Assembly: GCA_036172245.1 (NCBI GenBank)
Contig: JAYWIR010000019.1
Span: 1,116,001 to 1,180,000, forward strand
Length of the DNA: 64,000 bases
Direction: 5' to 3'
From: Raillietiella orientalis
Lineage: Eukaryota
The position numbers and the translations under genes were made by a program. Within the stretch, counting starts at the first letter, position 1; each line of letters begins with the position of its first letter. The notes under the pieces are model-generated. The model had not been told where the DNA came from, did not search any database, and was given only the letters and a program-made list of their open reading frames with translations. Of this stretch, positions 1-64,000 are shown piece by piece.

Positions 1-571
1 ACATTCCAATGTTATGGTTTGATCTAAATACAGAAATAAGTTGTGAGGCAGTAGGAAAAGTGGATGCTTCATTGCAGACAGTTGGCTTTTTTGCTAAAGA
101 TAAGGAAATTGAAACAGAGGTGAGAATGGACCCATACTGCTTCAAATAATGCTTATTTACATGTAGGATGTCAGCACAGAGCCACATGAAGGGTTCAGTA
201 AAGGTGTTGTATTCTATTTGAAAGATGGACGTATTCTGGGAATTTTACTGTGGAATATATTTAATCAGTTATCTCTAGCCCGCAAGGTAACCCCATCTGA
301 AAAATGAAAAATGGAACTTCCCCATAATTGTTGCAGATTATTTCCAAGCGGTATACCATTGACGATCTTGATGAATTAGCAAAACTGTTTCACATTTATG
401 AAACGCAGTCTTCTTAACAGGAACACACAAGAAGGAATAATGAGCAATGTAATAAAGAGTTATTCATGTTATGCCAAACATCCAATCACCAATTTCACCT
501 AAATGTTATTCTGGATGTTTGTTATTTCAATGTTTTTGATTATTATCAATTTGACACGTATTATAAAACAA

Positions 572-3500
572 TCAGTGCACACCAAGTGTCAAAGGGTTAT
601 GTCTTGTGGTTCTCAAGCATTCTATATCTACTTCGTTGTTGGGACTGGCAGATATACTCAGTGCTAAGGTACGATCAACATCTATAGTAACATAATTCGG
701 AGATAGAGCTTCAGCATCATCACATGGTGCTTCTTTCACTAACGTTGGAATTTCTGAATGACTGTTATCGAGATCTAATTCTACATAAGTGACACTTTTC
801 GCTTTAACTGTTGTCTTATCATTAACACTGGTTAATGAATTTGGGGTTGGATGTGTATCACATAAAGGTAATACCTTATTATTTTGTCCATCAGCAATGA
901 TGTCAACACACATTAGTCTTTCTTCTGCCATGTATGATTCATCGTGATCTAGACTTGTATAACAATCTGTTTTGAGTAAATTGCACAAGGAGGAAATATC
1001 CTGACACTTTGATATAACACAATTTTCGTACAATCCCAAAGTATTATTTGGTGTAGATTGTGAGCTGAGTCCATAAGTCTGTTGCTTTGAAGGAACGCAA
1101 GATGCTATACAAGGAAGGGCGCTAAATCCTTTGTGAGAGTCACAACTGCTTGAATATACACTATGCTCATTCACAGATGATGGCATTCTTGCAAACAGAT
1201 CATTTTCCCCAGAAGAGAGCCTGGAATTTCTCATCTCCTTTTGACTAAGTTCATGAAGACTTTGCTTATGTATATGTTTTTGAAGAGTATTGAAAAGATT
1301 TTCGGCCTTGTGATACCTAAACACATATATTCCTGGACCTGTTGGACATCTGCGTCCAAGCTCAAAACTGAACAAGCGCTTCTCAAATCCATATCTGGAA
1401 GTGCTTGAATTAGTGCTACATGTAATCAGCAGCATATTTTGTACTCCCTAATTATTCATTTATTAAAACCAAACTAATAAACTATATTTGTAGATAAATT
1501 CAAACTTAACCATATACTCAAGAGCCATCAAATGTCCAAACAAGCTTCATGCAGCAGATGCATCAAAAGTTTTGCAGCACAAGTGTAGCAAACAGACAAA
1601 AAATTAAATGTTATGCTAAAAATCCTCACCAAGTCTTATGCTGCTGTTCAAATTTTCAACATGTTTCAGGCCAATAACACAATTTTTGCAAGTCACTTGA
1701 GAATTTTTTCACATGTAATGTAGGAAAAGATAATCATGTATAACAAAATGAAATCTAAGTTTATGTATCTTCAATGAGTGATGCATGCTTCATTTCAATA
1801 CTTGGGATGTAACTTCAGGATGTACAAGGCAAAATGATATGGCGAGAATATTATTTTGTAGCATTTAATTATATATCAAAATTAGTTTCATAGAAACATG
1901 CTTCAATTTATGAATTCTGTAAGCGTACAGATTACATAAGTACACTACCTAGTATTCTAGGGATGGTAAAAGTTTGTTTTGCCAACAGTCAAATATCCAA
2001 CACATTGTATGTCAGAATCAAAATTAAATCTAATTGCTCATTGTAAATAAAATGCATTATGTGACAGATATCTGTTGTTAATTATGAGATTCATCATGAC
2101 ATATATATCAAGTGCACTTTAAATGGCTTCTTCATATGTACTGTTCAAACGAACAGTCAATCAGAGTCACAAAAAAAAACCGGGTCTAACTGAAACCATT
2201 AATTCCAATAGCCTACTCATTCAAATAATATATATCATTTTCATAACAAACATACAATGGAATAATCATTGCAATGAGTGCAAATACAAAGTGCATGTAT
2301 GTAGGGCATTTTAGAGATAGAAATTAAATTGAGTCACACATATTGCAAGCTGACTATTTGCTGGCTGTGACAATTTCCAGCAATTTAGAAGAAACCAAAA
2401 AACAAATATTTGGATACATGCTCAACTGATAATGCAATGAATGCAACCTTTGGCAAAATGACCAACTTTCAAGCAGACATCTTCAAATGTTCTACAACAG
2501 AAACAACTTTCAAAATACGGATCTCTGGATGTCATGTTAATGACATCTGAAAAAGATGCAAAAAAATAATCGTAACTGGCAAACATGGAGAAACACTAAA
2601 GTTAAACAAATTTTAAATGCTACAAAAAACTGGAGTTCCTTGAATATCAAGAAAACAATATACTTTTTCATCCTTTGCAAGGAATTGGTGACTTTCTTTA
2701 AAAACATTGTACTCTCAATGTAAGTGAGTAGTTTTCCATTTACAAGATGAGCTAAAACTAACAGGGCAATGAAAAATGATGAAAGGGTATGCTAGTACTT
2801 TAGAGATTTTTCGAGGTATTCGAAGTATCAATAAGTTTGCAAAAGAAATTACAAAACTGAAATTCAAGAATTAATTTGCCCAAACGTATTTCGTAAAATA
2901 AATCGGCTTCTGTTAAACTATTCTTCAATGAAATTCGTGAAATTTCTCTTAAAGTCACATCTATCTAAACACACTTCAAACTTAAATGTACACTCACATT
3001 ATCAGGGTAATAACATGATGGAAAATCAGGGTGTGTTTATTTCCTCAGTTATTATTTTATGGGCTTCGAAAAGAGGATGAAATTTCACCTTTTACAGACG
3101 AAGGACTTGACATACACTGCTTAAGATCGAAAGTAAGTGAAGTTTTATAGCACACAGACAAGAATGAAAGTAAAACATTTATTTATAAAAAAATTCTCAC
3201 CAATGAACTAAAATATACTAATCATTAATAAAAAATCAATAAGAATCAATGCTATTGATCAAAAAGGATACATTAGTCTACATACTTGGAACATACAACG
3301 AAATTTATTAAAGCAACTTTATTAACCGATTCACTTCATCACATGGAGACTTGTTTGGCTGCAGGGTAATTCCCAATAACCTAGGCCCTCATTTTCTCCA
3401 ATACTAGAACCGAACATACATGCAATTCAAGATAAATTTTGCTTGAATTGCAGCTTAATGCTCTATTAACGAATTTTGCTATCCCCTGATATATAAACTA

Positions 3501-5921
3501 CTAATGCAACAAGATTTAGAAGTCAAAATCCTCGCCAAGTGTTGGTAAAACCACAAGTATTATTTTAAAAATAATCAAGTTCTAATCTCAAGAGTTATTT
3601 AGTGACGATATCATACATTGTTTTTGTTTGAACATTCAAATTTGCATTTCATTTTATAATAAAAAGATATTATGCTGTACTCAAAGACTTGTGCTATGCA
3701 TTTTCGTCCTTTCATCAGAAAACACAAAAATGATTTACCATTTACCAACTAAGTCCATTGCAACTCAAAACATATGGTAGGCATTGGCGAAATTTGTACT
3801 TTGTGGTATAAATAATTGCTGATTGCTAATACTTGCTTTCAATTATACACTGATAAACCTTAATAATACAGCAACTTACTAATTCAAAGCAGTCCAATTA
3901 AATAAGCACATTGCCAGTGGCTGTGATTGTATGGTAGGGCTCCAGTTTAAAATCTTTTGTCAAGTTCAAAGGCATGTGTTAGGTGAGGCTCATTTTAAAA
4001 AACACAAGAACAAAGAACCTGTTTGAAAAATCTGTTTAAAAATAATCAATACATTTGTGCAGAGTACTGATTATTTCGAACTTTTGTTAATCCTTCCAAG
4101 CTCTTGTTTTTATGCATAAACTATCAGCTTAAACAGCTTTTCATATCAGAAACGAACAAGGAACTTCATTCCCAGAGTATTAGCATAAAAATGAACTTTG
4201 GATCATTACAACATTACATTTAAAATATCATCAAATAATAAATGAGTTTCCTAGCTTACAAACACTGCATCCTGTTTTAAAAAGAACTCTTTTTACTTCA
4301 AAATTAAGCAACTTTATGGTTACCTTCAGTTTTTTTCATGGTCATAGAAAACACACACACACACTATTTATTTACAAGAATTCTGAAAGAGTTCTTAGAA
4401 CAAAAATAAAATGCAAAAGTGGGAGTGCTATATTTTCTTTCAAAGCATAGAAATAAAACAATGCTTTTCTTGAACTCCTTTCTTAAAACTGCTTTCAAAT
4501 TCAAGGTTCTTAAAATAAACATAAGTATTTACTTTATCCATGTATCTTTTTTCTTCATCAATGTATAACCTTGATGAGGCCAATTTACAAAGTGAATAAA
4601 CATTTGAGAAAGTGTTTTATTTTACAAATCTTCCATTTCTGAGAATTAATGTGCTTCATCAAGAGAAATACTACACATTGGAATGCTGAATAACCTCAAT
4701 AAGAAAAATCTCTCTAAAGTTTGGAATAGAACAGTCAGAAAAAATTGAATTACAATTTCTTCTCTCTTAAGTGAATATTGAACAAGCCTTCTTATTCTCA
4801 AAACATGCAAAGATAGAATAGTTGGATGACAGAATTTTTGTTTTTTGTTTTTTTTACACAACTTACAAACAGACTAGCACTACAAAAACTGTTTGCCCAA
4901 TCATACTTAAAATCTGCAGAAGAAATAATCCAGATTCACATACACATACCACTTAACGATCAAATCTATAATGAATTAACTGAATACGTTTACAATTGGC
5001 AGATAAACAATACAGCATAAATTACGTAAAACAAATCTTGCAAATTGAAACTTAAATTGCTCTTCATATCTAAGTACGTCCATTACGTATACACATACAT
5101 ATTTACAAAGACGACTGGCAATTTTGAAGCAATAACTGTATTAACTGATTATTTGTCGAACAATGCACTATTCCTTTAAGATACTTATTGTGCAACTCTT
5201 AAAAAAATTTGGAGATAAAAGGTCCAGGTGGCAAATTCATTTAGGTTGGGAGGGCATTTACGAAATAAAGTAATCGTTCAGATTCATTGAAAATGAATTC
5301 ATTGAAATTCATTCATTGAAATAACTGAAAATCTACCTGGGGGATTCTCACAGAAAGATACCTTCACATTACATAATTCTTTAGAACACGTATGGAACTA
5401 TGATGTAGATATATATGCCAATGACAGATAGGCTTACCTGGTGTTTGTGTGAATACATCATCATCCCTACAAATACAATACAGTTTCATCATATAGATTC
5501 TCATCAGAGTAATGGATTTTATGATTTCAGTTTGCCGCTGGAAAAGGCTTTTTTTCTACAATGTAATTTTACAAAACGAGTGTGTACTTGAGAAAAATCA
5601 CCTAACCCAACCAAACCTTGCACAACGTAAACGATTCTCTTTCCCAAAACCCTGTCGTAATTCGTAATGCTTTTATAGTTAATATTACAAAAACTACTAG
5701 ATGATTTCAAGAATGCTTTCACATTCAGCATACTCACATTACCGTTTCAAACATTTCAGGGGCCATCGAACTGCATTTTTGTTTTTCTGGTACAAAATTA
5801 ATTCGCTATTCGATATCTCCAGTTTACATGGGTAAAGGTTTTTTCCTTCTTCATCAACATTCATGACACTAAATAATGTTTTTTCAGTACCACTAAATGA
5901 TTTACTACCCGTGCAACCCAT
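572..5921 (-). CDS. FRS2: FGF receptor substrate 2/3-like adaptor (IRS-type PTB domain), 2 coding exons: 5921-5743 and 1394-572, 333 aa
   Basis: Exon 1 reads MGCTGSK...VMNVDEEG...LEISNSELILY...VRWPLKCLK(R). Donor CG|GTAATG at 5742 and acceptor TTCCAG|A at 1395 rebuild the CGA codon in frame to YGFEKRLFSFELGRRCPTGPGIYVF. It has an N-terminal MG myristoylation-like start, a YEN Grb2-type motif, YVELDL and YVTIDVDRT SHP2-type motifs, and C-terminal RTTRHN, all as in FRS2. Confidence 0.9.
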
Positions 5922-8900
5922 TACTCCTAATTTCAAACATAATACTGAAGCAGCAAAAAACACGATCATCAAAAACATAGGAATGCATCAAGCATTCACA
6001 ATTCATCACTCCGACGTTATTGCTATCTGTGTGTTTTTTCAAAGATAATATCTCTGTGAGACACAAACGAATAAAAGGACGAACATACTGGAAAAACATG
6101 AACGTTTCCTTCTATGAAACAGACACGAAAATGTTAGCAAAAACAACTTGCAAAGACGTTTGCACAAATTTGAAGGAAGGAATTGGAGGGGGGTAAGGGG
6201 GAAAGGGGGGAAGGAAAAAAAAAAGGACAAAAAAAAAAAAAGAAAATAAGATATCTGTTTTTATCTCAACTTTATTAGCAAATGCTTTCTCATGAGAGCT
6301 GTCCTTTTTCTTGTGGATAGCATTTTCCTTTTAAATAAAATATCTTACAGCAAGCTTTCACTGTGAGCGGTTGCTTTCGAAGGAAAGCAAGCAAAATGCA
6401 GAAACAGGTAAAAGTGTGGTCACGTCCCAACGTAGATCACCACCCATCCTTAAGACCTCTTTAACAATTCTACTGCTAAAGTCAGACTCCAGAGTTAGGG
6501 CCCAAGATGTGAAAATCCACTCAGTAGATCGTGCCAAGCTTGGGACCGGCATTAAGCCAGTCAGACACAATCTGTGGTGAGTGATTAATATTTAGAAATG
6601 CTAAAATAATTGACGCTGTAGGTTATATATAAGATGTCACGTTTGTTTTGTTTTCACCTTCTCGAAAGCCCTTGGAATCTGCATTGGAAGATCTCTCACG
6701 TAATAAAATAAACATAAAACGCCAATTCTTTGGAGATCATGTGGAGATTCCGTGCTGTCATAAAAGGAAAAAAGCAGCAGATGAAAAATACTAAGGAAAC
6801 ATACAAATGTCCGCGAGGGAGATCCTATTGTAATTTTTGGAGTTCCTCATTTTTAGTTGATTCCTCCAAACGGAACAGAAGAAGCATGGCAACCATCCAT
6901 TTTCTGAAATGCAAACATTCCAAAACGTCAGCCAAAAAGGCAAAAATTGGAAAAGTTCAATCATCCGGATTAGGAATGAATCAAAAATGAAATTGGAGTG
7001 AATTTTAGATGAAACAAATTAGACGACCAATAAAGAGTTCAAAATTAGAAGGACGACCGAAACTGTCTGGAAACTGAATTCCACAATATATAGAGGCACT
7101 CAAGTCCACAAACATGTAATACATGAGGAAATATCCAGCGCTGGTTGTACAATGGGTCTGACCTCAAGTGTTTTCAAAGAGACTAATCTTCAATTCATGA
7201 TTTATTAGCAGTGTTATTGATTTCCAGGATTATGATTCATTTGCTGGTTCGTATTCTGAGATATGTAAACTGACCTTGAAAGATCGGTTCAACGATCGCG
7301 AATATTGAAACAGGAAGTTCACTTTACGGATTAAGTCATGCGAACGAACGACAGAGGTAAGGGATCATAAGACCCTTGGGCTGCCTCCTGAGAAAGACTT
7401 CGAGAAAAGATTAGACTCCAAGATAAAATGAAAGTGAAACATGATGAAGAATCTGTCATCGAATGATCCTCTCGAGGCAGTAAGTAAACTTCAGGGAGTG
7501 ATCTGTTGAGTTTCTGGTTAAGAAAGCCTCTTCAGACATGAAGAAAACTGAAAGAAGAAAAAAAATGTAAAGGGTTACCATTCTTCCAGTTCCTGCTATT
7601 CCTGCCATTCTTTCCTGAGAAGAAAAGGTGCGAGGGCAAAGTCATTAATGGATTTTACGTATCACAACATGCATATAATTGGACCTGTGAGCATCGGTCA
7701 GTGATTGCTGCAGCTGATGAAATTTGATAAAGGGAAAAAACACTCAGTGAGCACTGAACGAAATGGTGTTGCAGATCACTGTCGCAATGTACATACTACC
7801 AACGTGAAACACGGGGACTCCAGGAATTTCGATTATCCAGCGAGCACGATCCAGGACTTTGGCGTCTGCAAAGCTTTTTACGTTTTCTTCCCTAGAGTCT
7901 TTTTTCAAAATTCCAAAAACCTCCTGGCTGTAATTCTCGCCAATGTTAATGTAGGTATACTACCTCGCATAATAGTGGAACCTGTAAAATTAGAGGATCT
8001 TTACATAAATGCAAAAAGACAATTCAACAGTAAGACACTGTCATTCGTTTTGGATAAAATCGTGGTCCACAGCATATTCTTAAACGGACCTACCATGGAG
8101 AAATTGCCCCCATCACTGATCTGAAGCATTACTTATACGATTTTGTGCCATCGCAATGGCACATCAAGATTTTGCAGCACAACAGTTCGTATCCAGCCAT
8201 TTATTAATTCGGGAGTTTTGTGCTTCTTATCCAGAAAAGAAAAGCAGAATTCCAAAAACCAGCAACTTGAGTTGCATGCGAAGAATCAACATCAAAAAGG
8301 TGGATCAAATATTCTTTCGCACTGAATTTCTCTCGCAACGGTTAGAGCATAAATCTACTATGGGGCTATTGTTCTTATTCGTACATCCAGAATATAAAGT
8401 GAGACAAAAGCAGCTTTTCTCATGAGATTAGTGTCTGATACTCCATCTGCATGGCGACTGCTTTGTTGCATTTTTTGTGGAGCGGAACCCCATGCTTGCA
8501 AGTTTATCCAGCACTTTGTGGTGAAGTGATCTACTATCGAAATATCTTTGGGAACGTTCACCATGCTCCTCTTCAGGAAGATAAAAAGAAACTAAAGAAC
8601 TGACTGAGGGAAGCTAGCCGAGTGTCATCCAGGAACAGTTATCATTCTCTTCGTAACAATGTGAACTTTAATCGGTGTTCTCTGTACTCAGATTCCAGTT
8701 ATTGGAATCCAGAAGTTCAATTTCCTTTAGGGAATGCCAGTGCAATGCATGACTGTAAATCATGGAGTGCAAACGTTTCCAGAAGTCTTGACTGCTACAA
8801 CCAGGAACCATCAGAATACCTAAAACAGCAACAAAAGGTGGCACAGAAGCGATAGGAAGGTCAAGAAACGACCTATCGAACTAAATAGAAAAGCTCAGCG

Positions 8901-11900
8901 TTTTTAGCTGACCGCCTTCATCTACTTTTAAGAAGAAAACCCCCACAGCAAATAGATCGTGCCGACGTTGTGGGATTTGGAATGAGACTATGCCTCATAT
9001 TCTTGATCACTTCCTGAGCACTTTCTTCTGTACACGTCTAGATGTACAAAGACGGAAGAACTCCAAGGCATCAGCAGCAGAACGGAGCGTGGTATCGGCA
9101 AATAAACGCATTCCTAGGACGTAGTCCACTCTGCCGTTTGATCTGATACCTGCCGAAAGGCAACAGAATGGTGGTGTTGCATGTGAATGGGAAGTTCGAC
9201 ATTTCCAGAAAAGGAGAGGAACCCCCAAAATACCAAGATTTTCGTTCGAGAGTTGAGTGTTCCGAGACCGTATGTGCAGAAGATGAAGAAATTCATGGCA
9301 GCCTCGTGTATCTGGAGCTGTCGGAACACTTACTGAACTTTTTCCAGAAGACTTCGGTGATCCCATGAAATGCCCGCTGCTAGAAGATACTCATAGCCAG
9401 CAAGTAGAACTGCGCAGAAGTGTTGAGAACGTCTTCAAAACTGTGTGCTTGCTGATACTCGCTCAAACGATCCGAAGATGAGGAAGACGATGCAAAGCCT
9501 ATGTATACTATTTTTTTCTCATTCCTGTACCATTTTTCTGCCAACAGAATCTGTAGTTGTCAGCTTAACATCTTCTGCGTTACTTCCTGGTGGACACTAT
9601 ATAAAACTGCTTTTTTCTCAAAGCTGTTCTCTCCGGTCACGGGTTGACTAGTTATTGCAGCACCTACGGATTAGGTATACTGCTCCTCTTCAAGGAAGCA
9701 TTACCACGCACATGCAAACTAAAATTGCATTCTGTTGCTCCACGCGCACGTGGGTGCGCCGAAGCAAACCACATTCCTACTGACACCCACAAAAACTTTC
9801 TCTTTCTTTCCATTTTACAGAGGGTGCGTAATCGACAGTCATCTGAGAAACAAACAAAACGTATTTCCATGGGAACACACTCAGACCCATCGAATGATCC
9901 CCTACAATGTCATCTTTCCACGAGTTGCCTTTTTGCGCGCACATTGCACGACCATTGAGAGCTGCACGAATCTTCGAACCGAGTAGCTTTCGTCATGAAG
10001 CCGAAAAATGAGGGTTGGAGCCATTTTGAAGATGCGTTCGTCCCAGCGAGTTATTCTATGGGAGATAAACTCGTTGTGCAGGATACTCTGCAGTATCGGT
10101 TTCTGAAACCCTCTTGACGTCACTCCGAATCAAACACCCACAGGTTTTCAAGGATTGCCCAATTCATTATCAGCATTCCCATGGGACTTGAACGCAGGAC
10201 GCTTCACAAACCTCGACAAACCCTAGGAACTCTGTTGAATCTCAGAGTCCTCAAAGGGCATCACGGTACTCGAAGACACTGAGGTGGAAAGCAACCCAAG
10301 CGAACGATGCTGGAGTCTTCGTGAGAATCTGAGCACTTGGCGTATCTACTAGTCCATCAGACCCCGGGTCGTGACAAAAAGAGATCCCCTCTTCAAGATG
10401 AGCTAGTTTTTATTAAGCTGGAAGAGCACAAAGACGCTCCAAAAGAAGCTTTCTCGTTCACCTACAAGCGACGTGTTCATCAACGAACGCAGAGCACTTA
10501 ACACGGAAACTTGGGATATGCGTGAGAAGAAGGTCGCTTAACGTGGATGTGAGCGCTGGCGACAACTCAGAAAGCCCTGAACAACTTCAGGAGCAACAGG
10601 AACACATCTGGCACTCGACAAAAGTTGCCACCTTAGCGGTTTCTCCACAAGACATGGCGTTTTCATAGATCCATCTGGCGGATGAAAACCATTTCCTCCT
10701 GCTGAGAGGAAATTCCAGCAGTTTTCGAATCGCTAAGCACCGAAGTTCAATGGTTTTTAATGGCTACAAAGAGAATTTTGAATTGTGGACGTCGTTGCAA
10801 ATGGTATGAAATGGAATCCCGCATACTCTATCCACCCCTGTTGCCATCTTGGCGGATGTGGGGCCCACGTCAGTAAACTATTGCATTGTTGATGATGACT
10901 GTCAAGGAAAACGAATTCCTTCCTTACTATTAGAATATCCTGCTATTTGAATTGTGAACGCTGCAGTGCAGCGGCAACTCGTTCGAGGATTTGATTGCAA
11001 TTCAAAGTGTTCTAAAGTTTCCTTTAACTATAGGAAATATAAGACCGGAAGTGAGGCCCTCACCTCACAAACGTATCAAAGACGTGCAGCATTTCTCTCT
11101 GAAAGAAATTCCACGTGATCAGCAATTCATTCCCAGTTTGCATTTTCCTTTTGCACTGTTGAATCTGGAGATGAGATGGCATTACGTGTCATGAACGTGT
11201 GCTGTGATATAGTGGGCTTGTATACCTCGTGTTCTGTTAAATTATTCGATGTGCATTGCATTATTTTGATACACTGTTTCATTCAAGACATGGGGCCAGC
11301 AACGAAATCAGCAACGACTTAGGAAAGAGTGGCAAAGTCATGTGCTGCTTAAAGACTGGACCTCAGAAATTCTGCAAATGTGTATTGAATGCAAAACACT
11401 GTCATCTACTATCCCACTTTGAAACGAAGAAGCACCAGTAGGTTTGCGCTGCATTTTCTTCTTGACGAAAATCGGACACTTTTGTTTTAACGAACAAAAC
11501 TCCGAACACGCAGAGGAGGCGTCTTCAGGTCTCTTCATAGCAATGAAAAGAGTGAACCATCTCAGAGAAAGGGCTGAACGTGAATTCTCGGACAGTTCAA
11601 TTGCAAACAAAGTCCAACTACATCGTTCCAAGTGCTATAATAAAGCTCGCATTAGCACCTCACTATTCAAAAGGCTCTTCTTGATGATATAGGGACTGGT
11701 CATTTCAGTATTTTAGCTGATGGTTCCAATGATATCGATACAACTAAAATGCTAGAAATTGCTGTTGTGTATCTCACTATCAATCGGGAAGGGCAGAATC
11801 TACTTTTTTTGCATTGGCTGAGCATGAGACACCAGTGATACTGAATCACTTGCTGCTTCTTTTGGGGAAATGGTGGGGAAGGATTGAGAATTGAAAATAT

Positions 11901-14199
11901 GAGAGAGATTGGCGTCTTTAATGCATCCGTTATGACAGACATATACAATGGCGTGTGCGCTAAACTGCGGAGTCAATGCCTAGGGCAGACAGTAATCCGT
12001 TGAGTATATTGTATCTCCAATTGACTGTCTCAGCAGCCTCAGATTGCATTCCATTGATCTTGACTTTCTGGTGAGAAGAATCCAAGATATTCTCATTCTG
12101 TCTTACGGTGAAATGACTAACAAGCTCCATTTGCTGCCATGAGTGATTAGCACCATCCTAAAAATATTGTACACAAGTGCAGACTCGCTGACTGTCGATT
12201 GAGACCTCAGTAAAAAGAATTCTGAAACAGTAGGCAGAACTCCGAGCCCTGTTTAAAACTCCGAGTACAAAAAAAAGAGATAACACAACATCCTCTTTAA
12301 AAATTCGGCTTTCTGATGCAAAAAACACGCATTTTTACTCATCCTGTACTGATATTGGCTGACGCGCAAAGGGTGAATAATTATTTGAGGCAAGTAATGG
12401 CGATTGCATGAAGCCCGTGGATGATCTGGCTGGTTCGAAAGACAACACGACCTATAAGTTTGTGCTTCCAATCTGCAGGAAGGACTTTCCAACAGAAAAT
12501 GCTGATGACTACATTCACTGGAGTTTCTATCTTGGCAATGAAATTGAAAAGAGATCACATCAACTCAAACTCTCAGAAGAAACTGAATTCCGAAAAAGAT
12601 GCATTCTGTTCCTCATAAGGTGATATAAAAAACTTCAACTAATACTGTCTGATAATATAAAGGTGCTAACATCAATGCCAACAATTTCTGCATCTCATAT
12701 TCTTCGTGTTATCAAAAATCGATTGATACTACGAATTCAGAATCTCCAAATTCCATCCTACAGGATAGCAGAAGAAGAAATCTACTGGAACAAGTCAATG
12801 AGTATAAAGTGGAGAAACTAGTTAGATAGACGTATCTGATGCCAATCCATTTCAAGAGTATGTTGAAAGGCTGACATCTCCCTTTTTTCTTCCATGATCT
12901 CATGCCTAAGAGGAACGAATCTTCAGCTTGACGAACATCGTGAAGTCAAAACTACGAAAGTGGACGCGAACGGAATTGGTCGAGGCGATTCTCATAATAA
13001 GGGAAGCTCTAAATCGCGTTGAAAAGTGCTGCATGGGTCAAAAATTGGCCCGAAGTCTCAAGGGAAACAGAAAACTTGGCTGCCTACAAAACTGGAAGTG
13101 GACAAGCCGAGAATCAAACTCCAAGAATCTGATAATCGCAGCACGATTTCTCCGATGAGAATGATCCAAAGGACCTGTTATTTTGAGTGAGTTATACATT
13201 AAAACTATTTTTTGCACATAGAATACTAAATGCCTGCAATTAATAATAAAGATGATAATAATAATAATAAATTCTTAGGTGCAAAAGTGGAGATTTTCTT
13301 TGGGAAATCTTGGGTTTGCAAAGGGTATCTAGAGGGATCGCATTCACTTGTGTTGGCAGCCCTGCTTTGGCACTTAGAGACGGAAGTTCACACGCTCTCC
13401 GGCGCATTTGCAGGCTTGTTATGCAAAGGTGCAGGTCTTGCGAGTCCTTCCTGTTTGGGTGACAGTTTGTGTTTTCTCTCCAGCAAATCCCCAGCGTAAA
13501 TTCCATGCTCGTGCTGAAACTGTAGGCAAACGAGTGCGCCTATCAGTTGCGCCTCGGTGTACAGTGGTTAAAAAAAAAAAAGCAAAAACGCGAACAGGAA
13601 CGTTGCCGGGGCCTTCATGCAGCGTGGCATGGGATCGTGGAGGCTGTCGGTTTCAAGTGTGAAGGAACGTTCGGACAGCACACTGAAAAATGCAGCAAGC
13701 AGTAAGTGTGTGTCGATTTCCGTTTTTGGTGTTCTATGTCGCTGGAAATGTCCGAGTGCCCACGTTCGATGGGGGGTGGTCAAGCAGTGGGTGATTTCTT
13801 GAGGGGAACTTCATAGCGTGGTGCCTTCCGTTGGTCTTCGCCCAGCAAAGAATCACAGAACTCTCCTGGGGTTGTTTGTGCTGTCATCAAGTTTGCTAGC
13901 ATCGGGCGAACCGAGATGACCTGTGAAAATGACCTAACCTAGCATGTATCAAAGCCTGGGCACTGCTCGAATGAAGGATGGAGTTTGTGAATTCTCAGCT
14001 GCAGAGAAAGAAAGCCTCTTCTGAGAATTTTCTTCCACGTCATCGTTTGAGTAGACTTCCATATCGATTTTTTGTGGCACGTGAACCTTCCGATTCGTGT
14101 GCTTCCTTTTTGATTGTGGGTATCTTAAGGTTGAGGGCGTGCGAAAAATGGTTATTGCTTACGCGGGACATTATGCAAACGGGACTGCATAAAGGAAGC

Positions 14200-15144
14200 A
14201 CCGCAGACATGATTGTATGTCCATGGAATACCTGAACAAGAAGGGAGTATAAAAAAGGTTAGGATTGGGAATTCCAAGTTTGCATGTGTTGTTTCGTAGG
14301 TGTGCTTTGCTTCCATTTCTGTTGACTTGTTGTGGAGACAGTTTGTTCCCACCTAGATTTGTGTTGCACAGGTTCGGAAAAACTGGATTCGGCTTCCGAT
14401 TTGTTTTTGTTAATTTGATTCTTGTGTTTACTTCTGTTGCTCAGAAGTTTTGTCAGCAACCTAATTTGACATGTTGCAAGCATTTCAACCTTTCCAGCAA
14501 TCCAGGTCCATGAAGACTAGTTGAGATGTTACAAGTTCCAATGGGAATACTTTGCAACTCATTTGGATTAAATGTTCGAAGAGTTCGAATTCGTTTTTGT
14601 TGATTGTCTTTATTTTTGGAAGGAAAAATCTGATGTAGATGTACCATAATCATTGTGGAGCAAGCAGAAAGGATCCCAACATTGCTACCCATTGACTGAT
14701 AGCTCCTGATGTGCAGTCATGTTATTTGCTATAGTAAAGGAAACTAACCAGATTGGTGATGAAATTAGATGTTGAATGATGTTAGGTGCGGTAGCATTCA
14801 TGTTGGCTACAACATAAGTCACGTTATCACACCTGTGAAATTTGCCAGTGATGCACTCTCCTCTTGCTGCCAAGAACAAATGGGGATAAAGATTTGGTGT
14901 TGCTGTTGTGGCATTAACAACACCAAGCGTTAGATTCGTGCCAATAATGTTTTCAGGAATAGACATTGTAAAATGAATGTTTGTCTGACTGGCACTATCA
15001 TTGGGACTTCGCCATGGTCTTGGTCGAATTGTAGTATCATTATTACGTCCTGGAGAACCAAGTGAAGATTCCATCATTCAAAATGGCGACAAGGGTGTAG
15101 AGAAATCAGTTGATGTGAACAGTATAGGATCTGTTGGTGTAGGT
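14200..15144 (-). pseudogene. Decayed ORF for an N-glycosylation-rich (secreted or envelope-like) protein, truncated by the hAT end
   Basis: ORF 15077-14685 has 7 N-X-S/T sequons in 130 aa. The frame extends upstream across a TGA to the hAT TIR and downstream via a frameshift (14692-14453). No family recognised. Confidence 0.3.
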
Positions 15145-15764
15145 CATAGGTTCTCAAACTTATGTGGTCCACCTCCTCGTTTTCAAATAAAAGATTACTC
15201 AGCAATCCCCTGAAATCGTACCTTTCTGCAGTGAACAAACAGAAAGATGCAGTGACAGATTTGCGTTATTTTATGAATCTATAACGTCCTACAACATAGT
15301 AAGAAAAGTGGTTGCAAATAAAACATGATGAAGCTTAAATTATTTCTTGAAATGGACGATAGTAACATTCGCATGACACACAGAAAATTACGATAACGAA
15401 TGATATTAAAATATCAATCACGAATAACATTAAAACTAACTAATAAAATAAGAAGAATGGTCTGGTGCTCTGCTGTTAATTTGTTATAGTATTCTGCTCT
15501 ATATTTGTCAGCTCCATTCCTAATCATCGCGATTCGTTATTTGCAGTCGGTTTCTTTTTCTGATCAACAGATTTGTGACCGCGCTGAATCCATGTTTCAC
15601 TAAATATAAGGAAGGGAATGCTATTACAAACACTTGTACTGTGGCATATAAACCAGAATAAAGTGTGTGCATCTGGTTTTGCAGCCAGGACTGTTGGTAG
15701 CCATCCTTGAATGTAGATTTCAATTCATCATTTGTTCTCCTAATTTTGGGGATTATTCTGTATT
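15145..15764 (-). mobile_element. hAT (Buster/Charlie, SCAND3/ZBED-like) transposon, 3' part with terminal inverted repeat
   Basis: C-terminal dimerisation domain ELKSTFKDGYQQSWLQ...IAFPSLYLVKHGFSAVTNLLIRKRNRLQIT. TIR-like CATAGGTTCTCAAACT starts at 15145 and is flanked by GTGTAGGT (NNNTANNN-type 8-mer). Confidence 0.8.
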
Positions 15765-18700
15765 TTTATTGTATCCATGATAAAAGTTGAGACTGTATAG
15801 CAGGGGAGATGCTCTTACAGCTCAAGGGGTACATCGAGTGAGAGTATACAAGTGACCAGCGTAGCGCTGATCTTTCTGTACATCAGACGTCATATGTCTG
15901 AGGATCGCGGCCACGTAATCAGGGCAAATATTTGCCTTTATTTTTTACGTGGCTGAGATTTACAAATGATATGGGTCTTAAGATCGTAAGTTATTGGTTT
16001 AAAGACATATGGCCGGAATTTCATCCATTTGCGGAGACCCCATCCTATGCCTTTATTTCTCGCACGGACCAAGAGAACATGGCACAAGGATAGGTAAAAG
16101 AGTTTTCTTGATCATTCTCAAGTTCAAGGGTTGGGTTAGAGGTAAACAGCTGCCTCTACAGCTGGATCAGGTCTTGAAAGGCAGTACGGCACCACGGGAC
16201 GGTCGGTTTTACGCTGGTCTTGTCCGTTTTGGATGAGACGTGGTCAGCATAGATATTCCTGGCTGCACGGATTACAGAGCACACGAACTTAGGGCGAATT
16301 GCCTTTATTTCGTGGCTGCTCAGGCCCATGCAGCTCAGGACCGAGTCGTTTTTGGGGTGCCAGCTACCTAATGATCCAATCACGAAGGCTTCAACCTTAA
16401 CGTTGTAGCCCTGTCTCTCATATCTCTTGCGGAGGTCAGCATACTTGGCAATTTTGTTTTTTCTTGCTGCATCCATTGCTTCCTTCCGATTCTCGAAGGG
16501 GATGCACACATCCACGATGATCAAGCGTTGTCCATTGGATGCGACGATGTCGGGCCGCAGATTGCTATCGATGGATGCGTCTGCTCTATCGACCGAAAAG
16601 TGGTCCCATTTCGGTCGAGCAGAACGCTCTAGCATGGCTAAGATGGTGTTATGCCTAGCCGTAATTGTAGTTCCCAGATGTTTGGTACAGTGACAAAGCA
16701 CATGGGACAAGGTTTCCTTTGGGTACGAGCAATATCTGCAGGCCTCGTGGAAGCCTGGCCGCTTTCGATTCCCGTTCAGAAACATCTGGTTAAGGCGGGC
16801 CCTGTGGATAAATTTCCAGTCGCAATGTCGAATTAGTTCGGGCCTGTCCAAAAAGGCCATAGAGGCTGGATGAAGGGCTACGCAATCCATAATGCGGCCC
16901 TGGTCCGGTTTACTTCTCAGCTCATTACTTCTTTGGAGCCTTTTCAGGCCTCGAATAGATCTAGCTATTATCTTCCGGTCATTCTCCCGGAGAGTCCTGT
17001 TAGAAAGTTGGATGGATACTTTGCTTGCTCGTAAAGACCACTGTAGGTTAAGCCTCTTCGAGGCTTCACGAGCTCTGGACCAATAGTCGGTGGGGTCTCC
17101 CGACTGTCGATGAAAGGGAAGATCAATGCTTCCGCTAATGTAATCGGAGATTAAGGTGTCAGACGGTTGTTGTCGCACCTTCCTCCGGACAGTTTCATTC
17201 AGAGAGGCCCAGGCCATCTCTCTTATGGTTAGGTCAGGGCATGTCAGTATCTTAAACGCTGAGTCAATGGCCATAATATCGGCCTCTTCAGCGAGGATCA
17301 TCAACCCTAGACCTCCATATCTCTGGGACCCGTAGAGATACTCTGTGGAAGAGGCTCGGGTCAACGGGAGAATATCCTCCTTCAGAGTTTTCTTAATTAC
17401 TTCATCCAGATCGCTCCAAAAGCCCCTGGGCTTAGAGCCCATTCGCATGGGGTGGACGAAGGATGGAAAAATAAATGTTTTTAATGCATCAAGCGTTTGC
17501 CACGGAGCTAGTGGTGCCTCCAGAATTTTGGCAACGCTAGATCGGATGTCGGCTTCAAGCGCATCACTGTGAATGGCATCGAACCCGACCGGCTTCCCCA
17601 GGTAGCTGTAGGTGCCAACGTCCGTGAGGGCGGGCAAGAGCTCACCGGCCACTCGGAATCGTTAGCGTCCAACAGTCCTTGGGGTGCTCGGATCGTACTG
17701 AAACGATGCACATTTCTTGGCATTAATTGACAAACCAAGTCGAAATGCCATTGCGCTAGCACAATCAAGTGCTTTTTGAAGCTCAGCCGCATCCTTTGCT
17801 AGGATGACTAAGTCATCTGCATAGGCTAAAAGATTAGCTTTAGGCACTTGGCTCTTGATGCATACGCAAAGAGGCTCTAAAGTAATATTAAATAACAAGC
17901 CCGATAAAGGGCAACCTTGCTTGACCCCCCTTTCAAGGGGGATGGGCGCTGATAGCCCTTCTTGGGTAACAATCCGGGTGGTGTTCCCAGAATACATCTG
18001 GCAGACAAGCTCTGCAAACTTCTCGCCAGCATTTGCGCTGTGGAGAGTGCTTAGCAGCTGCGAATGGGGGACCGTTGCAAAAGCATCTTTAAAGTCCAAC
18101 CAAACAATATTTATGAACTGATGGTGGCGTTTACAGTATTCCATCTGGTGTCTGAGCATAAAATTGTGCTCCAGAACACCGTCATATGGAAGAAAGCCCT
18201 TCTGGTGCGGGCCAGGAATCCTGTTTGCCGAGATCCAGTCGCGGAGTCTTCTGGCGAGGCATTTTGCGAAAATTTTGCCAATAGTCCGGCTAATGGCTAT
18301 CGGTCGAAAATGTGCGGGATCTTCGCTTCTTACTGTAGAATTTTTTGGAATTAGTGTCGTCCTCGATTCCTTCCACTCGTGGGGGATACGGCGGTGCGCC
18401 AAACAGATGTTAAATATCGCCTTTAGAAACCGACACTCAGGGTCGAGTTTCTGAAAGGCAGAGTAGGGGATACCATCCGACCCGGGCGCCGTGTCCTCAC
18501 ACTGTCGGAGACAATTGGCGATTTCCAGGGCATCAAAAGGGGACATATCCACTTGCGCTTCCGTTGATCCTTCCACAGGGTCCCACGCCACGGGGCGAAA
18601 GTCAGGACGAGCCTTAAACAGCTCTTTAAAATATAGTTCAACACGCTCAGGGGATGCCTGGCATTGCACTTGGTCGCCATCCAAGATATGCCTGATCACT

Positions 18701-21700
18701 CTTCGGCGATTGCTACCATACATCCTCTGCACCGACTTGACAGACAGACTTAGTTGCCGGTGTTCTTGGGTTGGGGGGATGAAAGGGCGCAGTTTGAGGA
18801 TGTTTCTGATCGCGTCATAAGCGTCATTCAGCTCCTTCATTGCTAACCCCCAACGCTCCATGGAAGTTTTCCGTGATTCCAGATCTTCAAGGAATCGTGT
18901 TATTTCCTCAAGCGAGCTTGTGAAGTTTTTTCTTGTTTCCCTCTCGTCTCTTCGATTCGAAGCTCCCGAGCAGTCATCAACTAACGCGTTCGGGGGCTCA
19001 TATTCACGCGAGCTTTCTCGCTCTCCACTATGGATGGCATAATCGTGGGAGCTAAGAGCGAAGGGAGGGCTCTTTCCCGGCGGGTCGCCCTTACGCCTCA
19101 TCCTCTGCCTTAAGTCGAAGGAGCCATCACTACGATGGCGACGTAATAGGGCCGTACGCCGCACGCTCGCGTGGGCGGGAGTTATCACCGGCATTACTTC
19201 CTTCCCGGAGACCTTGTTGGCACCCCTTCTAGCTTCACCTTCCGTTCTTTGGTATGGAGCCCTCACGCATATGCTAGCTAATGCGTGTACGGGCCCACTG
19301 CCAGGGAAGTTCTTTTGTTCACCCTCACGATGGGTATCGGGGAAGGAGTTGAGGGAGCCAGAAGGGCTATCCCCCGACGAGCTAACCTCGCGTGTTATCT
19401 TTTGCCTTAAATCAAAGGGGCCGTCACTACGATGGCGACGTGGTGGGGCCACACGACACGCGCTCGCGGGGGCGGGAAATGCCGTCAATTCATTTCTTTC
19501 ACGCGACTTCTTTGCGTGCTTTCTACCTTCATCCTCAGCTTCTTGGAATGGTGTCTTCGCGCATACGCTGTTTAACGCGCATGAGGGCCCATCTCCGCGG
19601 GAGTTTTCATGTTCTCCCACATAAAGGGCATCATAACGAGAGCTGAGGGCGAGGGGAGGATTCCTTCTTAGGGGACAATCTTCATGTACTATCCTCCGAT
19701 TGTAGTTATTGATATTATCACTGCGGTTGCGCCGTGAAAAGACCGTGCGCCACTCGCTCGTGTGGTCAGGACTTACTGAAAGGACCGCTTCTCTTACACG
19801 CGGTCCGGTGGAGCTCGGCTGCTGATCAGGTCGAGGTACGTTCTCAGCTGTTTGTTGGCCCTGAAGACCACGCGTGTATCTTCTTTCGGCGGTCCTATTA
19901 ATGGCGTCGTGCCAACGGGCGTGGTTCGCCAATGCTTTCTTGTTAAAGAAGGTCTGCCCACAGTTCCGTTCTGGGCATGGAAGCGGGGCAGGCGGCGCAG
20001 TTGGGATGATCCTCAGAGCACATCGGTGGCGCCAGACTGGGTTAGGAATAGGGACATCACATTTCCTGCATACTAAACGCGCATCTTGCACGGGTATCCA
20101 GTGCGATGTCCTAATGTGGCGCTTCAGGGAACCGACTGTGCTCTTAGTTTGGTGCGTCGAGGTGCTCCATCTGCACCTTGGTAGAGGGCAGGCTAAACAG
20201 CTGGGCGTAGGATAATACACAAGGAGCACTTCGTCTTGTGTCAGCGTAGAATCTACGCGATCAGGTATTCGCGGCGCCAAAGGTGCGGGATCGAGTATTA
20301 TCGGCCGAACGCGACCTTCTCGCTGCGGTTCTACTTGCTTAGAGAATGCAATTACTATGGGCTCCTCGAACGGGAGTCTTTTTCTGCCACTGTTGGCTCC
20401 TGCTTTCTCCTGGTGGAGATTTTTCTGGCGCGGCCCCTTTCTCTTCGCAACTCCCACCTCCACTGAGCGAATATATGCCGGGTGGACGGGGGGGGGGGCG
20501 AGGGGAGAGAACGGGGGACGACCACTGCAATAGTTTCCACAGGGGAGAGCTGCTCTAGTATGTCTAATCCAATTTGCGACGGTGACGCAACAGTAAGGGT
20601 GGAGTGGCAGGAGCCACATGGAGAACGAACTTCCACTTTATCCACAATGGGGGGGCTTGCGCCACACTGCGCAAATTCTTCAAGCTCCGGACTCAGCTTG
20701 TGGTGGTCGAGTGCGCTTTCCACAGGCCGTGGTGGCGCGTCTGGTATATCCATGGTGGTGACAGCACATGGTCTTACCGATATCGGCGATAGTACAGCTG
20801 TCAAGTTGGGCACATCAGGCGTAACCAAAACTTCCTCATCTAACAGAGAGCCAGCTTGTGCCGAGGTATCTTCCAATGGTGGGGCACTTGTGGAACTACC
20901 AGCTCGCACGGGAGTCGACGCGGAACTGGCAGCCGCGCTGGAGTGGTCGTCCTCATCATCCCATGAGTCCGGAAGTTCAACACATGGCCCGCAGTCTTCA
21001 CGCGCCTCATTTGCGGCGCCTTTGGCATAATTCATCTTCAGGTGTTTCCATTTAAAGTGTGACTTCCGCAAAGAGGGGCGTGCAAACGACGCACAACACT
21101 GGGGGCACTGATATCTTAGGCTTAACAGTGCCGCGGGCAAATCCTGGGTAGGGTCGCAGCAGACATGACCGTCCAGCGCGTGGCTAGACGTCTCGTGTCT
21201 GTGGCAAGTGGCACAGAAGAAATATACCGCTGATATATTTAATCCATGTATGCGATTTAAATGCACTTTGATGTTTCGGACGCGATTACTAACGTCCGTG
21301 GCCGTTGTGTCAAAGACACACTCAACTAATGGGCACGGGATAGGGGGGTTGGTGGCATGCGTTAGCCACAGTTCCCTGTCTAAGGAGACAAAGCTCAGTG
21401 AAGGTGGCATACTTAGCCACACTACTTCCACAATGCTTTTACACTAGGGAGTGTGGAACATTTTTCCAAATGTTCCTGGGAGTTCGAGTTTCTAAACTGG
21501 GACGTGATACCTTATTAATGCGGGTGGTCTATCAACCACATCAGCCATTTCAACCACACTAGGTCACTCTTGGCTATGGTGGCGAGGAATATTCCCGCAG
21601 GGGGTCACGTTCCTTAGCTGACAAACCGGAAATCTGTGTCGCTGGCGGAGGTTCGTGTCGCTAGCGCAAATCCGGGATACTTGCGGAAATCCGTATCCGG

Positions 21701-21776
21701 TACTTCACACAGTATAAAAAGCTTCGACGCGGAGCAGAGTTTCGTTCATGCTCCGCGAGCTCGAGTAGCATGAACC
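15765..21776 (-). mobile_element. Near full-length RLE-type non-LTR retrotransposon (NeSL/Utopia-like, R2 superfamily), 6012 bp
   Basis: Removing 15765-21776 rejoins the hAT transposase in frame (PDWVLDSFLSF|NTE*SPKL). The element ends exactly in AATAAA, has no TSD, and encodes zinc fingers, RT and RLE. Confidence 0.88.
16156..21431 (-). pseudogene. Single polyprotein ORF: zinc fingers, RT, CCHC and restriction-like endonuclease; one frameshift (poly-G ~20490) and one in-frame TAA (17662-17664)
   Basis: RT motifs QKGFLPYDGVLEHNF, WLDFKDAFATVPH, GVKQGCPLSGLLFN and LAYADD. CCHC knuckle CRYCSYPKETLSHVLCHC. RLE motifs RHN, LRPDIV, IIVDVCIPFE and KIAKY. The true start codon is uncertain. Confidence 0.88.
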
Positions 21777-22652
21777 AAAAGATAGAAAGGAATCCAAAAC
21801 CCAATCAGGTATGCTGACATTAAGAATATCCTCAAGTCGTTGATGTAAGTCGATGAAGAGCCACTAAGTGCAATACGTAAGCAAGCCATCGTGTTTTTAT
21901 AATGTTGATAAATTTGGAAACTGAATTCCCCACGTCCTAAGTTTCGTTTGTACAGAAGTTTTGCCACAAATGTGGAGATATTTTTTGTTTTGATCAAGTT
22001 CAACTCTTCGCCCTGGCTCTGTAGATTTGTTTCATTAAATTTATCGAACAAGTCTATCAAATAAACTATGCCATTTTTGGATTCAATCGAGTTGGCTCGT
22101 AAAGCGTTATCATGGTTTTCGAGGAACTCTAGCACAGATTCAAGGAATTTATAAAAACCATTCAAACAGGCACCTTTTAATAGCCAACGAACTTATGCAT
22201 GGATCAGCAAGAGATTGAAGTCTTCCTCGTTTTCAATACAAAGCTGTCGAAACATTCTGTCATTGAATGAATTACTTCCGATTTTGTTGATTGCTTTAAA
22301 GACAATATGATCATCTATCTAGGTAATCACTACATTTTTGGCAATTAAATGTTGACGATGAATGACAGTGTATAGCGAATACATTTGGTAACTCTTTTTT
22401 CAAATATGCAGGAACCCTGTAGCGCTCTGTCGTCTCTGGAGCCCCATCAGTGGCATCTGACAAGATATTACTCAGGGGGATTTGTTTTTCTTTAAAAAAT
22501 CCTTTCAGTGTATGATATAGCGATTCTCTTTCAGTATCAGTTTAGCAATTTTTAGCAAATAATTCTTGGCAATTTTTTTCTTATTTTATCAATCGCATGC
22601 ATGCTAAAAGTAAGGCTTCATTTCCTGGCAAAGTGGACTCAAGCTGTATGGA
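21777..22652 (-). mobile_element. hAT transposase pseudogene, central part (same element as 15145-15764)
   Basis: Decayed SIQL(D)ESTLPGNEALL, TDGAP, (H)xVIHRQHLIAKN and VRWLLKGACLNGFY...LIDLFDKFNETNLQSQG motifs with stops and frameshifts. The 5' part is lost at the Tx1 cluster boundary. Confidence 0.85.
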
Positions 22653-24812
22653 TTGAAACCCGGTTCGCCGGGACGTTTATTTTTTCAAATAAACTTATAT
22701 AATGTGTGACTGGACCAGTAGTCCAGCCACGCCCTGGAAACATTCAGCCTGCCAGGCTACCGGTGCGCAGACCGGCGCGGTCGACTTCGGCAGCAGAGGG
22801 GAGGGGGAACGAAACAAAAAGAAAACAAAAAAAAAAAAAATAAACAAAAATCAGGGAGGGAGCGGGAAGGGATCACAGTCTGCTGGGAGGGTCCGTCATC
22901 ATCTGGAGGATGCCGGCAAGCTGCTTCTGCGTGTGTGGTTCCAGATGGGGCCATCGCGTCGCCATCCTGAGGAAACGGGCGGCATACACGTTGGCATCCC
23001 TGTCGCTGGATCCTCCCGTCGCTTTGCTCCATGCCACGACGATCCCTCGTAGGCAGCACAGGGCTGCAAGCGAGGCCGCTGGAGGCAGGGCGTCACGGAC
23101 GAAGAGGGGGCGCAAAGCGTCTCTGGGGTTGCCTCCGGGGATCCCCAGGGCTGTGGCAAAGCGTTCATACAAGGGACGGAGGGCAACACAATCCACTAAC
23201 AGGTGGGGGAGGTATTCCCTCTCCCCGCACCTGACACAATTGGGGTTGACACCCCCCCGCGTCCAGTGGTGTCGGCGGGCGTTGCAGGGGAGGCCCCAAT
23301 GCAACACCAGGAGTGCCGACTGTTGCCAATTCATGGGGAGGGTGCGCGAGTCCATGAGCACCGAGGGCCACTCCAGATGTTCCTCCGGAACATCCAGTAG
23401 CTCGCCCCAGCGCAAGAGTCCACTTGGGGTGGTCCTCGGGGTCGCAGCGTTGGTGAGCTGACCCGTTCTCCAATCCCCGACCTTCTTTGCCCTGCTGGCG
23501 ATCTTGACAGTAACCTCCCATTGTGCCGCGACGTCGCTGCCCAGATGTTCCCGTAGGGTAGGCAGTACCGCAGCAAGGGAGGTTCTTTGAGCCCACGCTC
23601 TCCTTCGGGGATCCTCGAAGATTTCTCGGAGCGTGCGGTAGGCGTGCGGCCCGAACAGAGCTATTCGCTCGTGTTGCGGGCTCTGCTCCTGAGTCATCGC
23701 CCACGTGCGGACGGTTTCCTGCAACCAGGCAGGACCGTTCGCGGGGCGTACGAGGATCCGCGCCGAGTTGTTCTTCACGAGCTTGGCCGCCCTCCGAAGT
23801 TGAAGTCCGCAGTGGCAGATGGGGCTTCGGAGTGCAAAGTAGGACGAGAGTCCCGCATTGCACGTGGCCCGCTCGACGAGGAGACGTGCAGGGAGGCACC
23901 ATGGGGTGCACCAATTTTCTGCCATAAAGCCGACAACTCGGAACTGGAGCTGTAGCTCCAGCCGCTCCAACGTCAGGAGGCCCAGACCATCCCGACGAGG
24001 AGCGCACAAGTCCGAAAGACGGACTCGGGGCCTCCCTCTGCCCCAAAGGGCGATCCTCAGGAGGTCCTTCGTCCTCTTCTTTGACTCCGCTGAGGGGGGG
24101 CAAACAAAAAGCAAGGGGCGAAGGAGAGGGGCCGCAAACGCGTTCCACGCTGCGGCCCGTTCATGCAGGAAGAACCTGCCGTTCTGGAACGGGCCGATCG
24201 CCGCCTGAGCCTTCTGAAGGCAGACGGACCACGCTTCCGCAGGGGAGTAATCCCCAACGGCACACCAAGGTACTTGATGCACCTCACCGTGGGGATCCCC
24301 AAACGGACCCAGTCCTTCTGCCCTGCCCACGCCGCTCCGACTGGCATTACGGACGACTTCGCCCTGTTCACCGTCAGTCCTGTTTCCCGACTCAGCAGGT
24401 TGAAGAAGTTCTCGACCGCCGAGGCCGGGGTGGACATAGGCAGCAGCAGCAGAAGGTCGTCCGCATACGCCGAAACCGCAGGCGTACCGGGACAATCGCA
24501 CGGCAGGTGCGCCAGAGTCTCCCTGTACGCTCTCAGCACCAATTCGAAATAGGCGCTGAAGAGCAAGGGGCTGAGGCTGTCTCCCTGCCGTATGCCGCTT
24601 CGCACCGGTACGCCGTACACGGTGGATCCACTGAAAAAGACATTAATAAGCGCGTCGCGCCAGCTGGAGCGCAGGTAGGCCAGCAAAGAGGCCGGGAAGC
24701 CCAAGCGTTCCAGAAGCTCCAAAAGGAGATTCTGGTCGACGCAATCGAATGCTTTATGCAAATCGACTGCGATCGCGAGGGCCCCTCTCCCCTCCCGACC
24801 ATCCCGTCCCCC
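22653..24812 (-). mobile_element. L1/Tx1-clade LINE fragment A: RT C-half, C-terminal zinc finger, 3'UTR and hairpin end (possibly the 3' half of element X)
   Basis: AIAVDLHKAFDCVD, GIRQGDSLSPLLF, AYADD, YLGVPL, HWGLPCN and CVRCGEREYLPHLLVDC; frameshift near 24250; stop at 22873; terminal ATAAACGTCCCGGCGAACCGGGT. Confidence 0.9.
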
Positions 24813-26357
24813 ACCGACGGACGCACCGGAATTCCGGTTGCTTATTATGCTCCTTAGTAGGGCAGTGCAGGATTTCCCTGTACGAGAGGAGGATGTTGAC
24901 GGCCTCTCCGTACTCAGCGGGGGGCAGCGCGTGGAGGTCGTCTGCAAAGACGTAGCCTTAGCACAGCGCCTCATTAACATCCCGCTGAATGTGGATGGCC
25001 GGAAGATCCTGCCGGTTAGCATGGACCGCTCCGTAGTGGTCCATCTAACCGGCATTACGAACCGCATAACGCGATCTGCGGTGAGTAATGAATTAAGCAA
25101 ATACAGTGAGATACACGCGTTGTGGCCAAAGCCTACTATTTTCGAAGGCTTTAATAGCCATTTCGGAGGCCAGGCTGCAGCGCGTGTAACGGTTAATGAG
25201 GGCAGTGGCTTGCCCCAGAAACTAGAGGTCGCAAAGGAATCCGTCGACCTCTGGTACGTGGGGAAACCCCGCTATTGTGGCTACTGCGATGCAGTAGGGC
25301 ACTTGCGCAAGCGGTGCCCGAATATCGAGTGCGACTTGTGCGGGGTCAAGGGGCACGTTCGTCGTGTGTGCCCCAAACGTCCCACCCCGGTGCCACCTGC
25401 TGCCAAAAAGGCACAGTCTAAAAAAGGAAAAAAGGTCGAAAGACCTTATCGCGAAACTGGCCGGCCCCAGCCACCATCTCCTGTTCCTCCCACCCAGGCG
25501 TCGGAGGAAAAACCCGCTGAAGACGAGGGAGAGGAAGAAGGATGGAAGCTGGTAAAGGCCAGAAAAGAGAAAAAAGTTCCCCCCGTGGAACCCGCGAGAG
25601 CGAAGAGAGAAAAGAGCGCGAAACCGAATAAACCCGGTCCGCGCTCGAAAACTCTTTGCGAGTGCACGGTGGCACTCGAACGGATTGCCGTCCCCGAGGC
25701 TGCCACCCGGGGCGACGAGCCTCCCCTCGCCGTTTCCGCCGCGCCCGAGGTTCGCGACGACGAACCCTCTGTTTGCACAGAGGGTGAGCCGCGCGAAGCG
25801 CGCGCCGAAAGCGAGGACGCCGCGTTCGCGCAGGCGGCGGAGGAACTCGCGGCCACGCTGGCCGAGCGTGAGAACCCCTCACGCAAGGCCGTGCGAAGGC
25901 CGGCTCCGCCGAAGAAGGCCCCCGCAGGTGAGTGCGACCTGGGGGCCGGAAGTGCATCCTCCTCGTCGGAGGCACCCCCCGGAAGACGGGACGCAAGTCC
26001 CAAAAGCCGAGGAGGCGCCTCCCCTCCACGAGCGAGGAGGAGAAGCAGGAAGCCGACGGCAGCGTGGGAATCCCGGAGGGGGAAATCCCACACGCGGAAG
26101 TCGTCGAGCAGGCCACCTTCATGGAGGAGGGTGAGCAGGGGGGCGAAGTCCTCCTTGCCGGCGCGGACCCTGTACAGCCCACCCCTATGGAGGAGGGCCA
26201 AAAGGTAGGCGCGACCCCACCGGAGGATGACCCGCCCGACGCGCCGTCACCGATGGAGCAGGGGGACCGGGTGCTCGAGGCACCTGTCCATCCTGCTCCA
26301 CCTAGCGTCCCGCCCCAAGAGGTGGCGGACGCCGCAGAGCCGATTTCCCAGGAATAA
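24813..26357 (+). pseudogene. LINE B ORF1 (gag-like, zinc knuckles), N-truncated, frameshift in the C-run at ~25980
   Basis: CGYCDAVGHLRKRC and CDLCGVKGHVRRVC. Comparison with Y ORF1 shows the protein continues in ORF 25932-26357. Confidence 0.85.
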
Positions 26358-29300
26358 CACCTGGGCTCGCCTGTCGGCGTCGAATCCGCGTCGCCAGTTG
26401 GAACGTCAACGGGCTGCGCGACGACGGCAACAGACGAGATACGGCCGACACACTGCGTGAGTTGGACCTGGCCCTGCTGCAGGAGATCCACGTGATCACC
26501 TCGGCAGACGTCCAGGTGATCGAGACGATCGCGGGGGGTCGACTGTATTGGCGATGCGGCACCCGCAACACCTGTGGGGTCGCGTTTTTCGTGAAGCCGG
26601 CCATCGACGCTGCCGTGAAGGGCGTACGCTTCGATGACGACGGTCGGGTCGGTCAGCTGACTCTCAGCTGGTCCGACTCGATCGAATTGATCGTCACGAA
26701 CATGTACGCCCCAAGCGGAAAAGGGGGATACAGCGACCGTACCAGGTTGCTGGAAACCCTGAAGCGCGACTGGCTGGCCGATACGAACGTGCGGAAGGCA
26801 CACCTGATAGCTGGGGACTTTAATCTCCGTCTGCTGTCAGGTGAGCCCGAAGCACAAGAACGCACGGCCAACGAGTTGTGCGCTGCCATGCGCACGCGCA
26901 ACTTGTTGGCGGACGCGGAGGGAATGGACCGCAGCATCGACCACTTTTTCCTGGATGTCGACCTGTGCTCGCGGGTCGGCAAACGGGGAAAAGTTGCGTC
27001 GACGCTGTCGGACCATTCCAGGTTAATCGCCGACGTTTTCCCGCGCGATAAAGGACCCCCGTCCAGGGTGTGGCGGCTGCCTGGGGACTGGACGCGGTTC
27101 TCAGGTGCGAAGGAACACCTTCGCGAATTCCTAAGAGGCGTCACTTTCCGCAGTCTCAAAGATTGGGACCTCTTCAAGGCCTCGGTCCGCGAGTTCTGCG
27201 AGGAGTTCCCCCTGCACCGCCTGCCCCCCGGATTTGGGGAGGGGGTTCGGAACCATACGGCCTATTTACAGGCCCGCCGGTACGAGAGGACCCCCAATGT
27301 CCGTCGCCTGGCAGAGTACCGAGCCGGGGCCGAACGTCAAGCCTGGCAATCCGGATCGGCCAGCTTGCTGGACGACCAGGGCCGGGAGCACTCGGCTCCG
27401 GCTAGAATACGGCACCTCGTGCGGCGTTTTTATTCCTCCCTTTACGCCAGGGCGCCCCCGGACCAAGATGCCTCTCGGCGCTTGCTTCCGAACGGTGCCC
27501 CGGCAATAGGGGAGGAGGAGAAGGAAAGTCTCGACGAGCCTTTTACCACCGGCGAAATTCTCGCCGGTATCAAAAGGCTCAAGAGGCGGAAAGCACCAGG
27601 GGAGGACGGCCTGCCTGCGGAGTTTTTTCAATGCTTCGCGGCAGAGTTGGCACCCCTGGTGCTTGAGTTGACAAGGCTGATCCGAGATGAAGGCGATGTA
27701 CCCGCCTCGTTTCGGTCAGCCAGAGTGAGGCTCCTTCCGAAAGGAGGAGACCTCAGGAAACTCAGCAACTGGCGTCCAATCACAATTGTGAACACGGACG
27801 CCAAGTTGATCGCCGGACTGTGGGCTTCGCGTCTGGGGCAGGTGGCCAATTCCATAATTAGCCCGGAGCAGACTTACGCTGTTCCCGGGCGAAGTATGGA
27901 GGCCAACCTCTTCTTCGCGAGCACATGGTTTCATGTGCAGAGTAGTCAAGAAAAGGAAGAGGGAAGGATTGGCAGCCCCGCTTTGGGAGCGTCAGCCGGG
28001 CAGGGACAGGACTCCCAGGTGGGGAAGGGAAGCCCTAGCGATCTCAGTCGATCTGCACAAAGCGTTTGACTGCGTGGACCAGGATCTCCTGCTGGAGCTC
28101 CTGGGACGCATGGGCTTCCCTCCCTCCCTACTGACCTACCTGCGCTCTTGCTGGCGCAGCGCGCTGATCAATATCTCTTTCAGAGGTCAAATGGCGTACG
28201 GCGTGCTGGTACGGCGGGGCATACGGCAGGGCGACAGCCTCAGTCCCCTGCTCTTTAGCACCTACTTTGAGTTGGTGCTGAGAGCGTACAGGGTGACTTT
28301 GGCCCCCTTGCCGAACTCGTGCCCCGGCACGCCCGCCGTAGCAGCATACGCCGACGATCTTTTGCTTCTGTTGCCGATGTCCACCCCGGCGAAGGCGGTC
28401 GAGGATTTCTTCGATCTGCTTAGCCGCGGGACCGGACTTACGGTGAACAGGGCGAAGTCGACGGTGGTTCCAGTCGGTGCGGTGTGGGTTGGGCAGCAGG
28501 ACTGGGTCCGCTTGGGGATCCCCACGGCGAGGTGCTTGAAGTACCTTGGTGTGCCGTTGGGGGACTACTCCCCTGCGGAAGCGTGGTCTGGCTGCCTCCA
28601 AAAAGTGGAAACGGCGATCGGCCCGTTCTTGGAAGACAAGTTTCTCCTTCCGGAACGGGCCGCGGTATGGAACGCGTTCGCGGCTCCTATCCTCCGCCCC
28701 CTGCTTTTTGTTTGCCCCGTCCCCAGAAAGTTGAAAAAACGGACGAAGGACCTCCTGAGAATTGCCCTTTGGGGAAGAGGGAGGCCCCGAGTCCCGTTGA
28801 AGGACTTGTGTGCTCCACGTCGGGATGGCGGTCTCTGCCTCTTGACGATGGAGCGAGTAGAGATTCAGCTGCGGTGGCGAACCCTCGCCATTGCAGCGAA
28901 GTTATGGAGCACCCCTTGGTGCGTTCCGGCCCGACTCCTTGCCAGCCGTGTATCCGGAACGGAGGGTCTCGCGTCCTATCTTCTGTGCCGTGGCAGGAAG
29001 ATCAAGAGATGCGGACTTCTCCTGGGACGCATGGCAACTCTGGCTAAGGAAAACGGCTGGATGGTATGCAGCCCCGCCAACTCCTCCGCATGGCTGGAGG
29101 AGACAGCTGGCACGTGGGCGAAGATTAATGAAAAGAATGAAGAGATGTGGAACTGCCTGCGACGCGGCGCCTATTCCCGCTGCACTCTGCGGAAGATACT
29201 CCAGTGTCCCGCGAGAAGCACGTGGGCAGAGACAACCCCCCTAGCTACGGCGATGCCCTTCCTGAGGAGGGCGCTCTCCAGCAGCCGCAAGCCTAGGTGG

Positions 29301-29945
29301 CAAGTCTCCTGCCGCATCGCAGGCAAGGAGAAGTTGATCAACGGCTGGTCCACGGGTGAACTGGCGGACGCCAGTACCCCTACTGTCCAGCCGAGAGGAC
29401 TCCAGAGATGGGGTGAGCTACTCGGCATCCAGCCGGATGACCTGAAGTGGCCCCCGGTATTAATTGGTTCTAGGATCCTCCCCCTAAAGTGGCAGGAGTC
29501 GGCGCTTCTGTTGTTGCATTGGGGTCTACCCTGCAACGCACGCCGCCACCACTGGACCAGGGGTCGAGTAGATCCTACCTGCATCAGGTGTGGGGAACGG
29601 GAAACCCTCCCCCACCTCCTTGTTGATTGTGCTGCCATCCGACCCCTGTGGGAACGTCTTCGTGCCTCCCTACGGATCCAGGAGGGCAGCCAGCCCAGAG
29701 ACGTTTTTCGGCTTCAGTTCGTGCATGATGCTCTGCGTCCAGCCGCTACCCTGGCTGCACTTTGCTGCGTACGCGGGATTGTGACGTGCTGGAGCAACGT
29801 CAGAAGACCGAGCCACGACAGGGATGCCGTCGTACTTGCAGTCCGCTACCTGCGGATTGTGACCAGATGGCCCCACCCGGGAATTATACGGACGGACCTC
29901 GAGGGCATCCTGCGAAGGATGGACCCTCCTCCCAGTGATCAGTGA
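26357..29945 (+). pseudogene. LINE B ORF2 (AP endonuclease, RT, CCHC), AUG-less start, one +1 indel at ~28030
   Basis: APE motifs WNVNG, LQEIH, YAP, GDFN, SIDH and SDH. RT motifs KAPGEDGL, NWRPIT, EQTYAVPGRS, DLHKAFD, QGDSLSP and YADD. Confidence 0.9.
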
Positions 29946-30151
29946 TCCCTCCCCAACCCCCCCAAATCTTTTTTTTTTTATGTTTTATTTTTCTTTTTGT
30001 TTTTTCCCCCACCCCCTTCCGCTGCCGAAGAGAGTCGCGCCTGTCTGCGTACCGGCGACCCGGCAGGTCCAGTTGAGTTGGCCGTAGTGGGGCCTCGTAC
30101 CACGAATCAAAGAGAATTTTTAATAAACGCCCCGGCGTGACCAGGTGGCAA

Positions 30152-31995
30152 CCAGCAACTTGGCGTCCGGATTCACTATTGTGATGGGACGCCAGTTGTT
30201 CATGCTCCTCAGATCTCCTCCCTTAGGGAGGAGCCGCACCTTTGCCGAACGAAACGAGGCGGGAACGTCACCTGTTTTGCGTATCAGCAAGGTGAGTTGC
30301 TGTACCAGGGGGGTAAGCTCAGCCGCGAAAGTTCGATAAAACTCCGCGGGCAGGCCGTCCTCCCCTGGAGCCTTTCGCCTCTTGAGCTTTCCGATGGCCG
30401 AGAGGATCTCGTCCATCGTGAAAGGCTCGTCGAGGGTCTTTCTCTGCTCCTTCCCGATCGCTGGAGCGCCTTCCGGAAGCAGGAGTCGTGAGACGTTCCT
30501 CTCCGGAGGTGCCCTGGCATACAGGGAGGAGTAGTAACTCCGCAGCAGGCCGCGGATTTGGGCAGGTGCCGAGTGCTCCTGGCCCTGATCGTCCAGTAAG
30601 CTGGCCGATCCGGACTGCCAGGCTTGCCTCTCGGCTCCCGCTTTGTATTCCGCCAGCCTGCGGATGTCGGGGGTCCTGGCGTAACGACGGGCCTGCAGGT
30701 GGGCTCGTTCGTTACGGACCCCGGTCCCAAAACCCGTGGGTAGGCGGTGCAGAGGGAACTGGTCGCAGAACTCCTGGACCGACCGCTTGAAGCGGTTCCA
30801 ATCCTGGAGTGTCCGCAGCCTGAAGCTCCGTATGAACGTGCGGAGATGTTCCGCCGCGTCCGGGAGCTTCAGCCAGTCCCCTGGGAGACGCCACGCTGAC
30901 GAGGGGGGGCCCCTGTCACGCGGATGGATCTCGAGGACACGCGGGCGATGGTCGGACAGCTCGCACGGTAACTTGCCGCGCCTGCCCACGCGAGGGCACA
31001 GGTGCTCGTCAAGAAACACGTGGTCAATGCTGTCTTCCATCCCCGGTGCACTGGCCAACAGATTACAGGTGTGCACCGCCTTGCACACCTCGTTGACCAG
31101 GTCACGCTCGGGATTCTGCTCATCTGGTTTCAGGCGAACGTTGAAATCGCCTGCAACCAGATGGGCATTCCGCACGCCTGCTTCGGTCAGCCAGTCTCGC
31201 CGGAGGGCAAGGAAAAACTCTTTCCTCGCCCTCCTGTTCATCAGGTCCTTGCCGCTCGGTGCGAACACGTTCGTGACGATCAGATCGATCGAGTCGGACC
31301 ACCTGAGAGTCAGCTGGCCGACACGACCGTGATCGTCGAACCGCACGCCCCGAGCCGCGGCCTCGACGGCTGGCCGAAGCAGGTAGGCGACACCGCAACT
31401 TTTCGCTCTCCCACACCGGTACCATAGCCGCCCTCCGGAGATCCGTTCGATCTCTTGCGCTTGTTCTGCAGAGATCACGTGGATCTCCTGCAGCAGCGCA
31501 AGGTCGTAGGACTCCCGAAGGGCGGCCATGTCTCGTCTCCTGCCGGCGTCTGTCATGCCGTTCACGTTCCAAACGGCGATGCGCAGACGACGGCGGGAGG
31601 AGATTCCCGGCATTACTGCTGGGAAGATTAAGGTGTGGGGGAGCCCTCCTCTTGCGAGGCGGGCGGGATGTCCATGGGGGTTTCGGCCTTCTCAGGCACC
31701 TGAGGCACCTGTTCGGCCTCCACCCCCTCCATCCCCTCCGTGTCCGCGCGTGGGAGTCTCTCGGGCGACGGGTCCCGAGAGTTTCCCACGCTCATGGCAC
31801 CCTCGCTTGCGGAAGCCATCTCTTCCCCTTCGACGGGGGAGACGAGCTTCCTTGGCTTTGTGGACTTACGTCCAGCCTTCTTGCGCGGTGCCGTGGAAAC
31901 GGAGGCTGCGCTTCCGGCCTCCACCTCGGGGTCGGAAGTGGGGGACTCCTGAGGGGAGGCCGGACGCCTTACGGCCTTCTTGCCAGCCTTAAAGG
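30152..31995 (-). mobile_element. LINE X, downstream part: ORF1 C-terminus plus ORF2 APE and RT N-part (31613-30152)
   Basis: ORF1 tail KKAVRRPASPQES... continues the ORF1 broken at 37661; an uninterrupted homolog lies at 44440-44500. TAATG overlap at 31615-31611. ORF2 is cut after DAKLL. Confidence 0.85.
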
Positions 31996-32207
31996 TTTAC
32001 ACCCGGGTACGCCCGGGGCGTTTATTTTTAAAAAACTCTACATCCGCGGTACAAGGCCCCGCTCACGGCCATATGCACTGGACCTGCCGGGACGCCGGGA
32101 CGCAGCCCAGCGTAGCGTTCCTCAGCAGCGAAGGGGGATGGGGATAAAACAAAAAGAAAAATAAAAAAAATAAACAGACAAAAAGAAGTTGGAGGGCAGG
32201 GAAGGGA

Positions 32208-35200
32208 TCACTGAACGCTGTGAGGAGGGCCCATCCGTTGAAGGAAGCCCTCGAGGTCCGTCCGTATATTCCCCAGTTGGGGCCATCCGGCAGCTCTCCG
32301 CATGAAGCGTTGGGCGTATGGGATGACATCCCTCGCGTGTGGACCCACTCCTTCGTTATTGGCGTCGCTCCATGCCGCCACGATGCCACGGACACAGCAC
32401 AAGGCTGCGATGGCTGCGGCTGGCTGCAGTGCGTCCTTCACGAAGAGGGGCCGAAGAACGTCTCTGGGGGTGCTGCTCGTAGGGAGCCCTAGGGTCGCCC
32501 CGAACCGTTCCCAGAGGGGTCGGATGGCAGCACAGTCCACAATAAGGTGGGAGAGCGATTCCCGCTCTCCGCACCTGACACACTCAGGATCCACAGTTCC
32601 CCTTGTCCAGTGGAAGCGGCGTGCGTTGCAGGGTAATCCCCAGTGCAGCAGTAGCAACGCCGACTCTTGCCACTTAAGGGGCAGGATCCTGGATTCCTTT
32701 AGTACCGGGGGCCACTTCAGCACATCCGTAGGGATGGCGAGCAGCTCGCCCCATCTCATTAATCCACGCGGCTGGACGCTCGGGGTCGTGGCGTCCGCCA
32801 GTTCTCCTGTGGTCCAGCCGCTTAACATCTTCTCTCTGCCTGCGATATCGCAGGTGACTTGCCACCTCGGCTTCTGGCGATCCTGAAGCGCCCTCAGGAG
32901 GTAGGGCATCGCCGTAGCAAGGAGGGTCGTCAACGCCCACCTGCGACTCCGGGGAAATTCCAGTATTTCCCGCAGGATGCGGTTGGCGTATGGGCCGATT
33001 CGCAGGCAGTTCATGTGGTTTTCACTTCTCCGGTTCAGCTTAGCCCATGTGCCAGCAGACTCCTCCATCCAGGCGGAGGAGTTGGCGGGGCCACAAACCA
33101 TCCAACCGTTCGTCTTCCCCAAGGTTGCTATGCGTCCGAGCATAAGGCCGCATCTTCGGATCTTCCGGCCAGGGCACAGAAGAAACGACGCGAGTCCTTC
33201 GCATCGGGACACACGCCTGGCGAGGTGGCGGGCCGGAACGCACCAAGGGGTGCTCCACATCTTCGCTGCGATGGCGAGGGTTCGCCACCGCAGCTGGATT
33301 TCCCCGCGCTCCAGCGTCAGGAGGCCAAGGCCGCCGTCCCGACGCGGAGCGCACAAGTCCTGCAGAGGGACTCGGGGCCTCCCCTTGCCCCAAAGGGCGA
33401 TGCGGAGGAGGTCCTTCGTCCTCTTTTTAACTACTCTTGGGGCGGGGCAAACAAAAAGCAAGGGGCGGAGGATGGGGGCCGCGAAGGCGTTCCAAACCGC
33501 GGCCCGTCCCGGCAAGTGAAACTTGCCTTCCAGGAACGGGCCGATCGCCGTCTCAACTTTTTGAAGACAGCTGGACCACGCTTCCGCAGGGGAGTAGTCA
33601 CCCAACGGCACACCAAGGTACCTGAGGCACCTCGCCGTGGGGATCCCCAGACGGACCCAGTCCTGCTGCCCTGCCCACGCCGCACCTACTGGCACCACCG
33701 ACGACTTCGCCCTGTTGACCTGCAGTCCGGTCCCACGGCTGAGCAGATCGAAGAAGTCTCCGACCGCCTTCGCCGGGGTGGACATAGGTAACAGGAGCAG
33801 AAGGTCGTCGGCATAGGCTGCTACGGCGGCCGTGCCGGGACACGAGCTAGGCAAGGAGGCCAAAGTCACCCTGTAGGCTCTCAGCACCAACTCAAAGTAG
33901 GTGCTGAAGAGCAGGGGACTCAGGCTATCTCCCTGCCTGATGCCCCGCCGCACCGGCACGCCATGCACCTTCTGACTGCTGAAAGAGACGGAAATTATGG
34001 CATGGCGCCAGCAGGAGCGCAGGTAGTTGATCAAGGAGGGTGGGAAGCCCATGCGACCCAGGAGCTCCAATAAAAGCCCCCGGTCAACACAGTCGAACGC
34101 CTTATGGAGATCGACTGCGAGCGCTAAGCCCCCTTCCCCGCCCGGGAGTCCATTCCCTGCCCTTCTGGCGGCCCCAAAGTGGGGTTGCCGATTTTTCCTT
34201 TCCCTTCCTTTTGACACCTCTGCGCGTGCATCCACGTGCTCGCGAAGAAGAGGTTGGCATCCATACTTCGCCCGGGAACAGCATATGTCTGCTCCGGGAT
34301 AATAATGGATTCTGCCACCTGCCCCAGACGCGAAGCCCATAGCCCGGCAACCAACTTGGCGTCCGTATTCACAATCGTGATCGGACGCCAGTTGTTCAAA
34401 TTCCTAAGGTCTCCCCCTTTCGGAAGGAGCCTCACTCTGGCTGACCGAAACGAGGCGGGAACATCGCCTACGTCTCGGATCAGCCTTGTCAGCTGAAGCA
34501 GCAGGGGTGCCAGCTCTTCCGCGAAGCTCTGATAGAACTCCGCGGGCAAGCCGTCTTCCCCTGGAGCTTTCCACCTCTTGAGCCTTTTGATACCGGCGAG
34601 AATTTCGCCGGTGGTAAAAGGCTCATCGAGGCTTAACGACTCCTCCTCCCCTATTGCCGGGGCACCATCCGGAAGCAAGAGCCGAGAGACAGCTTGATCC
34701 GGGGGCGCCCTGGCGTAAAGGGAGGAATAATAACTCCACACGAGATGCCGTACCGACGCCGGGGACGAACATTCCCGGCCCTGGTCGTCCAGCAAGCTGG
34801 CCGACCCGGATTGCCAGGCTTGGCGTTCGGCCCCGGCGCGGTACTCGGCCAGGCGACGGACATTAGGGGTTCGTTCGTACCTACGGGCCTGTAAATAGGC
34901 CCGATGGTTGCGAGGACCCTCGCCGAATCCGGAGGGCAGGCGGTCCAGGGGGAACTGCTCGCAGAATTCCCGGACCGATTCCTTAAAAAGGTCCCAGTCT
35001 TGGAGATTCCGGAGCGTGACGCCTCTCAGGTATTCGCGAAGGTGTTCCTTCGCACCTGAGAGTCGCGTCCAGTCCCCCGGCAGACGCCAGTCTCTGGATG
35101 GCGGTCCTTTGTCGCGAGGCCGCATCTCGAAAATTAACCGGGAATGGTCCGACAACGTTGACGCAACCCTCCCCCGTTTGCCGACCCGTGAACACAGGTC

Positions 35201-35803
35201 AGCGTCGAGGAAGACGTGGTCGATGCTGCGGACCATTCCCCTCTCACCCGCGAACAAGTTGCGCGCACGCATGGCGGCGCACAACTCGTTCATCGCGTTC
35301 ACCTGTGTTTCCGGCTCACCTGTTAGCAGGCGGAGATTGAAATCTCCCGCTATCAGGTGAGCCTTCCGCACGCTCGTGTTCGCCAGCCAGTCGCGCTTCA
35401 AGGATTCAAGCAGCCTGGTACGGTTGCTGTATCCCTTTTGACCGGTTGGGGCGTACACATTCGTGACGATCAGATCGATCGAGTCCGACCAGCCGAGAGT
35501 AAGCTGACCGACCCGACCGTCGTCATCGAAGCGCACGCCCTTCACGGCAGCGTCGATGGCCGGCTTCACGAAGAACGCGACCCCGCAGGTGTTGCGGATG
35601 CCGCATTGCCAGTACAGCCGACCCCCCGCGATCGTCTCGATATCCTGGACGTCTGCCGCGGTGATCACGTGGATCTCCTGCAACAGGGCCAGGTCGAACT
35701 CCCGCAGGGTGTCGGCTGTATCTCGCCTGTTACCGTCGTCGCGCAGCCCGTTGACATTCCAACAGGCCGCGCGAATCCGACGGCGACTGGCGAGCCCAGG
35801 TGT
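32208..35803 (-). pseudogene. LINE Y ORF2 (APE-RT-CCHC), AUG-less start, one -1 indel at ~34130
   Basis: ORF-track pieces 35683-34124 and 34340-32208 carry all APE and RT motifs. The frame begins at ACA overlapping the ORF1 TAA. Confidence 0.9.
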
Positions 35804-37554
35804 TACTCCTGGGAAGATGGCAGTGCGGCGTCCGCCACCTGCTGGGGCGGGACGCTAGGTGTAGGAGGGGGGTCAGGTGCTGAAGGCACCTGGTCCCCCT
35901 CCTCCATCGGTGCCGGCGCGTCGGCCGGATCACCCGCAGGTGGAGTCGCGCCTACCTGTTCGCCCTCCTCCATGGGGGCGGGCTGTTCAGGGTCGGCGCC
36001 TGCAGGGGGGACTTCACCCCCCTGTTCACCCTCCTCCATGGGGGTGGCCGCATCGACGGCTTCCGAGCGTGGGAATTCCTCCTCCGAATTTCCCACGCTG
36101 GCGACGGCTTCCGTCTTCTCCTCCCCGCTGGTGGAGGGGAGGCGCCTCCTGAGCTTCTGGGACTTGCGTCCCGACTTCCTGGGGGGTGCCTCCGAGGAGG
36201 AGGATGTGCTTCCGGCCCCCAGGTCTAACTCACCTGTGGGGGCCTTCTTCGCCGGAGCCGGCCTTCGCACGGCCTTGCGCGAGGGGTTCTCACGCTCGGC
36301 CAGCGTGACCGCGAGCTCCTCCGCCGCCTGCGCGAACGCGGCGTCCGCGGCTTCGACCGCCGCTATATCGCGCGGCTCACCCTCTGTGTAAACAGAGGGT
36401 TCGCCGTCGCGAGCCTCGGGCGCAGCGGAAACGGCAAGGGGAGGATCGACGCTCCGGGTGGCAATCTCGGGAACGACGATTCGTTCCAGTGCCACCGTGC
36501 ACTCGCGCAAAGTTTTCGAGCGCCGACCGGGTTTTTTCGGCTTACCGGCCGTCTTGCGCTCTTTGCTCTCCGCGGGTGGGAGTTTCCTCGGCTTTCTGGC
36601 CTCTACAAGCTGCCATCCCTCTTCGGCTTCCACCGTTTCAGAAGGTTTATCCTCCGGCTTACGCGCCGGAGGTTGAGGTGTTGGCTGCTTGTGCTGGCCC
36701 TTTTCTACTTTAGGTCTAGAGACCTTTGAAGCACGTTTCCCCTGCGCTTTGTTCGCGGCAGGGGGAACCGGGGTGGGGCGTTTGGGACACACGCGCCGAA
36801 CGTGGCCCCGCTCCCCGCACAAATGGCATTGTATATTGGGACACCTTTTACGTAGGTGTCCCACGGTATCACAATGCCCGCAATACCGGGGCTTCCCTAC
36901 ATACCACAGGTCGACGTTTTCGTGCGCCACCTGTAGTTTGTGGGGAAGCCCACAATTCTCCCGTACGGTGACCCGCGCTGCAGCCTGCCCACCAAAAAGG
37001 CTATCGAAGCCGTCGAAAATGGAGGGTTTCGGCCACAGTGCGTGCACCTCACCGTACTTCCGTAATTCCTCACCAACCGCTGACCGCGTCATGCGGCTGG
37101 TGATGCCAGTCATGTGGACCACCACGGAGCGGTCCATAGATACTGGCAGGATCTTGCGGCCGTCTACGTTCAGCGGCGCATGGATAAGGCGGTGAGCCAA
37201 GGTGACATCTTTGCAGACCACCTCGACCCGCTGCCCGCCGCTGAGGACGGAGAGGCCGTCCAGATCCTTCTCTGTGACATTCGCGTCCTTCAACGCTTTG
37301 CTGAAGGCGCGCGCTGTCCGGCCGTCGAACAAGTTGCCTACCTGGTAGACAAGCGATGGCTTGTACCCGGAGGCGTTGTATGCGGCCATCTCCGCCATGG
37401 CTTCTGCGCTGGGCGCGGCCACCATGGCGCTCCATGTCCTCGGCGTGGCCGGGGATGATTCCGGGGCGGCTGCCCCTGCTCCAGTAGGCTGTGGGGGCGA
37501 ACTAGCCTCCCCCACTCCCACCTCCATCGCGGTGTCCTCTGGCGTCGTGGCCAT
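35803..37554 (-). CDS. LINE Y ORF1, 583 aa, two CCHC zinc knuckles, low-complexity acidic C-terminus
   Basis: Open from MATTPED to TAA; CGHCDTVGHLRKRC and CHLCGERGHVRRVC. Confidence 0.9.
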   Translation of the reverse strand: MATTPEDTAMEVGVGEASSPPQPTGAGAAAPESSPATPRTWSAMVAAPSAEAMAEMAAYNASGYKPSLVYQVGNLFDGRTARAFSKALKDANVTEKDLDGLSVLSGGQRVEVVCKDVTLAHRLIHAPLNVDGRKILPVSMDRSVVVHMTGITSRMTRSAVGEELRKYGEVHALWPKPSIFDGFDSLFGGQAAARVTVRENCGLPHKLQVAHENVDLWYVGKPRYCGHCDTVGHLRKRCPNIQCHLCGERGHVRRVCPKRPTPVPPAANKAQGKRASKVSRPKVEKGQHKQPTPQPPARKPEDKPSETVEAEEGWQLVEARKPRKLPPAESKERKTAGKPKKPGRRSKTLRECTVALERIVVPEIATRSVDPPLAVSAAPEARDGEPSVYTEGEPRDIAAVEAADAAFAQAAEELAVTLAERENPSRKAVRRPAPAKKAPTGELDLGAGSTSSSSEAPPRKSGRKSQKLRRRLPSTSGEEKTEAVASVGNSEEEFPRSEAVDAATPMEEGEQGGEVPPAGADPEQPAPMEEGEQVGATPPAGDPADAPAPMEEGDQVPSAPDPPPTPSVPPQQVADAALPSSQE

Positions 37555-37660
37555 TGGACACCGACGATGTACACAAAACACCACACAGAAGAAAAAGCGC
37601 TGTCCTACTACTCTTTGGGGAGTGAAGGAAAAACACGTCCTCCAACTGGCCGCGGGGGGG

Positions 37661-39062
37661 CTGGCTGCAACGAGGCTGCCAGCTCCTCCGCGGCTCGCGC
37701 GAAGGCTACGTCATCGATGGTGGTGTCGATGACGGACGCCGCCGCCGGCTCGCTCCTCTCGCTGTTGACTGTGTCAACAGAGGGGAGGTCGTCGGTAGCG
37801 GCGAGTTCTTTCCGGCAGCGTTCGGCAACATCGAGAACGCGTTCGACAACGACGCTGCACTCTTTAATTATCGCGCTACCCTGCTCTTTCTTCTTCTGTT
37901 CGTAGGCGATTTTCTTTTCCATCCTCCTCTCCTTCTTTGATTTTTTGGCCGTTGCCACTTGCCACCCAGTCTCATGGCCGGCTCCCTCAACTTTTCCGGC
38001 GTTGGTCGCCGGGGTCTCGGGTGCGGCCTGGGTCTTGGGCGCGGGTGGCACAGCCTTCGCGGCAGCTTTCGCCGCCAGCCTTTTCTGCAGAAGCCGGGCG
38101 CGTTTTTTAAGGTTTCTCTTGGAAACCACCCGCACTGCTGCTTTTGGGCACACCTCCCTCGTGGGGCCCATTGTGCCGCATGCTTGGCACTGCACGTTGG
38201 GACACCTCTTTTTGAGGTGGCCCGACGTATTGCAGAAGCCACAGTATTTCGGCTTCCCCACATACCAGAGGTCGACGGTTTCGCCTTCGACCACCAGTTT
38301 GTGGGGAAGAGTGCAGCCCTCCCGAACGGTCACGCGCGCAGCAGTGAGGCCGTGTTGCAGCCCCGTGTAGTCCTCGAAAGGACTTACTTTCGTCCACTGC
38401 GCGTGGACCGTTCCGAACTGTTCCAAAGCGGCGCGAACCTGTTCTTTGCGCATTCGCGCGGTGACGCCTAACAGGTGGACCACCATGCTGCGGTCCGCCG
38501 TAGTGGGGAGGAGCCTGCGCGTCTTCATCACAACGGGGGTTTTAAGCAGTCGTTGGGCCAGCTCTGCATGTTTGCAGATGACCTCAACGTACTGACCCCC
38601 GCTGCGGATGGTCATAGCTCTGAGCTCCTCCTCTTTCACATCGAGAGCGCGCATGCCCTTCGAGAAGGCGCGCGCGCTCTCTAAAGAATATAAATTTCCT
38701 ACCTTGTAGAACGATGAGGGGTTGTACCCCTCCTCTACATAGGCCGACAATTCCGCCGCGGCTGCAGGCGATGGCGCCGACACAACGGCGCTCCACGCCC
38801 GCGCTGCAGCGGGGACCGATTCTGTGGGGGCGGATGCCCCCACCTCCATCGCCTCTGGGGGCGACGTTGCCGCCGCCCCCTGGCTCTCCATCGGCTCTGG
38901 GGGCGGCGTTGCCGCTGCCCCCTGGCCATCCCTGGTGGTCGCGTCAGGCATCGCTGCCTGATCGACCACCGAACCACACGACGCTTGCACTGGGGGAGAC
39001 TTCCTGGCACGAGGAGCACCGAGAAAACACGTCCACCCTAGAGCGCACAAGGCGTTCGACTG
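37661..39062 (-). mobile_element. LINE X, 5' part: 5'UTR and ORF1 N-part (ATG 38951)
   Basis: MPDATTRDGQ...CGFCNTSGHLKKRC...ARAAEELAASLQP. Inr-like CAGTC (A at 39061) with GGACGT at +28. Confidence 0.85.
39029..39062 (-). promoter_or_regulatory. Putative internal Pol II promoter (Inr + DPE) of LINE X
   Basis: CA(+1)GTC at 39062-39058 and GGACGT at +28..+33 give canonical DPE spacing. The same GACGTGTT motif marks the 5' ends at ~37635, ~44265, ~45112 and ~57333. Confidence 0.6.
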
Positions 39063-41191
39063 TGTAGACCAGGAACTCCTCTTGGAGCTCCTGGGTCGCA
39101 TGGGCTTTCCACCCTCCCTGATTTCCTACCTGCGCTCTTGCTGGCGGAATGCGATAATTACCGTCTCTTTCAGCGGTCACAAGGTGCATGGCGTGCCGGT
39201 GCGGCGGCGCATAAGGCAGGGAGATATCCTCAGTCCCCTGCTCTTCAGCACCTACTTTGAGTTGGTGCTGAGAGCCTACAGGGTGACTTTGGCTTCATTG
39301 CCGAGCTCGTGCCCCGGCACGCCCGCCGTTGCAGCGTACGCCGACGAGCTTCTGCTCTTGTTGCCAATGTCCACCCCGGCAAAGGCGGTCGGAGACTTCT
39401 TCGATCTGCTCAGCCGCGGGACCGGACTGCAGGTTAACAGGGCGAAGTCGTCGGTTGTGCCAATAGGTGCGGCGTGGGCAGGGCAGCAGGACTGGGTCCG
39501 TCTGGGGATCCCCACGGGCAGGTGCTTCAAGTACCTTGGCGTTCCGTTGGGGGACTTCTGCGTTGCAGAAGCCTGGTCCGACCGTCTCCAAAAGGTGGAG
39601 TTGGCAATCGGCCCGTTCCGGAACGGCAAGTTTAACTTGCAGGAGCGGGCCGCCGTGTGGAACGCGTTCGCGGCCCCCCTCCTTCGCCCCTTACTTTTTG
39701 TTTGCCCCGCCCCTCCCATGATACAGAGACGGACCAAAGCCCTCTTGAGGACTGCCCTTTGGGGCACAGCGAGGTAGCGAGTCCGATTGAAAGACTTGTG
39801 CGCTCCACGCAGGGATGGTGGCTTGGGCCTCCTTACGTTGGAGCGCATCCAACTACAGACAACACTTTGAAAGTTAGCCCTTGCGGCTAGCTTATGGATG
39901 ACGCCATGGTGCGATCCCGCACGGCTCCTTGCCAGAAGAGCGACCGGTTGCGAAGGATTGTCCTCGATTCTTGTGGCCTACCAGCGCAGCCTCTCCAACT
40001 GTGGCCCCGATTTGCGCCAGTTGGTCGCCCTGATGAGGGAGAATACCTGGATCTCCTGCCTCCCCGCGAACTGCACTGCCTGGCTTCAGGAGTCAGCTTC
40101 CGCGTGGGCTAAGATCAACGGCACGAGCGAGGCGGAATACAACTGCCTACGACGAGGACCGTACGCTCGACAGCCGCTGCAGGATATTATCAACACGCCC
40201 CGGAAGTTTCTGTGGGTTTCTTTCAGCCCCCTTGCCCCCGTTCTGTCCTCCCTAAAAAACACTAGGAGCAGCAACGAGCGGGCATCGTGGGAAGTGTCCT
40301 GCCTCATCCGAGGCAGGAAAAAGCCTTTAAAGGCGTGGACGACTCGGGAGCTCACGGACGCTGCCACCCCGAGCGTCCTGCCTCACGGACTTGCGCGCTG
40401 GGGAGAGCTGCTCGCAATACCTCCGGAGGAGGTGAAGTGGCCCCCAGCGTGTTGGGATTGCGGCACACTCCCGTTGAAGTGGCAGGAGACGGCGTTGCTA
40501 TTTCTGCACTGGGGACTGTTAAGCAGAGCACGCCTGTCTCACTGGACACTGGGGAATGTGGATGCCCGCTGTGTCGAGTGCGGAGAAAGAGAAACCTTCC
40601 CGCATCTCACCCTCGAGTGTGTCGCCCTGGATGGACTCTGGAGTCGAATCGCCCCAATCCTCCATCTTCCAGTAGGCGACCCTAAGGAAATTTACCGTCG
40701 CCTATTTCTGCGTGACGGCCTGCGCCCCGCTGCGTCTCTAGCAGTCCTCTGCTGCGTGCGCGGCATTGTGCAAAGGTGGCACGCCAGAAGAAGAGGCCCA
40801 AGATGCAAAGACGCCATCCACTGGACGACGATCTCTTTAGAGACGGCGACAAGGTGGCGTCTACCTTTCACAATAAAAACCGAACTTGACTGCATCCTTA
40901 ACAGGATGCGGAGGACCGACCCAGGCGCCCAGTGATCCCTTCCCTGCCCCCCCTCCCCATATAACTGTTTCCCTCCCCGTTATCTCTCTTTTTGTTTGTT
41001 TTTGTTCTAGTTTTCTCTTCCCATGCGCCTCGGGAATGGACCTAACCGGTCTATGCACTGGCAACCGATACGTCGAGCAAGGTGGGAGAACCCAGTGTTT
41101 TCCCCACAGAAAACATCTTTTTAAAGACTTTATTATCTAATTTTTGTAGAAAATTAGAATAATAAATGCCCCGGCATATCCGGGTGGCAAA
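39045..41191 (+). mobile_element. 5'-truncated LINE W: RT C-half from HKAFD, zinc finger, 3'UTR and hairpin end
   Basis: HKAFDCVD, IRQGDILSPLLF, YADE and CVECGERETFPHLTLEC; internal stops near 39775-39890; ends AATAAATGCCCCGGCATATCCGGGTGGCAAA. Confidence 0.88.
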
Positions 41192-44100
41192 CTTCGGCTG
41201 CAGCCGAGCATTCCTGGCCAGCGTCATCGAGCAGACAAGCCGCTCCAGACTGCCAAACCTGGCGCTCGGCCCTGGCCTTATACTCCGCCAGACGCCGGAC
41301 GTCCGGGCATCGTGAAAAGGTACGCGCCTGCAGATAGGATCTGCTGTTCGCGACACCCTCCCCGAAGCCGCGGGGAAGCAGGTGCAAGGGGAACCGGCAG
41401 CAGAACTCGCGGACCGATCTTTTCAGATCGTCCCAGTCCTCGAGTTCACAGATGGCGAAGCCCCGGAGGTGTTGGCGGAGATGCTCCGCCGCCTCCGAAT
41501 TGCTAAGCCAGTCGGCCGGCAACCTCCAGACATTCATCGGAGGCCCTTTGCCAGGCGGGAGGAGCTCGAACTCCAGTCTAGGATGATCCGAAATCGCGGA
41601 CAGCAGGCGCCCTCTCCGACCTACTCGTGAGAGCAGGTGTTCATCGAGGAACGCATGGTCCGGCGATCTCTCCATCCCGGGCTCACCAGCAAGCAAGTTT
41701 TGCACGCGCACGGACGCGCATACCTCGCTCACCAGTTGCTTCTCCCTCAAGCGGCATCTCTCCTCTGTTAGCAGGTGGACGTTGAAGTCTCCTGCAAGGA
41801 GGTGCGCAACGTTAGGGCCGGAGTCAGCGAGCCAGCGGCTGCGCAGGCCACCCAGGAATGCAAGTCGCTGGGCGTAATGCCGGCCTCCGCTCGGCGCGTA
41901 GATGTTCGTAACGACCAGGTCGATCGATTCGGACCACTTGAGGACAAGTTGGCCCACACGATCTTCCTCGTCGAAACAAACGTTCCGCACCGCCTCCGCC
42001 ACCCTGCCTCGGACGAGGAACGCGACTCCGCACGTGTGCGCGGAGCCTTGCCGCCAGTGTAGCGTCCCGCCCGCGCGCTCTTCCAGATCCGATGCCTGCC
42101 GTAAGGAGATGCTATGTATCTCCTGCAGCAGCACCAGATCGAACGCGCGCAAAGCGTTGGCTGCCGTCCGCCTTTTGTCAGCATCACGTAGCCCGTTGAC
42201 ATTCCAACAGGCCACGCTGACGCGACGAGCGGACGCGAGTCCACGCATCACTGCTGCGGACATGACGGCGTGCTCCTTGCCCCGTCCGGCGAGAAGTCAG
42301 CTGGTAGGAGAGCGGATTGGGAAGCGGAATCGCTCCCGTTCGCCGCCACATCGCGCCCAGCTGAGTCCTGGGAGCCGAGGATCATCGCCTCGGTCTCCGT
42401 GCAGGAGCCGGAACCGCCTCCGGCAACAGGCTCGTGCTTTCGCACTTTAGCCCGGCGCGCTACCGGCTTACCCCGGGATGCGCGCTCCATTTGTTTGCAC
42501 TCGGACTCCACCTCGGAGTCCGAGTGCCTGGCGCGAGACTGGCGTTTTGCCAGTCTCTTTTTGTTTCGGCAGGTGGAGGCGTGCCCTGCCCGCGCGGGGG
42601 TCGTCGCAGTCGCCAACGCAGCTTCCGGAGCTTTGGCTTCCGCAGCCGCCCTCTCGCGCGAAGCGACGGAGACAGAGCACGCAGCCGTAGTGCGTACCTG
42701 GGTACGCACCTTCTTCGGCGTGCTTCTCTTTTGCCTCCCACCTACCTTAAGGATGGGGAATATTGAAGGGTCAACCTTCTTCTTCCCCTTTGTGGGCGTC
42801 CTGGAGACTCGAGTCCAGCCCGCGTCGGGGACGCCCTCCTGGGAGGCCGACGCCTCACGCAATTGTTTGGCCGGAGATGCCGACTCACGTTTCGCGCTCG
42901 CGGCGGGAGACGGCTCCGTCCCCGTTACGCACTGCACCTGCTCCTTAGCCGATGCGGGCGAAACGGCGGTTATTGCCGTCGTCCCGCGAGGCGCTATTGC
43001 AGCCTTCGCTGCTCGTGCGTTCGGCGTGGAAGACGTGATCTCCACCGCCGTAGGAGGAGACTGCCGTTCAGAGGCAGCTCCGGGGGTACCCGCGCACGGT
43101 TTCCCGTGTGCTCCGCTGGACGCGCAAGCGGACGCGGACGGTTCAGCAGCCTTGATTGAGTGCGTGCCCGCACTCTTAGGCTGCTTCGAAGGGGGCGATT
43201 TGCCCCCAGGGCGACGTGGCATCTTTCCCGTCTGCGCGGTTGTCTGGGATGGTGGCTTCCCTGAAGCAACCGCGTCCTTTTTCGCGGGACCTCCACTCGA
43301 AGATGCCCCGCCCTTCGCGCCCGATTTCTCCCGTGGCACAACGGGGGATCTTTTCGGCGCGGACGGGGTCGATTGTTGGCGGCTTTTCGCCTGCCGCTTT
43401 TTCTTCAGCTCGGCGCACTCTTTGATGGAGTGGCCGAGCTGTTTACAATAGCGGCAGTTGCGTGAAGGGCACGTCCACGGACGGTGGCCCTCTGCACCGC
43501 AAATGCCGCAAGCCGGTCGCTGACCGGCAAATTTCAGGTGGACGATCGCATCGCCCACCTGCAAGTGCGGAGGCATTTGCCTTCTATTCGCCATGGTGAC
43601 ACGCGCCATGGCAAGTCTGCTGTGGAGAGATGCAATCCTTTTGATCGGATTTTCTGCTCTCCACAGCGCGTGCACCGTGGCGAATGCACTTAGTGCAGCG
43701 ACGAGCACGCGATCGGGCGTGTCCACCTGGACGGCGGATAATCGGACCACGAACGACTGGTCCATGGCTGACGGGACGACCTCCTTTACGCGGATATTTA
43801 GCGGGGTGCGGAGAAGGCGCTGGACTAGGGATGCCTCTTTGCAGTGCACCTCCCAGTGTCCGAGCGCGTTAACCGGCATGACGGCCAGGAGGTCGTCCTG
43901 TCGGACCCCGACGCGCAAAAGCTCGTCCCACAAATTTTCTCCGACCCCGTCGGAGATAGAAGCACTCACCGGATAGCAGAGCGCAGGCTTGTAGCCATGG
44001 GCTGCATATGCCTGCAGCTCTGCTTCGTCGGGCGGTGCTCCGCTGGCTGCCGCCGCCTTGACGACGGCGGCGAAGCTTCTCGCCGGTGGCGAGACACAAG

Positions 44101-44272
44101 AATCAGAGGCGAACCGGACATCTGGAGTAGAGTCTCCACTGCCAGTAGCAGCCTTCACATCCATCTTTTGCTGCAGGGGCTCCGTGGACATCGCAGTGGA
44201 CGCACTCGGGCACACCACACACGAGAAGACGGAAAGGAATCACGCTCGAGGAGCAACACAGAACACGTCAGT
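41192..44272 (-). mobile_element. LINE Z (divergent family), 5' half: ORF1 44191-42248 intact, ORF2 APE 42248-41192 truncated
   Basis: CGICGAEGHRPWTC and CRYCKQLGHSIKEC; TGATG overlap at 42250-42246; WNVNG, QEIH, GDFN and SDH. Confidence 0.88.
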
Positions 44273-45081
44273 GCACCGTTGTCGTCGAGCGTATTCCCGA
44301 CAGCTGCGAAAAAGAACTCGCCGCTACCGACGACAACTTCTCTGTTGACTCTGTCAACAGCGAGGGGAGCGAGCCGGCGGCGGCGTCCGTCATCGACACC
44401 ACCATCGATGACGTAGCCTTCGCGCGAGCCGCGGAGGAACTGGCTGCCTCGTTGCAGCCAGAACCCTCCAAGGATGGCAAGAAGGCCGTAAGGCGTCCGG
44501 CCTCCCCTCAGGAGTCCCCTACTTCCGACCCCGAGGTGGAGGCCGGAAGCGCAGCCTCCGTTTCCACGGCACCCCGCAAGAAGGCTGGACGTAAGTCCAC
44601 AAAGCCGAGGGAGATCGTCTCCCCCGTCGAGGGGGAAGAGATGGCTTCCGCAAGCGAGGGTGCCATGAGCGTGGGAAACTCGCGGGAACCGTCGCCCGAG
44701 AGACTCCCACGTTCGGACACGGTGGGGATGGAGGGGGTGGAGGCCGAACAGGTGCCTTAGGTGCCTGAGAAGGCCGAAACCCCCATGGACATCCCTCCCG
44801 CCTCGCAAGAGGCGACCTCCCTCACACCTCCTGCAATGGATGCAACGGCCCCACCAGCTACAGTGATCCCATCCCGTGCCCTCCTAGTTTTTCTTTTCCT
44901 TTTGTTTTGTTTTTTGTTTTTCTTCCTTCTCCTTGCTGCCGTGGTGGACCGTACCGGTCTGCGAACCGGTGATCCGGAAGGCTCTGTGTTTCTTCGTGCG
45001 TGGCTGGTACAATGGTCTAGCCACTGCACGTCTTTGTTAAAGTTTATTAATTAATAAACGCCCCGGCGAAATCCGGGTGAA
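44270..45081 (+). mobile_element. X-family deletion derivative: ORF1 C-half fused to the last ~12 ORF2 codons and a complete 3'UTR
   Basis: Close match to 37660-37860 and 31630-31990, then LQWMQRPHQLQ*, an A-type 3'UTR, and the end AATAAACGCCCCGGCGAAATCCGGGTGAA. Confidence 0.8.
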
Positions 45082-47172
45082 AATCAAACGCCTTATGCGC
45101 TGGAAGGCGGACGTGTTTTCTCGGTGCTCCTCATGTTAGGAAGTCTCCCCTAGTGCAAGCGTCGTGTGGTTCGGTGGTCGATCAGGGAGCGATGCCTGAC
45201 GCGACAACCAGGGATGGCCAGAGGGCAGCGGCAACGCCGCCTTCAGTGGCGATGGAGAGCCAGGGGGCGGCGGCAACGTCGCCCCCAGAGGCAATGGAGG
45301 TGGGGGTATCCGTCCCCACAGAATCGGTCCCCGCTGCAGCGCGGGCGTGGAGAGCCGTTGTGTCGGTGCCATCGCCTGCAGCCGCGGCGGAATTGTCTGC
45401 CTACGTAGAAGAGGGGTATAACCCTTCACTTTTCTACAAGGTAGGCAATGTTTATTCTTTAGAGAGCGCGCGCGCCTTTTCGAAGGGCATGCGCGCTCTC
45501 TATGTGAAAGAGGAGGAGCTCAGCGCTATGACCATCCGCAGCGGGGGTCAGTACGTTGAGGTCATCTGCAAACAAGCAGAGCTGGCGCAACGACTGCTGA
45601 AAACCCCCGTTGTGATGGGGACGCGCAGGCTTCTCTTCACTACGGCGGACCGCAGCATGGTGGTCCACCTGTTGGGCGTGACCGCGCGAATGCGCAAAGA
45701 ACAGGTTCGCGCCGCTTTAGAACAGTTTGGAACGGTCCACGCGCAGTGTACGAAAGTTAGTCCTTTCTAGGACTACACGGGGCTGCAACACGGCCTCACG
45801 GCTGAGCGCGTGACCGTTCGGGAGGGCTGCACTCTTCCCCACAAACTGGTTGTCGATGGCGAAACCGTCGACCTATGGTATGTGGGGAAGCCGAAATACT
45901 TCGGCTTCTGCAATACGTCGGGCCACCTCAAAAGGAGGTGCCCCAACGTACAGTGACAACTATGCGGGACAATTGACCACACGAGCGGTTGGTGCTCCAG
46001 CTTCGGTTTCGGTTACTCGCACTAGTGGCGAAGTATTAGAGTAGCAGCTGATGCGAGCCTGCACGTCTTCTCGTCAAACAGGCACCGGCAAGGTGGGACT
46101 GTCTTCTTTCCTTGCGCTCCGTCGTAGCCGCCACGTCGCTCACTGCGGTTTGCAGCTCCGTAGAGTGGCAGATTTGATGAGGATGAACGTGGAATGGCTC
46201 TTCGCCGCGTTAACGGATCTGCATGGCTGCAGGAAACCGTTTACACGTGGACGAGGAACAACGAGAAACGCACCCAACAAGATCAAAGAGAATTGCTTGC
46301 CCCTAACGACCGCCTCGCGCTCCGGGAGATCCTGGAGAACCCCGAAAAACAAGCGTGGGCAAGGAAAACTTCCCTTAGCAGCAATGCTGTTTTCCCGCGT
46401 GGACCATCTGGACTGCAACACTGCGGCGGCATGATAAGTCGTTGCAGAAATCTCCGGCACGGAGAAAAAGTTCGGGAAATGGAAAACGGGATTCTCTGCA
46501 ATAATGCGTCCCGGACTACCACCCCTATTGGACTTTTGCGCTGGGACGAGCTGCTGGAAGTTCCGCCGGAACAACTGAAGTGGCCCCAGGTGCTGATGTA
46601 CACCTGCACTTTCCCCTTCAAATGGCAGGAGACGGAGCTACTGTTGCTGCATTGGGGACTCCCTTGCAACGCCAGCCAGCACCATTGAACCAGGGGAGCG
46701 GTGAACCCTAATTGTGTGAGGTGTGGAGAACAGGAGTCTCTCCCCCACCTCCTTATGGATTGCGTTGCTCTTCGGCCCCTTTGGAACCGCTTCGCCGCGG
46801 CAATCGGAATCCCCTGAGGCAACCCCAGAGATGCAATTAGGTCCCTCTTTGTTTGCGATGCCCTTCGGCCTGCGCCCTCGTTAGCAGCTTTGTGCAGCTT
46901 TCGCGGGATCGTCGCTGCTTGGAGCAAGGCAACTGGAGGACCACGCGATAAGGGTGCCGTCCAATGCACAGCTGCATTTATTAGGACGGCGACAGGATGG
47001 ACCCATCTGGATACAGCAATCAAAGAACAGCTTGCTAGCATCCTAGAGAGGATGTAACGGCCACGCAGCAGACTGTGATCCCTTCTCGTGCCCTCCAGAT
47101 CCTGTTTTTATATATATACTTTTATATTTGTTATATCTTTTTGTTTTGTCCCTGCCCCCTCTGCTGTCGTGG
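45082..47172 (+). mobile_element. Decayed X-family copy: 5'UTR and ORF1 N-part (to ~45980) joined to an A-like ORF2 C-terminus and partial 3'UTR
   Basis: Matches the reverse complement of 38200-39060. From ~46000 it reads GLSSFLAL...AWLQETV...HWGLPCN...CVRCGEQES, with the stop at 47076-47078. Confidence 0.8.
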
Positions 47173-47990
47173 TTAGCTACTAGTCGCCTCTTCTCGTCGT
47201 GTTGGAACCCGTTGACGTTCCAGGACGCCACAGCAACACGACCAGAAGACGCTGTTGCCTCCATCGCGGCTGGGAAAGCGAGGTCGTGGTGCTCGCCTCA
47301 CCCGGCGAGTGGGCAGTAAGCAGCACGACGGGCTGGAGGGCGCGGTCATCACCTCCCTCCACCGTGCTGCGCGTAATCGAGTGCTCCTCCCCGGTTGCAG
47401 AACCTGTTGGTTCCGGGGTCAGCACACGTCGTTCCGCCGCGAGTGTGCCACGCCTGAGGGTTTCTGCCCTGCGGGCGCCCGCTTCGGCGCGCGCAACGCG
47501 CCGTCCAGCGGCATTATCGGACGGAGTCTGATGCTCGCGCGCTCGGCGTGCGTTTGCTTCCGCCCGATCGCACCGGAATCGTCTTGTCGGCTTTCAGAGA
47601 GGCGCACTTGCACGCGTTGACGGCGCTGGCGTTTTCCTGTGCAGAAGGACCCACTGCGCGTGTTTTCCTATCCGCGCGACTGTTGTTTGCTTTAGAAGAC
47701 GTCAGGGATGGAGTTTGCGAAGCTTTCTTTGGAAATTTTTCTTTCCTCCTCTCCACAACCTTCCATTCGCCGTCACGATTTTTGGAGGCTTCCGTGACTT
47801 TTGTCGCGGAAACCTTCGGTGTTTTCGCTGCGGCTTCTAGAAGCGTTGCTTTCGTTACGCCTTTAAAAGGCGGTAACGTAGTCACCTTCTTGGCAGTCGG
47901 CAGATCGCTCCTCTCCTGCTGAGACGAAAACTGTGAGTCAGCCTCGCGCACGGGCAGTATCGCCGCCGCTGATCTAAAGGGAGGCACGAT
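47173..47990 (-). mobile_element. LINE fragment: ORF1 C-terminal region and APE start
   Basis: GEWKVVERRK basic ORF1 tail; MEATASSGRVAVASWNVNG at 47264. Confidence 0.7.
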
Positions 47991-50576
47991 TATTGCTAGT
48001 TAAAAACTTTACCCAATACCCCGCCAAGGCAGTGCGTAAAACCACTGCCGAGGCAATTTTCGCGTGCCCCGAGCGGGCAAGTGTCAAGGAAAAATAGTGT
48101 GACAGTGACACTGCAGCCGAGGATCACTTTCACCACCTGCAGTAGCAGCACCGAGGAGTCCACGGTAGAAGCCCTGCCAACTTCCCCGGATGCAGTTAGA
48201 CTCGAGGATGTAGGCACCGGGAGCGGTGGAGAGGCCTACGTCCCCAATGGAGGTACCTTACGGCATTGGCGAGGCGGCGGCGACGCCAAGGGTCGCGCCC
48301 GCGGCAACGACGGTGGAGGTCATGCCCGCGGCGGCGGCGGCAGCATCGAGGGTAGCGCCCGTGGCGGCGGCGGAATCCCAGGCGGGACCCGGGGGCGTCC
48401 ACGTGGCACACGGCGTGCAGAACGCGTTGCCATCTTGTTAGGCTGCGGTGGAGCAGCCTTTTTCGTACGCGGCGGTGACGACGGGCCAGGCTAGTGCCCA
48501 GCCAAATAGAAAATGTGGAAAGCCCGAGAGCGGGAACGTCATTAGATGTAAAGAACCGATTGTCCGGATTAGCCCGGCATCAAAACCGATTGTTTTCAAA
48601 GCCGTACTGATTCGGTTCAATAACTTTGAAGAAGTGTATTTGGCTTTATTCAAGGCAAATGTGGACTTCGACCGCCTCCAGGCGATCTTCCCGAGTACAT
48701 CGGGGCTCACGATATATACAGATAGTGAACATTTGCGAGAGGCCCTAATTGAGAAGGGCATTAACCTACAGGGGAGGATGGTACGTGGTATCGGCGAAAT
48801 GCCGTACACGACTGTATTTTTGAGAGGTATAGGCATCACCACTGAGCAGGAGACGGTATGGGATTTTCTGTCAAAATATGGTGAAGTTCTGGAAGTAGAA
48901 TTCCAGAACATCTCCGGAAACATATTTTCGGACGAAGTCATTGCCAAGATGAAATTGAACGAGGAGGAACAGATCCCTGGGATTGAGCATATCGACGAAG
49001 ACTCGCAAGAGGTCTCTGTTCGATATAGGCAACAACCGGCGTTCTGTACTGGTTGTGAAAACTTTGGGCACCGAATGGGCGCCTGCCCCAGGTCTCGATG
49101 CTTCCGATGTGGGAAGCAGGGACACCAGGTGCGTGGCTGCGACATGCCCGAGGTCTGCTCATTTTGCAAGCAGTCAGAGCATGCGAAGTGGTGCTGTCCG
49201 GAGTTTTCCAACTACCGGACCATGCGTGGCCAATCCCCCGTGCGGGAGAGGGTATTGGAGGAGGTTGTGAAACCTCACAGATCAGTAAAGCAGAGGAAGG
49301 CGAAAGAGGCTTCTCCGGCTTCTGTGGACAATTTCGTAGAAGTTAAAAAGAATGGGAAGAGGAAGATGCTCGTCAAGGAGCAGGAAACTCCTCTTATCCC
49401 GGTAGTAGTGGCAGAGGAAGCCGAGAGGATGGAAATCGCGGAGGAAGGCGAGGTGGCGAAAACGCCAGAGCACACTTCAATGTCGCAGAAGACCCTGCAG
49501 ACCACCGAAGTGGTGAAACAACTGGGAGTAGCAGTGGCGAAGGCGCAGAGTGCAGCTCAGCAGGAACAACTCCTGCAGAATATCTGCAATGCCCAAGAAA
49601 CCATCAACCAGGTGGTGGAGGCTGCCGAGCGCGAGAAGTTGGAGGATATGCTTCTCGACGTGAAGGCAAACTTCTGCGCCAAGGTTGCGTTGGAGGTTGT
49701 ATCTCGCAAACTCGTTGCACGAGCCGAACACTCCACTGAGGAGGCCGATCTTACCGGCCTCACCGGGACGGAGAGTGATGCTGGCAGCGAGAAGCCCGCT
49801 CCTTCTTCTTCTGGGAAAGCACCACTCTCTTCCAGACAGAAGAAGCTCCGGAAGGTCAAGAAGTAAGCCTTCCCCTTTATGGCCTCGTCTTCATCAACCG
49901 CCAGGATGATCAACATCGCCTCCTGCAATGTTAATGGTTTAATCGACCAGGGAAAAAGAAAAAAGATTGTGCGTACCATCGCACAACAAGACATCGTGTG
50001 CCTGCAGGAGACTCACAGGCTGGGTCTCCAGATCAGCCAACAGATGGAACGGCGCCTCGATGGGCAGATGTTCGTTATCGAGGAACGGCAGAATACGGAA
50101 GGTTTGGCAGTCTTGATCAAGAACCACCTGGTCCCCACCATTCTGGAAGTCTTCTGTTCCTTGCCGGGGTGCATCATCGGCGTGCGACTGGCGTGGTCCA
50201 CTACCGTTCACCTCTTTCTGGTAAGCGTGTACGGGCCACAGAGATTAAAACATCAGTTCGCGGAGGCGCTGCATGCATCTCCGGGAAAAAGTCGTGCCCA
50301 AGGACGTCGTGATCGTGGCAGGCGATCTCAACATCCTCGATGAAATCACCCGTCCCCAGGACGCCAGAGGAAGGATAGCGTATCGGCGGATGTCCGACGA
50401 GTTCGGGCTGCTGTGGCGAACAGCTAGCCACAAGTCGATCGACCACGTCCTTCAGAGTACCGAACTAGGAAACCGCATTCAGGGTTTTCGCGACACGCTT
50501 ACCGCGCTGTCGGATTACCCGTTGGTGCGGTTTTCCTTAAAGATGGAAAATCCTTGGAGAAAGCAAGGCACCAGGG
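47991..50576 (+). mobile_element. LINE V (distant L1/Tx1-like family): ORF1 with three CCHC knuckles (to 49866) and APE (from 49879); continues at 55768-55975
   Basis: CTGCENFGHRMGAC, CFRCGKQGHQVRGC and CSFCKQSEHAKWCC; SCNVNGL, CLQETH, SVYGP, AGDLN, SIDHV and SDYP. In-frame stops upstream of 48448 and a frameshift at ~50280. Confidence 0.82.
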
Positions 50577-53500
50577 CACTATGCGGATCACCTGGCTGGG
50601 GGTGGCACGCGTTTTTGGTTAGCTCCCGTGAGCGACACCAAGAAGGAAGTTCGAGTGTGTGTAGAAGTGCGGCCGTTGGAAGGCAGGAATGCCTGAAGAT
50701 GCCGCAGCAACTGTGACGGGAGGCGTGAGACCCACGTCTCCCCAACCAATGGAGGTGGGGTCATGCCCCACCACGAAATCTGCCCCCGCCGCCCTGGCGA
50801 GGGCATGGAACAAAGTGGCTGCGGCGCCCCTGAACGTGGCTGCGAAAGTACAGGCCTACATTAAGGAGGGCTACAACCCTGCCCTCCTTTATAAGGTAGG
50901 TAATTTATATTCTCCGCTTACAACACGGAAATTTGGCAACGCCATCCGAAGGATGGGTATCTCTGATGAGGAGATTCTGTGCTTCTTGGTTCGGAGCTGC
51001 GGGCAGTTCGAGGAGCTGATCTGCAGAGATGCAGCGCTCACTCACAAACTGCTCTGCATGTCCGTTCCTTTTGAAGGACGGAATCTCCTTCCACACACGG
51101 TGGATCACTCTATAGTGATCCACCTAACAGGAATAACAGTGCGGATAAGCGACGAAGCCATCTGCACTGAAATAAACAGATTAGCGGAGATTTACGCGAT
51201 GTGGAAGAAGCCCAATGCCTTCACATATCGAGGCGCATTTAGTGGGCAAGTTGCCGCTCGCGTAACTCTCCGCGATAATTTTCAAGTTCACCACAAGCTG
51301 GAGATCAACGACGAGCTCGTTGATCTCTGATTCGTGGGGAAGGAAAAATACTGCGGGCTATGCAACACGTTTGGGCACCTCAAGAAGAGATGCCCGGACG
51401 CCATATGCCCAACGTGCGGCGGGAAGGGCCACACTAGCGTCGTGTGCCCGAAAAACGCCGCTACAACGCTGGAAACCCCGAAAATACAAGGAGTGGGGAA
51501 GAAGGCCGAAAATCAATTACAACGCAATATCCAGCTAACTTCAGAAGAAGTCATGCAGAAGGACCAGAATTCTCAAAAGGAGACTTCTGAGTCAACTGCC
51601 GACGAGGAAGGCTGGAAAACGGTCGTAAGTAAAAACCAAAAGAAGTACAAAATAAAAGCAAAAAAACCAAACAACTTACTACAAGTCAGAACGCGAGCGT
51701 TTCAAAGAAACCCTCGAAAGGAAAAAATAAAATCTCGCCGCGCGAGGAATTAAAGGAATGCCGCGTTACAATCGAACGCGTTCCGTCGATCGAGCGTCGA
51801 TCGGCGAACGCGAAACCCTCAACCGTCGCGGACGTCGCGGAACCGCCGCAGGAAACGTGCGGCAAGGACGCGAGCAGCAGCGACGAGAAAAACTTTGCGA
51901 AGGTGGCAAGGGAACTCGTGGTCACCTTGATGCAGCCGCCTAAGGGTGCAAAGAAAGCCGTGAGACGCCCGGTGGAAGTCAAAGGACCGGAAAATTCCGA
52001 GTCCGAGGCGGAAGCCGGAAACGCTCCCACCGTCGCCCTCCCGAAGAGGAAGGCGGGCCGGAAGTCCAGCAACCCTATGCGCGTCGCTTCCCCTCAGGCT
52101 GAGAAGGAGGAAATGCTCTAGGGTAGCGAGGAGGCGATGTCCTCGAGGTCGCGTGATCCCTCCGTGGAAAGCGTCCGGTCCGATCTTCCGATCGACCTGA
52201 GTCCTGCTGCTGACGTTCCGGTCGTTGCCGAAACGCCGTGTATGCAGCTGGACATCGACCAACCGCCTCCCGAACAGGAGGCGGCAACACAATCGCCACC
52301 ACCATCATTAGTATGATGCGTGGAATCGCCTCTTGCCGGCAGCTGCGTATAGCCTGTTGGAATGTCAACGGGCTGCGTAGCGAAAGCAAGAATCGTAGTG
52401 TGGCCGACACCCTGCGACCTTTTGACCTGGCACTTCTCCAAGCGGTTCACGCTCTCAGGGGAGAGGACTTCCAGGAGATCGAGAGGCTCACAGGGGGGAG
52501 GCTACTTTGGCGTTCCGGTGGAGACCACTCCCGCGGAGTGGCCTTCCTGCTAAAGCCAGCCGTCGCAAATGCGGTGAGCAATGTACAGTTCGACGGGCAA
52601 GGTCGAGTTGGGCAACTTGTCCTCAAGTGGTCCGACTCGATCGACCTCGTAGTCACGAACGTGTACGCGCCCAGCACCAGACACAGGCATGAGGAACGCA
52701 TTGCGTTCTTCGAAGGCGTGCGGCGAGACTGGTTGGCCCAAGCAGGCGTGCGGCGGGCGCATCTGATAGCGGGAGACTTCAACGTCGGCCTGCTGTCGGA
52801 AGCGCCCGACATAAGAGCACAATTGGTCAACGAGTTGTGTGCGGCGATGCACGCGCGCAACTTGTTGGCCGATGAAGCCGATGTGACGAACCGAATCGAC
52901 CACATGTTCCTCGACAACCACCTGTGCACGCGGGTGGGAACTCGAGGAGCACTCGCGTCGGAGCTGTCCGATCACCCTTGGCTAGTTCTCAACATCTATA
53001 CGCGAGGAGAACACCAGAGCGCTCCTTTGCGCACCGTTTCTTGCCAGAGGCTGCTCCCGCGTTAAGGGAGGGAGAGGTTCACACCTTCCACCAGGAATTC
53101 AAGATGGCGGAGATTGTCTCCTCCATCGTGAAATTAAGAAAACCTTGAGCACCAGGGGAAGAAGGCCTGCCAGCTGAATTCTACCAACACTTCACGGCAG
53201 AGTTGGTCCCCCTGGTGCTCAAATTATGCATGCTGATCCGTGAACGTGGGGATGTCCCCAACTCGTTCCGGTCAGCTAGAGTACGTCTCCTCCCTGAGTG
53301 AAGATACTTGCGCAACGTTGGCAACTGGCGTCCCATCACTGTAGTGAATGCGGGCGCGAAGTTGCTCGCCAAACTCTGGGCTGATCGGCTGGGACGGGTA
53401 GAGGAATCCGTGGTCAGTCCGGAACAGACTTACGCTGTTCCCGGACGAACCATGGAGGGCAGCCTTTTCCTCGCCATTCTGGCAGCTGCAACAACGCGAG

Positions 53501-55767
53501 GATCAGCTAGGTCGGAAGAGAGCTGCACTCTCCACTAACCGAGGGAGGGAAGCCGAAGAGTAGAAGCGACGGCCGGAACCCTTGCGGCCGTAGTCGATTA
53601 GCGAGAAGCTTTACACTGCGTCGACCAGGAACTCCCTCTGGAACTCTTGAAACGCATGGGATTTCCGGCCGACTTCCTGCCTACCTGCGCTCCTGCTGGC
53701 GCTTCGCGTTCATCAGTATTAATTTCAGCGGCCGGCACGTGTACGACGTGCCGGTTCGTCGCGGCATCCGGCAGGGTGACAGCCTCAGCCCCCTGCTCTT
53801 CAGCATCTACTTTGAGTTGGTGATGAGAGCATACAGGGAGACTTTGGCAACCCTGCCGAGCTCGTGTCCCGGCACGCCTGCCGTGTCGGCCTATGCCGAC
53901 GACCCTCTGCTTCTGCTTCCCGGGTCCACCCCGGCATCGGCGCTCGAAGATTTCTTTAAGTTGCTGCGCCGTGGGACAGGCCTCGAGGTAAACAGTACGA
54001 AGTCGTCGATTACTGCATCGGACTTGTCACGGGCAGGACGATCGGACTGGATCCGTCTGGGGATCCCCACGGGCGGGTACCTCAAGTACCTTGGCGTTCC
54101 GTTGGGGGACTTCTGCGCTGCGGAAGCCTGGTCCGACCGTCTCCAAAAGGTGGAGTTGGTGATCGGCCCATTCCGAGAGGCCAAGTTTTACTTGCAGGAA
54201 CGGGCCGCGGTGTGGAACGCCTGTGCGACCCCCCTCCTCCGCTTTCTACTTTTTGTGTGTCCCGCCCCTCCCAAATTAGGACAAGGACAAAGGGCCTCAT
54301 TTGAAAAGCCCTCTGGGCAAGCCCGCGTCCGGCTTAAAGACTTGTTCGCTCCACGCAGGGACGGTGGACTTGGTCTCTCTCGCGTCCTTGGGCACATGGA
54401 GCTACAACTCCAATTTAGAAAACTTGCCCTTGTGATAAAGAACTGGCAAGCACCTTGGTGTGCTCCGGCAAGACTCCTCGCCCACAGGGCAACCGGCTGC
54501 CACGAAATGACCTCAATCCTGAGAGCCAAAGACCGTAGCCTGAACCATTGTTGGTTTCAGCTACGCGATCTGGTTGCCCTGGTGAGGGAGAATCTGTGGA
54601 TCTCCTGCATCCCTGCGGACTGGACTACCTGGCTACAGTAGTCCGTTTCAGCGTGGGCAAAATCAACGGCTCCAGCGATGAGGACTTGTGCTGCCTCCGT
54701 AGAGGCAGGTACGCTAGTCAACCAGTGCAGGAGATCGGTTGCAACCCACGGAAACTTCTATGGACTTTCTTCACCCCCTTTACCCCCGTGCTGCCCTCCC
54801 TCAAGGAAGTTAGGGACAGCCAACAGGAGGCATCGTGGGAAGTGTCCAGCCTCTTCGGTGGCAGGAAGAAACTGATGAAGGCGTGGACGTCCCGGGAACT
54901 AGCGGACGCTAGTACCCCGAGTGTCCCGCTGAATGGACTTGTACGCTGAAGCGCGCTGCTCGACATACCTCCGGAGGAGGTGAAGTGGCCCCCAGCGTCT
55001 TAAGATAACGTCTCTCTTTCCCTGCAGTGGCAGGAGACGGCGTTGCTTCTGCTCCATTGGGGACTTTTGAGCAGAGCATGCCTGTCTCACTGGACATCGG
55101 GGAGTATGGATGCTAATTGTGTAGAGTGAGGGGAAAGAGAGACCTTCCCCCACTCAATCATCGAGTGTGTTGCCCTCCGTCAGATGTGGGATCGACTCTC
55201 GTCGATCCTGAACATTCCGGGGGGCGACCCCAAGAACATTTTTAGACGCCTCCTGATGCGGGACGCCATGCCAGCCTCCGGGTGTGTAGCAGTGCTTTGT
55301 TGCATACGCGGAATCCTGGATAAGTGAACCGTGTCAAGGAGAGGCCGGACTAGTCGGAATGCCATTCACTGGGCAGCCATCTCCTTGGAGAAGGCCTGCC
55401 GTTGGCGCCGACTCAAGAAACATTTGCCGGCACTTGTTTGCATCCGCAACCGGGTGCAGAGGCCTCCTCAAGGTGTACCCTGGTCCTCTCCTTTCGCCCG
55501 CACCAAAGAATATTGCCCCCCCCCCCAGGCGTTTTTTTTTTTTTCTCTCTTATTTTTGTTTTTCCCGCCCCAGCGCCAGTGTAGAGGACCTTGTCGGCCT
55601 ACTGGTCGGTAAGGACAAGCGCCTCAAGACAGTCGAATCATGTGTTCCGACTGAAAGACAAATCAATGAAAAAAAAAAACCTTAATTGACAAGCAAACAA
55701 GACTTTATTATGAAATTTTTATTGTTAAAATTTTAATAATAAAAGCTCCGGCTCACCCGGGTGAAAA
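50577..55767 (+). mobile_element. Full-length but decayed LINE U nested in V, flanked by 7-bp TSD ACCAGGG
   Basis: TSD at 50570-50576 and 55768-55774. ORF1 starts at 50689, TGATG overlap at 52314-52318, APE/RT motifs with many stops; ends AATAAAAGCTCCGGCTCACCCGGGTGAAAA. CA(+1)CT at 50577 with GCACGC at +28. Confidence 0.85.
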
Positions 55768-55975
55768 ACCAGGGTGGCGCTCATCAGCATACCCGCCTGG
55801 TTTGAGAACCATCCCTGTCATCAGGAGGTCCTGGAGGCGATTCTGAAGACCACTACAATCCGAAGAGTCGCCGACTGGTACAGCCTGAAGCACAGAATAC
55901 ATTTATTTGAAAACATGCAATTTGGCGATAGGAGATTGAGGCAGGAGGCGTACCGGGAGCTGAACATCTGAGATC
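55768..55975 (+). mobile_element. Continuation of LINE V ORF2 after insertion U
   Basis: Rejoins in frame as KQGTR|VALISIPAWF...ADWYSLKHRI, matching the post-APE W..K..I segment of the other families. Confidence 0.7.
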
Positions 55976-57345
55976 ACTCCCTCTCTGGGTTTTGGGGAAA
56001 ATGCCGAGTCGGTGAAGGGGCGGCTGCCTGCAGCGTGTTATTGAGGGACGCGCCGCTACTTTTGACGGTTTTCGCGACTGTCGCAGATGATCCTTCTTTG
56101 CTTCGGGGCTTTGAGGAACTCGGAAGGGACAACGGAATGGGGCAGGAAGCACTCGCATTGTTGCGATCTTCCTGCTTTCCTACCTTTCTGTCCAGGGATT
56201 TCCTGTTTTTTCCTGGTTCCTGGCTCAGAGAGGTGCTTGCGAGTTCTGCGGCGAGGGCGGGCACTCAACTCGTCGAGCGCTCGCGCCCCTTTTTAATTGG
56301 CCGTGATTTCGCCCTTCCGGGGCGTTACGGGCGGGGACGCCTGTTGTTTAGCCGCGTAGTGCTAGGCTCTTTTGTCAATACTTCGCGAACACCGTTTTTT
56401 CCTGAGTGCAGCGGCCTTTTGTGCATTCGTCTCTTGGACTTGATGAAGTTCCGCTGCTGCCCTTTTCTTTGCAAGGACTGAGCACTTTTTTATTTCGTGC
56501 CCGGTTTCTTTGCAATAGCGGCATTTTGGGGTGGGACATTCCTTTATTCGGTGTCCCTCCTTGCCGCACTGCTCGCACGCGCGAGTCTGACCTATGAACC
56601 ACAAGTGAACGACCTGTGGTTCACCTGCAGCTGCTCAGACACAACACGCCTGTTCGCGACGGTGATCCGTGCGGAGGCTTGTCCAATGTGGACAGAGGAA
56701 AAATCCTTTAGAGGATTTGGCCTCCTCCACAGAGCGTGCACCGTGGCGAACTTCGCCAGCACGCTTGCGACATCGCGGTCGGAAACTTTCGGCTCGATGT
56801 CGTACAATTGAACACAAAAGCGTCGTCCATTACGGTAGGCAGGACTTCCTTGCCACCGATGGGCAGTGGAGCACGGAGAAGCCGCTGCACAAGTGCTGCG
56901 TTCTTGCACCGTATCTTGGTGTATTCCATCCTGCCTGCAGGCATGATGGCAAGGAGTTCCTCCTTGCGAACGCCGATCGGACGAGCTCATCGTTGAGCAC
57001 ACGCCCGGTTCTCCACTGACCTTATAGCGGAGTGCGGTCATGTAGCCTGATGCCTCATATGCCTGCTATTCCTCATCGCATGGTCCTGGTCCTTGAGAGG
57101 TAGCAGCAGCGTAGCTCCTCACCGAAAGCGAAGAAACCGTCACGGAGAATTTGGCCGCTTTTAATCCAGCTGAAGTAGATCTAACGGCTTGCTCCTCCAC
57201 ACTAATCTTGGTAGTGGCCATGTTGCACAATGCTGCTTGGCCGACTCCACAGAAACACACAAGTGCGAGAGAAAACGCAGGCAGAAAGATGCTCAATCGC
57301 TTAATCTATCGGGCGCGGAGAGACGGGAAAACACGTCTGCACTGT
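55976..57345 (-). mobile_element. Decayed LINE T (Z-like): 5'UTR and ORF1 (ATG 57221)
   Basis: AGACGTGTTTT at 57338-57328; FATVHALWRRPNP; CEQCGKEGHRIKEC and CRYCKETGHEIKKC; frameshifts. Confidence 0.8.
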
Positions 57346-58124
57346 ACGAGCTCGAGTGATCGAAGGGATCTCGGGTGGACAGCTGCTGTGAAGCTGCGAC
57401 ACCATCAAATCTTGCGGTGTCGCGTTCCTGCCTCCTCCAGCTGTCGAAGCCGTGGCAAAGGGCGAACGGTTCGATGGTTCCGGTCGCGTCGGCCAGCTGA
57501 CCCTCAGGTAGTCCGACTCCATCGATCTGGTCATTACCACCTTTTTTTTTTTTTAAATAAACGTCCCGGAGTACCCGGGTGGCATCGCCCCGAGCGGCAG
57601 CGTCGCGTTAAGGGCAAAGGCAAGGAGAGAGTTCTTCCTTTCCCTAAGTCGCAAACATCTGGTCGAAGTGGGAGTGCGCAAAGAGCACCTTATCGCAGGT
57701 GACTTTAACCTCCGCCTGCTCTTAGGTGTGCCGGACACACTTCGGGACCGTGTCAACGAGCTGTGCGCAGAGATGCGCACGCGCAACTTGTTCGCGGGAG
57801 ATCCGGAAATTGCCAACAGCATCGATCACATGTTCCTCGACCAGCACCTGTGCCCTCACGTGAAAAGGCATGGCAAGTTACCGTCCGAGCTGTCCGACCA
57901 TCGCCCGATCGTGCTCGAGATTCATCCTCACGACAGGGGCCCCCCTCGTCAGCGTGGCGTCTCGTAGGGGACTGGATGAAGCTCCCGGACGCTGTGGAAC
58001 ATCTCCGCCCGTTCATACGGAGCTTTAAGTTGCGGACCCTTCAGAACTGGGACCGCTTTAAGCGGTCGGTGCAGGAGTTCTGCTACCACTTCCCTCTGCC
58101 ACCGCCTATCTGGCGGATATTGGG
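57346..58124 (+). mobile_element. Decayed APE-domain fragment carrying a ~43-nt 3'-end mini-insertion at 57542-57584
   Basis: IEGISGG...DSIDLVIT[insert]APSG...HLIAGDFN...SIDHMFLD...LSDHRP. Confidence 0.8.
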
Positions 58125-59823
58125 TTACCAGCCTAGTGCGCCTGGGGCGTTTATCGAAAACTCTACAGCACGTGGTACAATGCCCCACTAACAACACCGG
58201 ACCTGCCGGGACGCTGGGATGCAGCCCGGCGTGACTCTTCCCTGCAGTGAAAGGGGATGGGGAAAAAAACAAAAAGAAAAATTAAAGCATAAGAAAAGCA
58301 AAAAGAAGTTGGAGGGCCAGTAAGGGATCACTGATCACTGGGAGGAGGGCCCATCATTTGCAGGATGCCCACGAGCTTCTGCCTTCCACCCAGCTGGGGC
58401 CATCGAGTAGCACTCACCATGAAGCGACTAGCATACGGGATGACGTCCCTCTCGTTGTAAACATCTTCGTCGTGGGCATCAATCCAAGCCGCCACGATGA
58501 CTCGTATGCAGCATAGTGCTGCCAGCATTGCGGTTGACTGCAGGGCATCCCTCGCGAAGAGGAACCGGAGAACGTCTCTGGGGGCGCTGCCAACCGGGAA
58601 CCCGTATGTCGTTCCAAAACGGTCCCATAGGGGTCGGAGGGCAGCACAATTAACAATAAGGGACGGTGTAAACAAAAAGCAGAGGGTGCAGGATGGGGAC
58701 CGCGAACGTGTTCCAAACCGCAGCCTGTTCCGGCAGAAGGAACTTGCCTTCCGGAAACGGGCCGATCGCCAGCTCTACCTTTTGGAGACTATCTGACCAG
58801 GCTTCTGCGAAGCAGAAGTCTTCCAACGGGACTCCAAGGTACTTGAAGCACCCGCCCGTGGGGATCCCAGGAGGATCTAGTCTGGTCGTCCTCCCTACGT
58901 TGCACCAACCGCTACCACCGACGACTTCGCCTTGTTCACCCGCAGTCCTGTCCCGCGGCTCAACATGTCGAAGAAATCCTCGACTGCCTCGCTCTGTATG
59001 CTCTCAGCACCAGTTCGTAATACGTGCTAAAGAGCATGGGACTCAGGCTGTTGCCTTGCCGGATACTGCTTTGAATAGGCATGCTGTGCGCTATTTGTCC
59101 TCTAAAAAAAACGATGATTATCGCATTGCGCCAGCAGGAGCGCAGGTAGGTCGTTAAGGCGGCCGGGAAGCCCACGCGATCCAGGAGCTGCAGAAGGACT
59201 TCCTGGTCCACGCAGTCGAATGCTTGATGCAGATCGACTGCGATCGCTAGAGCCCCTTCCTGCACGGTTGTCCCTTGCTCCGCTGGCGCCCCCAAATCAG
59301 GGTTACCGACAATTCGTTTTTTCTTACTTTCTTCCCTTTGCACATGGAACCATGTGCGGGCGAGGGACAGATGCGCTTCATTGCGTCGCCCGGGAACAGC
59401 GTAAGTCTGTTCCGTGCTGACGAAGCTGTTCACTAACTTTCTCAACCTCGCAGTCCACAGTCCCGGGATCAACTTAGCGTCCGTGTTCACAATCGTGATC
59501 GGACGCCTGTTGCTTAATTTATGGAGGTCTCCTCCCTTAGGAAGAAGCCTTACCCCGGCTGAACGAAACGAGGTGGGAACATTGCCTCCGTCTCGAATCA
59601 GCCGTGTCAACTAAAGCATCAGGGTTACCAGCTCTGCCGCGAAGCATTGGAAGAACTCCGCCGGCAGGTCGTCCTCCCCTGGCTCCTTACGCCTCTTGAG
59701 CTTTTTGATACCAGCGAGAATTTCTCCAGTCGTCAAATGCTCGGCGAGGGTTTGTTTCACCTTCTCCCGTATGGCCGGGACTCCATCCGGAAGCAGGAGT
59801 CGCGAGGCATTCCACTCCGCAAG
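58125..59823 (-). mobile_element. Decayed, internally deleted LINE ORF2 with 3' end
   Basis: RRPITIVNTDAK...EQTYAVPGR...GALAIAVDLHQAFD in one frame; deletions near 58990 and 58665; degenerate hairpin end at 58125-58155. Confidence 0.8.
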
Positions 59824-60512
59824 TTTCTTACCCGGGTAATCCGAAGCTTTTATTATTAAAATTTAACAACAAACTTCATAACAAAGTCTTGTCTTTTGGT
59901 GTAATTTTTCAGTGAGAACACATCGTTTTCTTGGGGCGACTGTCCTCACCGACTTGCAGACCGGTAAGATTCTCTCCACTGGCGAAGGGAGCGAAGAAAA
60001 AAAGGGGGGGAAGCCTGGGGGACGATGTTTTATGGAGATGAGAGGGAAGGGAAACGATTACGGTACGCCATAGAGAGACCTCTGCATCCGGTTTTGGATG
60101 CGAACAAGTGCCAGCAGAAAGTTTCTAAGTTGGCGCCAACGGGAAGCCTTCTCCATGGAGATGACTGCGCAATGGATGGCATTCAGACATCTGCGGCCTC
60201 TTGTTGACGAGGTTCACTTGTGCAGGATTCCGCATATGCAGCAGAGAACTGCAGCACACGCGGCGGCTGGCAGTTCATCCCGCCTCTGGAGGTGACGAAA
60301 AATGTTTTTAGGGTCGCCCACCGGAATGTTTAAGATTGAAGAGTCGATCCCACATGAGGAGGAGGGCAACACACTCGATAAGTAAGTAGGGGAAGGTCTC
60401 CCTTTCCCCGTACTCTACACAATGGGCATACATTCTCCCTAATGTCCAGAGAGACAGGCATGCTCAGCTTAAAAGCCTCCAATGGAGCACAGGCAGCGCC
60501 GTCTCCTGCCAT
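59824..60512 (-). mobile_element. 5'-truncated LINE 3' fragment (U-like) with hairpin end
   Basis: WQETA...CVEYGERET remnants; ends AATAAAAGCTTCGGATTACCCGGGTAAGAAA. Confidence 0.75.
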
Positions 60513-60753
60513 GGCATCCCTGGCAGTACGTCACTGAAACATTGCAACGAGAGGGACGCCATCGTATATGCTGTACGATTTCCGCGCACTGCTACCATAT
60601 CGTCCCACTTGAGGAACATTCGTGAGGACTTGAACAGGATGGACCCTCCTCCCAGCGCTTAGTAATCCCTTACTCCGCTCCAAAGCCTTTTTCTTATCTA
60701 TGCTTTGTTTTATTTCTGATTTTGTTTTTCCCCACCCCTCTTCTCTGCCAAGG
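60513..60753 (+). mobile_element. Short LINE 3' fragment (B-like ORF2 end and partial 3'UTR)
   Basis: ...LNRMDPPPSA*, then TCCC and a pyrimidine tract, cut just after CTGCC. Confidence 0.65.
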
Positions 60754-62008
60754 TTTCTCACCCAGGTTAGCCGGGGCTTTTGTTATTAAAAATTTTTACA
60801 TAAAAAAAATTACATAATAAAGTCTTTTTTTGTTAACAGTATTTTTCTTTTTAGGTCAGCACAAAAGTTTTGGCTGTCTTCGGACACTTCTCCTTACCAA
60901 CCCGCAGGCCGATAAGTTCCTCCACACTGGCGCAGGGGCGGGAAAAATAAAAATAACCAAAAAAAAAAAAAAACGCTTGGGAGAGCAATGTTTTTTTGGA
61001 GGGAAGGAAAGGGAGGAGATCACGGTACGCCGTGAGGAGGCCTCTGCATCCACTTCCGTATACGAACAAATGCCGGTAAATGTTTTTAAAGTCGGCGCCA
61101 ACGGGAAGCCTTCTCCATGGATATGGCTGCGCAATGGATGGCATTTCGACTAGTGTGGCCTCTTCTTGACGCGGTCCACTTATCCAGGATTCAGCGTATG
61201 CAACAGAGCACTGCTACACACCCGGATGCTGGCATGGCGTCCCGCATCAGGAGGCGTCTAAAAATGTTCTTGGGGTCGCCCCCCGGAATGCTCAGGATCG
61301 ACGAGAGTCGATCCCACATCTGACGGAGGGCAACACAGTCGATGATTAAGTGGGGTAAGGTCTCTCTTTACCCTCACTCTACACAATTAGCATCCATACT
61401 CCCCGATGTCCAGTGAGACAGACATGCTCTGCTTAAAAGTCCCGAATGGAGCAGAAGCAATGCCGTCTCCTGCCACTTTAGGGAAAGGATGCCGTTGTCT
61501 GAGGGCCACTTCACCTCCTTTGGAGGCTTGTCGAGCAGCTCGCTCCAGCCTATAAGTCCATTCAGCGGGACAGTCGGGGTACTAGCGTCCGCTAGTTCTC
61601 GGGACGTCCACGCATTCAACAGTTGAGGCAGGACACAGTTGCATCCGATGAGGCAGGACACAGTTGCATCCGATGAGGCAGGACACAGTTGCATCCGATG
61701 AGGCAGGACACAGTTGCATCCGATGAGGCAGGACACAGTTGCATCCGATGAGGCAGGACACAGTTGCATCCGATGAGGCAGGACACAGTTGCATCCGATG
61801 AGGCAGGACACAGTTGCATCCGATGAGGCAGGACACAGTTGCATCCGATGAGGCAGGACACAGTTGCATCCGATGAGGCAGGACACAGTTGCATCCGATG
61901 AGGCAGGACACAGTTGCATCCGATGAGGCAGGACACTTCCCACTGTGCCTCCTGTTGGCCGTCTGTGACTACCCTGAGGGAGGGTAGCACGGGGAAAGGA
62001 GGGGTTAG
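60754..62008 (-). mobile_element. 5'-truncated LINE 3' fragment (U-like) containing the 25-bp array
   Basis: Close match to 54780-55760 (WEVSCL...AWTSRELADASTP...WQETALLLLH); ends AAAAGCCCCGGCTAACCTGGGTGAGAAA. Confidence 0.82.
61625..61936. repeat. Perfect tandem array, unit GAGGCAGGACACAGTTGCATCCGAT (25 bp) x12 plus 12 bp
   Basis: Read directly; no unit variants seen and no spacers. Confidence 0.97.
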
Positions 62009-62131
62009 GTGAGTCCCGTCTGTCTGCATATTGGCGAGGCGACAGGACCGATGTTGGCTCTGCCATAGTGGGGCCTTGTACCACGAATGTAGGTAGAGTT
62101 TGTAACCAAACGCCCCTGCCTGACCGGGAAA
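62009..62131 (+). mobile_element. Isolated LINE 3'UTR end (B-like) forming the right border of the cluster
   Basis: Matches 30030-30150 (AGTGGGGCCTTGTACCACGAAT...AAACGCCCCTGCCTGACCGGGAAA). Confidence 0.75.
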
Positions 62132-62474
62132 CAAATTTGAAGCGCATTTCTGAGCGTTCATGCCTATTAGATCAATAATGGGGTGATGAATTTTATCGCT
62201 GGTCACATCCCTTGTATTGCCTTATCACAGGCACACAAGTATGTGGGCAGGAAGACATCTGCCAGGAGGTGAGTGCCACACTAGACAGTGATTGCTTGTC
62301 TCAGAATGGCAGAAAGTGGACGCAATAAAAACCTTCTATCCCAGCGTATTCGAGAGGTTGGGAACTCACCGGAAGGAGGAATGGCAGCATGTCGACGAGG
62401 AAGTCAAGAAAAAGATAAAACACAGCTCACACCTACCATCCGTAGGGAAGTGAGAATTACACTTACAATTACAT

Positions 62475-63517
62475 ACGCTGCCACGCTGCCATGGGTATCT
62501 GAAAGCTATGGTCCACTTTCAAAATATAGGAGAGGACGACATTACGAGAGTGCAGTGCAATTTCCTCGTTACGCAATACAAGGAAAAATGAACACTCCAG
62601 TGCTCGAAGAGATCGAGGAGATACAGACCAGCACAGTCACTGTGACGAGTCACAAGTCAATAATATTTTTCGAACTGCTTGAGAAAGTCTTCTTCATTCA
62701 GTGAGTAATCCGAGGCTAACAAAACTGGGTATATATCCGTGGCTGTAAGTCTGTCCATTCGACCCTGAGTTTCCAAGATTGAAATAGGTGAGCTAAAATA
62801 GTATGGAACGGCCTTGCTGTGGATCCGGCTCATGGAAAGCAAGCACTCCATGATGAGAAAAAAGCAAAAACTTCTCCCAGACTTGGCTAGACCGCAAACT
62901 CCTGGTGGCAAGAAGCAAAAGTGTTCCTAATAAACAGGAATCTTCCAGCATTCCCCGAGATATTACTCAACTGAGCATGATACAGATCCCAAACCCTCAT
63001 TTTCTATGGCTCATGACATCCACACAGCAACTTGAACCACAAAGTAAATCATGCTAGCAATTCAGTGACATCTCTTTCACAAACTTTTGGCAAACATCGG
63101 CACTACAAACGGCCAATTTCCCAAAGGAAATGCAAGAGAACTCAGAAGAGTTCTTCAATATTGAAGAAGTACATATGTTCCTCTCAGTACCATGCACGAA
63201 GTGTATATAACAAAAGCGTAGAATCACTACTCATTCTGGACATTAGTACCCTATCATTCCAAACGTGGGCAACTATGCAATCCATAGCCTGAAGGTCTGG
63301 ATGACACCGTGCCGTAATCAACCCATCCAACCCACTCACAAAAGCAGCTACATGTGAGCAACGAAAGCTGGAGGAGTCCTCGTAAAAGTGAACACGCTGC
63401 CACGCTGCCATGGGTACCCCAAACCTATGGTCCACTTTGGAGCCATAGGATAGTGTTACACATTACGAGAGTGTAATGTTAGACATTAAGAGAGCGTATT
63501 ACCTCGTTGCGCAATAC
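62475..63517 (+). repeat. Diverged direct repeat pair of ~105-125 bp (62475-62579 and 63394-63517)
   Basis: Shared ACGCTGCCACGCTGCCATGGGTA...CTATGGTCCACTTT...CATTACGAGAGTG...CCTCGTTRCGCAATAC. Confidence 0.8.
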
Positions 63518-64000
63518 GCCGAGTTTTTAATCCATGCTAGCAATTCACTGACAGCCCTCTGATAAACCTTTTGCACACATCGGAACTACTAGCTGCTAAT
63601 TTCCCAAAGGAAGTGCAGGACAACTCATTTTCTGGGCTCATGACAGCCACGAAGAAACCTGATACCCGATCATGTGGAGAAGCATCTGCGATCAGTGTCA
63701 TTACGAACTGTCAAGGCAGCGTCTGCTGCTATATCAGGTATGTTAGTTCTGTTTGTGGAGCGGTTTGTGTGTATATATAGATATGGCCATTGGGAGACAT
63801 TCGCCCGACAAATTCACAATCTTTCTTTTTGAGATTGCCACTATGATGTCAAGCATGTCTGTGTGTGATATATTAAGAGCCCTTGTTTGCTCTGGGTTAG
63901 TATTGCTTGTATCCACTGTGGTTAAACAAAAATATTGATTTTGAAATCTATATCGTATCGTTATTCGAAATGCAATATGGTAACGGACGTAATTGATGAG

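Follow-up and report, generated by a model that had tools for sequence, protein, structure and literature searches.

Preferential insertion of L1/Tx1-group LINE families into sister families in a nested array of Raillietiella orientalis

The LINE families of a 39.5-kb nested array inserted preferentially into their relatives, as the initial annotation had proposed, and they did so more sharply than proposed: the insertions occurred at a family's own exact base in sister coding DNA and were accompanied by 14-15-bp target duplications. The same site was shown to be used in many diverged target families. We consider it probable (about 0.8) that these elements form a guild of L1/Tx1-group LINE families with family-specific target-primed integration preferences matching DNA inside sister families. 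The window denotes the whole 64,000-nucleotide stretch analysed (contig JAYWIR010000019.1, positions 1,116,001 to 1,180,000); the genome assembly comprises 491 contigs.

Composition, borders and classification of the array

The uninterrupted array annotated at 22653-62131 proved to be real, and neither host DNA nor a second TE class was found inside it (Table 1). Loci from elsewhere in the genome covered 95.0% of its length, and the four uncovered gaps of at least 60 bp (47371-47932, 51454-52265, 59825-60016 and 61625-61914) corresponded to ORF1 C-terminal parts, a same-lineage 3' piece and a 25-bp tandem repeat within ORF2. The GC content was 0.51-0.65 in the array versus 0.29-0.47 in host DNA. 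The borders were outward-facing 3' ends, as first described, with a minus-strand end at about 22653 and a degenerate plus-strand end at about 62131. The reported lack of lineage DNA in the adjacent 22 kb was also confirmed, as a single 139-bp stretch, non-lineage, was covered in 1-22652; after 62132 the window had zero coverage by genome-wide loci. The left flank contains an R2-type element at 16.1-21.5 kb, which differs in class from the array LINEs. One public DNA run (28% of sampled words present) contained two of the recurring joint types, in favour of family-specific sites; it neither spanned the window nor reached the host flank and gives no independent support for the assembly of this array.

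Table 1. Features of the array, in positions of the window.
Position	Strand	Feature	Remarks
22653..24857	-	Piece F, lineage-A LINE 3' 2.2 kb	Spans from around RT motif A to the 3' hairpin; forms the left array border against host DNA
24858..30151	+	Family X, nearly full length	First ~540 nt missing, apparently along with part of the target; 3' end antisense at the X site of Z's RT; 15-bp duplication 30152-30166
30152..31995	-	Family Z, middle part	From the ORF1 end through APE into the RT start, as far as DAKLL; X inserted on one side, Y on the other
31996..37643	-	Family Y, full length	In Z ORF1 at the Y site, sense; 5' and 3' flank copies unlike, as if from two Z subfamilies
37644..39045	-	Family Z 5' end and ORF1	5' junction adjoins a 14-bp duplication at piece G's motif-A codons (HKAFD)
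39046..41190	+	Piece G, Z's target	RT from HKAFD to 3' end; 3' end antisense within V's ORF2
41191..44240	-	Family V	ORF1 (663-aa open frame), APE, linker
44241..45083	+	Internally deleted Z-type copy	ORF1 end runs straight into the 3' UTR, followed by the Z 3' hairpin
45084..45990	+	Z-Z tandem joint, then Z 5' end and ORF1	Joint is the motif-A-type duplication alone
45983..47169	+	Lineage-A copy	C-terminal section of ORF2, incomplete 3' UTR
47170..47939	-	V-like family, ORF1 end and APE start	Adjoined by antisense W insertion
47940..48078	+	Complete U4 snRNA, the family W 5' head	Rfam match, 83.9 bits
48079..50597	+	Family W (lineage B) leader, ORF1, APE	Resumes at 55768-55995 past the T insertion
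50598..55767	+	Family T, near full length	Sense insertion in W ORF2
56010..57254	-	V-like ORF1, decayed
57330..58120	+	APE piece	Split by mini 3' end (57541-57584)
58121..58660	-	3'-end piece	Antisense at recurring 'LHRLPxGFG' site past APE
58659..61936	mostly -	Decayed RT and ORF2/3'-end pieces	One + piece at 60546-60749
61624-61936		25-bp x 12.5 tandem repeat	Ends the decayed pieces
62011..62133	+	Degenerate 3' UTR and hairpin	Ends the array on the right

The pieces lay in both orientations, as annotated, whereas their number, given earlier as about 18, was about 21 by mapping on full-length references. Six ORF1 types were found (21-74% identity in alignable parts), in agreement with the earlier estimate of at least five divergent families, and the mini 3' end nested within the APE piece was present, with a length of about 45 bp. 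The termini described as common to all families were common to lineage A (X, Y, Z, V, F and T), whereas W belongs to a deep second lineage with different termini. In ORF2, the RT frameshifts of the window copies were copy-specific rather than shared, and other copies had open frames of 1,160-1,242 aa. A conserved programmed frameshift or RT intron was discarded on the same grounds, the window indels being different. We also rejected an antisense element 5' end for the first 14-18 nt at 39046, which are the target duplication and flank.

The array elements are APE-type LINEs of the L1/Tx1 group with two ORFs, a zinc-knuckle ORF1 and an ORF2 that combines APE and RT with a C-terminal cysteine motif. 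Pfam matches included zf-CCHC in the ORF1 of W (E = 5e-05) and of Y (E = 0.002), and Exo_endo_phos, RVT_1 and a weak zf-RVT in ORF2; the W ORF2 matched human L1 ORF2p at E = 1e-55 and R2 at E = 1e-26. The L1 clade in the strict sense has a 3' poly(A) tail. The array families lacked this tail and ended in AATAAA, a hairpin and G-NN-AA, or in GGGGAAAA in the case of W, with the duplication following directly. Sequence-specific target preference, a trait of the Tx1 clade, was observed at a strength that depended on the family. The clade label 'Tx1' used in the initial annotation was not established, as there was no labelled Tx1 reference among the 200 listed matches (best local identities 21-33%), and the elements can be called L1/Tx1-group only. 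In a quick RT tree the SH-aLRT values were 100 for lineage A, 96 for W and 79 for the joint branch, the branches of lineage A and W both being long.

Insertion sites within sister families

Junctions were counted by hand from the lists of matches. The on-site share differed greatly between families, from 16/100 to 81/98. The highest value was that of Z, with 69 of 98 ends lying antisense in RT motif A (DxxKAFD) and 12 more in tandem at the same duplication. Family X was found antisense at one RT base ('DAKLIA'; general form 'DAKL[IL]A') at 33/77 ends, and 38/77 had flanks unlike lineage DNA, which counts against the site model; among the long X copies, however, 27 of 30 were at the RT site (window copy included), two were cut by contig ends and one was elsewhere in the lineage. 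Y ends occurred sense in the ORF1 of Z at 37 of 100 listed ends plus three in tandem (40/100), and those with a TAAA-type tail were at the Y site in 39 of the 44 cases among the matches listed. W lay antisense at one site in a sister (V-type) ORF1 at 34/100 listed ends and was followed by U4 at 5/100. Other insertions were antisense at APE sites. The lowest share also speaks against the site model, since it belongs to the commonest terminus class, counted at its APE site among 100 listed ends on the large contigs C1-C12 (316 ends in all).

The duplications, a feature of target-primed insertion, surrounded full-length and truncated copies alike. For X both target halves were present as flanks, and where the 5' end was visible (12 of 20 extended loci) the 15-bp copy was found in 12/12, exact over 13-15 bp in 5. 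In tandems nothing except the duplication separated the copies, which represents re-insertion at the duplicated site. The flanks of 21 X loci fell into 7 clusters, with a median identity of 94% for the element versus 78% for the flank, and those of 18 Z motif-A loci into about 11. Because the targets belong to many diverged families, the insertion events were independent. At off-target Z sites GCA[GC] preceded the cut in 4/6 and TCGA followed it in 5/6.

The proposed comparison of 3' junctions in same-lineage DNA with expectation, run on samples, gave 13/30, 13/30 and 23/30 against a background of about 6.5% (1,946/30,000 bp), itself estimated from a small sample of 20 positions of 1.5 kb each. 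A count of 13/30 has P = 1.5e-8 at a background of 6.5% and 0.02 at 25%. At the same time, of the first 30 C1 ends 17 had non-lineage flanks, and 2,254 strict 3' hairpins were scattered genome-wide. Comparable nests occurred on many contigs, and the idea that the lineage builds its own locus was not supported. Copies that are mostly dispersed singletons had been named as grounds for refuting self-targeting; given the C1 flanks and the low share of the commonest class, this objection applies in part, to the commonest class and to short copies.

A 10-mer core had 824 matches versus 275 for the reversed control. Only about one fifth of the first 100 matches fell in lineage RT, far under the on-site share of Z, and the core is therefore insufficient alone. 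The counts are inflated by identical blocks (L217/L222, L218/L221, L219/L220 and L052/L053), and 11 of the 21 X flanks represent one target family. The 5' and 3' duplications disagreed in C68, C19b and the window Y, implying that copies were reshuffled by recombination.

Family W and its U4 head

The complete U4 snRNA at the 5' end of the window W copy was overlooked in the initial annotation. It retained the k-turn G.A pairs, the stem I region and the Sm site. U4 headed near-full-length W copies of several subfamilies and varied along with the subfamily, its base pairs being conserved; one W subfamily has a diverged head, read over about 50 bases. An ordinary host gene trapped in the array was excluded, since 24 of 30 U4 loci ran on into W ORF1; the others comprised four with the W leader, one with the U4 match alone and one in which the same leader was recognised by direct reading. 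U4 as a 3' tail of dispersed copies was dismissed as well. Twenty loci were analysed for this, and in four of them the stretch did not include a 3' end; in 11 of the 16 used, the duplication lay just 5' of U4 +1, two joined in tandem at U4 nt ~20 and three were without a match. W also inserts at U4 nt ~20, where the U4 copies seen are the heads of other W elements.

Of the 42 Rfam matches, the 41 viewed as DNA included no recognisable free-standing host U4 gene, and no W array ending at a host U4 3' flank was seen in the listed part of C71, C114 and C132. The Rfam scan of the window returned U4 alone, and a tRNA search found none. In ten lineage-A loci no RNA head reached the Rfam gathering score, the only matches being W's U4 and an unrelated U5. 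The 5' part was absent in all 10 of the 46 U2 matches that were inspected. A/C-rich flanks were observed at L001, L002 and L027. Whether snRNP features help a retrotransposon RNA becomes testable with W, an autonomous LINE family whose U4 head has conserved its structure.

Endonuclease, mechanism and known systems

The APEs appeared about 20 residues short in the segment expected to hold the specificity hairpin (bB6-bB5), which had been missed initially. The DFN-to-IDH spacing was 35-39 in 9 of 11 representatives (two were not measurable) versus a median of 59 in 109 database relatives. A predicted model of the X APE (pLDDT 79) aligned with L1 EN (Z 21.9, rmsd 2.7, 206 aligned), and ExoIII-type entries matched it equally well. 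The Tx1L endonuclease by itself nicks its target site, according to the available part of PMC1950540. Without these residues at the specificity hairpin, a site set purely by the endonuclease is awkward. The apparently absent loop is the one thought to steer L1-EN targeting; closely related APEs with different 14-15-bp sites form a natural series for what sets specificity, a question that bears on programmable retrotransposon insertion.

The target choice could instead be inherited through RNA, if flank transcribed beyond the tail-less 3' end paired with a sister copy and primed reverse transcription, so that a weakly specific nuclease would suffice. The ends with a hairpin and G-NN-AA in place of poly(A), the shortened APE, an enrichment under-explained by the 10-mer alone, and a tail variant that follows the subfamily as well as the site are all consistent with this, as is the flank of the identical loci L052 and L053, which is Y-like at first and becomes Z-like some 450 nt beyond the junction, the upstream flank being Z-like. 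However, this was the single chimeric flank among 25 profiled loci; the 5' and 3' flanks came mostly from one target family with matching duplication variants, Z targets differed widely at synonymous positions, and off-target sites shared a core motif without flanking homology. We regard RNA guidance as clearly improbable. Inspected by eye, the 3' hairpin loop showed no match to the target that was consistent across families.

It is highly improbable that a weak motif preference was merely followed by survival and amplification, with long copies purged from host DNA and a few composites copied where repeats abound, through recombination and segmental duplication. The identical duplicated blocks, the mismatched duplications, the higher density of on-site rows on small contigs, and the contrast between long X copies, nearly all on-site, and short ones, mostly dispersed, would fit such a history, but purging could not select one base of a 5.9-kb element, and against it stand the use of one base across distinct target clusters, at least 7 for X and about 11 for Z, and the tandem copies separated by the duplication alone. 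A nest maintained by the host, as a piRNA-cluster-like trap or as a heterochromatin or centromere array to which the lineage is drawn by chromatin, appears extremely improbable. The mostly antisense sites would yield antisense RNA if nests were transcribed, and Zepp nests mark the probable centromeres of Coccomyxa (PMC3446292, seen in part). Nevertheless, the base-exact sites and duplications indicate sequence rather than chromatin, nests are many, on many contigs and several on one contig, and a general trap would hold more than one TE group. Chromatin-based targeting is not needed for base-exact sites.

Under the preferred reading, a guild of families targeting each other, the ORF2 endonuclease would set the site with relaxed fidelity, and an extra cue or later selection may lift the on-site share. 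The conserved codons of relatives would offer an abundant safe harbour, and insertion there would additionally disable a competitor. Each long insertion would supply new sites to other families, so that nests like the 39.5-kb array could grow by positive feedback, as a by-product rather than a locus built for the host. Mutual targeting would thus explain the growth of big single-lineage nests without host involvement, and sister LINEs exploiting each other's conserved codons, RT motif A included, would turn a safe harbour into direct conflict among relatives. A further-reaching version, unlikely as a whole, describes a closed community of LINEs preying on each other, in which the specificity hairpin would have been lost, the element's own RNA would help to find the conserved coding sites of rivals and antisense insertion would act as a knockout; a still-functional U4 head (Sm site, k-turn) may route W RNA via the snRNP pathway and may supply or regenerate host U4 genes.

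Site-specific LINE niches are already known in RNA genes, microsatellites, DNA transposons and LTR elements. We found no description of mutual sister-LINE targeting or of a U4-headed LINE in the open-access literature, with subscription papers and Repbase reports outside this scope. As far as the available parts of PMC4640811 and PMC4494074 go, Keno and Utopia target U2 snRNA genes, SINEU heads are derived from U1/U2, and the snRNA-gene targets given in the 2015 paper are U2, U1 and U6 only, with U5 named in the tree legend of the companion paper. W resembles these in being a non-LTR element tied to a spliceosomal snRNA, with tandem arrays at the snRNA site and a 5' snRNA, but differs from them in being an autonomous LINE with two ORFs, in having the complete U4 within the bounds of its target duplication, and in also using U4 nt ~20 as an insertion site. 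Mammalian U6/LINE-1 chimeras similarly have a full-length sense snRNA 5' of a LINE that is typically 5'-truncated (bioRxiv 10.1101/2025.02.02.635956, in its available part), whereas W copies are near full length and belong to several subfamilies, with which U4 varies while its base pairs are kept.

Zepp of Coccomyxa/Chlorella likewise forms GC-rich nested LINE clusters, of up to ~42 kb, from what is described as a single element, with one cluster per chromosome, and the available part of PMC3446292 describes no base-exact cross-family sites. In R. orientalis, on the other hand, there are many nests of several deep families with many dispersed copies alongside, and single contigs such as C1 carry several clusters and many singletons. 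The closest likeness in targeting is to the Tx1-clade LINEs treated in the available part of Kojima 2015 (PMC4494074): Tx1L inserts in Tx1D, Tx1-Mar in Mariner-N4_AMi, Tx1-8_Crp and Tx1-4_AMi in LTR retrotransposons and Tx1-9_AMi in Harbinger. These are also APE-type elements with two ORFs, target duplications and a preferred fixed place in another transposon. Unlike them, the array families lack a poly(A) tail, have a shortened APE and target sister LINEs of the same lineage at coding sites, RT motif A among them, with at least five families using differing sites on each other, mostly antisense.

Structure of the array and its surroundings

About 21 LINE pieces occupied all of positions 22653-62131 of the window, and 95.0% of this array was matched by loci from other parts of the genome (assembly G000, 210 Mb in 491 contigs, with the window at C19:1116001-1180000; C and L numbers denote contigs and fetched loci). 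The nested LINE array proposed in the initial annotation is real, and the gaps left uncovered consisted of ORF1 or 3' parts of the lineage and a 25-bp tandem repeat. The family letters used here are our own and may differ from those of that annotation; X, Y, Z, V, F and T belong to lineage A, and W is a deep second lineage. The left half of the array can be read as a nest, in which the X 5' part and piece F appear to have been joined by a deletion. The short 3' terminus reported inside an endonuclease domain (APE) of ORF2 was recovered as well (Table). The array lies in AT-rich host DNA that is nearly free of the lineage (almost none in 22.6 kb to the left and 1.9 kb to the right), and the 9.9 kb of contig beyond the window contained a single weak ORF2 match. 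The IRS-type PTB-domain ORF in this host DNA would point to an animal. The suggestion that the array serves the host is unsupported.

Table. Features located in the window
Feature	Position	Strand	Context
Host ORF	572-1447	-	IRS-type PTB domain; presumably FRS2-like
R2-superfamily (RLE-type) element	16156-21500	-	1.2 kb left of array; N-terminal zinc fingers and RT spread across three ORFs; no U2 or rRNA flank by Rfam
Z element	5' end 39045	-	antisense within reverse transcriptase (RT) of piece G
Y, full length			sense within ORF1 of Z, left half of array
X			antisense within RT of Z, left half of array
U4	47940-48078		Rfam match, head of W
T			within ORF2 of W, right part of array
45-bp 3' end			within an APE, right part of array
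3' piece			antisense, behind the APE holding the 45-bp end, right part of array
25-bp x 12.5 tandem repeat	61624-61936		perfect; expanded within decayed ORF2

Insertion of the families into their relatives

The 3' termini were matched genome-wide with family patterns and counted by hand from listings in contig order, 100 each being listed for Y, W and the commonest class; patterns with a degenerate first or last letter lose about a quarter of the matches at random. Among the 98 Z ends, 69 lay antisense within the RT codons A-V-D-L-x-K-A-F-D, 12 were followed only by the motif-A duplication and another Z, and 17 were at other places. X ends joined the RT site 'DAKL[IL]^A' in 33 of 77 cases (two of them tandems), a second ORF2 site in four, other lineage DNA in two and other sequence in 38. 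Long X copies were on-site in 27 of 30 instances (two were cut by contig ends and one was elsewhere), X was bracketed by both target halves, and every copy whose 5' end could be seen (12/12) carried a 15-bp duplication at that junction. For Y-type ends (102 matches), 37 of the 100 listed were at a single ORF1 site, four at an antisense 'LHRLP' site and three in tandems. The W ends (145 matches) showed the same duplication, antisense in V-type ORF1, in 34 of the 100 listed, and a further V-type ORF1 site was visible from the 5' side. Of the 100 ends listed for the commonest class (316 matches in total), 16 were antisense at an APE site, and most remaining ends had flanks that, judged by eye, were unrelated.

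Lineage DNA made up 6.5% of twenty evenly spaced 1.5-kb samples, five of which it touched. On C1, 13 of the first 30 ends were joined directly to lineage DNA; the figures were 13/30 for Y and 23/30 for Z, in excess of this background as the initial annotation had predicted. The preference for relatives that it proposed is supported in the form of base-exact family-specific sites, with 81/98 Z ends on-site or in tandem, and we put the probability of such self-targeting at roughly 0.8. Among 21 loci the X targets fell into seven clusters; for the motif-A targets of Z there were about 11 clusters in 18 loci. In a public DNA run matching the genome in part, an X-type end plus AGAA enters the APE site and the 'LHRLP' site is entered by a Y-type end; the run shows the same kinds of joint and is no proof of this array's assembly. 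Identical blocks on different contigs (L217/L222, L218/L221 and L219/L220, C11 versus C13; L052/L053, C19 versus C101) represent recent segmental duplication or uncollapsed haplotypes. Five of the 20 background samples (L231-L250) had a GC content of 0.61-0.68 and no lineage match, indicating a genome-wide abundance of other GC-rich repeats or regions.

Six off-target Z copies, whose duplications could be recovered and whose 3' flanks were not the site (one had an on-site 5' flank), show a relaxed version of the Z site, with GCA[GC] before the cut in 4/6 and TCGA after it in 5/6. This would be the outcome given by a sequence-preferring nuclease, as established for Tx1L-EN (PMC1950540). The perfect Z core 10-mer occurs 824 times in the genome, about a fifth of the first 100 occurrences being in lineage RT; therefore there must be a further contribution, from longer contacts, tethering, RNA pairing or later selection. 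By eye, about 15 of the 100 listed occurrences fell in sequence that, read antisense, looks like another LINE family's C-terminal 'HLLFDC' motif; no listed Z end was found there. One chimeric flank, Y-like and then Z-like, is what read-through or recombination would give. The APEs retain catalytic-type motifs and their predicted fold resembles L1-EN, with a DFN-to-IDH spacing of 35-39 residues versus 58 in the sequence of the LTx structure (median 59 in 109 database proteins). The beta-hairpin between these motifs was absent from the APE model, which has low confidence there (pLDDT 57-70), and the minor-groove hairpin is probably among the missing residues.

The U4 head of W and possible links to other snRNAs

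W is a LINE of about 5.7 kb, with open frames of 658 and 1,179 aa in the copy L112, and Rfam detected 42 U4 copies genome-wide. In 11 of the 16 loci that included both ends, the start of W coincided with U4 +1 or preceded it by little and fell within the target duplication, which is evidence that U4 forms a 5' head in dispersed copies. Other W heads are also W targets: five of the 100 listed W ends ran into U4 from nt ~20 onward, and because W inserts at this position, C71, C114 and C132 carry W arrays with a 5.7-kb period.

In 16 heads picked for variety out of 42 distinct ones, 95.6% of the cells of the Rfam-derived structure paired and 22 cells were altered on both sides, values reached by 0/500 shuffles in each case, though kinship among heads inflates these cell-based measures; two pair-count measures on the same heads did not beat the shuffles (197/500 and 395/500). 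What we take to be the Sm site core and the stem-I region were almost invariant, and the heads were 85% identical versus 68% for the ORF1 core (66/66 pairs). Either selection on the head or repeated recapture from host U4 would account for this conservation; no free-standing host U4 gene was recognised among the 41 of 42 Rfam hits seen as DNA.

Upstream of U4 in L001, L002 and L027 we observed A/C-rich flanks with a common short motif about 55 nt before U4 +1, candidate snRNA promoters that could drive master W copies. In a W subgroup (L030, L129, L178, C25:2626896 and C35:1049748), a common 5' extension replaces the first ~10 nt of U4, which suggests transcription from an upstream start. In a W subfamily found in tandem arrays (C26:2879103, C53:345156, C74:175145 and others), the start resembles the U4 5' end only faintly; this head may have diverged strongly or been replaced. 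At C8:1284904, U5-loop-like sequence follows a W-type 3' end that lies between two strong U5 matches (C8:1282690 and C8:1291771); U5 genes may also be touched by W or a relative. The first ~35 nt were missing from all ten U2 matches inspected (L181-L190, none intact), and the A/T-rich ends before them varied, a pattern expected of 3' junctions left by Utopia- or Keno-type elements.

Classification and known systems

The ORF1s share 21-74% identity. Lineage A has in common a 5' end of the GCGGACGTGTTTT type and a 3' end of the form AATAAA-hairpin-G-NN-AA without poly(A), with 2,254 strict matches genome-wide versus 0 for the reversed control. Its ORF2 (e.g., 27960-28045) carries about 20 extra G/P/S-rich residues directly before RT motif A, encoded by a purine-rich tract close to the Z site with single-base indels in the window copies. 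Fifteen of our representatives, drawn from 35 intact segments, were placed in a quick RT tree together with 75 database proteins and the R2-type RT of the window. The tree grouped ten rows, X, Y and F among them, as lineage A (support 100) and five as W (support 96); the two were linked weakly (79), by long branches. Because of this tree, the identities of only 21-33% to database relatives and human L1 ORF2p as the best solved relative, the elements belong to the L1/Tx1 group, and may belong to the Tx1 clade within it.

Within the texts accessible to our literature searches, no report was found of LINEs inserting in the RT codons of sister LINEs or of autonomous LINEs with a U4 head, and the accessible part of PMC8869645 contained no passage on U4. 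Tx1-clade elements preferring other transposons (PMC4494074), nested Zepp clusters (PMC3446292) and the targeting of U2 by Keno and Utopia (PMC4640811) are already known.

Follow-up and report, generated by a model that had tools for sequence, protein, structure and literature searches.

The LINE retrotransposon X begins with a short leader that is antisense to the motif A codons of LINE reverse transcriptase (RT). At one locus, the same 15–17 nt form the junction between a young X copy (X1) and a LINE of a related family (W), which lies head to head with it. The overlap of the X leader with antisense RT motif A is confirmed as real and does not reflect chance. We favour, with rather more confidence than doubt, the explanation that the leader is inherited in the X RNA, was probably captured once, and by its complementarity guided the head-to-head joining of X1 to W. 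The analysis covers a single 64-kb stretch of DNA (the window), in which two X 5' ends, those of X1 and X2, were compared.

Self-BLAST and a tblastn map placed a GC-rich nest of non-LTR retrotransposons in both orientations at 22.6–62 kb of the window. AT-rich DNA with a PTB/IRS-type exon adjoins this nest. This exon, together with a U4 snRNA copy in the nest, shows that the host belongs to the animals. The features are as follows, with the parts of X1 in their reading order:

39045–39061, both strands: the shared 17 nt; the plus strand carries the W RT motif A codons, (A)HKAFD(C), and the minus strand carries the X1 leader, +17 to +1
38952–39061, minus strand: X1 5' UTR of 110 nt between the predicted +1 (39061) and the ORF1a ATG (38951)
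39028–39034, minus strand: DPE-like GGACGTG, +28 to +34 of X1, within a 24-nt block (+28 to +51) that is identical in X1 and X2
37661–38951, minus strand: N-terminal part of X1 ORF1a, 430 codons, gag-like, with a CCHC knuckle and an open frame
31997–37660, minus strand: Y, a nested LINE (ORF1b, APE and RT), inserted in sense within X1 ORF1a
30154–31996, minus strand: continuation of X1 with the ORF1a C-terminus (stop TAA), the ORF2 start (MPGISS..) and the APE domain, frame open
24853–30153, plus strand: X', a 5'-truncated Y-type LINE, antisense and nested in X1 ORF2, about 70 nt upstream of the X1 motif A
22653–24830, minus strand: RT half of X1 ORF2 and 3' UTR, with X1's own motif A at 24759→24744 and the 3' end ..AATAAACGTCCCGGCGAACCGGGTTTCAA
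39045–41193, plus strand: W, a LINE from a related family whose 5' truncation falls exactly at motif A; its 3' end is intact and abuts V
41194–44230, minus strand: V, an older LINE fragment with ORF1 and APE to about residue 370, which receives the 3' end of W
44224–45083, plus strand: upX2, a 5'-truncated X copy without ORF2, with a complete 3' terminus and X2 directly after it
45082–45985, plus strand: X2, an old copy of X whose leader is free; it starts at +1 to +3 and has a DPE-like motif at 45109–45115, and its homology to X1 stops at X position 905

The 3' end of X1 at 22653 adjoins AT-rich non-LINE DNA. Y carries a DPE-like block (37640→37627) and a 3' hairpin end of its own, and no target duplication accompanies its insertion in X1 ORF1a. 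The upstream half of W and the downstream half of V are both absent from the window.

X is an autonomous LINE. X1 runs from 39062 to 22653 on the minus strand, is divided by the two nested insertions Y and X', and its parts follow each other as 5' UTR, ORF1a, ORF2 (APE and RT) and 3' UTR. The end of X1 ORF1a leads through the TAA stop into the start of ORF2, collinear as in Y and X'. A division of this stretch into a gag-only X and a separate element ("W-prime") was dropped because the X1 ORF1a end is collinear into that ORF2. Judged by the predicted domain order, Exo_endo_phos (APE) followed by RT in ORF2, X is assigned to the non-LTR (LINE) retrotransposons with an APE endonuclease. In Y, the domains were detected as PF03372 (E 4.7e-13) and PF00078 (E 5.6e-16), and the X1 ORF2 pieces share 64% and 45–67% amino-acid identity with them. 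The RT of W matches Pfam RVT_1 (E 5.9e-13). CCHC motifs are present in both ORF1a and ORF1b, and a gag-like ORF1 precedes ORF2, as in LINEs. The 5'-truncated copies (W, X', upX2 and a mini-copy of ~47 nt) have a common terminus of AATAAA and a hairpin. This 3' UTR module, AATAAA followed by a CCCGG..CCGGG hairpin and GTGNNAA, is common to all LINE families here. In upX2, the missing ORF2 corresponds to a gap that begins at the ORF1 stop and extends almost to the stop of ORF2.

W is 77.7% identical to X1's own RT. Hence, W is not the RT of X1 but belongs to a different family. It has two in-frame stops, carries YADE in place of YADD and can be read as RT to 40908. A search with the ORF1a protein returned no relative at E ≤ 0.001. 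The RT search gave one 65% match on a 2.9-kb contig, and the other matches were at ~30% or lower. The RT carries a zf-RVT domain and is at most ~30% identical to named proteins. We also weighed whether Y and X' have a conserved programmed frameshift upstream of motif A, but rejected this, as the shifts required in the two elements are opposite in direction.

Positions 39045–39062 read GCACAAGGCGTTCGACTG. The frame beginning at 39046 gives HKAFDC and then continues as RT. When W was aligned with three other RT copies from the window, its RT homology was found to start exactly at 39045, and upstream of this position lies the X 5' UTR in antisense. X1 and X2 were aligned over 905 nt without gaps and with 92.5% identity (X2 45084–45985). 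Their homology reaches 39059–39061; it is gapless to +3 (39059), and the A at +1 is also common to both. The junction between W and X1 is in register to the base.

We searched the window for further occurrences of the leader, allowing up to three mismatches. The 18-mer gave three matches, with 0.05 expected, and every one of them is at an RT motif A. With the X2 16-mer, five matches were found against 0.54 expected, and none of 100 shuffles reached five; the resemblance is therefore not due to chance. Apart from X2 itself and the junction, the matches fall on motif A in three RTs, namely X1's own and those of X' and Y, and in every case the 16-mer is antisense to the RT. At X1's own motif A, 14 of 18 positions agree with the leader complement. 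With DNA parameters, the predicted duplex at the junction, a perfect 17 nt, has −24.7 kcal/mol, and an X2-type leader on W has −12.9 kcal/mol.

The 5' end of the X RNA can be placed with the help of X2, which stands immediately behind another X copy whose 3' terminus is complete (...AATAAACGCCCCGGCGAAATCCGGGTGAAAA, then TC). The start of X2 was set at +1 to +3 by analogy with five other 3' termini. Such an arrangement, the 3' terminus of one copy followed by the start of the next, appears to mark a true RNA 5' terminus because it has the form of an RT jump from the end of one RNA to the 3' end of another. The free 5' end of X2 is at most 2 nt from the predicted +1 and lies 27 nt upstream of GGACGTGT. 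In X1 and X2, this motif occupies +28 to +35 and matches the extended DPE consensus at 8 of 8 positions. In PMC1636488, the elements Doc, F, G, I and jockey are given an extended DPE of RGWCGTKY, placed at about +29 to +36. From motif and spacing we infer that X has a putative internal core promoter with Inr and DPE, of the type found in Drosophila LINEs. The 14-mer GGACGTGTTTTYYC occurs exactly three times in the 64 kb, at the LINE 5' ends of X1, X2 and Y; with one mismatch, it is also found at that of Z.

The segments of the 5' UTR differ in how well they are kept between X1 and X2. From +28 to +51, all 24 positions are identical, whereas the spacer (+18 to +27) differs at 4 of 10 positions and the leader (+1 to +17) at 3 of 17. 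The DPE block looks constrained; the leader does not, because its differences are close to the neutral rate while the block is unchanged. Y, Z and X3 have unrelated leaders above the DPE block that is shared, which makes the first 17 nt of X a lineage-specific replacement. When the first 60 nt of Y, Z, X3, X1 and X2 were compared with all ORF2 sequences on both strands by blind local alignment, nothing exceeded the shuffles. Thus, the idea of an antisense leader is not general to Y, Z and X3. The 5' end of X3 is too diverged for alignment. At its 5' end (~57365, minus strand), Z meets an inverted APE fragment with a start at ~57352–57355, and the predicted +1 of Z is inside this fragment. A Z 16-mer gave three matches with 0.76 expected, none of them at the APE sites of other elements. 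Z is treated as an ordinary, slightly truncated nested insertion.

The original prediction had described the first 18 nt of X as the exact antisense of the HKAFDC codons. The antisense overlap stands, but the shared sequence is 15–17 nt (39045 to 39059–39061) and not a strict 18. The DPE spacing that had been claimed is correct, as GGACGTG at 39034→39028 and at 45109–45115 begins at +28 when counted from 39061 and 45082. The second copy had been said to have the same +1, to align without gaps and to follow the tail of another element; this agrees with the gapless 905 nt and with the upX2 3' terminus that precedes X2. The proposal of a family trait holds for both X 5' ends compared, and X2 has its leader at a free RNA-type end that does not adjoin W. 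X2 is not a local duplicate of the junction, which had been named as the contrary case: the two copies have 7.5% differences and a signature of selection, and the X2 boundary lies at the 3' terminus of another element.

We compared the ages of the copies. The four coding pieces of X1 (5109 nt) have no in-frame stop, with one frame change needed. X2 carries two stops within 265 codons, and both a conserved Trp and a Cys of the CCHC motif are gone from it. Polarised with Y, X' and X3 as outgroups, 13 amino-acid changes are derived in X2 and four in X1, and ten are uninformative. The 58 differences between the two ORF1a sequences are distributed 10/13/35 over the codon positions (p 6.5e-5), and the dN/dS of 0.34 (dS 0.15) rejects omega = 1 (p 1e-4). 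In simulated neutral decay, the 1290-nt X1 piece alone remained without a stop with a probability of 0.04 at 7.5% divergence (half of dS = 0.15). X1 is a young copy from a lineage under selection, and X2 is an old, decayed one. As the old X2 already bears the leader and X1 is young, the leader predates X1. Hence, the X1/W junction did not found the promoter.

The leader at the junction differs from that of X2 at three positions. All three are transitions at synonymous third positions of the RT frame, for which our own estimate of the chance is (6/17)^3 = 0.04. This fits junction bases that are W's own coding version and not drifted copies. W has two stops in 1863 nt against none in 5109 nt of X1 (p ~0.07, own estimate), which weakly suggests that W is older than X1. 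A resident W is therefore weakly favoured over a copy made in the same event.

In the explanation that we favour, the X RNA would begin 27 nt upstream of the DPE-like GGACGTG. Its first 15–17 nt would be the reverse complement of the HKAFD codons and would be passed from copy to copy through RNA. The 3' end of a full-length X minus-strand cDNA would then read as sense motif A. Because the leader is antisense motif A, this end could pair with the antisense strand of any related RT, be it DNA or cDNA. Annealing at 39045–39061 would have joined the young X1 to W head to head and in register. This may have happened in two ways. In one variant, the X1 cDNA would anneal to a resident W, and the DNA between them would be lost. 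In the other, two DNA ends would be extended on the X and W RNAs and both cDNAs would anneal, leaving W cut off at motif A. The likeliest origin of the leader would be an ancestral 5'-truncated X that came to lie against an inverted RT, where the start fixed by the DPE would have taken in 17 nt of flank.

The structure of the locus agrees with such an event. The 3' ends of X1 (22653) and W (41193) are both intact with a terminal hairpin and face outward, and the junction is inside the 15–17 nt of shared sequence. X1 and W together thus have the structure of a two-template head-to-head insertion or of homology-guided 5' joining. No target-site duplication was found around X1 and W, the flanks at 22652 (AT-rich) and 41194 (V) being unrelated. 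The explanation therefore has to include a two-end event or the loss of one or more large pieces of DNA, which counts against it. Together with the missing halves of W and V, this fits a deletion-associated or two-end event, and it does so equally for both variants. LINE junction homology is usually reported at 0–10 nt; the 15–17 nt found here are far longer, which also counts against the explanation.

Two readings of the leader had been offered in the original prediction. One of them, that the promoter was born here from an inversion which recruited antisense RT sequence, is not supported for this locus, given the youth of X1 and the older X2, which already carries the leader; an inversion is likewise not supported. 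The leader still has its most plausible origin in the capture of antisense RT sequence, only earlier and at a different locus. The other reading was of a built-in guide for regulation or for joining into relatives. Joining into relatives is retained as a mechanism through the in-register X1/W junction, and the regulatory or adaptive guide is not, as the leader changes at about the neutral rate.

Other explanations were weighed against this one. A rearrangement at the DNA level is unlikely. Here, a break would have been repaired by single-strand annealing or microhomology joining between the X1 leader and an inverted RT motif A, with inversion or deletion. The missing target-site duplication, the lost 5' half of W and the lost 3' half of V would agree with it, and a dense LINE nest in both orientations puts inverted motif-A copies within a few kb. 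However, the window contains no reciprocal junction, that is, an RT ending at motif A next to foreign DNA. Moreover, 17 nt is short for recombination between resident repeats, and the junction coincides with the extreme 5' end of a full-length copy, at which integration provides a free cDNA 3' end. That the overlap arose by chance, or as a chimera made in assembly over a short word common to both sequences, is extremely improbable. The blind local-alignment score of the X2 leader, 11.5, is in the shuffle range (median 10.5, 95th percentile 13). The sequencing runs listed for this sequence comprise one of DNA (share 0.24) and none of RNA. Independent data come from this low-coverage Logan DNA run with short contigs, and among the matches listed for it, no contig is identical to the window across 39040–39047. 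In three contigs among these matches, the RT sequence upstream is normal, so that RT copies read through 39046, and a loose end lies ahead of that position. One further contig among them (depth ~6) spans 39040–39047 with three differences and ends 61 letters on; it was counted neither as a bridge to W nor as a free 5' end. An exact scan of JGI metagenome contigs with the 24-nt block of the X 5' UTR gave no match. Chance and chimera are opposed by the X2 16-mer, every non-self match of which (≤3 mismatches) is at motif A and antisense, and by a junction in register to the base. A 17-nt word is also too short to mislead a modern assembler, and a variant X-leader contig exists in the independent run.

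X1/W is very improbable as a founder locus, at which an X ancestor without its first ~17 nt landed against antisense W and from which X2 descends by a 17-nt 5' transduction. The overlap and the X2 leader would then come from a single event with no coincidence needed, and antisense W offers an initiator-like CAGTC at the right distance from the DPE. The unrelated leaders of Y, Z and X3 above the DPE block would also suit a family-specific replacement of the 17 nt. Yet under this model X1 should have undergone neutral decay over no less than half of dS = 0.15, and it still has no stop in 5109 nt. The lowest omega that the model allows (~0.55–0.6) gives p 0.03–0.06 when set beside the 56 changes, of which 29 are nonsynonymous. 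Of the two copies, X2 has decayed further, so the locus is not older than all leader-bearing copies. Drift from W would have scattered the three leader differences, all of which are synonymous (p ~0.04, own estimate). We also consider it quite unlikely that the leader is an adaptive guide, kept for pairing with its own or a partner's RT RNA or cDNA in regulation, in ORF2 mRNA docking or in snap-back second-strand priming. With RNA parameters, the predicted duplexes of the X1 17-mer have −28.0 kcal/mol (Y RT), −23.9 kcal/mol (X') and −16.0 kcal/mol (X1 RT); upX2 without ORF2 would need RT in trans; and the leader variants remain compatible with the HKAFD codon set. Against this stands the contrast between a leader with 3 of 17 differences (about neutral at dS 0.15), a spacer with 4 of 10 and a DPE block with none in 24. 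The weakest pairing is that with X1's own RT (14 of 18 identical), and for the X2 leader the predicted duplexes are poor (−10 to −17.6 kcal/mol). Folding of the 5' UTR is unremarkable (z +0.6 and +1.5), and the leaders of Y, Z and X3 have no antisense ORF2 match above shuffles. Equally doubtful as the founder locus is a leader that is a working device, by which X, and above all ORF2-less derivatives such as upX2, would dock on a partner ORF2 template to borrow RT, or would prime the second strand on the cDNA of a relative, the X1/W junction being a fossil of this pairing.

With the inherited, once-captured leader as the preferred explanation, X1/W is a variant of known LINE behaviour, combining capture at the 5' end with homology-guided head-to-head joining, and not a new kind of system. 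The X leader and its W junction are a neat curiosity, though probably a mechanistic one. They offer a concrete case in which a few bases captured at a LINE 5' end later decide how and where the element joins DNA, and they link promoter turnover, 5' end attachment and head-to-head LINE rearrangement at one locus. Should leader-guided joining prove frequent in this genome, X would lend itself to work on the resolution of LINE cDNA ends and on the expansion of LINE clusters through inverted junctions. Should it have happened only once, the locus is a well-documented curiosity.

Related events are described for human L1, where, in PMC11702581, opposite-orientation insertions from two different RNAs with junction microhomology are ascribed to the joining of two RT-extended DNA ends, and MMEJ is placed at L1 5' junctions. 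X1 and W resemble twin-primed and two-template L1 insertions in that they lie head to head, have their 3' ends outward and are joined at shared sequence. Twin priming in L1 was reportedly described by Ostertag and Kazazian in 2001. In its classical form it inverts part of one RNA, whereas X1 is full length with its own RT and W is from another family (77.7%). Junction homology is usually reported there as 0–10 nt; the 15–17 nt of X1/W are built into X's own leader, and there is no target-site duplication. Classical twin priming was thus rejected for X1/W, as the full-length X1 and the identity of W argue against a single RNA and a target-site duplication is missing.

Microhomology-mediated attachment of LINE 5' ends is said to have been described by Zingler in 2005, and chimeras of new L1 cDNA and a resident L1, with target deletion, were reportedly found by Gilbert and by Symer in 2002. 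As proposed for X1/W, a cDNA 3' end finds complementary DNA close to the target, and the match sets the truncation or deletion. The known L1 chimeras join sequences in the same orientation, whereas the X1/W homology is antisense and the product is head to head.

The gain of a new 5' terminus by one lineage, which then inherits it, has a parallel in LINE 5' UTR replacement and 5' transduction. Successive unrelated 5' UTRs in primate L1 were reportedly described by Khan in 2006. X differs in that just 17 nt were swapped and the donor would be the antisense of an RT motif, as far as the capture can be inferred. Among the Drosophila LINEs with Inr and DPE (jockey, Doc, F, G and I, as named in PMC1636488), the DPE compares directly with GGACGTGT of X, at 8 of 8 positions and +28 to +35. 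In contrast to these elements, the promoter of X is putative, and with an RT at most ~30% identical to named proteins and a zf-RVT domain, membership of the jockey clade is not implied.

End-to-end template jumping by the R2 RT is said to have been described by Bibillo and Eickbush in 2002, and U6/L1 chimeras by Buzdin in the same year. The 3' terminus of upX2 abutting the 5' terminus of X2 resembles such jumps, as does a whole U4 snRNA directly 5' of a LINE ORF1; unlike in R2 and L1, the jumps are here read from the junctions alone. The U4 snRNA copy is located inside the nest, next to the ORF1 region of that LINE.

Immediately before X2, an old copy of the LINE family X, lies upX2, a 5'-truncated X copy (44224-45083, +). 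Its ORF2 is cleanly missing between the stop codon of ORF1 and a point about 30 nt short of the ORF2 stop; gag and the 3' UTR are retained. This copy may be either a non-autonomous derivative or the product of a one-off deletion. At 45075-45090 (+), upX2 and X2 meet head to tail in an exact joint of 3' terminus to 5' terminus, as expected for an end-to-end template jump or telomere-like end addition.

Another junction is formed by the LINE copy Z and its neighbor; a very short LINE insertion is listed with them:

57306-57365, minus strand: Z, a short gag-type element carrying AGACGTGTTTTCCC
57352-58107, plus strand: inverted APE fragment opposite Z
57544-57590, plus strand: LINE insertion of roughly 47 nt within an APE-coding fragment, comprising only T13, AAATAAA, and the terminal hairpin

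The predicted +1 of Z is located 10-13 nt within the inverted APE fragment, giving a second divergent head-to-head junction. An antisense match at the family level was sought for Z and was not found. The 47-nt insertion is an extreme 5' truncation showing the minimal 3' module.

The LINE Y is nested in ORF1a of X1, the young full-length X element, with boundaries at 37661/37660 and 31997/31996 (-). With the uninterrupted upX2 sequence as the reference, this insertion shows no target-site duplication and no deletion. The distance from the start of Y to its DPE-like motif GGACGTG is 20 nt, not 27 nt. A frame change is required in Y (34127-34403, -) and, in the opposite direction, in X' (27858-28069, +), a 5'-truncated Y-type LINE nested in X1 ORF2. 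Both changes fall within purine-rich sequence that precedes motif A (the RT codons HKAFD) by about 30-120 nt, and the insertion point of X' in X1 falls in the homologous region. One possibility is that this purine-rich stretch is a hypervariable linker, another that it is a hotspot for indels.

Two further elements resemble known arrangements:

47940-48078, plus strand: complete copy of U4 snRNA (Rfam RF00015, 83.9 bits)
down to about 49900, plus strand: ORF1-like region of another LINE (ORF 48442-49866), directly 3' of the U4 copy
16156-21443, minus strand: separate retroelement with an N-terminal C2H2 finger match and RT (RVT_1, E 7.9e-29)

The U4-ORF1 arrangement resembles snRNA/LINE chimeras from template switching at the LINE RNA end. 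The retroelement, on the margin of the GC-rich nest, has an R2/NeSL-like layout.

Repeats occur in three places:

61624-61936: perfect tandem repeat of a 25-nt unit, 12.5 copies (100% matches), within a LINE RT fragment
38844-38926, minus strand: two copies of a 42-nt unit at the ORF1a start of X1
45217-45299, plus strand: two copies of a 42-nt unit at the ORF1a start of X2

In X1 and X2, the doubling of the 42-nt unit corresponds to a duplicated peptide, PPE.MES.GAAAT.
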